Positions 1 to 64,000 of a stretch of DNA of 64,000 nucleotides are shown here, one piece after another. Source of the DNA: Fimbriosthenelais zetlandica (Eukaryota); assembly GCA_977030845.1 (NCBI GenBank), contig OZ365118.1, positions 2,976,001 to 3,040,000 of the forward strand, written 5' to 3'. The position numbers and the translations under genes were made by a program. How positions within the stretch are numbered: the stretch's first letter is position 1; the number at the start of each line of letters is the position of its first letter. The notes beneath the pieces were generated by a model, which searched no databases, was not told the DNA's origin, and saw only the letters and a list, made by a program, of their open reading frames with translations.

Positions 1-432
1 CATTCTTTACTTTCAAGATCGTTAATCTGGGATTGTTTTCCCTCCATGTCTCAACATTGTTTTTGCCATGGCAGATATAGTTGACACTCCCTTAAAAACC
101 ATAACTGCTTTTTAAAAAGGCAATTTCACTCACTCGTTACTAGTGTCAATTGTCCTCCGGGGGTATTTGTGTATACATGCCTAAAAGCTCTTGCAATTTA
201 AGAGTTTTTGTGAGGAACAAATGGAGACCAAGTTTCTCTGGTCGAGTTCCAAAAACAGTGATTTATGACATGGTTTGTGACGGGTCTTCTACTCCACTAA
301 TTCTCATGTTTTAAAGTCTCCTGTTTCAGGAACTTGTCATGGTGGTATTCCAGCCCTGGCAGACATAGATACCCTGCACCATGCACACAAAGAAACACAC
401 TTCTACATGTGTCACTTTCCTCAAATTTCCTC

Positions 433-624
433 TTTTGTTTAATTTCCCTGCCAGAAATATTGGCTCCCTTACAATTTTCCCCTAATATTCTGCAATGGAG
501 GTTCAGAACTTGAAGTTGTGTCACTTCCTGAAATTTTTTGTTTAATTTCCCTGCCAGAAATATTTGCTCCCTTACAATTTTCCCCTAATATTCTACAAGG
601 GAGGTTGAGAACCTGAAGTTGTGT
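433..624. repeat. Diverged tandem duplication, period ~103 bp, 2 copies
   Basis: TTTTGTTTAATTTCCCTGCCAGAAATATT...GAAGTTGTGT at 433-521 and 536-624 with a few substitutions. Confidence 0.9.
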
Positions 625-2723
625 ATCTATTTTGCAATAGGAAACATGAAAACAAAGGATTCGGAAGAGAAATGTCCTTTCTACACAGTGCTGGTGAAAT
701 GAAGGGTTTTAGATTTCGTGGAGATCCATGTCTTGAGGGAGATTCGGTGACTGGGGGTGGCTGGATTGGGGATATGTTTTCTACTAGTAGAGGTCGATGG
801 TTGGCTGTAGAATGTCTATACCTGAGCTGGATCCTGCCCCAGCATTACAATGTAACCCGAGAAGACTGCAAAGCTTCCCTATACCCACGGCCATTCACTT
901 GTATTTCTGAAAAGAAATTTCTCAAAGAAGCTATGGGTATCTTGGCAAGCTTTATTTTCGCTTCATCCTAAAAATTGTTCCAAGGGTACAGTGCCGACCA
1001 CCTACTTGAAAATTATGGATTAAAATAAAAAAAATAACCACCAATTTAATGGAGGGCAAAGGTCCTAAGTGTTATTTCACACAAGATAACTTTTGGGCCG
1101 AGTCAAATGTCTAGGTTAAATTAATGAGGCATAGTTATGATAATTGGTAATTTTTCATCGCTTCAAGCTAAATTTCTCACTCTGGCCAGGCGCCGTCGCG
1201 CGATCTGTGGGGAGAGCTCGCGCCTCGCGCCCTCCTGGCTAACTTGGTTCCCTGAGGGCACTGTAGGAGGCGCCCGTGTACAGTCTACCCTGACAAATGA
1301 GACACGACTCTTTAAAACTCATTTAATGTCGATTTCATAGCATCAGGGGTGAGAGTGACAGGCGGGCATTCTGGCTGTAAATCTTAACGGTGCTTAACTT
1401 TACGACTGATGGTGATTATTAGGCCGCGCCCATCTTAATGTGCACCTATACCATCTGAATCTATGTGGATTTAAACGCGTCAAGGTCTCGCCTCGCCTGG
1501 GGACGTGTTTCCTCAGGTGCAAGGAAAGCGAGAACCGAGTGTCTCCTTGTCTCAACAAGACCATGATTTATTCGCTTCCAGATGAACAACTGGAGCTATA
1601 AACCTAAAACGGCTTGTCATTTGTAAATCAACTTTACAATAACCTGAAAGTACTGTATATAGAAGGGATAGCTTGGTATTAGGCTTAAATATAATGGTGA
1701 GAAAGATGGAGGAATCTGGCCTCAGTTTCTCTCTGTATTCAGCTATAGTCTACACAAACATTCTATAAGTTGGAGAAGTCGCCATGGGTGGATTCATAAT
1801 CTTCACCTTACACAGATATTACACGAGGGGTGGAGGGGAATTGTGTGACAACCAATACAAAAGACCATCCTCCTCATAGAACATCCACTAAAAATGTCTC
1901 CTCACAATCTGCAGGCAAACAAGATGATGTATTCTTATTATTAAGACATGGCATTATCCTGAATGATAATAGAGGCTGGGTTGAGGCTCACCTGGGTTTA
2001 AATAGAGCCGCAATACCTTACTCTAAAGCTGTCACCTCCGTGTTTTATTAAGGTTATGAATATTATTTTTTGAAAGAAATTTGACTTTGTACAAAGTTTC
2101 TGATGGTTGCATTGATAAAACACCCCCCACGGGGACTTTAGTTGACCCCTATCTCCCAACCATCGCCCGACTCAAGCTGTTGACTATTCACATCAGATTT
2201 TTGTGGAATTATGGAATTTACCTCAGCAAACATGCAATTTGTGTCTACACTTTACACAAAAGCCCCGAGCTTACCCCTTAAAAGAGTCGTAACTGCGGGG
2301 TAATTTCCACAAAATGTTGTGTCGCAACTGTCACATGTTGGCTTATAAATATGACCAGTAAAAGCGCTAATTATCCGATAAAATCAGGATTGATATACTG
2401 GAGATCGACTGTAGATTGACACCCCGATAGTACGACCAGCCTATACGAGCATCGTCTATAATTTGTCAACCCCCAGTGTCATGAGTATAGGGGTCCTCCA
2501 AGCGGAAAGAAAAATCCCTTTAGTATCTACTCCAAATTCAATTTCATTGACATCCAGTGAAATACATTAGATTTAAAAAATCACCAGGTATTTTGGATGG
2601 GTTCGGATCAAAGGCCTCGCGGCATGGGACTTTTGATCATAGACCTTAGTGAGATCCTTGAGTAGATTGACTACCATCCCCCTTCCTGGCCATGAACTGT
2701 GCATTAAAGCAAGGAGTTCATAA

Positions 2724-2870
2724 TATATATAGAGACCGGCGCCCTGTCTAGTTGACTCACGGCCTCCGGTCGAGTGGAAGCGGTCAGGTGTGGCTGGCGA
2801 GGAGTCGGTGTCAACTCCCAGGCCAATGAAACTAGATATGCTTCACGGTTATTGTAGAAAGCAATTGCAG
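2724..2870 (+). promoter_or_regulatory. Candidate distal core promoter and first (UTR) exon ~2750-2870
   Basis: TATATATAG (2724-2732), Inr-like CTAGTT (2748-2753) about 26 nt downstream, CpG-rich body, donor TTGCAG|GTGAGA at 2870/2871. Confidence 0.45.
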
Positions 2871-5800
2871 GTGAGAGTGTGAGGTGACACGGCACAGCTG
2901 AGGGTCGTAGCTAGTCATTTAGTGGTGAAATCAACCATGAGGCACCCTCCTTATACCCCACAATAGATGATACTTACTGCCCTAACCTTACACCCTCCAA
3001 TACCACTAGAGAATCCTAGCAAAACTGATCAGTGTTAGACATTAAGCTTTATGACCCCCATCATGAGACCACCCCGATCCCCTAATCTACTATATTTGAA
3101 TATTAGGGCCATCATAAAGGGCCTTATAATGGGATCTAGCGGCCTGCCCCGTGCCAATGGGCGGTGTCTATTGTGGTTAAAATCACCTATTGTTTTGTAA
3201 ATGAGCGAGTAATATGGAATGTATAATGGTTTATTATAGGCCGGATGAGGGCAGTAGGTGGGTAGAAATGTGCTCCTAGAGTCAGTTTCATTAAGAATCC
3301 ATTACTACCTTAACTTGTTACAGAAGAAACTAATGATTGCATCATTGCTGCCCATTAAAGGTCTTAGCAATGGCTATTCACGTCCCAAAAACTTTTGGGT
3401 TTCAAATCTTAGGAAAGCCTTGGACTTTTCCCCCCTAAAATAGTCTTACAAACTTTTTTTGAGGCATTAGAAACCCTAAGTACATGCCATAGCCAAAGTG
3501 ACTGCTCATTGTACAAGTTGAAAGGTTTCAAGTTTTAAATGAATTTTTTAATCCAGAGATGGCAATTTGAGCTACCTTATGGAGCGTCTTATCAATGGAT
3601 CACATTACGCGGTGTGTTTGTTGACCGGGGGATATATTGATTTTCACTGACAGATCCCCACACTGTCCATGTCATGTATCTCACCCCCTGAACCACACCA
3701 CTGGGGCATCTGGCACATAAATCCACATGAATTATATCCCAGTCTCCAGAAAACCCATTCACTCACGATAAATGAAATAGATAAACACCACTATAAAGCT
3801 ACTGTGACCATACCCTGGGCTTTATACTACAAATTCCGTTGCCATGGCCACCACTTTGTGCCCGGCTTCCACTTTTGGAATTATCTTTAAGGGAATAACA
3901 TTGAACTGGGTGGCTTTTGATAAGCACAATAAATAGGCTGCTTCAGAATGAGGGGCGGGTTTAAACGCCCTGGGGCAGGCCCCTCCCCTTGGTGCGATTA
4001 TTTCTCAGATAGACGTTCCTGCTAGGGTGAGGGCTAATAGAAACCCATCTAAAATGACTAGCCACAGATCCCTAATGTGCCTGGCTAATGAAAAAGCGTT
4101 CATTTGCATAAAAACAGGTCTGGGGAGATAGCGGAGGGGTCATCAACCAAGGGGCACAGGTAGTTAACATAAAAGGGCCACAGATGCTACTTAGTCTTGT
4201 TACTGCCCATCCCATTCTAAAGCCCCAGGTGATGGACAATTGCCCTCCACTCCTTTCTCAACTAAATATTTCTTGACATGCCTTTGAAAGCTGTGATCAA
4301 GTCCAGCGTTTCCGCCCTGGCATTGACCATGAATCTCCTTCAATGGACTTGTATATTTTATCTGAAAAAAATGCTTCCTTGAGAATTGGGAAATGCCATT
4401 AACTTTCATATAAAGACAAGATCTGGCAAGTCAATATTAGTATCCTCAAAACAATAGTCTTGGACATTCTAGGGTGGTGCTTGAATGTTAGTTAATGCCC
4501 CTGAGGTTAGGTTAATATAGCTTGAAGGTGAACAAGACTTTGTCCCTGTTCACACTTACATCCGCTATAGACTATATACCTGTCCCCACCCCATCTAACC
4601 CACCCATGATTCCATATTACGTCACCTGACACGGACTTAATGATAGACGCTGAAGGCTTATTACAGGTACACAACTGACCATAGGTCATCTACCCACCTA
4701 CATACATCGATTTATTGACCATTCCTCCCTCCCTCTCATCCCCCCCCCCGCTCAGCGTGGTATAAAGAATGAACAATATACTTGTTTGCTTTAAACATAC
4801 TAAATGACACAGCCAGCGTGTCATAGGGAGTGGTTAATAAGCTTCCCCATATGTAACCCATCGCAAGCGATCAACCGATTTGCTTAATATCCAGTTAAAC
4901 TATTTAATTTCAGGACAACGCTGGCAGCGAGTTTCCAATTATTGTAAATTACAAATTGTTAAGTTTACAAAACCAGGTTAACCACTGTAATTTTATTGCT
5001 GACCCCAGGGTGTCTTATGCAATAAAATAGTAGAATCATGCTTTTCCAATCCAATCTATATATCCTATGGTGCAGTTTAAAAAATACTTTGCTGCAGACG
5101 ATATCCATGTGAAAGCATTAAAATATAGATTGGATGCAATAGAAAAAGTACAGGCATTCATAATTGTATTGAAAATAGGTGTTAGTGAAAATACTCATGG
5201 AATTATTGAGAATTATATATAAGATTGAACCATGACAAGCTGCTTTTATGGATTATGAATTATGAATAGATCCTATACAATAAAGTATGAAGCCTATCCT
5301 CCTTGTCTCTCAAGCCTACCTACATTTCCACCTGATTTAACATTACCCACACTTGGAGGGTGTTTGACCCTCGGACTGGGCTCTCATGAACAAGGTCTAA
5401 ATCCTCCCACCGTTTACTCAGGTGGACCTCTCCCACCCCCCCCCCCCCCTCATCCCAAACTCCCCATCTATTTATGAATTTCCCCATTTTGCCAGGGATT
5501 AAGGTCTAAGCTGTAAAATGATTTTATATTTGCCTACAGATCTAAACATGGCCTTTCCCGTGTGAAACTTATCAATGGTGAGGAGTTTACTGGTGATGAA
5601 AAGCCAGACAAAATCGATGCGGCAAGGCGTAAAATCTTGCCTATATGAAGATCTATGCATACAAATGTTAGCGCTATGTCTCATACTGGGCGATTCTATA
5701 AATGGGACATCTCCGTCTAACTTTTGGATGAAACCAAACCCCCTGAGTATTGCACTTATAAAAGCCACTATTTCCCTCATAATGGATTCGTGTAAGAATT

Positions 5801-7221
5801 TCCTTCTGTCTCATGGAAATTTGTTGAATTATCAATAAGATGGGGCGTATGGTGATAAATAATTCTCACTTTTCTTAAAGCTGTCATGAATGTACTGTAT
5901 ATAAGGGAAGGAGTGGTGAAAATACCAGGACTGCCTCATTTAAGCTTTTAATGATACAAAGAATACACTCAATTCCAGGCATATCTTGGTTACAATACAA
6001 GAAATATTTTTGCCATCTTGTGTACTTCGTTCAGTAAAAATGATTCTGGGTGAGATCATAACCGATTCAGCTCCGATCCATGCATCCCCCGGTCTGTGGA
6101 GGTCAGCTATAATCCCCGGGATCTATTCAGTATGGATAATCCCCCCTCCCCTCCCCTCACCCCCCCCCCCCCCCCCCACACCTTACATCATGTTTCTATG
6201 TAAGCGGAAGCATTTGCCTACAATACCGCCTTTTGATTGCCTCCTAGTACCACTTTGAAGTGGGATCACTTACAACCTCCATCCTCCCCCCTCCTGCTCC
6301 ACGGCCCCTTTGAATCATTCATATTTCACAGAGTTATGATATATAGTCATACCTATGTTATTACACGGCCATACCCCTCCTCCATACATAATACATCTGT
6401 CATTCTATATCATTCATACACCCCTACAATTACCAGTTTTCAAGTCATATGAAATATTCCCCATATTCTACCAGCTGTTTCACAAGAATTGACATTAAAT
6501 AATATTTTGGGTTTGTAACAGTGACTCAGCAGTCTGTTACGGTGTTTGATTTTGAAGGAAACAATTATTTCTGGCGCCGGTTAGCCCCCATGATCTGTTT
6601 GTATTAAGCCCTCCAGGCCTAGACCTGCAGTGCCTCTAGTGGCGGAGTTAGAACTAAAGGAGATTGTGACAGGTGGGGAGTCAACATAGAGATAATGGTG
6701 GAGGGGTGTGGGACAAATACCTGCCACAGTCACAGGATACTCCGACATTATTTACATGTTACACATGAGTGTTTGAGAGTAGATATTAGGCCTGGGTCCC
6801 TGTATCAAGTACCGGACACTCCCCCCCCCCCTGCTCCAACCAGCTTTAGGGCTTTGTTTTGGGGTGTTTATAACGGGGTTTCACACAGGTGGTGCAGAGT
6901 TGGGGATGGGTTAAAGTTTGGATCAGCTGATAGAAATTTTTACCTGTAAGTTACCTGTATCCGGCTTGGTCAGCCAGCTTGGATCAATTAGAGAGGCCCT
7001 TATAAAAGCCCTGTTTGCTAATTAGTACCAGAGATAATCCCGACTTTAATTAGCCCCTATATTCTACATCAAATATTTGAAATTTCCACTCAAAATTCCA
7101 CCCCCAATCCAATTCAGATTAGACCTTGATGATTTCACTTAATGGATTTCCTTGCTTATATTTTGACAAAACGATGCAATTTCATATTGAATATTCGACT
7201 AAATTTGTTGAATTTTCTCAG

Positions 7222-7342
7222 GTGCCGGATGTTGAGGTTAACCGGGAAGTAGAAAGCATCTTTGAAGACAACTGAAAAGAACTTGGACCCTGTTGATAGA
7301 CAAGTTTACCGCGGAACACGGAGATCGAAATACAAGTCTCAG
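7222..7342 (+). other. Candidate internal 5' UTR exon (121 nt)
   Basis: Acceptor TTGAATTTTCTCAG| (7221) and donor CTCAG|GTGGGC (7343). Stops in all three frames. Confidence 0.45.
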
Positions 7343-8990
7343 GTGGGCATCTCTTCCTTTTTCATTCCATTAATTCACTTAAATATATATAATGGGTAAA
7401 AAACGCGAGTCCTATGTCCGGAAAACACATTTTAATCATCTTGAAAGGCAGTATATATGCTGGGAGTTTTCTTACTATAGCAGATCTAGCTAATGTTTCT
7501 CTGTACACTTGGATTGTCCTATAGTAGGAGAGATCTCTAGCTTATGTTACTGAGATTTGGTTGAGGCCATGTCTTACCCAATACCTACATGTCGAAGATT
7601 GATGGATCGTCCACTAATTCAATTGCCTCTGGTGTGAGCCTCCTCTGTGAACCGACCACATCTGCCATATGTCTGGCTTTCCATAAAATATTCACTCTCA
7701 ATGACTGCTCCCACCCAGGCCACTAATGTTATTAATGAAGAATGGTCCCGAGTAATTTGTGGCCTGCTAATATTTCTAATTGCTTGTGACTTTCTGAATA
7801 GCACTGGGAAAGTTAACAGAAGGTCAGGTTTGATTGCCTTTGCGTTTAGTATGTATTGGGAGGAGGTGGGGATGGGGGGAGTTGATGCTTAAGGGGGTTG
7901 GAGGGTATGACAATGGAGCGACAGTTAGACAAATCTGACGACAAAAGGCCCGCACGGACATCTGAGAGCAGGCAATGAAATCAGCCAGTTGTGCTGATGA
8001 TCTGGAGGCATTCAAAAAGCCATCCCTTGCCAGGTGGTCTTTCTAATACAGTTTACTTTTATACAGCCAGGTGGAAAACTGCCCCTAGGGGCTGATTTAA
8101 TTAGTGAACTTACACTCCACAGAGGGCTCTAAAGTATTCATGGAGAGTACATCGGGTACATCCATATATATCTCACGGTACTTGTTGTAGACCGGTGAGT
8201 CTGTAAGCCTCCAGTAAGCCTATAGGCTATATCAACAGTAAGGTTTAAGCACTATAATCCGTGTACATGTTAGACGCCCATAGCCGGCAAGCTTAGCTCT
8301 AATTAGCTAAACCCTTCCCCTGCTTATCAACCCTTTTTAGACATTTATTCTGACCCAGATCTAAGAAAATAATCTTTGAATGCAAAAACCCAGGATCAAG
8401 GGGAAGGATATGGATCTATACCCAAGACTAAAATAGATGCTAGATGGAGACGAGTATTATTCTCAAGGGGACTAGAGTTTTCACGGCATTTCTAGCTTCA
8501 AAAAGTTTGTCTTAAATGTACGCTTGGATGAAGTTATATACAGTGAGAAAGAGGGAATAAAGCATTCCCGTAGATCCTTATGCTATTGTAAACCACTCCT
8601 TGGGCCGGGTTTTTAACCCTACTCATTTTCTCCCCAGGCAGCTTTCGGGTCAGTTTCAAGTAGTTTTTCTCAAGTCCCTTGATATCAAGCCATTCGCACC
8701 TGTGTCAAAAGCAAAGTGAAAGTCCGCACCAAACTTTATTCAGCGCATAGGCATCTTAACTGTGAGAACCGTGAAGATGCGCGAAAAACAAGCCCAACTT
8801 AAACAACCCCACCTGTTTGATCTCACCTAAATTAAAAGTTTGTCCTCAGACTTGGTTTGATCATTTGTTTGAGGTCTGAGTTTGTGGTCAACAAAACCCA
8901 TTGAGAGCTTAATTTAGAATTGTGTGTGGGTGTGAATTGGGAAGGCTGTGGGAACTGTTAATTTCATTATTCATACTCACACTGTGTATA

Positions 8991-9439
8991 TATATAAACC
9001 CCCTTGACCAGTCCAGTCGTATCATACACACCTATCCTTACACTGCGCTAAACTGCCCCCAGCTGCAGGTCTTGTAGTAACAAGTGTAGTGGGAGTTCAC
9101 CTATTGGCTGGTCACTGGTCCAGTGTTAGCCACTCACTGACTCTGTCATTCAGTCTCGTGCCGGCAGTCCGGCAGTATCTCGGTGTCCGCCCGCCTCTAT
9201 ATTACCATATGAATACATCACTTGTCTAGTGTTATGGATTATATCAATCTATGATTCACTGCTGGTCATTCATTCCATGCTCGGACACCAACAGCGCCGG
9301 ACGCTGCAGCCAACTGATAACATTGTACAAGAATAATTGTGGCTCATTCCAAACTCAAACCACCGGACAAAATAAGCATACATTTATTATTACGGCTAAC
9401 CTCTTGGAGTACTAGTAGGAAACTGTGATAAAATCAACG
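8991..9439 (+). promoter_or_regulatory. Candidate proximal alternative promoter and first (UTR) exon ending at 9439
   Basis: TATATAAA (8991-8998), Inr-like TCATT/TCAGTC (9146-9155), CpG-enriched 9160-9310, donor CAACG|GTAGGT at 9439/9440. Confidence 0.35.
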
Positions 9440-9574
9440 GTAGGTCAATGTCAATATTTACTCCCAGGGATTTTTTGATTTTTGACTCTGGAAAATTTTA
9501 AGTGATAAGAAAGTGGATGTTGTGTGTTTTTTGTTGGTGTTGAGAATGAATGGAGTGGTTGAAGGGAATAGGAT

Positions 9575-9642
9575 GGGTGAATGGGGACTACCTGGCTGGG
9601 TGAATGGGGACTACCTGGCTGGGTGAATGGGGAATACCTGGC
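9575..9642. repeat. 23-bp tandem repeat x3
   Basis: GGGTGAATGGGGACTACCTGGCT repeated. Confidence 0.9.
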
Positions 9643-11120
9643 CGCTCTCTCCCCACCTCCAGGCTATCTCCCCACCTGGCTGAATCTTCTATATAGATAT
9701 ACATGGAGTGGTGGAGCTACTGTGAGGGGGAGATATGATTACCCTGACTCTGTGTGGACCCAGCTCTCTCTCACCCCAGGCATTAACTCTATACTTTACT
9801 GACACCAGGATAAGGTACACCTTTGTTACCTGGATATTACTGCCCCCCTCCTTACGGCACCTGTCCTTCTAAACCCCTCCAGGCAATTTATCCTCCAATT
9901 CTTCCCATTATCAGGGCGTAGATATGGCATGGGTGTCACTATTTATCCATTTTCACTCTCAAAACCTTTCTTATTCCCCCTCTACCTTTGTCAATATCAA
10001 CATAGAGGCATGAATCTTGTAGGTAGAATCAGCTATTATCAATTTAAATGAATGAATAGAAGAGTTGCTTTGGTAAGAAATTGCTCTGAAGGCAAGCTTG
10101 GATTTTCCGTTAGAAAAAATAACATTGTGATTTATTGAAAAATCAATAGGTGAATACAATTGACCGAACGCCTCTGAAATGGCGGTGTGTAGTATATTTT
10201 GTAGGCATAACACGCACAAAAGCGATTGATATGCTTCCTGCAGATAGGAAATAGGCTGAGTGTCCAACGGGATTTTATAGCAGATAAAGCAGGCAGAGTT
10301 GGCAGAAATGCTGAATCATAATATTTGTAGGCTTGAAAGTGGCAGATTTCTCTCTGCATGGGGAATAATTTCTTTCATTCTACAATTATTGTCCATACAC
10401 TTTATATATTATTTGGATTCAATGAGAAGTCACCAACACTTTTGTGGAAACAAAAATATTCATTTATATATGAAAAATTGTTAATAAATGTTTTGCAATA
10501 CCCTTGAAAGCAATCACTAAAGACGATATGATACTTTTATGTATTCGTAATAAGATTATCCGACCTTGAGCTTATTGTATAGAAAAAAGAAATTTGGGTT
10601 TGGTGGATATATGCGGTAAACGATTGTTGCCCTGCCATGCATTCTACTATGAAGCCAGAGGCGACTATTATTAGGTAGATCAGGTTTATATATGTAGAGG
10701 CCCAGTATCATGCTTCCGCTTATCATATAGATATATTTCCGATGATATATTCGCCAACAATAAAACGATCTAATGGCACATGATCATTTTATGGATACGC
10801 AGTATGGCTGGGAGTCGCCGGCCATCTGAGGCCTTCCTCTTCTTACACTCAATAGCCCACCCGATGCTGACCAAACTATCTGACATATTTTTGCCAAATT
10901 TTAATCTTGAAATGTATCCCAGATCTGATAAAATCCCATATATCTTATATATGAAAAGTGGTGAATTTAATTTAGAAGTTTATACTCCACTAAATGTCTG
11001 TATTTTTCTACGTTCGTCTCATATCAGTACGAGCTTGAAAGCAGAGAGGTATGAGATTCTTGCCTGAGCTTTGATTAGAAATGGATCCTTCTCACACATG
11101 TCTTTTCTTTCTCATTACAG

Positions 11121-11344
11121 CTCTCAATGATCACTGCACCCCGCACCGCCGGAAGTTCTATGATCGTGCGCCTGCGCTGTGAGCACACTAAAACCACCAG
11201 GTGACACACCATGTGACAAGGCTCGCGAGTTACTCAACGAGCATATATACCCGTGCCTGGTGAAGTGAACTGACCTGAGGATTATATAATCCTGGTGAAG
11301 AGAATCCGAGGTTGCTTGATGCCAACTGGATTACCTGAAGGAAA
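11121..11344 (+). other. 5' UTR portion of the large exon
   Basis: Strong acceptor TCTTTTCTTTCTCATTACAG| at 11101-11120, 224 nt upstream of the ATG. Confidence 0.7.
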
Positions 11345-14086
11345 ATGTCTCAAATGTGTTGGAGCGTTGCCCTGCTGGCGCTGGCGTTAGCAGTGCTCGA
11401 CTATAGTGGAGTAAGAGTGAAGGCAGATGAAGAAGCGAGGACTATCAGATATAGAGTGATCGAGGAAGAAGACCCTGGTACATTTGTTGGTAATGTCCGA
11501 CACGATGCCAGGGTGGATGATAGGTATGATCGATTTGTAGTCAGCCAAGTGAGGTTCAGACTCATGTCTCAACCTGAATGGACTTTTGTTTTAGAAGAAG
11601 AGACAGGAATTATAAGGACAGGAGATAGGATAGACAGGGATCGTACCTGTCCTCAGAAACTTGACTGTGCCATCTCTCTCGATGTTGTTGTTATCATCTC
11701 TGAGGGGTCGAGGTTCCTGGAGATCATCAAAGTGCTCGTGGAGATTATAGATACAAACGATAACAAGCCACGATTTGACGAGGTTCAGATCCGTAAACAG
11801 ATCCTCGAGTCAGCTATTCCAGGAACCGGACTGGTCATCCCCACTGCGATAGATCCCGACAGTGGCGCTAATGGTATCCAGAGGTACGAGCTCATCTCCA
11901 GTGACAGGACCTTCCGTCTGGATGTCGAGGAGAAGCTGGACGGATCCACTAAAGTCCTGCTCGTCCTTCAGGGCCGACTGGATCGTGAACAACAAGACTT
12001 TTACGAGATGAAAGTCGTAGCGCATGACGGGGGCATGCCGCCCCAGTCGGGATCCGTGGAGATCTTTGTGACCGTTCAGGATGCTAATGATAACAGTCCT
12101 ATATTTAATAACGCCACCTATGAGTTTATTGTGTTTGAGAATGTCGCTGTAGGCACGAATATAGGCAGAGTTCGCGCTACAGACAAAGACGCTGGTGCTA
12201 ATGGCCAGATTTTATATAGTTTATCAGGACAAACCCAGGCCATTCATGGGAAAACATTCGGTATTAGAAACAGTACTGGGGATATTTATGTAAGGGGTGA
12301 GGTTGACTATGAAGAACACCCCATATATACACTATCAGTGACCGCTAGAGACAGGGGCGCTGATTCCCTTCCTGTAGATGCCACAGTGGTCATCCGGGTA
12401 CTGGACATCAATGACCACGCCCCCATTATTAAGGTCAACACCCTGGAGGCTATAGGGGTGGACCAGGCTGAGGTTGATGAGGACGCTGATCTTGAAACCT
12501 TTGTAGCCCATATCACAGTGACCGACCCTGACAAAGATAGGAATGGCCGGTTCAACTGTTCATTGAATGACAATCATTTTAAACTTCAGCGACTCTATGA
12601 GAGTGAGTATAAGATTGTCACCCGGGCCTTGCTGGACCGGGAGATCCGGTCAGATTATAACCTGGCTATTAAATGTGTGGATTTTGGAGAGGTTCCTCAG
12701 GTCGCCATCAAACACATTAAGGTGATAGTGCGGGATATGAACGATAACGTACCCATCTTTGACAAGGATGTGTACACATCAAGTCTCATAGAGAACAACT
12801 ACATGGGTATCTTCCTGGTTCAGGTGAATGCCACTGACCGGGACGAGGGAAGGAACTCAGATATACGCTACAGCCTGGATCGAGACGCCGGGGACTATTT
12901 CCAGGTAGATCCCGTCTCTGGTAGCATCACCGCTAGAGCTGTATTTGACAGAGAACACACTCAACAACTGAGCTTCCACGTGATCGCCTCAGATCGTGGC
13001 CAGCCCAAGAAGAAGAGCAGAGCCCAAGTGATTGTCACTATTAACGATGTGAATGATGAGCGACCTGAATTCTCAGCACCCACGTATTCATTTGGTGTTT
13101 ATGAGAACGAACCCGCGGGGACCGAGGTGGGTTTTGTTCATGCTGTAGACACTGACAGCACGCCTTATAATGCATTTGAGTTCTCATTCGCTCCTGATCG
13201 TAGCGCCATGAGTAAGTTCGAGATCGACGCCCATACGGGTCGAATTATCACCAAATCCGAGCTGGACAGAGAGGAGCAAGCTGTGTATTACATAGTAGTG
13301 GTGGCTAAAGATGGAGGAGTCCCTCCCATGAGTAGCACAGCCACGGTGTCAGTGTATGTGTCCGATAAAAATGACAACCCTCCCGTGTTTGATTTCCCGT
13401 CAGAATTCAATAACACTATTCACATATCAAATAAGTCCCCACTGGGCTATATCATCACCAAGGTCCAGGCTTACGACCGGGACTACGGGAGGAATGGTAA
13501 CCTTACCTATACCATAGTCACCGGTAACGAAGCTCAGACATTCAGAATGGATCCCTCATCCGGGACTATCGCTGTGAATAAGGAACTCACAGAAATTCAT
13601 TTCTTTTTATACCAGTTGTCCATACAAGTGTCCGACAATGGGACGCCGCCTAAAAGTGTCAGCACCAACTTGAACATTATGGTGAACAAATCTATAGCTT
13701 TCCCAGTAGCTGAGCCACATATATTGACTGGACATAACTTCACAATAGTCATCACTCTGGCTTGTGTGTCGGGCGTGGTGGTTGTCATACTTATCATCGC
13801 CATTATTTGTATTAGAAAGCAAGACATGGAGAGGCGACATCATAAATATAATTGTCGTATGGAGGCGCTGAAAATGCTGCACTCCCGAGAAGTGCCCAAA
13901 GACTCTGACGATTCCTGCTCCGGGAAGGGAGTAGGCATGCACAATAGTAACTGCTCCTCAGGCGATGAAAAAGATAAACCGAGGAAGGAAGTCAGTTTTA
14001 ATCTAGAGTGTGAAGAAGATAAATATGGTTCACCCGAGAAATCACACCGATCATGGCCTTCTACCATTGACCACAGAACGCTGGAG
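11345..14086 (+). CDS. Pcdh: Protocadherin (delta-like, 7 EC repeats), large first coding exon: signal peptide, EC1-EC7, TM helix, proximal cytoplasmic tail (914 codons)
   Basis: 968-aa ORF 11345..14251. Hydrophobic N-terminal signal (MSQMCWSVALLALALAVLD). Seven cadherin repeats with Ca-binding motifs (DRD/DRE/DYE, DxD, DxNDNxPxF linkers DTNDNKPRF, DANDNSPIF, DINDHAPII, DMNDNVPIF, DVNDERPEF, DKNDNPPVF). EC1 has C-X5-C (CPQKLDC, 11648-11668), typical of protocadherins. TM FTIVITLACVSGVVVVILIIAIICI at 13739-13813. Whole ectodomain in one exon. Strong phase-0 donor CTGGAG|GTGAGT at 14086/14087. In-frame TGA at 11336-11338 fixes the start. Symbol is family-level only. Confidence 0.96.
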
Positions 14087-14251
14087 GTGAGTGAAGATAA
14101 AACTCACCTTGTTTTTTTATACTATGATCATATCCCCCAGGATTACCACCACCAACATCAAAATCAACATCAAAATCAACATCAAAATCATCATCATCAT
14201 CACAACAACCATCACCCAACACCACCACCTCCACCTCCACCTACAATCTAA
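14087..14251 (+). CDS. In-frame read-through extension of the large exon (54 aa His/Gln/Asn- and Pro-rich tail); possible short-isoform C-terminus
   Basis: ORF stays open past the donor: VSEDKTHLVFLYYDHIPQDYHHQHQNQHQNQHQNHHHHHNNHHPTPPPPPPPTI*. AATAAA at 14650-14655. Confidence 0.45.
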   Translation: MSEDKTHLVFLYYDHIPQDYHHQHQNQHQNQHQNHHHHHNNHHPTPPPPPPPTI

Positions 14252-17200
14252 GTCACAATACATTACAACAAGGCCCTGCACTGATCATAGCTCTAAGCTC
14301 TCTAGCTCTTAAGACGTTCCCTTGTTGTTGTTACGTTCAAGTTCAAGTTGTGTTAAGACGTTTACTTTTGTCACGGACAAAAAACTAATTTATCCCAAAC
14401 TCGTATGTAAGACATACAGATACTTTAAGCATATTAATGACAGTCACTCTGTGTTCACCCTGTGGATTTAAATGGCTAAAACATAGCACCATATCTAACC
14501 AAGACAGTTGTCCAGTGACATTAGTGTTGTCTCTAGCGTGTGCTAAGTTTTCACTAGATTTAAGTGCTTTTTCCCCTCCGCCGCTCACAAAGTGAGCAAT
14601 CGTCTGTCGCTGTTGTGCGGATCGTGTGTGCAATTAATTTAATTTTGTAAATAAATTATCGAAATGTGGAGATATTTCTACAAAACCTTGCTTGTGTACC
14701 CTTCCCTATGGGTTTCTTCCATGAGAGATTTCCAGATAAAACGGGTTAAGTTTTGAAGGTGAGGATTTGGAACTAACACTATTTTTAAGATGCTAAAACT
14801 AAGAATAGAAAATGAAAGCTTCCCATGATAATTATAGGCTTAAGTAGACAAAACTTGAAGGTATACATTACTTAGTATTGTTATTAACGCCCATCTCTCC
14901 TTTGATCTGTAAATACCCATTTTCTCTAGCCTTTAAGTGTGCTATTTTCCCCTTTAAAACCCTGCCTTGGTAAAAAGGCCGGACAAACGCGCTAATGATT
15001 GATACTAGTAAAACATCTGCGCCATTTTGACTCTCCCCTCCCTCCTCATCCATTGTCTGACATCATGCCCATTGTCTTCACAGAACCCACAAAAAAACAT
15101 ATACCCATAACAAATTATGGTAATTAGGGGCAGGGTCAGGTAGCCTGCAAATGGCCAATTAACACCTGAAACTCATCAGCTATTGATGAAAAGCATGTCA
15201 TTGTATGGAGCTATATTATAATTAACGTGGGCTTATAGATTAAAGCATCTATTTATGATGTACCATCTGATATGATGGATAGTAGTAGTGCCACCCACCT
15301 CAAATATATTATATATTGATAATATAATATAACCATATATGGAGGTAAGCTAGTCCATTGAGTATAGATATATGATCCCACAACATCGAGTTTAATCCCT
15401 CCATTATTCATTTAAATCTAAGCTTAAAGCTTAACGTAAATTGTAGTCCTTTGACAATACATTATTGTCCCATGACCTATTCTTTATTCCCTTACTAAGA
15501 AAACTTATATATGTACAATATTGGAAAATCGTAAAATTTGATAGCATTTTTAATAATTTGGCTCAGGTTTCCATGATAGGCTGTAGTAGTGAACATTTGG
15601 CATCTCAGTTGTCCTTGTTCCCCATGGCTGGTTTGCATGTAATGGTAGATAATTCACTGGATTATAGGCTAGATTATACAGGTCTGACTGGGGGTGGATT
15701 TAGACAATAATCTTGACCCTGTATGAGCAGTTATGAGCAGGTCTGAGTGACAAACATTGAGTTAATTACAGTTCCATGTAAGACCTTCATTAGATGAGGA
15801 GTGAGATGGGTGTGAGCTGGCTTCACCTCGGGTGACAAAACGCCTCATTCACTTTGAAACTTCACCCACAATCTGATCATCACCGAAACAGATCGTCTTT
15901 CAAACGTCATCCTAGGAGGGAGAAGCCATCTAACTTGATCCAATCTTATTGGACAGGCTTCCTGAACTTTCCCTAAAATGATTAAACGGGAGGAAAGTTA
16001 TTGATCTTTTTGATATGATCATTTCAATCTTGATCTCAGAAGTTGAGTCTCATTTGCCTTTTAGAGCTTGTGATCTCAAATTTCTTTGCATTTAACCCTC
16101 GAATTTAACCCCTCGTCTCCAAAATTTTCTAAATTTTGAACAAACTTTCCCTAACCCCTCAATTCAGTACCCATTCGGATCGTGTTTATGTTTTTTCAGT
16201 CACATTTAACACCACTATAGATCCTCCTTGGTCTTAGACCCCCGTGTTTTTTCACCGCGCACCCTTCCCCCTTCATGTGCTGGTTTGTTTAGACTCTGGT
16301 CTGGTATTACCTGTCATTGTTTACATCACTGATTATATGTATGATGGTGGACACATGTGGACCAGATGAGCCTGACATGCTAAAACAAAGGCCAACATGG
16401 CCGCGCTGTGCGGCAAGTACGGGAATAGCAGGGAAGGTGTCTCTACTAGAGACTCCCATAGACAAACCAACTGTGACACCCCCAGAAAATAAAGCGGCAC
16501 TTCCTAGGACAGCTGCCCTTTTAAAATTAAACCTATTATCTTTCCTTGGTCTATTTTCCAATGTTACTTCCTGTCAAGGAAGAGTAAGATCAGACAATTG
16601 TATGATTAAAGTCCATAACCAGTTTTGTTCAAACACAAAAAGAACATCATTCACAGCTCTATTTTAATAAGTTGAAACGAGTGAAAAAAGTGAACAATAT
16701 ATTCACAGGAGTGAATCTGTATGTGTCAAATGACACAGTAATGTCATGAAGCGTCACTTTTCTCACTTTGACTTTTGTCCATTTTAACGTTGCCTTTATA
16801 TACATATGGTGCATTCTCAGCCTGACAAAGGACATCTGAGACCCACCCATACAATGGTTATTGTTTTATAGCTCTCAAGTCCAGAATAAATACTGTGTTA
16901 TATATATAGATGCAACATTTACACTTCACTCTCCCATTCCCACCAAGTTTTGGGAAACTATTGCATCAAAAGAACCTGTCTTTGCTCACTTGTTGACTGT
17001 TTCAATGGGTGAAAGTCTCGGTTTAATTTGTAAATAGATTAAGATATTGAGAGCATGTTGGGAATGACTGAGCATTCAGGTCGGGACCTTTCATCCTATA
17101 TCTCTATAGGGATTAGTCAAGAACCGCTGGTCGCTTAATGGTCATCAAGTTTCCTACTCTTAAGTGCAACTATTCCCTCACAAATAGTGATTACATAATA

Positions 17201-19195
17201 TCAAATCCCCCATTCACTTCATCCTTAGATCATTGCGTCATCCGACAAAGTTAATACCCCATCATTGGAAAACAAATAAGTTCATGGTAAGCCCATCCGT
17301 CTTTGAAACCCAAGTTGAGTGGTTGCTTTAGTTCTGGACTTGTGAATGTTCAGAAGTTGAAGATATGGATCCGGAGCAAATGGGTCTAGTGAGGACAGGG
17401 TTAAATGATGCAGGGTGACTGTAAGGGGTTATATGGACCATGTTAACTCGTCTATAAAGGGTTATGACATGGCAGGTAACGAGGAGAGAGCTGGTGGAGG
17501 AAACCAGATAGTCAATGACGGCATCAATGGTAGCATAAACCCTCTCTCCTCCCTCATTATACATCTACTCTACCAGATGTAATAGACCTTATAGCAGTCA
17601 TTCCCACCAGCCCTATCATCCCCTGCTTCCCGTCCCACCAACCAGCCTGTAAATATTTGATATAATTCATCAAAGATCGCGCGGCATTGTCCTCCACATC
17701 CTCCCATGTTAGATTTATATATCACACCCTCCTCCTAAATCTACCCCCTCTTGAATTTCACCGGGGAAAGTGATTATATAAACTGATGTATTAAATGACA
17801 CTTGTTGATTTTCCATGTTAAAAATGTTCCCATTGAGAATGCTTTATTGTAATGCACTCTCCCAGAGTTGACCTATGGGGAATGAATCTGTCTGGGTGGT
17901 CTTGGCTTTTGGGTATATTAGCTGCATGTATTCATGTATCCCTGCAGGCCGCCTATACAAATCCCTAAACTCAGAGGCATTAAAACATGGCAGTCCTCCC
18001 TGGACCCGACCTTTGTTAAGTCCCCTGCTTTAACTCTCAAGTTAATTAAGAACTCTTAAAGGTCTGCTAAGTGTGAAGGGCCCCAGGCACCCCTCCATCT
18101 CTTCACTCTAAAGTCTTTAATTTCTAGGGAATTCAATCTATTAAATTTGACTTTGAATGTGATTTATACCTGAGGATGCCCATATGGTAGACTATTCCCA
18201 GCGAGATAAACCAATAGCATAGAAATCCGACAAGTACCTCATATGATGGGCCCTCTAATTGAAATATAATGTACATTCAAAAATCCCGAGTGAGTATTCA
18301 CCTGATTTTAGTGACAGGCCCATATTTCAGATATGGGGTAATGATGATGGTAATTTGGGTAATGGGGGTCTATTATGAGCGCTTCCTATCTCACATATTA
18401 TGCTCTTATATTCAATGAAATAGCTCCCTTCATTTTATACACACTCCCAACTGTCGCTATATGGTTGTGAATTATCAGATGGAGCGACCTCATATAGCTC
18501 TATACTTCCCACATTAATGTATTGTTCACCTTGGCTATTAAGGGTTGAGAGGGCCTACAATAGGTCCATGACGTAAGGGGCAGGCCCCCCCCCTTTAGGG
18601 TCTTTTGTATTAAAGGTTTGGGATTTAAGTTGCAGGGAACAGGTGGGAGACTGAAGTATAGAGATTCCACCACTCTGACCACCTTATTAAATACAGGTGT
18701 TGAGTTTATAAACAAGCCACCTGTTGAAAACAACAATGGATTCCAATACTATACCTCCACCAGTTTATACAATCAGCCCTTACCTAGTCATTTGAATATG
18801 ATGCAATCAAGCCTCTATTTGCTTCCCTGCTCCAACATTCAATATAGATCCAATTTGGCGGAGTGCTACATGGTTGAATTAAGATTGATTCTTGTAATTA
18901 AATAACCGAGTTTTGTTAGTTCTGGTGGAGCCGTGACCATGAAATGGGTGCTCATTGATGGACGAGAGATTTAAATAAAATCCACTCAGCACCGGGAATG
19001 GTATTAAACATCGGCCTTCTATATAGATTAATCCATGTTCATTGCATGTTTCAAACTATCACTTCCCCTGAAAAGATACGGGAGAACCACGCCCATCCAA
19101 ACCAACTACCATTATAAAACTGCCCTCCCAACCTCCATGCGAGAATATCTCCCAATTTAGGAATTAATTACATTTAAAATTAACCCTTAGCTAGT

Positions 19196-19235
19196 GACCA
19201 TGCGGCAGACCATGCGGCAGACCATGCGGCAGACC
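19196..19235. repeat. 12-bp tandem repeat x3
   Basis: GACCATGCGGCA x3. Confidence 0.9.
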
Positions 19236-22200
19236 CTCCCATACCACACACAACCTTCACACATATGCCGGCCTCACGAAGGCCAGGTGATTTAATTAGC
19301 AGGTAACTATGGCAACCTGTACATCTTAGATTGCCGCATCAGTATGGGCTCCATGCTTGGTTTCCATGACAATTGGCGGAGCCGGGCCTAATTAGACGGC
19401 AGGTAAGTGGCCCTGATTAGAAGGCTGTTGGGAGGTGGGGAGAGATGGTTGATTGTTCCTATCTAATCCTGTTATATGCCTGGCTCATTCTATTGTTGTG
19501 GGCCGCAGAGAGAGTCAGGTGATGGGAATACTCCACATACCTATACTTAATGCCTACCTGTACACTCCCTTCCTACTCCCTTCTACCCTCCCTTCCCTCC
19601 CTCATTTGAAATTTAGATTTTGTGTTGTATCCATGTTTCACAAATATCTTCATCACTAGAACCCCCAGTCTCACTCCTCCCATAAGCAGTCACATTTCTT
19701 ATTTCAATTTATTTATTACCCTATTGCACATATATTTTGATGGTCTTAGAAAAACATAATTGGCGTAGTTGTCCACTTATCAGCACCTTCCTAGGAAATA
19801 ACATGTCAAGTCTTGGCAGCTGGCAACCTTCTCAGAAAACAAACTACAGAAAAAAATCTTTAAAAAATATTCTGTCATGTGGTGGTCTTCCAACAGTGCC
19901 TTCCCACAATGTCCAGTGTTCTCACTCCCAGGCTGTTTTTAGCTTCACCAGACCTGTGGACACTTTTATTTCCCAATTCCTATACATTTACCCAATGGTT
20001 CAATCCCTGTACCTTTTGTCCTGGGTATGTACAATAGTTTAAGATGGGTTTGGTGCTCGAGGATATCAGGAAATGATGGGTTAAAGCTGCAGGTGGTAGG
20101 CTACCAATGAAAGCCCAAGATGGCAGTGAGGGGTAACCAAATATATACTGATCTAGGAACTTAAAATATTATAACATCAGGTATATTTTTAGTTATTTTC
20201 CTGGTGAAAATGATATATCTTGATAAACTACATACAAATGTCCCCTTCATAAAATGCTATTTGTCTACACCGGTAGTTCAAGAGAGATAAATGGCCTTTT
20301 CTCCAAAAAATTGATGTCCCCCTGAAGCATTAAGTTAAGGAGTGAACATACTTCATTTTGGAAAAGTAAACACAAGTGAACTCCATAGGTAGGGGAATGA
20401 GTTAGGTGTAGGGGAGGGGGGGGGGAGAGGCCTGGAGGCCTGCAAGCCAAAGGTGTGATGTCGGCCGTCTTCAAAGCCTATACGGGTTCAGCAAAAGGCA
20501 ATAGCTCACCTTAGTCATTCCCTTCTAATTAAGGAAGGTAAAGGTGGGCTGTAGGCCGTGAAAGCTGTATATTAATACTCACAATTATGGTAGAAACATG
20601 ACACCTCGGTGCAGATTGAATGTGTGTTTTGTAGGTCTGCATGTAGGCTAAGTGTAATTACTATTCACCTATCCACAACCTGTGATATATGTCTTAAGTT
20701 TGACATAGTTTTACATGTTGTAAAATTTGAGAAATTGGACTGATTTATGGCATGAAACATTGGAAAGGCTTCATATTTCCCTACCTTATTTGATTTGTTT
20801 ATTGGCCAACCAATTGGCTAAATAAAAATCTGAGATAAGAATTTAAAAATTGATAGTTTACAAATTGCCCATGATATTTTACAATATCCAAGTGAAATTC
20901 AATATTTGTAATATCCAGAAGTAGCCAAGTTCAATATTTCCAATAGTGTGGCCAAGTGGAACTAGCATATCTCGCACCATAAATACCTGCCAAGAAAAGT
21001 TGAACTTATTAAAACTGTAGATAAATGAGCATAGCTTCCCCTCCCCTCTCTACCCCCCGCTCTCCACCCTCTCCCTGCCCTCGACCATTAGTAAACCACA
21101 CCTGATCGCACTCAACCTGTCTATCTTCCTCTCGGATCTAAGAAAGTATTTTTTCCTGACATGTCTCTGACAGATTGGAGTATGGTCAGACAAATAGTTG
21201 GCTGGTCAGTGATGGTAATCTCCCACCATACCTGTACAGGTGTCTCATAACTTGACCCCGAGGTCAACTGGCCCTTAAGCGCTTCTACCGTACATAGGGC
21301 ATTACTGAAGTGGCTAGCCCCACTATAATAGTCCAACCCTGACCCTTCTGTTTGGCCTTGGATATAAGGTATCCCACAACATCACTCTTGTCTCTTTCAA
21401 TCACAAGTCCAGTGTCATCCTTGCATAAAGTTTGCCCTCCTCTGAACAATGGGCATTGATATATAAATGTGAAAGGGAATTAGAAGTGATCCTAGAATGG
21501 CAGCTTAACTATTAATACATTTATTCTTAAGCCCTATAAGGAATATATTTGAGAAGTTGAATAATCATTTCAATATTTAAACTGGGCCTGATTCAAATCA
21601 AATATTTAGTTTGATATGAAGCTTAGGGTATAATCCTGTGGCCTGATCTTTCCTGTGTATAGTGGCTCCACCTAGTAGACTAGCGTGAAACCAATATCCC
21701 TATATGGGACCAACAGTTGATCAACTTGATGGGACAAGTTGATGGGACTTGATAAAGGCCCTTCTAACTATTAAATGCTCAAACTATTTTATAATTTACT
21801 AGTATGAAAACAAGAGTAACTAATCCCGAAGTAAAATATATTATGGATAAGCTAATAGTCTTTCAAATAATGATAGAAATGCTGACCAATTTCCCCCCCC
21901 CCCCCCATGGACCTGTGGTGTACTCCCCTCTCCTTGACCAGTAACGGAGGCTAAATGCCAGTTCAATTTTCTAAAGATGACCAGCTGCGAAGAAAAATAA
22001 TTTAACAGGTTCATCCATGCGTCCTTTACACCTCTATTTATCACTCCCTGTCTCCTCCTCGCTTCATAACCTTACGATGACTGGGCCTGCCAGTACCACC
22101 CCCCTACCCCAGGTGTCGCGGCGGTCGGTGGTACTGGCACGCTGACTCCCTCTAGTGGAACTAAGTGGAGTTTATGTGAGCGGCTGTAAGCCTGGTAAAG

Positions 22201-25200
22201 ACTGCCTGGGGAGAGAAGCAGGGACATCCTTCCTCCTTAAACAGACCATGTTCCCAGTCCACGACAAGAAAGTGGCCCTGTGTCCCCTTTCTTTAATGAG
22301 GTTTTATTTTTGCGGGCTATGTGAGAAGAGGATGTCCCGGTCAAACGAATTATTAGAATGGATATGTATCCCCCAGGCCTTGGTCACGTCCACTGTACTT
22401 GGTGGTCAGAACAAGCTGCTAATTTTGGAAACTGCTTCTGGGGACATTATGTTTCTGATGTTAAAAAGCAACCTGAATGTTGGCTAGTCTCGATGCAATC
22501 TTATAATTAAAGAAAGTATTAGAACTGATGACTGCAGAAAATGAATATATTCCAATTATTCTGAATTAGCAAATTTAGTTGGTATGATCAGATGCAAAGA
22601 GCTTAGATTACAATGAAAAATTTACTCTAAGATAAGAGTGAAATCAAACTATTTCGAAATATTTTGAGCTCGAGATTTCACTTTTAACTTGCCAAGTTTT
22701 ATAGCAGGTTTCGGTTATAAAGTGAAACTGATACAAGGATAGATACGCTGAGTTTAAGGCCGGTATATTAGTTTTGTGTTGTCATAAATCACTCCATTAC
22801 CCTCACTATAATGACCACCTTCTCCTGACCTCTCTCACCTCTACCTTTACCTTATATATCGCTCAGTCCGTCCTGTGAAACGATCCACAATATGCCTCTC
22901 CACAGTCTACCACCTCCCAACCAGGGGGCGCCCCCTTACCTGGTCACATGACACCCCACCCAACCCCCCTCAAGTGGTCCTAATAAAACTATAATAGATT
23001 GGTATAGAAAGAAAGGACATAGGTCGGACATCCGAAACTCCCGCTGCAATTATTTTATTCCGGATCAGTTGGTTGGGATGGTCCATAACTCAAGGAAATG
23101 GTCATCTATCACACAATATGACCCCATGCTTTCTCTATAGACCCAAGCTAATCTTCCCCCGGGATATGAATAAGATGGGTCCGCTAGGTATAGTTCATAA
23201 ACATCAGATAGCATCATAGAAGTGATGGCCGTGTGTGGAGCATGTCAAGCCTTTCCAATGTCCCACCTTATCTTTCACATCTTCTGGGTTTTAAATGGAC
23301 CTTCTGGGTTTTATAAGATGCTGAGGATAAGAGAAGGGAGTCCAGATCACAAGGTGCTTTGAAGGTTCGGGTTTCATACCTTAAAACCTCCCCCCTCTTC
23401 CCTCTCCCCATCAGATATTTTATCACCAATGTGTTTGAGCAATGTCCTCATGCTTGTCACTTCAGCTTACAAGGCTCAACTGGCAAATTTATCAGACCCC
23501 TTATTTCTACAGGAAGGGTTTGTTGGCTTGTTTATAAGAAATAAACCTAGTTAATTCCACCTGCTTTTCCCTGATTTTTATCGACCTTCCAGGAAGGTCG
23601 ATGTCCTACGGGTTGATGGCTTATCAGACCATATTTCTCGGGAGGAAATATTTGAGAAGTGATTCATGAATTTCTTAACTTCACTCAGCGTGTTCCATAT
23701 TCTCTCTGGCTGTTTTTACCAGCTTACCACCGTGTCTGACGCCTTTGTAGGCCATGCCCCTCAGGCTAGTAATTACATATGGAACCTCCATTCAGCGCTT
23801 AAACACTATTAAAACCCAAGACTTAATCAAAGGAACAAGGAAACCCCTAATTACATGAAGCCTTTTTCTGGGAGGAGGAATTCTCTTTAGGTGAATGATT
23901 TGGGTTGTGGTATTAACTACCGAATCCCATTCCTCCGAAAACCCTCTCCCTTCTTTCTTAATTCCCTGTGGAAATTGCATCTTTTTAAATTCAAATGAAT
24001 TAATAACACTTTGAATATCTTGGGTTTGTTCTTAGTTCCTTCTCTGGAGGCAGTATTTCTATGAATGACCAATACCTTAAACCTAGCCCTAGTGACCACC
24101 CCCCCCCGCCACCCCCCACCCCCAATACTCCACATTGGTGGAAGCAGCCGTCACTGCCGCTTTTCCCCGTAGAGGGCGCGCTGATAGATGATCAATATAA
24201 TTGATCAATTTGTGACATTTGGTGGTGCGGGAACATGACATGGGGGCAGGAAGGAGCCCGCCTGGAAACTACCTCCCAAGACGGCCCGGGTCAGTCCCCA
24301 CACCCGGCCTCAGTCTAGAAGCTGTTATTAGGCCTAATTAACACTGGCAAAAGGCCGTGTAGAACCGTGCTGGCCTCACGAGCACATGATGAGCTGCTCC
24401 TGCTTCATACACTGAGCTGCTCTGTATTACAGTGATCAGACTCGTGAGCAGAATAAGTGTTCCTCTTATACCTGTGTTTAAATTTCTCAAGTTTGCAATC
24501 AAATTTCTTTACAGCTGATAAATTTTCCCTTTGATACCAGTAAACTCTTGTTATTCAAGCTATTTCATCTAACTCTTTGAGTAGTATATCAGAGTTGGAA
24601 CCTATATCCCAATATTCCCCTTCGAAATGATTGTATTTATATATCAGTTTTCACATACATATCCCCTATATATGGTCTTTAAATGGCTTGTCCACCCACA
24701 TCCATATTACAGCATTGCTTGCCTTTAGCTGTGGACCTCCGGGCAGGCATTGACCGCCGTCCGGTAGCGGGCATTATCAGCCTATATCAGGTATCTCCGG
24801 CTGGACTGTGAATGACCATTAATCGCTAGCCTGAACTGATCCCACCACCAAGCCCTAATGCTCCCCTCAATCCCCCATCCCCAGGGATTAAGCCTTTGAT
24901 GGCCCTTGCAACGGCCAGGGGGATCAAAGGCCCAGTCTACCTGTATGTGCCCCTTAATCCCCACCTAGATCACCCTGAATACAGGATGTACTGGTCAGCG
25001 CCAGTGGTCAGCAGCTGGTCACTTTAAGATGGTCAAGCTCACCCTTCACTGGTCAGTGGAGATTAGCCCTGCCTTTGTTCAATAGTTTATGGTCATCAGT
25101 GTGTAGGATCCTGATATGATCCGTTAGTTTATGAGGAAGTTAGTTACTGACCCCCTCCTCCTCCTCTTACACAAACTCATTCATGCACTTATAATTACCC

Positions 25201-28200
25201 TAACTTTTTGGGAGCTAATCATCTTCTGACTTAGTACAGATATTACCTTAGCTTATGGTCTTTCTAGCCATATGGCATATAGAATTTAGCTCTTCTATTT
25301 GTAGAAAGAACATATTCTCTCAAGCCCATTAGTCACAAGACATGCCAATTGCCATGGTGGAATATTATTTATTAGCACATGTGGTGTTCCATATTAAACC
25401 TTGGGTAAAATTTGTTTTTCTCTAAAAACTTTCCTTTTTAAAAAACTAACAGGGAAACCAATATGGCAGCATCTGCTCACATTCGTCCCCAGGGCCTGGT
25501 GTTCAGAACCAAACAAAATTGGCCTGTCTAATGTTTCACTTTTTCCAAAAGACCTCAATAGCTCCCACAAATGGAATTTAAATCTGAATTATTTTGATAT
25601 TGGTCTGTTGAAATCCTGTCGAAATCCAATTGAAAAGTCAATTGAAATCGGGTGTTGTGGGTGCAGATGTGCAAATTGAATATTATATGGAAGCTTGTTT
25701 GAATTGTAATGTATTTTAAATAGTACACAGACCTAATTTCCCTTCACATTGCGCCCCTTGCCTATGTCATCTGATAGGACCCGCGGGTTGGGTGGGGGGG
25801 GGGGGTGGAATGAACCAGATATATGCTACATCGTGCACTGACAAGGTTGTAGTGGAGTAAAAGTGTGCTTCTCAGACACAGAATACTGGGGGAGGCTGGC
25901 CATATTGTCACCCCGCCTACCTCTATAATGAAGTAGCATGGGGTAAGAGCACGTTGGCCATGTAGCGGGGGAATGAGTGAGGAAATAGACTGAGACCCAT
26001 TCTCCACCCTCCATGTGTGGCTGCATATTGTTGAGGTGCTGCTCTAGCCACCACCACCCTGCTGGAGTTGACAAATCCATCTCCTCCAGGCTGAGCCCGG
26101 AAAATTAGCCCGACCACTCGGGCAGGAGGGGGAGGTGGGGGGGGGGGGTATGACTGGCCATAATAACCCGGCCTGACATGGGGGTGGTAGGAAGCGTGTA
26201 GGGGAATACCATAACCCTACACTACTGTACTCTCTTCACTGAAAGTGACAGAGAAAATGTATTTCCTGAAGGCAAAATGAACGCTTTCCCGGTGCCATAT
26301 CAATTTGCATAAAGCAGATTTGCAAATCATTGCCTGGGACAGAAAGGGAAACATCATGAAACCTGGGTTTTATTTGCTTAATTATGGAACTTTAGACCCA
26401 CATAATTCACTTTAATATCTTAGAATACTTTGCAACAAATATGAATTGTTTCTAGAGATTGTTATCGTAAATATCAGAATTCTTACAAAGAAAATGCACC
26501 ATCTTTCTATTGGAGGGTGTAGTTCTCGCCTCTCACACTAGAGGGAAGCTCTGGCGACAGAAGCTCACTAGTTCACTGAAAATCCACTAGAGGGACCTAG
26601 TGTGGCGCTGATGTCGCGCATTGGCATACAAGCCTATCTCCACCAGTTTAGCCCTGTCAAGCCCCTCTCCACCACCTCGGTACAGCATCAACATATCTCC
26701 ACCTATTCTGGGGTTCCTGCCTCTTCACTTAACTGGATCGAACCCAGAAGTTCATATTTCCAAACAATTCCCCCGATATTGTATTTGTGTTGAGATTGGT
26801 GACAGTCAAATCTCCCAACAAAAATATCTAATCATTATGGATTTTACCTTGGTGTAGTAGGTCCCATGGTGGATAATATTACCAATATTCACCCCAGTTA
26901 GTGGGGTACGTTTTTTAGACAATATGCGCCCCATATTGCTGCGGTAGTTTAAGTTGTAATAAATGTGGAGGGTGGAGTAGGCGTTATGTATTAGGGGATA
27001 ATACAGTTAGAGCCGTCTGTGATCGGGTGTTAGGTGGGGATGGTCGGGGAGAGGGGAAGGCCACTGGGAAAGTGCGATAAACCCCACCGATCCTATTACC
27101 TCGGGATGACAGTTCAGTTCTGCTGTTTTTTTAAACATGGGTGGAATTCAACACCAAGTCACCCTGGATAGCCTTCTGTGCGGCTCCCCCCCCCCCCAAC
27201 CCCCCCCCCCAACCCTGGGCCAGTGCCTTCCAACACTCACACCCACACTCTCACACACACTCCAGTTCTCAGCGTAACTAGAACCATTAAAGTTGCTGAC
27301 TCATACATTTTAATTGGACCTATTACCGACTACTTTCCCCCCAACCGCTGTAAAAGCTGACAAAGGATTTGATAAATATGGCAAATTTCTGGTTCCGATT
27401 TTTTCCATCCGGATCTGCTTGAGTGATGGCGGCCGGATTTTTGAATTATTGTAATCCTGTCATTTTTCATTTTCACTCGGCGATGAAATGTCAAATGGAC
27501 TATGCCTCATTTAAATCGCCCGAATTGAGTCTTCAAATGTGATCCATGAAAAAAAAACACAACACGATGGCGTATAATTCGGGATTATTAATCAGAGATT
27601 TTCCTGAAAACGTGACATTTCTTCCCCTTGCAATAATCATTCAGTTATGGCTATGGTACGGATTGCGCAGAATTAATTAATTTAATACTAACGTATCTGA
27701 ATACAATCTGATAAGAGCAGAAAGTAGGTTATGATGAATTTAATTGAACAAAGAAAGAGACAGAGAAGAAATATACATATAGGAAATGTGAGGCATAATT
27801 AATAGACAGGATGGAGGGCAATTATTGTAGGTTACATTCTGACACAATGAACCAGTGGGGTCCGGGGCAGGGGAAGAACAATGCATATGCCTGGATTCTG
27901 CTACTAATTAGTCATATCCCTGCCTGACATGGGGCTAGTAATCAATATGAAAATATCCTCCTATCATATCCACAGAAACACGGGTTAGTGATAGGGATAA
28001 AGCCCAGTGGGAGCATCCAACTCGTATTGTTAATGAAAGCTACTTCTCATGTACCAAATGATAAGAGAATTTAATGTCAATACAATTTTATTTAAAAAAA
28101 TCCCTATTCATTACCATGTCGTGGGCTTGACGATTTTTGTCATTTGTGCTTGATGAATTTTGCCATTTTTCTGTAGCATTTCAAGTGTGCCAGAAGAATG

Positions 28201-28240
28201 GAGAATGGCGGTGCTTGCCTACAGTGTATGTATGTGTGTA

Positions 28241-28312
28241 TGTGTCAATATGTCTAACATATGTATGATATATACATGTGTCAATATGTCTAACATATGT
28301 ATGATATATACA
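28241..28312. repeat. 36-bp tandem duplication in a TA/TG-rich patch
   Basis: TGTGTCAATATGTCTAACATATGTATGATATATACA x2. Confidence 0.9.
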
Positions 28313-30108
28313 TATATACATACATGCTTTTCTTCACCTGCTTCTGTCGTATAGATGCTCCTATATTAACACTAGTGCTCAGCATTGTTCTATTCTATAA
28401 TTAGAAAAGAAAAAAAAAGTAATCTTGAATTCAAATTTACAATTTTCAATAATTTTCTCAAATGCTATCAAAGATCATACTATGTAAGATTGTGGAAATT
28501 CTAAATTTGAGTTTGTTTGCGATGTTAAAAGATTAAAGATCCAAATTTTATCTTTTCTCCCCAATACATAGACAGAGGTCTGGTGAAGGTAGGTGTAGTT
28601 CAGTTAATAGCCGCTGTCTGCTCTCACTCCTAGCTTCAGTCAAGTGTTTGTCGTCTCTTTTTTCCCATCTACAAACCTGATGCTCTGTTATCCACCCACC
28701 CACCACCCCAACCCGCCACCAAAGAGGAATTTAATCCCAAATTTTTCACCCTCTTCACTGCTCATGGCTGTTTTATGTGCCAGTGTTATTTCATACCCTA
28801 GATTCCCACAGATTTAAGAGTTAATTTATATTTAAATTTAATTCTTATCTCAATGCGATTCAGTCCATAGCATACAAAACACTACCATATACATGTATAG
28901 TTCATTTTCCAGCTACCTTTCCCCCCCACCTTTCTTCATTAGACTTTAATGCCTGAGTAGCATTTTGCATCTTAACCAGTTTGTTGTATGATAGCTCTCC
29001 TTGTATTTTTCTTCTGTGTTGTTGGGATCAAATAATACCATCACATCAATCGCATGTCAAATGACGATTTATATCAGATATACAATGTCAGCCACATTTC
29101 TTACTTTAATGAGTTTTATCATGAACAAACACCATCCAGTGCAAATACATTTTTTTCTGTTGCACACGACTGGGGAAGTAAGGAAGCCATTTGAACATGT
29201 GCCTACCCCAAAAAATGAAGGTATACACAATACATCACTTCATTTGCTTCTACCTATCGCACTCGTACCTGCCTAGGGCAAACACCTAGCCTATCATATG
29301 CCTTTTTTGCAATTGTGTAACGCTAGTTGATCTTGATCCATTGGGATTATGAATTAGAAATGTGATACAATTTGAAATATTTGAGAAGATGGTACAATCC
29401 ATGCGTGACCATGGAATGATTCAGCATTTTTTGTCTGTAATCAAGTCTTACATCAGCAGTGTGCTGATTGCGACCATCAACTGGTATCTGCCGGGAGGCA
29501 ATGCGTCAGCCATGATAACGCCCGCGGGCATCTGTCATACGAGGTAAGGTCGTATTGCCTCTCCCAGGGGAGAGATAAAAAGTCTCTTTGATATATGGCT
29601 TCACTCAGACATGAGACTTATCTCTGATCGGGGAAGGATAGGAAATATCATCAACATTATTCTGACACCCAAATGGAAATAAAAATAGTGCATTTTTTCT
29701 TTAGTCAAATGACAAGAAATACACAAGTATCCTGGAGGCATTTGAGTCTGTTCCAGGCATTATATATATTCCCACTATCCTCCATAGAGATCCAAATACA
29801 AGCCTAATCCCTCGGATTAACCCATATATATACCCAAATCCATCCTGACACACATGTCCCTACCCCCAAAGACAATACAAGATAGTGGAGGTCCAGTCCA
29901 TTTGGCTCGTACATATTGTTTTACTTGACGATCCCGTCCCCTAACCCGAGCTTGTCATCCGATCCGGGCAGGGATAGTAGGCAAGTAGAGTAAACCAATT
30001 ATCCCCGGAGTACCCTCCATGGTGAGGTGGTGATCAAGTCCTGGAAAACGGAGAAAAATAGGATAGAAGACACAACACGATTTGTGTTTCAGTGGGGGAA
30101 AGCCTCGA

Positions 30109-30363
30109 GCATGGGAAGGAGTGCTGATAGAAGGTTAGGGCTGAAGGCATGGGAATGATTGTTATAGAAGGTCCAAGGCTGAAGGCATGGGAAGGAGAGA
30201 TGGTAGAAGGTCTAAGGCTGAAGGCATGGGAAGGATTGTGATAGAAGGTCTAAGGCTGAAGGCATGGGAAGGAGTGGAGATAGAAGGTCCAAGGCTAAAG
30301 GCATGGGAAGGAGAGATGATAGAAGGTTAGGGCTGAAGGCATGGGAAGGAGAGATGGTAGAAT
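30109..30363. repeat. Purine-rich minisatellite, 38-39 bp unit, ~7 diverged copies
   Basis: GAAGGCATGGGAAGGAGAGATGGTAGAAGGTCTAAGGCT and variants. Confidence 0.92.
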
Positions 30364-31820
30364 GTTCCAGACTTTTAGCATCTGCTCGCCATGTTACAGA
30401 CACGAGTCACTCAAATAAAGGCTTGCCCTAACTAGGTCACTCCCAGGCTGATTACATTACAGCAAATACAAAACCAATCCATTTATTATATGCATCATGC
30501 CCTCCCCCCAAATATAAAACCACATTTTCATTTTCCACTCCCGGCCACTCGGGAAATCATATAAATATTGTGTTCCCCCAGGATCTCTTCATTGTCTGTT
30601 ATTGAATTATGAGTTTGACTATCATTTACTGGTGTTTTGTGTGTCGTACGATATTTTATTTCCATTATATACTTTGTAGGGAGGCCCATCTCCCCAGTAG
30701 GGGAACTTGTTATCGCTTTCACATTATAAGGTAGGCCAATGATTGTCTACTGGCTTGATATACTATAATAATGCTCGGTTTCTTGACGGTTGGTTGCCTT
30801 GCCCTATGCTTCTCTCACGCCACTCATGCCTTTCAGACCTGGTTATTGTGCACTTTGAAGCATCAGTTTATTTTGAGCTTACTACATACAGCTTTCAGTT
30901 TGTTTTACAACTGTTAAAAGTCTTTATTCTTATTTTGCTGTTTGCATCTCAAAGCTTTTGGGTGTTTTGTAGTAACAGCTATTTTCCTGCTGTATTTTGC
31001 AATTATAATGATTTAGAGAAAAATAATTTCTAACTGACAAATATTAGTATAAATCAATGAAGTTGTATTGATATTAAGCCATGTACGTTCAGGATTATGT
31101 AAGAGACCCTGACATTATTAACTTAGTCCAAACTTTCATGATTGTTTCTTGAAAAGTCTTGTTGGAAAGAATTTTAAGCTGTCAGATTGATTTGAAAATT
31201 GCGGATAAAAAGGCAGATATTTCACACATTCCACGTGTAATGAACATGATCGATGTGAACTGAGCGGAGAGCTGGGAGAAGCTGGTTTTTCCACGACTGA
31301 TAGTAAAACTGAAGCCATTCTAAGTTGACTTTCGCACGCACACAATGGTGGCATGCAAGGTAACACTGTACCAGGCCTATACCACTCACATATCTTCACC
31401 TCATGAATTATTCATGAGCCTTGCCTGTTTTAAACATGATTGGCCATCGTTCCAGGAAGTGTTCATTCACTGAATGATCTGTGGCCAATATATAACGGTT
31501 TCTTTTGAATATTGACTCATTAATCGATAGTTTTCACTTTTCCCGCTAGGGGTCGTGTTGATTGAGTTTACACGCATGTCTATTGATATAGAGGGATAGA
31601 TTGAATCTATTGTTGACTTGTTTTTTAACTGTTAGAGAGAAAGAGTTTGGTAGATCACTAGGCAACCTATCCCAAGAGACTTTCTAATTGTGTGATTTGA
31701 ATATATTACCTGTAGTCTTATCTATACTGATAGCAGCGTATAGTGTCTTTAACATGGGAATCCTGGGACCCACCCCCACCCCCCACTTCCGCTCCCATCA
31801 TGCCTTATCCAGGTCAGTAG

Positions 31821-31830
31821 ATGACGTCAT
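31821..31830. promoter_or_regulatory. Palindromic CRE/ATF site
   Basis: ATGACGTCAT. Motif match only. Confidence 0.3.
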
Positions 31831-33018
31831 TAAGAGACGCTGAGAGGGTTTTGACGGTGGGAGTAGGGTAGCATAATGAGGGCCTAAGCCCGAGTAGCGT
31901 GCCCGAATTACTTGATAATCTGTGGCAAATTGACAGTGTTCTATGTTACTTACCGACCTAAAGGACTGACATCCTTAATAGTCACTCAATCATCGAGTAG
32001 GGCGCCTCTCTCCCCTACCCTGCGTACCGCCCAGATCTAGCCGGATTCCTCTAGATAATTGCAGCAGAATAATCACATTTTTGGGGCCTGTTTTGTCCTT
32101 TTTGGGCGAAAATCTGTTTTTCAGATGTGTTGGAATTGATCCAGCTTATACACTTCAATATCCATTATTAGGACACCCTGGAAATAATACTCATTTCCAT
32201 ATACTACTCTCAGCGTCTAAGCCTGAACCTATTGCCACTTTTTATATACTACATTAGCTCCATTCTATACATTTCAAGTCAGCTTCCAGACTACTTGCCA
32301 GTTGCCTTACTAAACCCTTGGCCATATGGCAGCTCAGATAACTCGAGAAAACAAGTTATATATGGCCTGTAAAATTGATTTAAAGTTGTGGCAAAGATCT
32401 GCAATAAGAGCGTGTGGCCATTTATGATCATGAATCATGTTGGCTGCTAACATGTGTCCAACACCTAATCACAACCAGTCCCAGTGGGAAAATCTCCCGT
32501 CGATAGTATTGAAAACACCACCAGAGTGTGCCCCTTAATATGAATATATGGAAGTATATGTTTTCTATCGCTGGTTGTGGAGGGCCAGACGCCAGCCCGG
32601 GCGATCTATCGAACACATAAATAAATGACCACTCAGTGGCTGCGTCCCCGGAGGTATTGACCATTTATCCACCCTCCACATTGGTTTAAAACCACATGTA
32701 AATCCCACTCCATCCCCAGTCATACATACATCAGTAGGTCGCAGTGATTTCTTTGATATCTAAACCATGTTTATAGGTCCCGGCTTTGATTATAACTGAG
32801 TTTTATGATCGCTAATTGAACGGTGGGAGATGGGGGAGAGGGGGATCTGAGGTTTAGAGAATATAGCTGATTGATGTATGGGTATGAGTGGTCAGGGTGG
32901 TTACAGCGATTAGCCCCAGGCTGCACTATACAGGAGGGGTTAGGTCTGAGTGACAAGTAGGATCACACTATCATAGCTAGCCTATACAGACTTTACAATA
33001 TGATGGATGCTTACCCAA

Positions 33019-33425
33019 TCTACCTCCCCACCCCTCCCCCTCTACCTCCCCACCCCTCCCCCTCTACCTCCCCACCCCTCCCCTTCTACCCCTCCCCCTC
33101 TACCTCCCCATCCCTCCCCCTCTACCTCCCCACCCCTCCCCCTCTACCTCCCCACCCCTCCCCTTCTACCTCCCCACCCCTCCCCCTCTACCTCCCCACC
33201 CCTCCCCTTCTACCCCTCCCCCTCTACCTCCCCATCCCTCCCCCTCTACCTCCCCACCCCTCCCCCTCTACCTCCCCACCCCTCCCCTTCTACCCCTCCC
33301 CCTCTACCTCCCCATCCCTCTACCTCCCCATCCCTCCCCCTCTACCTCCCCACCCCTCCCCCTCTACCTCCCCACCCCTCCCCTTCTACCTCCCCACCCC
33401 TCCCCCACTACCCCCCCCCCCCACC
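33019..33425. repeat. C-rich minisatellite, ~22-bp unit, ~18 copies
   Basis: TCTACCTCCCCACCCCTCCCCC and variants; no G on the + strand across the array. Confidence 0.93.
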
Positions 33426-36400
33426 ATGTGCTGGGCCTCTTTACACTACCTTACATTGCCCAATATAAAGAGGCCCAGTCTGGAGCACGTGTGTCCGATC
33501 TACAGATCAATCTCCACCCCAAGCCTTGTAAGAATCTGCATAGATTATCATTGGTGAGGGAATAAAACAGATGGGCCTTACACCCCTGGTCCAGCCGCCT
33601 CAATCCATCATCAAGAAGGATCTGTTTTTGATTAAAATAACCTTGTAATAATTGATCCCTCAGTTGCTCTTTTTTTGGCAAAGTGAGCTGCTCTTTCTTT
33701 TACACCAAATATCCGCCTTATTATCTGCTCGTCAAACTTTATTCCCAGGGGTGCTCAGAGTGTTAAAACCCCCATAACTTATTTGAGTTGATTTACTCAA
33801 CTCCTAACACTCTTGATCCCAAAGTCTTTAGAAAGAACTACCAATAATTTCTCAGGATTTATATCCTGTGTTCAAACTCTTATATCCAATGTCGGAAAAC
33901 TGATTATTGAAATATACCCCAGTATCCCATGTATTATCCTAAACAGAATCACCAAATCATATGTTCTCCTGAGAGGCTTCCCCTCCAACCTGACTAATCG
34001 GATACCAGCTTCTCTGGGATCGTACAACATATAGCCAGCGTGTCTGGCCGCGGATTGGGAATGTTTAGCTTTACGGCACCCTGGGGGCCTGTCCCCGTTG
34101 GAGGGATGGGGGATACTCCCTACCCCCCGGGGGGCTACTCCCTGACCCCCGGGGCCCTCCCTCTGTGCATTCTGGGAGTTGGGGTGTTGTGGCTATGGGA
34201 GTAAAGGAAACATATGTGCTATATATAAGGGCCACTTCGCTATATGGTTCTTTAGATGCACTGATTCTATATTGCTTCAAAAATGAAGATATATGGGACA
34301 GAAGATAGATGCGAGATCCTATATAATATATTAAGGTACTATTCCTACAAATCATTCCAGATTGTATGTCTTCCTATCCTTTCTCTAGAAGTTAAATATT
34401 TTGAAATTTGAGAAAGTCTGTGGCCAACAAAAACCAATACCTATCATGTTTTACTATCTTTCAATATTGATAATAATTGAGATACCCTCCACACAACACC
34501 CCACAGATGTGGTAAACACGCGGTAAAATCCATCAGCTCGCCTGACCCTACTCCAGCTTGTTAGCTGCAAGCGTTTAAAGTCTCCCCAAGATTTTTTTTT
34601 TATCAAAGAATCGATGGGAGTGCAGATTTTATTCTCAGAATTTGAAGTCGTATAATGGGGATATTAATATGCTACGTTAGACTGGTCTGGGTGGATCTCC
34701 TGTGTTTAAGGCTATTTTTCTAGCCCTTCACCATTAGAGCATTAAGCCTCTTAATTTTAATATTCAGTCTGTAAAGAAAAGCCCTGTCATTTATCATACT
34801 AGACTCGGGAGTCGCAGCTTAAAACCAAAGCAACCCCGACTAAAGACTATCAACTTGTAACCAGCTTAGTGCTGTTTGCGGCTAGAAATCACTAGCCCAG
34901 TACAGAAATCTATTTTCCCCTTGATAGAAAAAAGCTGAGACAAGCTGTATGGTAGAGAATAATAGTCTAGGTGATGAGAGGGCGGCAGCAATTATTGTAA
35001 GACTCTGACTCGCACCTGGTGATCAGGAGGGAAAATTAAACTTTCTCTTTACCCGACCCCCCGTCGACACCCCAAATATCTCCCAATGGCAACCAATTTA
35101 AGAGGCCTTGTTACAGTTCAATGCAGCATTGCTTTTAATCAATTATTCAAACTCCTCCAAATGAATTCTCTCCATGCTATTCACATCGACATGTTGTATT
35201 GAATGGGAGCAATGGAGAGCTCGGTGTCTGTTTTAGATATATTCCCGGCTAAACACAGACCTGCTATATATCCAGGCTCCAGGCCTGGTGGAGCAGTGTT
35301 ATAATGTAATTACATTGACCCGATGCCAGCCAAGATTCCCTGGTATTTGTAAAGAAGAGCTGGGAATATATCACCCAACCACTTAAACATACACATCCAT
35401 CATGTCTCCCTGTCTCCCTCCACACCCTCCACCCTACTAATATAACTCCTCACTCCAGTTCATCAATTAAAATCGCTTGTAACTGGTGGAGATGAAAAGA
35501 CTGGGAGTGGGAGAGCTTAAAAAAGTCCCTCCATGGCTTGTATACGTTGCCATCCTGTAACTGGGCTGAGTTAAGTCTGATGTTTATGCATGAAGGTGTT
35601 GCACTTAGCCTGGCACTTCTATGAATAATTGTCGTTGACCTGACGAGGCAGGGGCCTGTAGCACCGCATCTAGGATGTAATTAGAATGATTGATCAGGCG
35701 AGTCGCACCACAGGAAGATGCATTAATTGATGGAAAATAGCTAATACCCGAGCTGACGATCATCCCACACAGGTAGAAACGATGTGAACAATCATAGACG
35801 AAATAAACCAACTGAGCTACAACTGGTCTCTGAGGATTCATAGAAGCTATATATACACTGAGGTTTTTGTCAGCGTTTCTTCACTGTAATAGACTTGGCT
35901 TCTAGGATGGAATGAAGCTAGTGCGTTCATCATACAAGGCCTTCGCTCCCATAGATGGACACACTGAGTAGAGGCATAGAGAAGTGCTCCCCAAACATTC
36001 TGAATCTAGATCCTGATTTGTTTTCTTCACAATCAATGATTCAATCCTCTTGTGCTTTCCCTTCCATTGAATTATCAACTGGCTCCCCATACATTCCCCT
36101 GCATAAAAGGAATAGATAATTTGCCATGTTTTTTCTTTATAACTTGGTCGGAGGAAATTCATGTCTGGCTATGTAATTGATTCTATGTGTTGTCTGAGAG
36201 GAAATTATCACGGGACAGGCTGGAGAATTGGTTCATCACAATACACAGAAGGTCGTTATGGCAGGCTTTCATTGGTGACAAGGGGTGAACTTTATATGTT
36301 ACCCACTGTCTGCTAAACACGACAAGTAGTATGAATTATGTGGCAATAGGTCTTGGCTTCTATACATAAAAAGCTATTTGACACTCAGAATAGTGTCTAG

Positions 36401-37331
36401 ACAGCTCTGATATATGATACAATACTTCATGATTTATTGTTGTCACACAGAGGCAATTAAAGCTTGATAATATTTCTATATTTTATTTTCTGACATTAAG
36501 GCCACTGCCATAGGGTGGCCGACATGACAGATAATGGATATTATGACAGATTTAACACATTTCTACTGTATGAAATATCAATAGAATGAGACATGTAAGT
36601 AATGGAATCTGTAGCTATTGAGAACACACGAGTATTACGTGTGATTATCAAATGGTTACATTGGAGGTGTTGGCGAGCAGCTCGCAGTGGCCGGCGAGCT
36701 AATGGTAGCCGCATGAGCTGATAATTCCCATCCTGGCCTATCAGCCAGGGTGGCCTGTAGAACTGTAATGTTTCAATTTGGACCAACAAGGGAGAGTGAT
36801 TTCCCAGTGGACGACCGCGACCAGGGCTCTGGTCATAGTGTCATAGACTTGCCCTGGCAGCCTCTCTCTCCATCTGGGCCGGGCTTCTTTCCCTCCCACT
36901 GCTCCCTCTCAGGGGGATTTGGCGTTATGACTGGCCGCCAAAACCAGCGGGTAAATTGTGATCCCCTTAGGGAGGGAGGCCAGCCTGGAGGATGCACCCC
37001 CCACCCTCTATACCCCAGCCATCTTTTCCTTCTCCCTCCAGTCTGACTGGTATCAAGTGTGTGAATCATGCCCCCGAGGCATGCTGCCTTTGAAGAAATG
37101 CCTCAGAGGATTATGCTCAGAGGCAGCCGGAGGAATCCCTTTTCCCTATCCTCTTCCTCCCACTAGTCTCTGTGCTTGTTGCCACGGCCAGAGTATAAAT
37201 TCACAACATGATGTATACTCTATGGAGAATACACCTAGCACTATAAGCCCTCTAGAATTTATACTCTAGTCCATTCATTCCCTATGTATTACTGCATGGA
37301 TAAGCTGAACAATGTCGGGTTGCCACCGCCC

Positions 37332-37352
37332 TATATATATATATATATATAT
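37332..37352. repeat. (TA)n microsatellite
   Basis: About 10 TA units. Confidence 0.9.
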
Positions 37353-40300
37353 TAATCAAATATTACTGAGTGCCTCTGTGATGTATCTATATTGTGCCCA
37401 CCCATGGTCATTCTATGAAGACTTGGTTAGACAGACTTGGCCATAATGAGGGTAGATATCAATTAGCATTGACACGTGTGGGTAGTGGGCCCACTGCCTG
37501 TGACAATACAGCTTTGTGTCATGGTGATGAGTCCATAGTTGCCAGGTGATGAAGATGGATAGGTGGTCAAGCTGACCACTGCTCACTGGCCTGTCACTTC
37601 TGCTGACCATCCCACACATGCTGCTGGCCTTGAAGTCTGACCTCGAGGCGAGCAGGAGCAGGGAAGAAGGCAACATTTCTTTGTCAAGGCATCTCCCACG
37701 TGACCTTGTTTGTGGCGAGCAGCTCAGTCACGCCCTCAGCATTTCAAGGGTCACTCCATACATATATGTGCATCATAATGTATGGCAAGTGTCAACATCC
37801 ATATACATCACACTGACACGGACATAGGGAACTCTTTTACCCGAGACCGGGGCCGCCTGCCTCGCTAACCTAAGGCCATGCACAATCCTCCACCAAAACT
37901 CTCTACAATTTCCTTTATTGGTCTCAAATCAGGAGCAGAGATTGGATGGTTTGGCAATGAATGCACTTATTCTTATCAATTTCATTGTCTCTAAACCAGA
38001 TGAATGGACTAATGCTTTATAGTTATTTGTGGAGAGTGGTTACTCGCCGTGGGAATGATTCAGGCCTCGGGCTAATATGAAGGATGATGTTTAAGATATG
38101 GGGAAAAATTACTTACAGGAGGAGCGTTTAGAAGTGGATCCTAGAGACATATTCATCTATTTTAGTGTTCCTCCTGGGGAGGATAGCCGGGAAGCTAACT
38201 GCTTCAAGTCGCCACCACTCGGCGAGTGGATGGCCACGGCCGTGCATAAACCCCACATACAATGCTTTGTGTCCGCCAATTAATTTGATTAGTCTATGCT
38301 CTATGATATGCTTAAAATGGCCGGGGAAGAGAAGTGGGTGTGTGTGGTAAGGAATGGGTGAGGGGAGAGTCTGGGATGTCCCTCAGCATCTGGCCTTCCA
38401 TGGAGCAGCCACTGTTTTGTGGACAGTCCTGCCGGCCCAGACCCGTGCCCTGAATGGCAACCGTCAGATCAAGTCTCTTTGATTGGAAAATAAAAAAAAA
38501 CTTGGGGAGGAAGCTGAGACTGGATGTGGAGTGGGCAGTGAGGGGGTTTGGGGGCCTGCTTCTGACACCTGAGAAGGGACAGGTCAGAACAAGACAAACA
38601 TGGCCGACACAGGCACCCCCGACAAACAACCAATCACAAGGCCGATTTTCATTAACTTCTGATGTCTTGCTGCAAGAGAATTGCTGCAGTTTGCAAGCGG
38701 TTAGCTTATTGATTCACTGGTTTCATATTTCACGCCAAGTCCCGCTTCTGTTTGATTATGGAGAAAACCAAGCCTGATCTGGTCGGGATTCTTCCTTTCA
38801 GACTTCCATTACTTTCCTCCCAAACCTCCTTACATGGAACATCGATTAGGTTATATCAGGCGAAATGAATTGTGTCTCTTTGCTTGAGCTTTTTCTCAGC
38901 GCACTTCTTGTCGGTGGGACATAGCAATAATATTAATGTCCATTCTCTTATTGCATTACTCCTGCGGTTTCACCCTCTTGAATAGTTTGAAAGCTGAGGA
39001 CATTGGCAGGGCCTGGGTGCCCTCACTCTGACCCACATTGAGCAATTAGCAACTGCTCAGCATGGAGGATGGCCTGAGCAGCTCATTCAGTTGACATGAG
39101 TCACTGTGTGTAAAATGTAGCTGGAATTCGCTCATTGTATGATATAATCTCATCTGTGTGAATTCAATAATTACACTCATCTGAGTGGGACGCCTTGTAA
39201 TTGATGTAGATTCGATCCTGATTAGAGCTATAAAGATTTATTTAGACTAGGTGTGATTGGGATGGGCTTCCTCCCACTGTCTCCCCTTGCATTAACTAAC
39301 CCAGTCATATTATGATTAAGTCTCATCCAGAAAGCATTCAATATTTTCTCCCCTTTTCCTCCTCGTTGTACTTTTTAAAGAATCTCCTGCAGGTCCAATT
39401 ACAATGAGTGAATGGTATTATGGTGAAGAAGTCGCTGTTATGTAACTGCGGCCCACATGAAGGCGTTTAGCTGAACGTTACGTTGGCCTCGACATTCCTG
39501 GCATTTCAGCATGATGGGATGTTTATCTCTGGCTTGAAAAGACATTGCCTCCTTACAAGATAAGGCTTTATGGCCGTGAGCCAATAATAGGCCCATAATC
39601 ATTTTTCTCATCAAGATTTCTTTTCCCACGAACCAGCCAGATGCCGAGCTGAAATTGTGCCAACCTTTTGAAAACTTCTCAAGAAGTGTTCTAGACGTCA
39701 TTAATGTTTGATGATGGTTTCTTGTTCCCATCGCTGGTAAAAGTGATTGTTTCAATTGGGCACACTAATGGGTGGGGGGGGGGGGGTATACACTACACTG
39801 CATCGACCAGCTGGTTTTATTCACTCAAAATCCCCAAATTCAATGTTTCCTCTCAGGCATTTCTAATCCAATTATCGTGAATATTATGTCACAGGTAATT
39901 GCTCAAAACTGTTCTTTCTCCCAGAATGGTAAAATGGTAAAGGGTGCTCAAAAACACTCCCTGAGTTTTGCCTTTCGAAATTCGCGTAATTAATGGGTCC
40001 ATCCTCGGCCATTTGTTGTCGTGGGAGCCCAGGAAATGCTACAAGAGTGCGCGGGGCGGCCCAATTACTATTGCTGTCACAAATTAAAGACAAGGGGCAA
40101 TGGAGGAGGCTTGGAAGCAGCCAAAATAACAGCCAGCGGCTCGCCCCGGCTTTTGAGAGGCCCGCGCTACTGTTGTGACGGATTCATGGCGCCAATTTAA
40201 GCACCTCTTCTCCCAGAGAGCGACCTGCCCAGTTTTTGACACAGGAAAGGACCATGCATCAAATGGAAAACGGGAGTGGGAATCTATAATTTTCTTGTGT

Positions 40301-40469
40301 CAGAATCAAAAGTCTGTCCAGTGCTGGTAGTGGAAGACAAAATTACCCATAGAGATGGATGTTGTTGGGCTTGCTGCAATAGGACAATTATGTCAAATAA
40401 GGAAGCCTATCTAGGCTTGCCGTGCCCATGGGCAATTCGAGGTCGCAATAACTTTGAGCATTTTAAAAT

Positions 40470-40585
40470 GGGTTGTTGGGGTGGGTAGGAACTAGAGCTG
40501 GTTAAGGGTTGTTGGGGTGGGTTTAGGAACTGGAGTTAACGGTTGTTGGGTTGTTGGAATTCCATCAGTCTAAGGGTTGTTGGTT
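40470..40585. repeat. Degenerate ~36-bp tandem repeat (GGGTTGTTGG core)
   Basis: GGGTTGTTGGGGTGGGT(TT)AGGAACT.GAG repeated 2-3 times. Confidence 0.75.
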
Positions 40586-41678
40586 GGAGCATCCCCCCCC
40601 CCCACTCCCCCCCCCCCCCAGCCATGATCCCTCTTTGTGATTGGCCAACCATCAATATTTCCCACATCATTCATCAAACCAGCCACCAGTCCCAACTGCT
40701 CACAGATTTTGTTGAGCTGCTCGCCCTCTAAGGTTTGTATGTATAAAGGCTCGGTTCCCTCATGATGAGTCGCTATCGATTGCCTCATTTGCAAAACTGA
40801 TTGAGGTCCACGGTCGAAACTTGAATCGGCTAGTATTCCATGATAAAAGAGCCGGCGAGAGATGTCTGTAAAAACACACATATTGATCACATTCTGCCCT
40901 AAATATTGATTTTTTCTCAAAGATTTTATAACATCCACTTGAATTAGGATGCAGACCCGTTTGGTAACGATCCTCAAGTGCATTAGTTAAGTATTGATGA
41001 AAATGTATTCATCAAAGTGTAAAGTCCAGGGTAATTAGAGTTGAAGTACACATATTAATTACTGGTAATTATTTTGGCCCCATGTGAAGTGCTTTCCTGT
41101 GTTATTCGCCTGGATGTAAAAATGGGAGGATTTCTTTTCTCGCTATCGCTTGGTCTACTTTTTGCCTCGCAGCTTCTTTTGGTCCTGATAGCAGGAAATC
41201 AATAGCAGTAATTTCATTTACCAGCCTGACATGGATTCATTCCAAATTAAAATAAATTAAGCAGATTAGAGCTCCAGGCAAAGGTCGCCCACAATTCATC
41301 CCGGCAAAAAATAGATTAGCATTTAATTGAGGAGCTGCTGGGTGGTGCCCAGTACAAACCATTTGTGATAGGAGCAGAGCAAAGTCTTGGAGTTTTATTT
41401 TGAGTGTGAAGCTAACACCTCTTTGCTGCTCTCCTTCCATCCTAACCCCGGTCCAGGAGAATGCGTCTAACAGCAGACTGACACGAACTGGCCTCATTAC
41501 ACCCGGCCAGCCACCCCACTACCTGTCCTTAATTGCCTGGATGATTCCCAGACCACAAACTGTCCTCTCAAGATTAAAAACACAGCCAGGTGGCAGTGTC
41601 TGTCTGTCTCAAATCACTCCCTCTCACGCCCTCCTCCCTCAAGATGATCCCAACCCTGCCGAATGAATCTATTTAAAA

Positions 41679-41860
41679 TCATTCATCTTGACTGAATTAT
41701 ATAAATCCTTCAAGATCTGGACTCCTGTCTGTCTCTGCTCTTATAAGTATATATTTTGAATTATGTCTTATTATCATTCATCTTGACTGAATTATCTCAA
41801 TCATTCAAGATCTGCATTTATCTTTTGTCTTATAAATAAGTATCTCTTCTCTGTTATGTC
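41679..41860. repeat. Diverged ~95-bp tandem duplication
   Basis: TCATTCATCTTGACTGAATTAT...TTCAAGATCT at 41679-41718 and 41774-41813, with weaker similarity continuing. Confidence 0.75.
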
Positions 41861-44800
41861 TTAAAGGTTCGTCTGATAAAAACCTGATAGAAATCTTAAT
41901 CCCACAGAACATGAAGAAACCTGAATATAAAGACATAGACTCCTGGGGCTTTATTCCCGTTATGTTCAGGGACTTATAGGTTTCTTTGCTGATGAGTTCC
42001 CCACCCAGCGTCCCACAAAAGCATAGCGCTTGAGGAGAGAAATTAATTAACATAAAGAGCTAATCTCTCATTACCACCTGAGGCGGTATAAATGCTACTT
42101 CCCGGGCCTGGCAGTCTACTCACTGCGCCCCTGTCCTCACGTTCAATGAGGCCCCAGGCCAGTAAGAATCTGCCTTCACCTTCCCCTGAATTATTACTCC
42201 TGCTACTGGAGGACTGCTCATTAATAAATACACCAGCTCTGTTTTCATTTCTTTCCTTCAACAAAGCCAAACAGGATAAGATAGCAAACTGTTATACCAT
42301 TGAGGCCACGTGACACTTTAATCCCTTTATATGCTCTACATTGCACTGTTCACCAATCCGCTTGAAGGTTGGGTATATTCTGTTCACCAAACGGAATTCA
42401 ATTACATCTCAAAGTGTTCTCTGTCAACACTGCCATATTGGGAAATAATTGCCTTACGAGCAAGCGATCCCTCTCAAGGGGAGGCGTTCGAATTTGTTTA
42501 CCCCAACAGACTATACTTTATTATATCTATTGCGTTGTAATTTTTTTACATGAGGTGTTTTACATGGTGGTGATTCAGTAGAGCTAACCATCTTATTTGG
42601 CCAGTGTCATTGTGCTGGGGATTGCTACTTTCACACTTAACTGAGCCTGGCCACCTCTCTGAGTTACTCTGAGCAGGTCGTGTTTGCTGTGAGAGCTGCT
42701 CGCCCCCCCTGGCGCCAGTCAGACCCGTGAAGGTGTTTCCGCCCGGGGTCGACTCTTCACACCCCATCTCCCTGACCTCTATCTTGACCTTTACTGACCA
42801 CTAGGGTCACCTTCCGCCGCCAGGGGGCTTTAACTGGACATCCATTGTCACCTGACCCCCTGGGGGGAGAATATTTTTTCTCACGCCTGCATTGATTTAG
42901 AAAGCTAATGATTGAGGCTATGCAGGCCTCAATGATGTGTCCCTGGCCTCCCGGAGCCTCCGAGACTAACTCTTCAACTCCTCTCACTTCCCCCTTCTCC
43001 TCCTCTCACTTCCCTCTTCTCCCTTTGTTAACTCAAAGACAAATATTGGAAATCCCTTAAAACACATAATCAATTTGTGAGGATACAAACACACAGTTTC
43101 GTCTTGCCAATATTTATAGTGCTGCCGTGAAGGTTTAGTCGCACGTTATTAAGAGATGTAACAGGGACTTGTATTATCCAGTATTATGTTACTTTAAGGT
43201 TTAGTAAGCTTTGTAGTATTGTAATTGTCTGCCTTTTAAGAGGCTTTGATTAAGATCTCTTTAAACTCAAACCCATCTAATGTATCCATTTTGTTTTTGA
43301 ACTTTACTTCCAAGACAAATCTATTTCTTATATGAGGAAATGATCTAAAAATAACCCGGTTATCCCGAAAATGTACCAAATTATGAGCTTATTGGTGATA
43401 ACGGTGATTGAGCTAGTGAAATGAGCTGCTCAAACCTTGAAATGAGCGACCCGAGGCCGGGATTTACTCGTCGCTTACTCATTTCCCACTTCCCCCGCTC
43501 TGAGCGCCCGGGGACACAATGCCTCTGTCTCCCTGAATGAGGAGTAACAGGTAGTTGTGATTAAATTGGAGCTGATTTTTCAAAGGCTCGCCTCGCCGAC
43601 TCTAGATGGGTGTGAAATGTTGCCAGTCGCCCGCGGCATATTTCACTGGATATGGGGTAAGAGTTACTGGGAAATGAAGCATCACAGCACTCCTGACAAA
43701 AAGGCACAATTGACTTTAGCTGAGTAGCCTGAAAAATTAGATTAGATGAAAAAAATACTTTGTGCCTGGTCTGGCATTGTGTTGTGGAGAGATTGGAGCT
43801 TGGATGGTTCTCTTTTATCCTACAATCAAGGCTGTTTCCACCAAGAAAATACTTAACACGTCATTGATCTTGGAGAGGGAAAGGGGGATGTTGCTTATCT
43901 CAGAGCTAGAAGGATCCATGGCGTGAAGCGGGGGTATACTTTCATGATCACCACCTCCACAAAGAATGCTATTAGACTGGAGAAGATGCGAGATGAGATT
44001 TACTGAAGAAGATGCTTAATGTTCACAACTAAATTACACCCGGTAAATTGACTTGAAATCGAAGACGAGATTAAACCAATTGCATTGAGCAGACGAGCTT
44101 AGACTTGTAATGACCAAGTTTTTGCTCCTCCCAAATCAGGCTCACTTATTGCTGGTCGTAGACTGCTGATTCAGATGTCCCTTTTTGAAATGGTAGACAT
44201 CATGACTTTGAATCAATATACTACCTTGATGATAACGCCCCAGCCTGCCCCAAAGTGCCCCGAACAAAGGGCAATGTCGTTTGTTATTAATAAAAATGGC
44301 CAGGGAAACTTTGGCCATGGATTGCCATCCATTTTTGTTTGGGTTGAAATGTGGCTTCCATTTTCAGCAGGCCTAGTGGTGCAGACACCAGCAGCCAAGT
44401 CCTCAGCAAATACTCGTTGCGGGACGGTAATTGACAAACTCAAATTGATGGATTCTTCTGCTGGCGATTTAATTGAAATGGAAGATAATTTGTAGGCAAG
44501 AATGCAGCCATGGAAGGCTTGTATTCCTTCACCGTTTTCGCTGATGTGCGATTCGTTGAACTCCTTATTGATGGTGGTTCACATAATTGTGACGGATGCG
44601 ACAAAGCATAGAAGCCACAAATGAAGCCACTTGGCTGAAGGTGAAGGTAGAGACGGGGGCTGAATGCCGAGTGTGGCTGCGGCCAGTGGCTTCCAACCCC
44701 GGCACCGATCATGCTCAAGAGTTATGTTTACTTATCATCGATTCTCGGGGTCTTCTTCATTAAGACCAGCCCCGGGAGCCACCAATACCTCTTGGAGTCT

Positions 44801-46170
44801 TCTGATTCAGATGTCGAGGCTGATGGAGTTGGATGAGGGGGTAGGAGATGGTAGCAGCAGCAGGCCCTAATCCTGTCCTGCCTTCCATCACTCCGCCCAT
44901 TCATACTCATCCCTCCCTCACACAGAAACAAACTGCAGGGTGGAAAAAAATCACCCAAGAAAATGAATTTGAAATCGAAATTAGGAGAGGGGGTTTCTCC
45001 TTATAAAAAGAAGCATTCCAATTGAAGTGGGTTTCATTGGTAAAATCTCCCTTCTTCAGGTGTCATAATTCAGACTACAGTTATCGATAACAGGCCATAT
45101 TGCCTCCTTAATCTGGAAAAAAGCCCCCGTTTCCAGAGTGAAGCTGAATGGGGGGAGAATTCCTGCCGCACTTTCCATAAATACCCGCTCCTGGACAGAA
45201 CCATCAATTTTGCTTACAGTAAGTTACATGGCAGATGATTTTGGCCGCCGTGACGATTTGTTTGGCAGTGTGGGAGCCTCTATGTGGGAGAATTACGTCA
45301 TTTGGCGGCCAGTGGGCATATTTAAAACGTCCCCTGTAGCTAGAGTCTTACAAAAGAGAGATAGACAGTGATCTTACCGGGAACAAATTATAGCCGTGAA
45401 TGGCATGAAAGCCCCGGCTGCCAGCTCAGGCTTTTCATCCGCACACGATTATTGACATCAGCAACAGAGAAAAATATGTAGATGTAGGAGGATCAATGGT
45501 GGAAGTGGGCCTCCCCACGGGGGGTGGCCTGGCTGATCAATGGCTGAAGACACAGACACACACGTTAGGCCTGTCAAAACCATGAAATAACCTAAATATC
45601 TCACTCAAACTTCACACATACTTGATAAGCTTAAAATGCATTGATTCGGGTTCGCATTTCTAATTAAGTTTTTCTTTGGATCTCTGACTAAGATAGGATA
45701 GAAGGAGATGAGAGAGAAGTCTGTGTTTGTGTGGAAATTAGTAGCTTTCATATCGAATCTCTAATCAAGGGGAGAGAATTTAACGCTTCGGTTCCACTAC
45801 TATTCACATTTGTCAACACTTCATTAAGGATATTTTGAATTATGCACGAAGGGGTCAATTATCAATGATTTTCTTGCCAAAAGATTGGGGAATAGTAGGC
45901 TATGCATGCTTGCACGGTGGAAAGCACGTTAAGGCTTCACCATACAGTATCAAGCTTAAAGGATGGCCGAGGTAGGCCCGAGGACGAGGCTTTAGGAGGG
46001 CAGGGAGGTGGAAATAATGAGAGGCCTCGGTGGCCTCCAGTAATGAGAGCCACCATTCATCTCACCTCACCCTCCCACACTCCAACCAGGTATTAAGTGG
46101 GTAATTCCTACAGATAATCCTCCTTACCCATTCACTGGCTGGCCTGCTTCTACCCGATGCTTCCTTCCCC

Positions 46171-46453
46171 ATAATACCCGCAAACTACCCCCAGTCCCTC
46201 CCAATACCCACAAACTACCCCCAGTCCCTCCCAATACCCACAAACTACCCCCAGTCCCTCCCAATACCCACAAACTACCCCCAGTCCCTCCCAATACCCG
46301 CAAACTACCCCCAGTCCCTCCCAATACCCACAAACTACCCCCAGTCCCTCCCAATACCCGCAAATTACCCCCAGTCCCTCCCAATACCCACAAACTACCC
46401 CCAGTCCCTCCCAATACCCACAAACTACCCCCAGTCCCTCCCAATACCCACAA
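46171..46453. repeat. 30-bp minisatellite, 9 full copies plus a partial
   Basis: CCAATACCC(A/G)CAAACTACCCCCAGTCCCTC, near-identical copies, no spacers. Confidence 0.96.
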
Positions 46454-46884
46454 CCCTTCCTGGTGGGCCCTGCCATCCAGCAGATGCACAAAAATCCAGT
46501 GTTGGGACCACATTGACCTACCAACCATGATTACTTCCCATTGCCTCAGTATCTGATTTTTAATATGAACTTTTACTATAAAGTGCCGTGGAACATATTC
46601 ATCAGCACTCCATTATCATCTAATGGGCCTCGAGGGAAGCCTAGATGCTTTATACAAGCTCCTAGTTACCGGAGAAGAATATTAATATCCCTGTGGGCTT
46701 GGTATTAGTTTTCTGTGTTGGATTAATATTGTTGGAACCCTTTGGTTGCTTAATATCAATGGCACAAGGCTCCGCTTTCACATGGGTCTTAGATATAATG
46801 GGGTTTAAGCCAGGATCAGTAAGTGATAGCTTTAGAGAAATAAAGCTGGAATATTTAATCTGGAATGTTCGATACCTTGCATGG

Positions 46885-46967
46885 TGATTATATTTATGTA
46901 GCTGTAATTATATTTATATAGATATGATTATATTTATATAGATATGATTATATTTATATAGCTGTAA
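46885..46967. repeat. 20-bp AT-rich tandem repeat x4
   Basis: GATTATATTTATATAGATAT and variants. Confidence 0.85.
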
Positions 46968-49829
46968 AGTATATTCATGTAGATTTGTACCTGTGTCGAT
47001 CAGACACTGTCTGCAGTTCAGTTATCCCCAATACGTCCACCTCCTTCAGTCGATACGGCCCTAAAACGGTCACATTTGTCTGGACTTATGTTGGATATAC
47101 TCCCCTAAAGCGATCACTTCCATATAGAGTCCAAACTGTGGTCACATTAGGGAATCACTTTTTCTCTAACTGAATTTAACTGGAGACTGCTCGCATCTAG
47201 CTTAAGACACTGCGGGGATGCGGCTCCGGTAATACACATATTCAATGAGGGATTAGTCGTTTTTGTATTACCTGCATATTGGGACTTAGAGGCCCTCAGT
47301 ATAAAATAGAAGCCTGTCAGAATGAAAGATGGCCTCAGCAAGAAGCTTGAATATCCAAGTGTGTATTACCCATGTAGGCACAATGCTGATAGACTCTGCC
47401 TTCTCTATAATGAAACGCCCCATGAGTAATTGGACACCCTTACACACGGCCCTGCCATGGAGGATAGGAGAGAGAGAAGAGGCAGATATCTAGAATATTT
47501 ATGATAGACTAATTCCTCTTTAGCTGGCAAAACTTGAAAATGGCCTGGCATTTAGTCGGGGGGAGATTGCCTCCATCGTTTGGGAGGCAGGATGCGCCCC
47601 CGCTTGCTATAAGCTGTCGAGTTACATAATTTATTGTGGCGGGGGAAAAGACACCGAAAAGAAGTGCAGCAGGCAAGGATTGATAGAGATTTGATAGTGT
47701 CATGGCGGCCTGTCACAAGGAGCGATCTGACTTTATTATCATAACGACAAGAGAGTGGCATCTGGACGGGGGGGCCCTGCTCCCCAGACACACTAAACTC
47801 CCAACCCTGCAAAAAAACACTGAACTTATACTGAAAACACCTCATACATGAATTAGATGAAACATTGAGCTACAATACACCGAGATGGTGGCCATCAACT
47901 CTCCTTGTCTTATTATTACATCTTATTATGACAGATTCCGTGCATGGAGTGCATTCTGAAAACCAAATATCCAAAGCAAGTACATTGTAAATGTTGAAAA
48001 ACAAACTTGAAGTGCAGATTTGGCATTGTTTATCCTTCAATAGTTGATGTCATGAAGGAATTGTCATCCTTCTCGGATGGTCTGGCCAATGGATGAACCA
48101 ATACAATATTTCATCCAAGCGAGCTGATAAAGGCCTAGAACATAACACAAAAATATGACCCCCGCGTGGTTTCCGGTCTGATTACAATACCCTGTTATCT
48201 TCCACGCCACCTCCCGCCTATAACGTGAACTGACCATTGTTTCCTCGTACGAGTTACCCCCTGTCCGATTAGAGCCCTATTTAGTGTGTTCTCACTCGGA
48301 CCCCTTGACACTGGGTGCTCTGAGACCACAAGGTCTCCCACCCCCGAGGGTGCATCTCACCATTTGATTTGCCCCCTCTCATTCCCCGCTGCCCCCAAAT
48401 ACCACCAAACATCATTTTCCACTCGGCCTTGCACCCACTATCTTGCCTATTATTTTCTCAGGTTGGATGGGTGGGGTGTGAGGGTTGGTCGGCGTTTTTT
48501 CTGGGTGTGGCCGGGCTGTGCGTCACTTGGCCCTAGGACTATCATTAATACTAGTAGTTGACTCACTTATCTCTGCCTTTATGATGCCTTCAGGTCATAA
48601 CCAAGGCACTGCGGGATTGGTCATTGCCTCTGGCTACACAAGACTACGGGAGATATGGATTCCACATGGTCTTATCTATCTCTAGACCTGGTCACCTTCA
48701 CAATACCATCTCTCATATGCCACTCGGTACAAAAAACATCCGACTTTTGACTAAATCTGACTTTCATTCATAATAGCTCCTTGTTTCAAAACCACTTTTG
48801 ATGTTAAAAGAAGACCCATTGAGGAAATGCCACTGGGTACAAAGATCATTTGACTATATAATCACCCATAGTGTGCTACTTGTTTCAAAGCCACTTCTGA
48901 GGCACAAAATACCCATTGATATTGTTTGAGTGAATTGATTTTTTTAATAATAGAAAAGTGTTATTTTATATGGGGTGAAACCCTTGTCATATAAAGGTGT
49001 GTGTTTTAGTATTGCTTTGTGCCATCAGGGGGTAATATGAGACGTTTTTTCACCTGACATTGTCTCCTCACACATACAGGTACACCCTGTATGATCAGGT
49101 ATTAATGGTTGATGATATAAGGGTATAGAGGTATCAGAACATCAATCAGCTGCCTCTCATATCATCCTTGTATTTCCTCCACCTCTCACTCTCTATATCT
49201 ATGTCAAGGTCAGCCTGTTGGCTTCACAAAGAAGCTACAAGCAGGGATGCTCCATCTAAAGTGCTTATAGTGATCATGGCCTTGTTACAGTATAAACTCT
49301 AAGTGTAACCCATTTGTGGGTCGTTTTTCAAAAGAAAAAACCCAGTATAATGCTTATTTCTGTGTTAGATTGGCTTGAAAATATTGTTTGCGCTTTTACC
49401 GGTGGAGGGTTATTATCTGCTTAGGACGCCATATTGATTGATAATCTGTCGGCCGCGGGATATAACCCTTCAGCGCACGTCCAGATATTAAATCATTGAC
49501 GCCGACTAAATGCGCCTGAGGGATGGTTCAAATGCAATACGGCGGCGAGGTGAATTGGCAGGGCGTGCAAAGAAGATGACTTCTAAGTTGGCTTTGAGGA
49601 AGAAAGAACGTCAATTAGAGGTGTAAATTAGGCGGGACATTGATCTGTGATACAGGCAGTGGGAAAGGTGACGGGGGGAGGGCGGATGTCTGATGTCCTT
49701 ACTCACTCCATCTTATATCTTCTCTCACCATCTTCTTTCCATTTGCTCTTTATTTCTCTCATTTCTGTAGCTCCTATCTAACCCTCAGTCATCTCTCCCT
49801 GTTGCCTGTCCTTCCCTCTGTCCCTCATT

Positions 49830-50100
49830 TCTCCCCATCTCTCCCTTTTCTCTCTCTTTCTATATATCTATCTGTTCTCTATCTTTCTTCTCTCTCCCTT
49901 CTCTATCTCTCTTCTCTATCTCTCTTCTCTATCTCTCTTCTCTCCCTTCTTTTCTCTCTTCTCTTTCTCTATCTCTTCTATCTCTATCTCTTCTATCTCT
50001 CTCTCCTATGTCCATTCATATGGTCACTTATTCCGCCTCTACCTCATCCCTCCCTCCCTCTATCCCTTTCCCTCCCCCCCCCCCCCTCCCTCTCTCCCAC
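49830..50100. repeat. Polypyrimidine (CT/CTAT)-type low-complexity tract
   Basis: About 200-270 nt of CTCTATCTCTTCT-like sequence ending in C runs. Confidence 0.9.
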
Positions 50101-52013
50101 CCAGTCTCTGTGATATAAGAGTTTAGAGGAGCTAGTCCCTGGTCTCATCAGGCAGCATATATAGCCCGAGCTGCTCCGAGCTTATACCAACCCGCCCTAT
50201 CCCCTCACCTCTCACTATCACCCACACAAAACACCCACAATCAATACCTTAGATAATTAATTAATCAACCCCATTCTTATATCTGTCCTCGCTTCTATTG
50301 CTCTAAAAAACACCCAATGGTAATTTCTGTACAGGCGAAAAGCAATGAAGAACATTTATGGCAAGGAGGGAATCTCTGTCAGCTACTGGGGCTCGGGTGA
50401 AAGAGATGATATTTTTGGAGGGCAATTATGACTCTTTAAGTTCATTAACAGAAAAGTTATCCAATCCTTTGATGGATGAACTCGGGTTGAATAGTGACTG
50501 GTGATTTTTAATTGGTCATACGCCGCTAGATGGAGTGAAATCCCATAGATCTGCTCCCATTCATGCCTCATTTCTTTGATGAATCGGTTCAGCTGTGGAG
50601 ATGCGAGACTTTGGATGTGGTCCCACTACATTAGATATCGCTAGCATTTTTCAGCAACTTTCTAAACAAAAAAAACCCAGCGGTTAACCCTTCGACGAAT
50701 AGGCTGGTGAGCAATGGGAACATTTGCTCAGTCTAAGCCTAGCTGCTGGCTTTTTGTAGCTGGTGAATTTTTCATGTGGTTACACCAGAAGATTGAGCAA
50801 TGCTTCCACGAATACCAGCAGCAGCAGCCCGCCAACTGGGCTAGATTAGTGTAATTGCATTGGTGGTGAGAGGAAGGCAATGTGACAAAACGAGCCTCTA
50901 TCAATCCCATGTTGACCTACTAATTGCTGTAAGTGCTCATTACCATCACATGCTACCAAAGCTCGCCTCGTAATTTTTTGCTTGTCCCTCATAAATAATA
51001 CTCACCACAAATCAAATCTAGACTTGCCTACCAGCGTGACATACATTAGAAGCCCAGTGGGGGAAGTATGGAAGCCAGATCCTAAAACAAGCCACTGATT
51101 AAAGCTAATAGACCGCTATCCCACATAATGGCTTCATATCTTATAAATGCAGGTTCCATTATTGCCACGACATACCATTCCTCGTCTATTTCCTGTAGGA
51201 CGACTCTTTTATTGGGTATCTCCAGCTTATACTTTACTGAAGGAGATCTAACCCTACACTCCCCATCTCCTATAGCCGGGTCAGGTGTCAGCCATGATAA
51301 CCTCTCCCTTATCACAACCAGCCCACTTTATCACAGATTTCTTTTGCTGCTTTCCTCTCAAGTTGCAGCGAAGAAAATAGTCGGGTATGGAGGAGCATTG
51401 CTTCTCCTATTGCGGCCCCTTTCTGCCACTGATAACCTAACACCCAGGCCTGCATGTCAACTAACACCAACAATTTACTGCTCAAGTTGGCTGTATAAAG
51501 TGAGCATGCGGAGGCCCGGGCCACCCGATCCCCCCACAAATGGTGGCCGCATAAAAAGCAATGGCACCACATGGAACATGAAAGTAAGATGGAAATGGAT
51601 TTATTTCCCCCCTTTCTCTGGAGAAGGCCTCGTGCCGTCGAGTGGCCAGCTAGGGTTCTATTGTCATTGGGGCTGAGATATAAAGGTAGGGTTCCCCGTG
51701 CTGGGGGAGGCCCGCCCCAGCTGGGCATTGTTGGTGATGTTGTTGGTGTTGGATGTTGCTCCCCTACTCTTCTTCTGGGTTGTGCTTTCACATCTGAAAC
51801 CATTTCCATTTAAAATAAAATTGCCCTTGAGTGTTCTATACATATGGGTTTTTGTTATCTGCAGATCTTGCACCATATCCTTTAGCCTTATGTTCACTGG
51901 GCCATTTTCTTGACAGTCATGACTTCGCCCTGTCAATTGCCCATTAGCATACTGGCTTTAACTACCTTTAGGTCATGGTGACGTGAAGTCATGGTGACTT
52001 GAGGTCATTGTGT

Positions 52014-52192
52014 GTTAGAGTAGAGAGCAGCTAAGTGAAGCAGTATTGTTTTTGTGAGTATTGGTCAGTGTGGGTTAGAGTAGAGAGCAGCTAAGTGAAG
52101 CAGTATTGTTTTTGTGAGTATTGGTCAGTGTGGGTTAGAGTAGAGAGCAGCTAAGTGAAGCAGTATTGTTTTTGTGAGTATTGGTCAGTGTG
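52014..52192. repeat. 60-bp exact tandem repeat x3
   Basis: GTTAGAGTAGAGAGCAGCTAAGTGAAGCAGTATTGTTTTTGTGAGTATTGGTCAGTGTGG x3, identical. Confidence 0.96.
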
Positions 52193-52530
52193 ATAGTGGA
52201 TGGAGGGTGGGTGAGGGATGAGTCTGAGATAGCCACTCCCTGACCAGGACACCTTACTGTGAGGTTATCCATCATGTCCCCCTATCATCCTCTCTCTAAC
52301 CCCACTCTCACCATCCATCTTTATAATCTATTATAGACACCCTCCATCCCTCCACTACCACATGGTCGCCATCAACTCAAAAACCCCCAATATTAAATAT
52401 AATAGAGAATAGTGAATGGTTAACTAATATAATTATCAGGGTATTCGGTTTACCACTGGTCTGAGAGTGCCCCCCCCCCTTCCTGACCCTCCCGTCTTAA
52501 ACAATTCATCATCTTGGATCGCCTGCCTTG

Positions 52531-52589
52531 GTTGCCATGGAAACAAAGTCACCAAAGGTGCATACAGCAACAGGCCGGATCCGGAAGTG
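52531..52589. promoter_or_regulatory. RFX X-box plus ETS site cluster
   Basis: GTTGCCATGGAAAC (52531-52544) fits the X-box consensus; CCGGAAGTG (52581-52589) fits the ETS consensus. Motif match only. Confidence 0.45.
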
Positions 52590-55500
52590 GAGCAGAGACA
52601 TAGATGTGTCGTCTGAGGTCCGGGAGCGAGGCTGTCCTGAAAGGATGGGGCTTTAAAGGAACAAAACGTGGCCACATAATCAATTAAAGTGGTAGAGAAA
52701 AGAGTTAGCTTTTCCTCTTCCTACAATCATCAATATCATTACTCTCTAGAGCTAATACTAGGAGTAGCTCTCGAGCTAAAGGTGAAGAACTGAGCTATAT
52801 TGCTCATATTGGCTTATGGGAAATGGAGGAATGTTGTGTACATCTGAAAAGATCCATCTGTCCTTTCAATCCATTGTTTCAGTCCCATCTATATTGCTGC
52901 CATCTCATGAGAAGATTGTATAAATTATGTGAAGTTGGTTTAGCAAATGTTGCTGTACCATTGGTGATGACTGCTCCAGGTCTCACATACTGTGAATAGG
53001 TCGACGGTAAGGAGGTTCAGTATAGAGTAAATATATGTGTCTGTAAGCATGCCTTCCTCTCCTATAGACGCCCTATAGTGAGGACACTGTTGCTGCTGCA
53101 GGCCCGACCAGGGGCCCAAGTGATGGCCACTGTAATGGGGCAGGACATTAGATAGGCTACAAGGCCAGTCACTCACACCTGTGTCAAAGACATGCCAATT
53201 CTGGTCACTCAACCAACCTAAAGAATGAATATCCCCTGCTATCTATAGGCAGGGCATTGGATCAGTAGAAAGGCCGGCCAATTTTCGAGGCCATGTTCTC
53301 CGGGCAATCTCTACATTGGCTTCACCAGTCAGGCCAGCAAAGACCTATAGGCCTAGACTATCAGCTCCCCCAAACGTCAAATAACACGGCCATTTTTTTT
53401 CCTGGAAAATAAGCTGAGCAAATATTTTTGTGCAACTCTCCTTGAAGAATTTGCTATTAAACCATCCAACCATCTCGCTTGATAAAACACACTACATTAG
53501 CAAAACCCAAAATGCCCGATTCCTTATATGATCTATATGATTACAAATTGCCTCAAGAAGTTAACCCCTATATGCCACTTGTACTTTGAACTCCAAGTCT
53601 TTCCATGTCTATTCCGTAAGACATTCAATCAACATTGCCAATGTAATGCTCACGTTTACCTCCCTGCATCAACACTTTTTTCACTAAGGATTCTCAGCCA
53701 CTTCCTGGCTGCAGGGGTAGTTCCCTTTAACTGGAGAATCTATATGTCTGAGGAAATAAGACAGGGTAATCCCTCCTGGAGCCAGCAGGCCTAACGTAGA
53801 AAGTCATAGCTGATCGTTACTAGTCTGATTAGCGTGTTGTTTGGGAGGACAAATTTCCACAAACCTTTACTGTGTCTTTCCTCTTTCTCAAACTCACGCC
53901 CCATCAACTTGATTATCTGTTTTACTCCTCCTCAAGTAAGGAAGCAATCTTTCAGGGGGAACCCACCCATTCGTGATGTATAAAGGATTTGCCCAAGCTT
54001 GCCTCGCAGTCACCAATCTTTTCTAAAACCTACAGCCACAGTACTAAACAAAAAACCCGGGATATGTTTTTATTTTCGGTTGTTAGAATCGACGGTTGGT
54101 AAGAAGTGCCAGCGCATCTTCACTCTCCATAGAGCACACACGATATCTCCAGCTTTTCTCCCCAAGTAAACTTTACCATTTTCTCCTCCCTTGCTCATTT
54201 TGTCTAAAGAAGGCATAAATATTTACTTCCCAGGCAGCAAACTTGTGCCATACTTCCACAAGTAGTTTCCTCTCCCGGACCCAGAAGTGGATATTCCTGG
54301 TACGTTGGTGGATGAGGGGATAATAAAGAAAGGCATAAGGAGAGGTGGAAGTGGAGGGAAGGTGTTGGGAGGAGGGGGATATTTTCCACCAGACCCATTC
54401 TGCCTGTTTAGTATAGGATTAGGTGTGGCTAACTTTGGACAATGTGGAGATGAACAAAACTCCCAGCGTCTGCTCCCCAGACCCTTCTAAATCATCTCAC
54501 AGCTTATATGCAGTCTAAGGCATCCTCAGGAAGAGTCAATAGATGTGTTTAATTATATGGGTTATGTGGGAACCCACAGCCAATCTAATAGACTATCCTT
54601 CAAGCTCAGCAAGATTGAGGAGCAATGGTCTCTTTTTCTATTAAAAATTTGATGTGCAGTTCATCCATTTGCGAGACAAACTAGAAATGAACACCGCATC
54701 TTGACACATCCATTTTTATTATCGCTGTATAGTTGTTGGCCAAGTTTAAACAATGTTCTGCCCCCCTCCACCGCCTCCTCCAGTCCAATGTTCCTGCCTA
54801 TATAGAGAGAGACTGAGCATTATACCAGATGACACAAGATAGATACCAGTGAGAAAGATTGATTAGAATGTAGCTGTCCCCGTCAGTCTGCCTCCTTTCT
54901 CTATCCTTATCATCCGATGTTGGCGGGCTAAATGTTGCCATCTAGGAGCCCTGCCTATAAGCTTTTGTCTTGTACCAATGCCCCACGAGGTCCCCAACAA
55001 TGGGACTGATTAATATGACAAAGGTCACAGGACCTTGTCAGAATTAATTGGGTCAAAGGTCATCAAGACTCGGCAAATGGAACATGGGAATGGCTCCACG
55101 CGGACGGAGCTTCTTTGGTGTGATAAGCCTATACGTATTCACCGAGGAGTATATTTATTCATCTCCTCCAACCAAGCAGCACTCCGACATGAGAAAGCCT
55201 CATAGGGGAGCAGAACTCATTGTTATATTTATTGTCTCAGCAGAACAGACACGGCTGCTCTTGTAATTCAAAGCGCCATTGTTTTTCATTATTCTCTCCC
55301 CTCTTTGAAATCTCCCTCTTTGCTGCCTGTTTCAGCTTGATAGGTTTCTTTGTGACTGTCTTCCAGCTCACAGGAGAACTTTTAGAGGGAAACAAATATC
55401 AGAGATAGAAACATCGGCTGGTCGTAGTCTCCGGTGATTGGAATCTTTTTATTTGTCGGACCTCTGGGAGGAGAGGGTGGGGGCGAGCAGGACAATCCGT

Positions 55501-56707
55501 GTCCCGGCCGGGGTACGGATTGTATGACAGGCTCCAGATAAATGCATATCTGAAGTTGAAGATAAGGCATCATCCTTATTCTCTGATAAAAGATGACTTG
55601 TGTTTCTCAATGGAAGCAGCTTGTGGGAGGAGAAAGTGGAGGAGTTAGAGACATTGGTGGTCTGATAGGAGGAAGGCTGGATACTGCAGTGGTCTCCGCT
55701 CTCACTCCCAAACACAAGACCTGTTTAATCTGCACACAAACAGGCACAAAGATTAGTATGATCGATGCTGGTAGGGAGGGGAAAGAGAAGAGGAAAAAAC
55801 GGGGTGTAGGAAGGAGGGCGAGGCCGTATTGTCTCAGCATTGTGATGCTATCTCCACCTGGCTTGTAATGTTCATCTGATAACAACCAGGGCAAAGAAAC
55901 AATTCATAAGATCTATCTCGATAGGAAATAAATGGATGCCACACAGTTACTAGGCCCCCGCTTTACAGAAATTCAATTGAAGTCTCTTTCCTAGTACAAA
56001 GTGACTGTTGAATGAAGGATCCAGGGTCGCCGTGCCTGATGGGGCATCTAGAACATCTCCCACACACTCTGCTAATGATAACCTCCACGGGCTCGGAATT
56101 AGATTTGAATTCCAAGAGAAACTTTTGGTCTTTGACACCTCTTTGAAATTTGATATGTGATGGAACCTTCCCCTGTGACAAAGGTACGAATACAAATGAT
56201 AAAATCCACAGTTTCTTTGTCTGATTTTGATCCTGGGAGTGCCATTTGTTAAGGCAATAGTAATACACTAACGGTTCTATTGCCATCATAAATAAACCCA
56301 ATGTAACAGTCCATCACTGGGAATGGGACATTTGTTTTACCTTCACTTCTATTTCCCGACCTTTTTTTCCGATTTTATTCATTAATAAATAAGCATAGCA
56401 GTGTAAAGATGTCCAGATTTGATGGGGTGATATTTTTTTCTCACGGTAATTGAAAAGTCCATGAAATACCTCACGAAACAAACATCCATGGAGATATTTC
56501 TCAGCCGGAGACAACAGGCGTTGGGATGTAATTAATAGTTCCCCCTGAGCCTTCAGATTCCTGTGGAATTTGACGTATCTTTCCATCAGATCGCATCCAT
56601 TTTAATATTCAACTCAAATAAATTTGCATGCACAAGTTCTTCTCTGGATTTCCCCGGGGGGTTGATTGATGGTGCGCCTAGTTGTTATAGAGGAAGTGTC
56701 TCCACCA

Positions 56708-56762
56708 CTCCCAGCCTCCTCCCAGCCTCCTCCCAGCCTCCTCCCAGCCTCCTCCCAGCCTC
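56708..56762. repeat. 11-bp tandem repeat x5
   Basis: CTCCCAGCCTC x5. Confidence 0.92.
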
Positions 56763-59700
56763 CCCCCGCCATCCAGTTATTAACGGACTAATCCCTGGGT
56801 GGCCATGTTGGACCTGGGCCGGATGTTGCGTCACAGCCTATTGGTTGTACATGTTGTGGAAGGAGGTCGTGCTTGAGACAGCCATGCTATTGTAAATAAG
56901 ACTTTCTGATCCAATCCCTCCACTGTCAATATGACAGCGTGAGCTAGGCTATCCTCCACAGATAATTAATCTCCTATCCGATGACACCCCCCAATTGCCT
57001 TTTGTAGATCCAATGACCATCGTTTGAATTGCTCCAGTCTCTCCCTTGCCATTCTCCCCACATCACGGACTCGGACTACCTCCTGAATGACCCTGCCAGT
57101 TGGTCATTTTGATGAGTCCACCTGTAGCCTTGTCATTGGAAGCCCCCCCCCCCAAAAAAAAAAATAAAAAAATTCCGGACCAAAATTCACACAATTCCTG
57201 ATTTTCCTCAGAAAATATAGAGCTTGAAGGAAGTAGATTGTTTGATGGTGAAAGAATAAGATCTGGTAACATGACAGAATGGTAAATTATGGATATCACA
57301 GTGACAGGACGATCCTGTCGCGGGCCAATTATGTGGCTCTACCTTTGACCCCACTCTACCCAGATACAAATTGCATCTCCACAAATCACTGTCAATACAT
57401 TTGGGTCAAGCTTTTCCCGTGGAGAGCCCTCCACCCCTACATGCCGGCTGACTGGAGCATGATTGAGCAACAGGAGAATTGCTCTTTTCTTGAGGAGCTT
57501 TCAATGGCCGGGAGAGAGGAGGTAATTTTCTGCTCTGCCACCTTCGTCATAACCGTTTTAGATGGCAGACTTCATGTCCCATTCGTCAAGTCTCTAGAAG
57601 GCACGATGCTCGAGGCTGCGGTCTCTGAGCCACCTCCTTCACACCTTCCCTACACATTAAATATTGAAATGTTTAAGATTAAAGCATGAGGTATATTAAT
57701 ATAAAGGACCCCCTCCTTCTCTTAACAGACGCTGACCTTGATAAAGATGCTTTTCTCCTGGTAAAGGTGTGTTTTTATGGGATGTTATTAATGAGTAGCC
57801 TCGGTAATGAAGCATCTTTTAGGGGCCTTTCAATGAGGCATCTTAAAGACTATAGTGACGCCATGCCTGCTCTGATCCATTCATGCCATTATGAGGCGAT
57901 AGTCGAGGCCCACTACCGACAACACACTCATTTGCCTGGGAAAGCTTTTAACAGCGACCTCCCTCCCTCTCCCTCCCTCTCCCCCTCCCCCCCGCCTTCA
58001 CTGGTATATGTAAGCTTATGTATAAAGTTTCACATGAAGTCTCCAAAGGATGTGACTTATAAAAACTGGGTATAAAATGTATTGTATAAGAGGAGAGGCA
58101 CATTAATGAATAGCGTCTTCTTTGCTGTGTTAAATACAATGACACCTGATTCTCAGAGTCGGCTTTATTTCAATTTGTACAACATAAAATGTGAGTCTAA
58201 CAGGTAGAAATGCTCGCATTGTAGATCCTGCTGAGATGAATTTTAATTTCAAATACAGTATAAATACTTGACAGTTCTTGTATTACTGAGAAGCATAAGG
58301 AAGTAATGAAGTATAAGGAAACAATGAAGTAACTTAAGGAAAATAGTTCTGACTAATCCCATACTTGACAGTGATACAAATAATGCTTAGAAGCTATTAA
58401 TGTGGCATTGTTAAAGGCCATATAATGCATGGTTACCCATCTGACATAGCTGTGGTGATGTAGAATGAATTGTTACTTGTCAACTCTGGACTTTCATCAT
58501 TGGATCAATGTCAGATCTCATGTCATATTATCTCCTAATCAACCCCAGTGGACATCTCTCATTGTAACTCTGTTACATTACATAATCCACCTGTTTATAC
58601 ATCCAATCAGTCATATTACCAGCCAGCATTGACTCTCACTGCACTGGGTGGCTTTATTACGTAATATTACATCATGTAATACTCTCACATTCCCCCATTA
58701 AGCTTTAAGGGTGTTGGAGACCAGCTGGTGAGCTTGTACTATAGCTGTAGCTGGCTTACCCACCAAGTATGGCATGTTCTGGTAGCACCCACTTATCCCG
58801 GCTAATCCCGCTTATGGCTTACTTACATGCAGCTTATATACCATACATCATGCTGGGAACCCATATCCTTCCTAATCATTTTGGAAACCCTTAAGGCTGA
58901 ATACTTACCCAATCCTTTAATGCTCAGAAAAGTGAATATATTTGAATTCTAATCCTCTTTATGCAAAATTGCTTAGGCTTTCACAGCCCACCTTTGCCCT
59001 TTAGGAATAATCAAATAGCAGTAATGTAGGTAAGCGGGGTAAATCAGCTGAGATAACTTTGTACACTGACAGTAATTTGTGAGGGAATGTGTGCATGTGG
59101 TACCAGCTCATGTGAAGGTGATGGCATCGAGGGTCAGTAGCTTCAGTAATTCTGTCATTACGACTTCAACGTGAAGCCTTGGTTTGAAGCGCCTTGGCAG
59201 TTGACTGGGGCCTGAGAATGGACCCAGGTAGGCCTAAATGGTGGCAGATTTATTACTTATTCTGACGGGTTGACGAGAGTGGCTCATTCATTATATGACA
59301 TATGAAGGGATGTGATTTACTCCCACCGACTCCTCCACACACTCCGATGATTCTATAAGCTCTCTCTCTGGTGAAATGTGATAAAGTATTCACCAGGCTT
59401 CCCACCATGGCAAACACTGGAGTTAGAAGGAATGAGCCTCCTAGGTGTAGTACTGGGAATGACCGGCGGGAGGGGGTGGGGGGTGGGGGGGGGGGCGGGG
59501 AGGGGGGGGGGGAGCCGAGGGACAGCTGTGTGTAATATAAGTAGTCTAGTGGTCAAGGCCGACAGTGATGGCAAGGTGGACCTCCGCCTCAAAAAAACCT
59601 TGACACTTATTCCGACAAGAATCTAGTTTCAACCTCAGCTGTTTAAATCGTGCATACATCCTAAGCCTACTTTTGTAGGGGGATTCCACCATCCCTGAGG

Positions 59701-61940
59701 ATGGGATTTCTCCAGCTTTCCATTAGATATATAATAGAGAGGTGCTGCTCATTCACTGCCAGCCACCCCTTGCCTCTGAGAGTGGCGCCTGCCCTGTATT
59801 CAGACCCATCAAGTGATGATAATTAGCGATAAAAGCCCAGGCCCACACATAGGTTAGCTGCAGGAAGACCCGATGCAAGCATCGCATGCTAAACACTTAT
59901 CTCTCAGTGAATTGGGTCGTTTGCGATGCCATTTCCAGACATAAACAGGCTAATAGGACTAGTGATCCTTAGATTGGAAAGCCTGGGACATGGGAGAGAG
60001 ACTGGCACCATCCGGGATTCTATCCCTGCTTTAGATCCCAGTAATATCTACTGACGATTATAAAGACTAATATTGGTGGGCCTGATGAGAATCTATCCCC
60101 CTCCCGAGTCTATTTAGGATCTCCACTATGCTGGAGATCAAGCGGAGTCCGATATGTGAATGGCGGACATGGCTGACGTTTGGAACCCACTGAAATAGAC
60201 TGATGACTCTACTATAGGACGCTGGTGGCCATTTGAAATCCATTTGGTGATAAAATCTAATGTAATGCACTATGTTGGATTCCCGACCACACATTTGACA
60301 AGATTGTGGGCAGTGATTCCTAGTGGACTTTATCATATATGATGGCTTGTTATGGACCATTATCAATATTGAATATGCAATAAGTGCATGTTAAGGTAAT
60401 CCAATCAACTCATGGCTCATCCTAAATCTCACTCTGTTTTTCATATAAATGCCCCCCCCCCCCCCAAGCTGCACCGATTCACATAGTCATTGTTGAACTT
60501 GTTTGGTGCAAATCTGTGTACAATTCCATACAAATGCTTAACAATTACATATATAACTTTTGTTGTTTTGATCAAAAATCTAGATTTGAAAATGGGGATT
60601 TGTTCATATTGAAACATTTGGAAGTGTTTAATATCCGTCCCATAACCAGTGCATTTCATCTAATACAAATGTAATCAAGAATGTTCCAGTTGGCGATTGG
60701 CAATAATTTGAAAGTGATATTACCTTTAATAAAATAGAACTATCTGTTTCAATCTTATCTTCCCATTGTTTTGGACTAATCATCTCTGGGGGTGTGAATG
60801 ACCTGACGTCCCGTTTTTTTGCAATTTTCCTGTCTTCGCGTCCAATAAATCTCTTAAGTTTCTCTCCTTTTCAATGAGACTGTTGATTGCCTTCTCAAGA
60901 TCATCTAGCTTGTGAAGAAATTCTCCTATAAATGCACAATAAATGACAAAGTATATTGAAAGCGACTATATATATATGCATTCCTGTCTCCTGATAACAA
61001 ATGCCAACACAAAACTGTACAGGCGAAAACATTGTCATTTTACATGCAATGGATGAAGTTTAATCTGTTGAATTTGAGGACCATGAGTATGCTCTGATGT
61101 ATATTTTCTGCCATGATTTCCTCCATTGACTTGCATAAATGTGGCAAAAAATAACAAATTTTTGAAATTTCTAGAAGTTTAAAACTTATTTTGACTGTGG
61201 GTGGAGTAGCTGTTGGTAGGATCAGCTTAATTTGTTAAGAATATCACCTTACAGTGGTGGAGGTGTGGATTTGAACACATCTGGTAGGGAAACTCCACTC
61301 TACCTCACGCAACCCAGTGATATGCATCCACCTAGCCCTCTATCACACGTAATCTATGGATTAACTATAAGGCAGGGACTAATAACCTTGATCAAGGACA
61401 CCAATCCTACCTCCCCCTCTCATCTCTATACATGTTACAGTTATTAACAGGCCTTGGCTTGTTTAGATCCCGCCTCACAGATTGATTAATATGTCTGTTA
61501 ATAATCAATGTTTTACCTTCCCCCTCTCTGATGTAATGTACAGTCAAGATTAAGACCATGGCCTTTGCCATCCACCATCCTTATCCCCCTGGTATTATCC
61601 TAGATTTGCTTTATCGTTGTCTACGCAGATTAGAGCTTAAGTGCATGGGATATAAGAAAAAAATTAATTGCTCGCGCACATAAAAATGTCTCGTAGGATA
61701 TGGTTGCTGGGGGTCATGAAGATGTCTGTGCATTGAAGTATTACTTAAGATCATGTTCACGAGTTTGATTCAATTTGTGGAGGTGTCTGTAATAATAATA
61801 AATCAACTCAGCCTCTTTTTACATCGAGTCTCAGGACGTTTTGTTATGCCAGCCACGTCCATTAATTGCCGTCGTGTACCCGCTTTTCCTGAGGATTTAC
61901 CAACAATTAATCAGTTGTCTTTTTCTTTTATTAATTGCAG

Positions 61941-62168
61941 CATCCGCAAGCTTGCAGTTCGATGCTGAACCATACCCTTACCACTCCACCACCACCCCCA
62001 CCTCCTCCCTCGGGCCACCATCGGATGACGTCATCAAGCGGGGGATCACGTGAGCCACTACCAGCCTATCAGCTGCCCCCTGCTCCGCCGCCTCCTAGTG
62101 GCTTCAACCGTCAACAAAACGACGGAGGCGCAGGTCAAGCATGGGCGCTCACCCAGAGAGAATTAGAG
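61941..62168 (+). CDS. Pcdh: Probable second coding exon of the protocadherin: Pro-rich cytoplasmic segment (76 aa, HPQACSSMLNHTLTTPPPPPPPPSGHHR...LPAYQLPPAPPPPSG...LTQRELE)
   Basis: Acceptor TTTTTCTTTTATTAATTGCAG|CAT and donor TTAGAG|GTGAGT. Length 228 nt, phase 0 at both ends, in frame with the 14086 donor. GC/CpG-richer than flanks. The poly-Pro run uses mixed codons (CCA CCA CCA CCC CCA CCT CCT CCC), as expected for coding sequence. Linkage to the Pcdh exon is inferred from phase and content. Confidence 0.72.
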
Positions 62169-63377
62169 GTGAGTACTGGCCATGATAAGCTCTACCCATT
62201 ACAGATATCACAGATAACACAAGGCCATCTCCCCACGACCCCCAATAATCACCGCAATCACTTGGTGGTGTCACAATGGCAGAAAAGACGCGATACCAGC
62301 CGGCTGTTTGCTGTCTTTGTGCTGGGGAAGCTAAGCAAAACGTTCCCATGGTAATGGCTTATCAGGTGGCAGCGTGATGAATTAGAGAACCCAGTATTCT
62401 GGTCTGACACTGATAAGCCAAGTCAATCCGCCATATTTATAAATTGCGTGTATAACATTGAAGAATGGTGTCGGCGAGTAATCACGAGTTTATCGACAGA
62501 CATTCATCCCGCACTAAATCATCCTGACCTACTTAACAATTATCTCATCCACGCTGTTTCCCACGCAGAAACAGAAATTAGACAATTCTTGGTGCTTAAA
62601 CAAAATGTAGCAATCCATAGCTCATACATTTTTGACGCGGAATCTATTTAGTATTGTTAATAGACAGTCTAGAGGTTGTTTACATGTTTTAATGAGTGAT
62701 CATTGTATTTAACTACTCATCCTACAGCATCAGCCCATCTTTCTCTTGATGAAGATCCCCTCCATAACTCCCACCCTTGTATTGTCATCTACCTTGCTTT
62801 TATTCCCCACTTATTGGCCATTAATCTTAATTACCACAATAAATATGAAGCGAGGACAGTGTTGGGGGATTATGTATGGATATCCTTGTGTAGGTGACAA
62901 TCCCGCCTGTACAATGGCATAAGATGGCTTCTACGATGGGCGTCTATAAAGGGCATAAACACCGGCAAGCCAGGTCTTATTAATCACCGCTTATACCATA
63001 CACTATTGTTTAACCTAATACGTGCATTGTCCGCACGGGGCCCTACACTAATAGATGCAGGACTTTAATTAGTGCAACTTGCCTGAAATCTACATGAAAG
63101 GGGGATGTGGTTTGCACTCTAGGCCTTTCAAAAAAGGTCTATACAGGCATTAAAGTAGGTTTTAGGCGGCAGTCAGCTCTTTGATGGTGTAACAATCACA
63201 CTTCTTCTACCATCAGTTAATCTGTCCATCCGAGATGAAATTATAGCACATCATGTCAGTCGTTTGATAAAAACTTTACCGCTTCCATGGACTCCACCCC
63301 CGGCTTCATGGGCGGAAGTGGAGGGATGATATTAAAGATGACTTCCGGTTAATGTACCAGTCTGCTTGGAGGGGTGT

Positions 63378-63458
63378 GGGGGTAGTGGGGCAGTCTGGGG
63401 GTAGGGAGGCAGTCTGGGGGTAGTGGGGCAGTCTGGGGGTAGGGAGGCAGTCTGGGGG
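63378..63458. repeat. 19-bp G-rich tandem repeat x4 (two alternating variants, i.e. a 38-bp dimer x2)
   Basis: GGGGGTAGTGGGGCAGTCT alternating with GGGGGTAGGGAGGCAGTCT. Confidence 0.92.
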
Positions 63459-64000
63459 ATGGTACTTTCAATGTTAGACCATCTTGATCATCCAGGGATT
63501 CAGTTCCCAGGTTTTACATGCCCGTATTTTACATCGTCAACTATTTGATTGCATGTATCCTACCAGCTGCACTTTTCCTTCCATCCTAACACCACCCAGG
63601 CACGTATGGCTCCCTTCATCATAAGTTCTCAGTTTTTGTCTTCACTGTTGCTGATAAAATCTAAACCTACAAGTGTAACCACCATAAACGTGCCATCAGA
63701 GATATTAGCCTGGCGTGCGTTTAAACAAATCTAAACACAAGAGACATTATAATGGACAACGGCCATGAGCCAGAAAATCCAATCAACTCCAAACAAGAGG
63801 AGAAAATCAATTTTCCATGAGTTTGTTCCCATTAGGAAGCCATCACTAAGTTGACTAATGAGTTTTCTTGCCTTCTTCATGCATTGTTTCATGTTTCCGG
63901 TCACGTGGCTTTGACCCGGTGACTGGATGGACAGAGCGTGGCTATTCTACTAATAACACACTCCACACACAGCTGGTCAAATGGTCATTGTATCATCCTG

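Follow-up and report, generated by a model that had tools for sequence, protein, structure and literature searches.

Clustered protocadherins are built from variable first exons, arranged in tandem, which are spliced to shared constant exons. Among the non-clustered forms, delta-2 members (PCDH8/10/17/18/19) have six cadherin repeats and carry in their tails the WIRS motif, hydrophobic-x-T/S-F-x-x, and delta-0 (PCDH20) has seven repeats. The CM3 motif of delta-1 members, RRVTF, is a phosphatase-1 docking site in the distal tail. Delta-1 members (PCDH1/7/9/11) also have seven repeats (PMC7339444), and large exons that encode multiple ectodomains are attributed in that article to Wu & Maniatis (2000). 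A precedent for the WIRS motif is FITFGK (PMC6047886), and an "extended exon 1" isoform has been described for mouse Pcdh10 (PMC9040349). The protocadherin genes of cephalopods are multi-exonic, whole-gene duplicates, almost all located on one chromosome (Albertin et al. 2022, PMC9068888). For annelids, a cloned sequence derived from RNA-seq is on record for Pcd11x of Platynereis dumerilii (UniProt A0A2H5BFB8; Nakama et al. 2017, PMC5725810).

The stretch of DNA analysed here (64,000 nt, "the window") probably contains, at 11121-62168, the 5' two-thirds of one annelid protocadherin gene of ~80 kb whose four exons would be spliced in the order 1-2-3-4. Judging from splice signals and homology, we put the probability of this reading at about 0.88. 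The features are as follows.

11121..11344, + strand: putative 5' UTR segment of the large exon, read from sequence only
11345..14086, + strand: coding part of exon 1 (ORF, donor site, Pfam, homology)
14087..14251, + strand: read-through extension, 54 codons and stop; would give a possible short isoform
14087..61940, + strand: intron 1, 47,854 nt, GT...AG
24183..24216, + strand: conserved non-coding element of 34 bp with a AGATGATCAATATAATTGATCAATTTGTGAC core (blastn against a relative)
33019-33422, 46173-46453 and 49838-50005: minisatellites in intron 1 (tandem-repeat scan)
61941..62168, + strand: coding exon 2 (splice sites, conserved end peptides, tblastn)
62169..64000, + strand: start of intron 2, which continues to G000:C37:3044847 (6,679 nt in total)
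C37:3044848-3044989, same strand and contig: exon 3, 142 nt, 4.8 kb past the window end
C37:3066619-3067343, same strand and contig: exon 4 (last), 725 nt, 26.6 kb past the window end

Exon structure of the window gene

A candidate acceptor at 11121 (ttctcattacag/CTC) implies that at least one non-coding exon lies upstream; no conservation of 11121..11344 at the DNA level was detected by blastn against the flanks of relatives. The coding part of exon 1 (2742 nt, 914 codons) runs in an uninterrupted frame to a consensus phase-0 donor at 14086 (GAG/GTGAGT; exon end ACGCTGGAG followed by gtgagtgaa). The encoded polypeptide starts with a signal peptide, continues through seven cadherin repeats and a single transmembrane helix (residues 799-823), and extends ~91 residues into the cytoplasmic part. 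Pfam places Cadherin_2 (PF08266) at residues 33-116 (E 4e-18) and Cadherin (PF00028) in six stretches (E 1e-108); the count of seven repeats follows from the six D-x-N/D-D-x-x-P linkers between them. Over the exon 1 region, two related annelids have proteins with 85% and 80% identity and Pcd11x has 56%, and in dozens of annelid genomic ORFs the donor is read through at the equivalent place (Q or E followed by V). With a Cadherin_2 domain as EC1, further cadherin repeats, a single transmembrane helix and one large ectodomain exon, the gene is a protocadherin of the cadherin superfamily.

Exon 2 (228 nt, 76 codons) is proline-rich (HPQACSSML...AWALTQRELE) and in phase 0 at both ends. It is preceded by a good acceptor (ttttcttttattaattgcag, before 61941), with a TAA stop two codons upstream, and ends at 62168 in GAATTAGAG followed by gtgagtact, a donor with the same GTGAGT as that of exon 1. 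When the whole window was translated in six frames, PQACSSML (61944) and LTQRELE (62148) occurred once each, in the same frame and at the two ends of exon 2. The annelid proteins P0003 and P0020, both transcript-derived, have the two peptides at the matching place as well, which sets exon 2 apart from a chance open frame. The tails of P0020 and P0003, compared to the window by tblastn, retrieved it at E 1e-6 and 2.5e-4, respectively.

Exon 3 encodes VHQLLQMLK...DSGRGPSEEGE, and another 21.6 kb separates it from exon 4. Joined, the four exons give 3837 nt without internal stop and a protein of 1278 aa, whose residues 6-1278 align with Pcd11x 7-1241 (51% identity) and residues 4-1278 with P0020 1-1226 (45% identity). 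Transcript-derived annelid proteins, Pcd11x included, read ...STIDHKTLE, TPQACSSML...PLTQRELE and VHQLLQMLK... in succession. The relative with 80% identity carries its exon-1 ORF and its last-exon ORF on one contig, in one orientation and separated by ~68 kb. An earlier note on this DNA had placed the phase-0 donor at 14086, the exon at 61941-62168 and a gap of 47,854 nt between them, coordinates that proved right to the base, as did its account of two ORFs of 968 aa and 139 aa, which lie on the + strand at 11345..14251 and 61935..62354. Its proposal that a single gene spans the ~48 kb is supported by end-to-end colinearity with transcript-derived orthologues and by the same layout in paralogues, and the additional exons that it expected past 64000 are exons 3 and 4.

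In the pre-mRNA, the donor at 14086 would be joined to the acceptor at 61941 with removal of the intervening 47,854 nt, a step inferred for this species; exon 2 would then be spliced to the 142-nt exon 6.7 kb further on, and this in turn to the 725-nt last exon. The transcript may include an extra, species-specific micro-exon. The predicted protein, 1278 aa long, would span the membrane once and carry seven cadherin repeats and, on the cytoplasmic side, a tail of 455 aa. By homology, its membrane-distal repeats would mediate calcium-dependent homophilic adhesion, and the tail would signal through short conserved motifs.

The window is free of N bases. No coding sequence was recognised in intron 1: window ORFs of at least 100 aa found there lack a Pfam match, hence there is no sign in the intron of a nested gene or of a transposon protein, and the tails of three orthologous or paralogous transcripts gave no further match to it. 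Copies or related sequences of the intron 1 minisatellites are present at other places in the genome. Recursive-splice (ratchet) sites were considered for this intron and rejected, with one near-match found against 4.7 expected by chance.

Possible alternative transcripts

It is possible, if rather unlikely, that exon 2 is real but mainly skipped, the main long mRNA joining 14086 to the VHQLL exon 54.8 kb downstream. Because the exon measures 228 nt and has phase 0 at both ends, its omission would preserve the frame, and it may be an optional cassette. Its middle part is of low complexity and poorly conserved; no copy was detected elsewhere in the same genome, where the other matches were proline-rich noise (E of at least 0.016), nor in the paralogues of this genome. 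In addition, a siboglinid-like transcript, P0012, has ...TLQ joined directly to VHQLL with no equivalent of exon 2. However, in a quick tree P0012 falls in a different clade of the family, so that the absence of the segment may reflect a difference between genes and not alternative splicing. Predominant skipping is also at odds with the occurrence of the segment in two transcript-derived sequences, independent of each other and from different annelid lineages, with the strong conservation of its two ends, and with splice sites that match those of exon 1 in quality.

Read-through of the exon-1 donor can give a short isoform in vertebrate non-clustered genes, as in mouse Pcdh10 (PMC9040349), and by analogy the window gene could do the same. 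We consider it unlikely that a substantial share of the transcripts reads past 14086 to the stop at 14249-14251, which would yield a 968-aa isoform without the distal exons. The frame does remain open for 54 codons beyond the donor, the opening 77 nt of intron 1 can be aligned with one relative (L024/L025), whose protein reads ...KTHLVYLYYDHIPQDY..., and A[AT]TAAA signals occur ~400 and 990 nt past the stop. Yet such hexamers are common by chance, and the extension, which is His/Gln/Pro-rich and of low complexity over a 12-nt microsatellite, is kept neither in a second relative (L022) nor in ORFs of the Platynereis group.

That 61941-62168 is part of another gene, or a chance open frame in non-coding DNA, is most improbable: the exon is short, proline-rich and, searched alone, finds no homologue in the protein collection and no Pfam family, but it carries at its splice sites two exact conserved peptides in the order and frame of the Pcd11x and P0020 mRNAs, it lies between the exon-1 end motif and the VHQLL motif in a joined frame colinear with Pcd11x over 1278 residues, and ORFs and Pfam give no other gene signal nearby.

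Relation to vertebrate protocadherins and motifs of the tail

The window gene shares with vertebrate non-clustered (delta) genes such as mouse Pcdh10 a single large exon that codes for the entire ectodomain, the transmembrane helix and the first ~90-140 residues of the cytoplasmic part, and small cytoplasmic exons beyond long introns; its tail also has a putative WIRS-type motif. Clustered protocadherins also have a large first exon (ectodomain, transmembrane helix and proximal tail), followed by three small exons. In contrast to their tandem arrays, no other cadherin exon occurs between exon 1 and the last exon of the window gene, the interval from 2.987 to 3.067 Mb containing only one.

The earlier note had likened the gene's architecture to that of the "PCDH7/9/11 type". 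This comparison holds for gene layout and does not establish delta-1 membership. The window gene has seven repeats, as delta-1 members do and in contrast to the six of delta-2, but the delta-1 CM1/CM2 signature (GHSD..CW) is absent: neither GHSD, GH[ST]D.CW nor CW is found in the tail of the joined model or in P0003, P0020 and P0012, in a test that comprised motif strings, Pfam and a search with the last exon. The two exons downstream, where the earlier note had recommended a search for CM-like exons, lack GHSD..CW. Pfam reported no family for this tail or the orthologous tails at E up to 10, the catenin-binding cytoplasmic domain of classical cadherins included, and a search of the ESM Atlas with the tail gave no usable match. 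The tail region of Pcd11x returned only Pcd11x itself and P0020; among 1.84 billion representatives, the last exon matched only short lophotrochozoan relatives and no vertebrate protocadherin. On the ectodomain side, the best matches among solved structures were the PAPC-like (E 1e-118) and PCDH10 (E 3e-107) EC1-6 ectodomains. Compared with solved EC1-4 chains, the ectodomain of the window gene scored higher against delta-2 and clustered protocadherins (PCDH18, 277 bits; PCDH19, 262; gamma-A1, 251; PCDH10, 245) than against PCDH1 (189), the only delta-1 member among these chains. Given these scores and the lack of GHSD..CW or a Pfam tail, "PCDH7/9/11 type" is best taken as an analogy of layout.

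Two short motifs were recognised in the tail. KEVSF, of the RVxF type, is encoded in exon 1 and adjoins the membrane, unlike CM3 RRVTF of delta-1; it is conserved in four annelid tails, and a similar form occurs in ~9 of the 20 paralogues, two weak variants included. The last exon encodes a WIRS-type motif, which reads MRTFAP, LQTFAP, LQTFSQ or FQTFAT at one aligned position in the four annelid tails, QMRTFAP being retained in the last exon of a relative. Both patterns are short, and by a rough estimate a tail of this length should contain ~0.8 WIRS-type matches by chance alone, so only conservation at aligned positions counts; each pattern has exactly one match, aligned, in all four tails. 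As predicted from these patterns, KEVSF could serve as a dock for protein phosphatase 1 and MRTFAP as a dock for the WAVE complex.

Paralogues, Pcd11x and a conserved intronic element

Pcd11x resembles the window gene in its seven cadherin repeats, in the juxtamembrane HKYNCRMEALKML, in KKEVSF and WPSTIDH(K/R)TLE, and in the order of tail elements: PQACSSML...LTQRELE, VHQLLQMLK...DSGRGPSEEGE, a TF-containing motif, MQYSCADMS and SGSYVVDPQDLC.EIDDLFFRDMVV. It is not a simple 1:1 orthologue, and its name derives from best-hit annotation. The window gene nevertheless falls in the Pcd11x group: in the quick tree, the Pcd11x clade has as its sister group the window gene plus the paralogues next to it at 3.15 and 3.27 Mb. 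Two long polyproline runs in exon 2 of the window gene have no counterpart in Platynereis.

The 21 full-length copies scored all map to contig C37, the paralogues being dispersed over 22 Mb. In at least 10 of the 20 paralogues, the large exon is followed, after 11-72 kb, by a VHQLL-type exon. The nearest ones are on the opposite strand, each with a VHQLL exon of its own; the presence of such an exon on each paralogue's own strand indicates that these are whole-gene duplicates. Whole-gene duplication and location on one chromosome are common to these copies and the cephalopod genes, although cephalopods have 168-288 genes in dense arrays (PMC9068888) as compared to ~21 here over 22 Mb.

The 34-bp element at 24183..24216 has a colinear counterpart, 91% identical, in the relative whose protein is 80% identical, and occurs once in the genome. 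When the window was compared by blastn with ~20 kb of flanking sequence from each relative, which covered ~10 kb of a relative's intron, it was the sole match outside exons. This homeobox-like sequence is a candidate regulatory element, and it is the one element that the comparison yielded in favour of the earlier note's proposal that the intron may be a large cis-regulatory landscape.

A broader reading, which we regard as doubtful, would combine a regulated exon-2 cassette, an intron length maintained by regulatory elements and a layout inherited from a spiralian ancestor. The cassette may insert a polyproline module (SH3/EVH1 binding) between the phosphatase-1 dock and the WAVE-complex dock; the 48-kb intron would owe its persistent length to conserved regulatory elements within it, the 34-bp one being an example; and the layout of large exon, giant intron and VHQLL exon, together with the confinement of all protocadherin genes to a single chromosome, may go back to a spiralian ancestor common to this lineage and cephalopods.

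Returning to the reading of a single gene spliced 1-2-3-4, its main value lies in the correct annotation of an ordinary annelid cell-adhesion gene. Bacterial-style ORF tracks and ORF-based protein collections stop genes of this kind at the first donor; here they leave out 364 residues of the signalling tail, encoded across 77 kb. The short tail motifs offer testable hypotheses on invertebrate protocadherin signalling. Finally, the layout of vertebrate non-clustered protocadherins is present in an annelid across a whole family of ~21 genes, which supports an old, bilaterian origin of this layout.

Exon 1 and its distal partner

An open reading frame of 968 aa on the + strand of the window (11345-14251) is cut at a consensus donor, ACGCTGGAG/gtgagt, that follows codon 914; the coding part of exon 1 therefore spans positions 11345 to 14086 and ends in phase 0. 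Upstream, a candidate acceptor lies at 11121. Pfam identified in the exon 1 product a Cadherin_2 domain (the protocadherin-type first repeat, residues 33-116) and six more cadherin stretches (E 1e-108). The presence of six D-x-N/D-D-x-x-P linkers implies seven cadherin repeats; a transmembrane helix occupies residues 799-823. In the 5.8-billion collection, the closest proteins are two annelid genomic ORFs (85% and 80% identity); Pcd11x, a Platynereis dumerilii protocadherin, shows 56% identity, and more matches are found in Ridgeia, Paralvinella and Capitella, which marks the genome as that of an annelid. Since most database relatives are genomic ORFs that run through the donor at exactly the same place (...TL[EQ]/V...), the end of exon 1 is conserved across annelids. 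In two loci on a relative's contig (L022 and L023; ena:ERZ26168297:contig_356), the called genes carry stop codons under table 11. Such "proteins" in the public collection are therefore unreliable, the caller having evidently ignored stops.

Exon 2 (61941-62168) is contained in a 139-aa ORF on the + strand (61935-62354). Its borders read ttttcttttattaattgcag/CATCCG at 61941 and GAATTAGAG/gtgagt at 62168; it measures 228 nt (76 codons), is in phase 0 at both ends and is preceded by an in-frame TAA two codons upstream of the acceptor. The gap separating it from exon 1 is 47,854 nt long, in a window with zero N. The figures given in the earlier note (ORF lengths, donor at 14086, distal exon and gap) were all found to be correct on re-reading the sequence. 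The note's further proposal, that 61941-62168 follows exon 1 in the same gene, is right as well: exon ends match segments of Pcd11x and of P0020, a transcript-derived annelid protein, and the joined frame is open. Exon 2 translates as HPQACSSML...AWALTQRELE. The corresponding order is ...WPSTIDHKTLE / TPQACSSML...PWPLTQRELE / VHQLLQMLK... in Pcd11x, known both from RNA-seq assembled with Trinity and from a cDNA clone that was sequenced (PMC5725810), and ...TQNFQ / NPQACSSML...PWALTQRELE / VHQLLQMLK... in P0020. In a third transcript-derived protein, P0012, ...QQTLQ is joined directly to VHQLL. Exon 2 may be used as a cassette. A tblastn search of the window with the tails of P0020 and P0003 (also transcript-derived) recovered exon 2 (E 1e-6 and 2.5e-4, respectively) and no further match within intron 1. 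When the window is translated in all six frames, PQACSSML and LTQRELE are each encountered a single time, at opposite ends of exon 2, and both the DNA and the peptide of this exon are found only once in the 447-Mb assembly.

The complete gene model and its first intron

The earlier note had also predicted that exons bearing the conserved CM motifs lie beyond position 64000. Two further exons were indeed found on the same contig (C37, of which the window covers G000:C37:2976001-3040000), but the GHSD..CW string is absent from the tail. Aligning the Pcd11x tail to the assembly gave same-strand matches at C37:3044842-3044958 (87% identity) and C37:3066756-3067340 (42%, extending to the C-terminus), and reading the DNA at these places defined the following exons:

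C37:3044848-3044989, + strand: exon 3, 142 nt, after tttttttacag/GTCCAC, donor CAG/gtcagt, ending in phase 1
C37:3066619-3067343, + strand: exon 4, after ttttttacag/GG, ending in ...DDLFFRDMVV and a stop

Joining the four coding pieces yields 3837 nt with no internal stops and a predicted product of 1278 aa, which extends the two-exon model. Residues 6-1278 align to Pcd11x 7-1241 (51% identity) and residues 4-1278 to P0020 1-1226 (45%); in the alignment, every Pcd11x segment has a counterpart in the joined model. The mRNA junctions expected from this model are ACGCTGGAG/CATCCGCAA (exons 1-2) and GAATTAGAG/GTCCACCAG (exons 2-3). In total the gene covers about 80 kb, and its introns measure 47.9, 6.7 and 21.6 kb. 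Its large size is conserved: in the 80%-identical relative, about 68 kb of a single contig separate the exon 1 ORF from the last-exon ORF, which has the same orientation.

The first 77 nt of intron 1 (14087-14163) align with one related annelid (relative A) and not with another (relative B), and the read-through peptide KTHLV(F/Y)LYYDHIPQDY is common to the window and relative A. This stretch might provide the tail of a short isoform peculiar to one lineage, or it might help to control splicing; alignment with a single relative weakly suggests a read-through short isoform. Intron 1 may be the large regulatory landscape proposed in the earlier note. Comparison with some 10 kb of intron from each of the two relatives (chromosome-level assemblies ERZ25767047 and ERZ26168297) gave one 34-bp element, at 24183-24216 (AGATGATCAATATAATTGATCAATTTGTGAC core), which is single-copy, colinear and conserved in intron 1 of a relative whose neutral sites are otherwise saturated. 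It carries homeobox/Pbx-like half sites. Intron 1 has no Pfam-recognisable ORF, and recursive splice sites are not in excess there. It contains these repeats:

33019-33422: C-rich 22/44-bp minisatellite, dozens of 70-80% identical copies elsewhere
49700-50110: TC-rich repeat, dozens of 70-80% identical copies elsewhere
46173-46453: 30-bp minisatellite, 9.4 copies at 97% identity

Many copies of the first two form tandem arrays near the ends of other contigs. The third gives rise, on the - strand, to a 134-aa ORF of SQYPQTTPSP repeats that is spurious.

Paralogues on a single contig

The assembly contains no fewer than 21 full-length ectodomain exons belonging to this family (>500 bits against exon 1; a lower bound, as 50 of 190 candidates were scored). 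All 21 map to the 23.8-Mb contig C37, between 1.2 and 23.0 Mb, and none to the other 78 contigs. In at least 10 of the 20 paralogues, a VHQLL-type exon, the counterpart of exon 3, follows on the same strand at a distance of 11-72 kb; hence the large-exon, giant-intron layout is a trait of the family rather than a peculiarity of this locus. No additional cadherin exon was found within the window gene, so the arrangement is not the clustered one with shared constant exons. In a neighbouring paralogue (L026, G000:C37:3145228-3149019, - strand), ...TPIPSPPPPPQ/VGENTHNLYTPP is repeated in tandem about eight times at the end of the large ORF, and each unit takes in the splice donor together with the exon 1 end.

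A quick maximum-likelihood tree, with SH-aLRT supports only, groups the window gene with its two close-species orthologues (100). Sister to this group are the clades of the two paralogues that lie nearby, at 3.15 and 3.27 Mb (97), and together they are sister to a clade with Pcd11x (95). Since cephalopods likewise keep nearly all protocadherin genes on a single chromosome (PMC9068888), such linkage may be ancestral in Spiralia.

Relation to vertebrate protocadherins and the cytoplasmic tail

The window gene is a non-clustered protocadherin of an annelid and shares the classic large-exon layout of its vertebrate counterparts. Exon 1 of mouse Pcdh10 covers the ectodomain and the transmembrane helix as well as 138 residues of the tail; the short isoform uses a longer form of this exon, and in the long isoforms small exons bearing the conserved motifs are spliced on (PMC9040349). 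The match to this pattern bears out the shared architecture put forward in the earlier note. Its likening of the locus to the PCDH7/9/11 type holds for layout, but does not establish delta-1 identity. While seven repeats fit delta-0/delta-1, the tail, besides lacking GHSD..CW, matches no Pfam tail family, and PCDH1 is a weaker match to the ectodomain than clustered gamma and delta-2 chains. Among solved structures, the protocadherins that match best are a PAPC-like EC1-6 chain (E 1e-118) and human PCDH10 EC1-6 (E 3e-107). A search of 1.84 billion representatives with the last exon gave no vertebrate relative; the 54 matches are all short ORFs, the named ones being mollusc proteins and one spurious entry. 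The name Pcd11x is a product of best-hit annotation.

Alignment of four annelid tails revealed conserved blocks: HKYNCRMEALKML, (K/R)KEVSF, WPS(T/L)ID, both ends of exon 2, VHQLLQMLK...SAYSG.GSN.DSGRG.S.EG, NQ(V/I)VP, a (M/L/F)(R/Q)TF(A/S) motif, (M/V)QYS..DMS and S.SYVVDP..LC.EI...FF.DM.V. In every tail, exactly one RVxF-type motif (KEVSF) and exactly one WIRS-type motif are found, and their positions align. QMRTFAP is retained in a relative's last exon, and KKEV(S/T)F-like motifs occur in the exon 1 tails of about 9 of 20 paralogues. In vertebrates, WIRS motifs such as FITFGK bring the WAVE complex to protocadherins (PMC6047886; PMC7339444) and protein phosphatase 1 docks on RRVTF of delta-1 tails (PMC7339444). 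Based on the conserved motifs and these precedents, the protein would be a receptor for homophilic adhesion, with a disordered tail that may recruit phosphatase 1 and the WAVE complex. The chief value of these findings lies in a correct annotation of the gene and in a few testable motif hypotheses.
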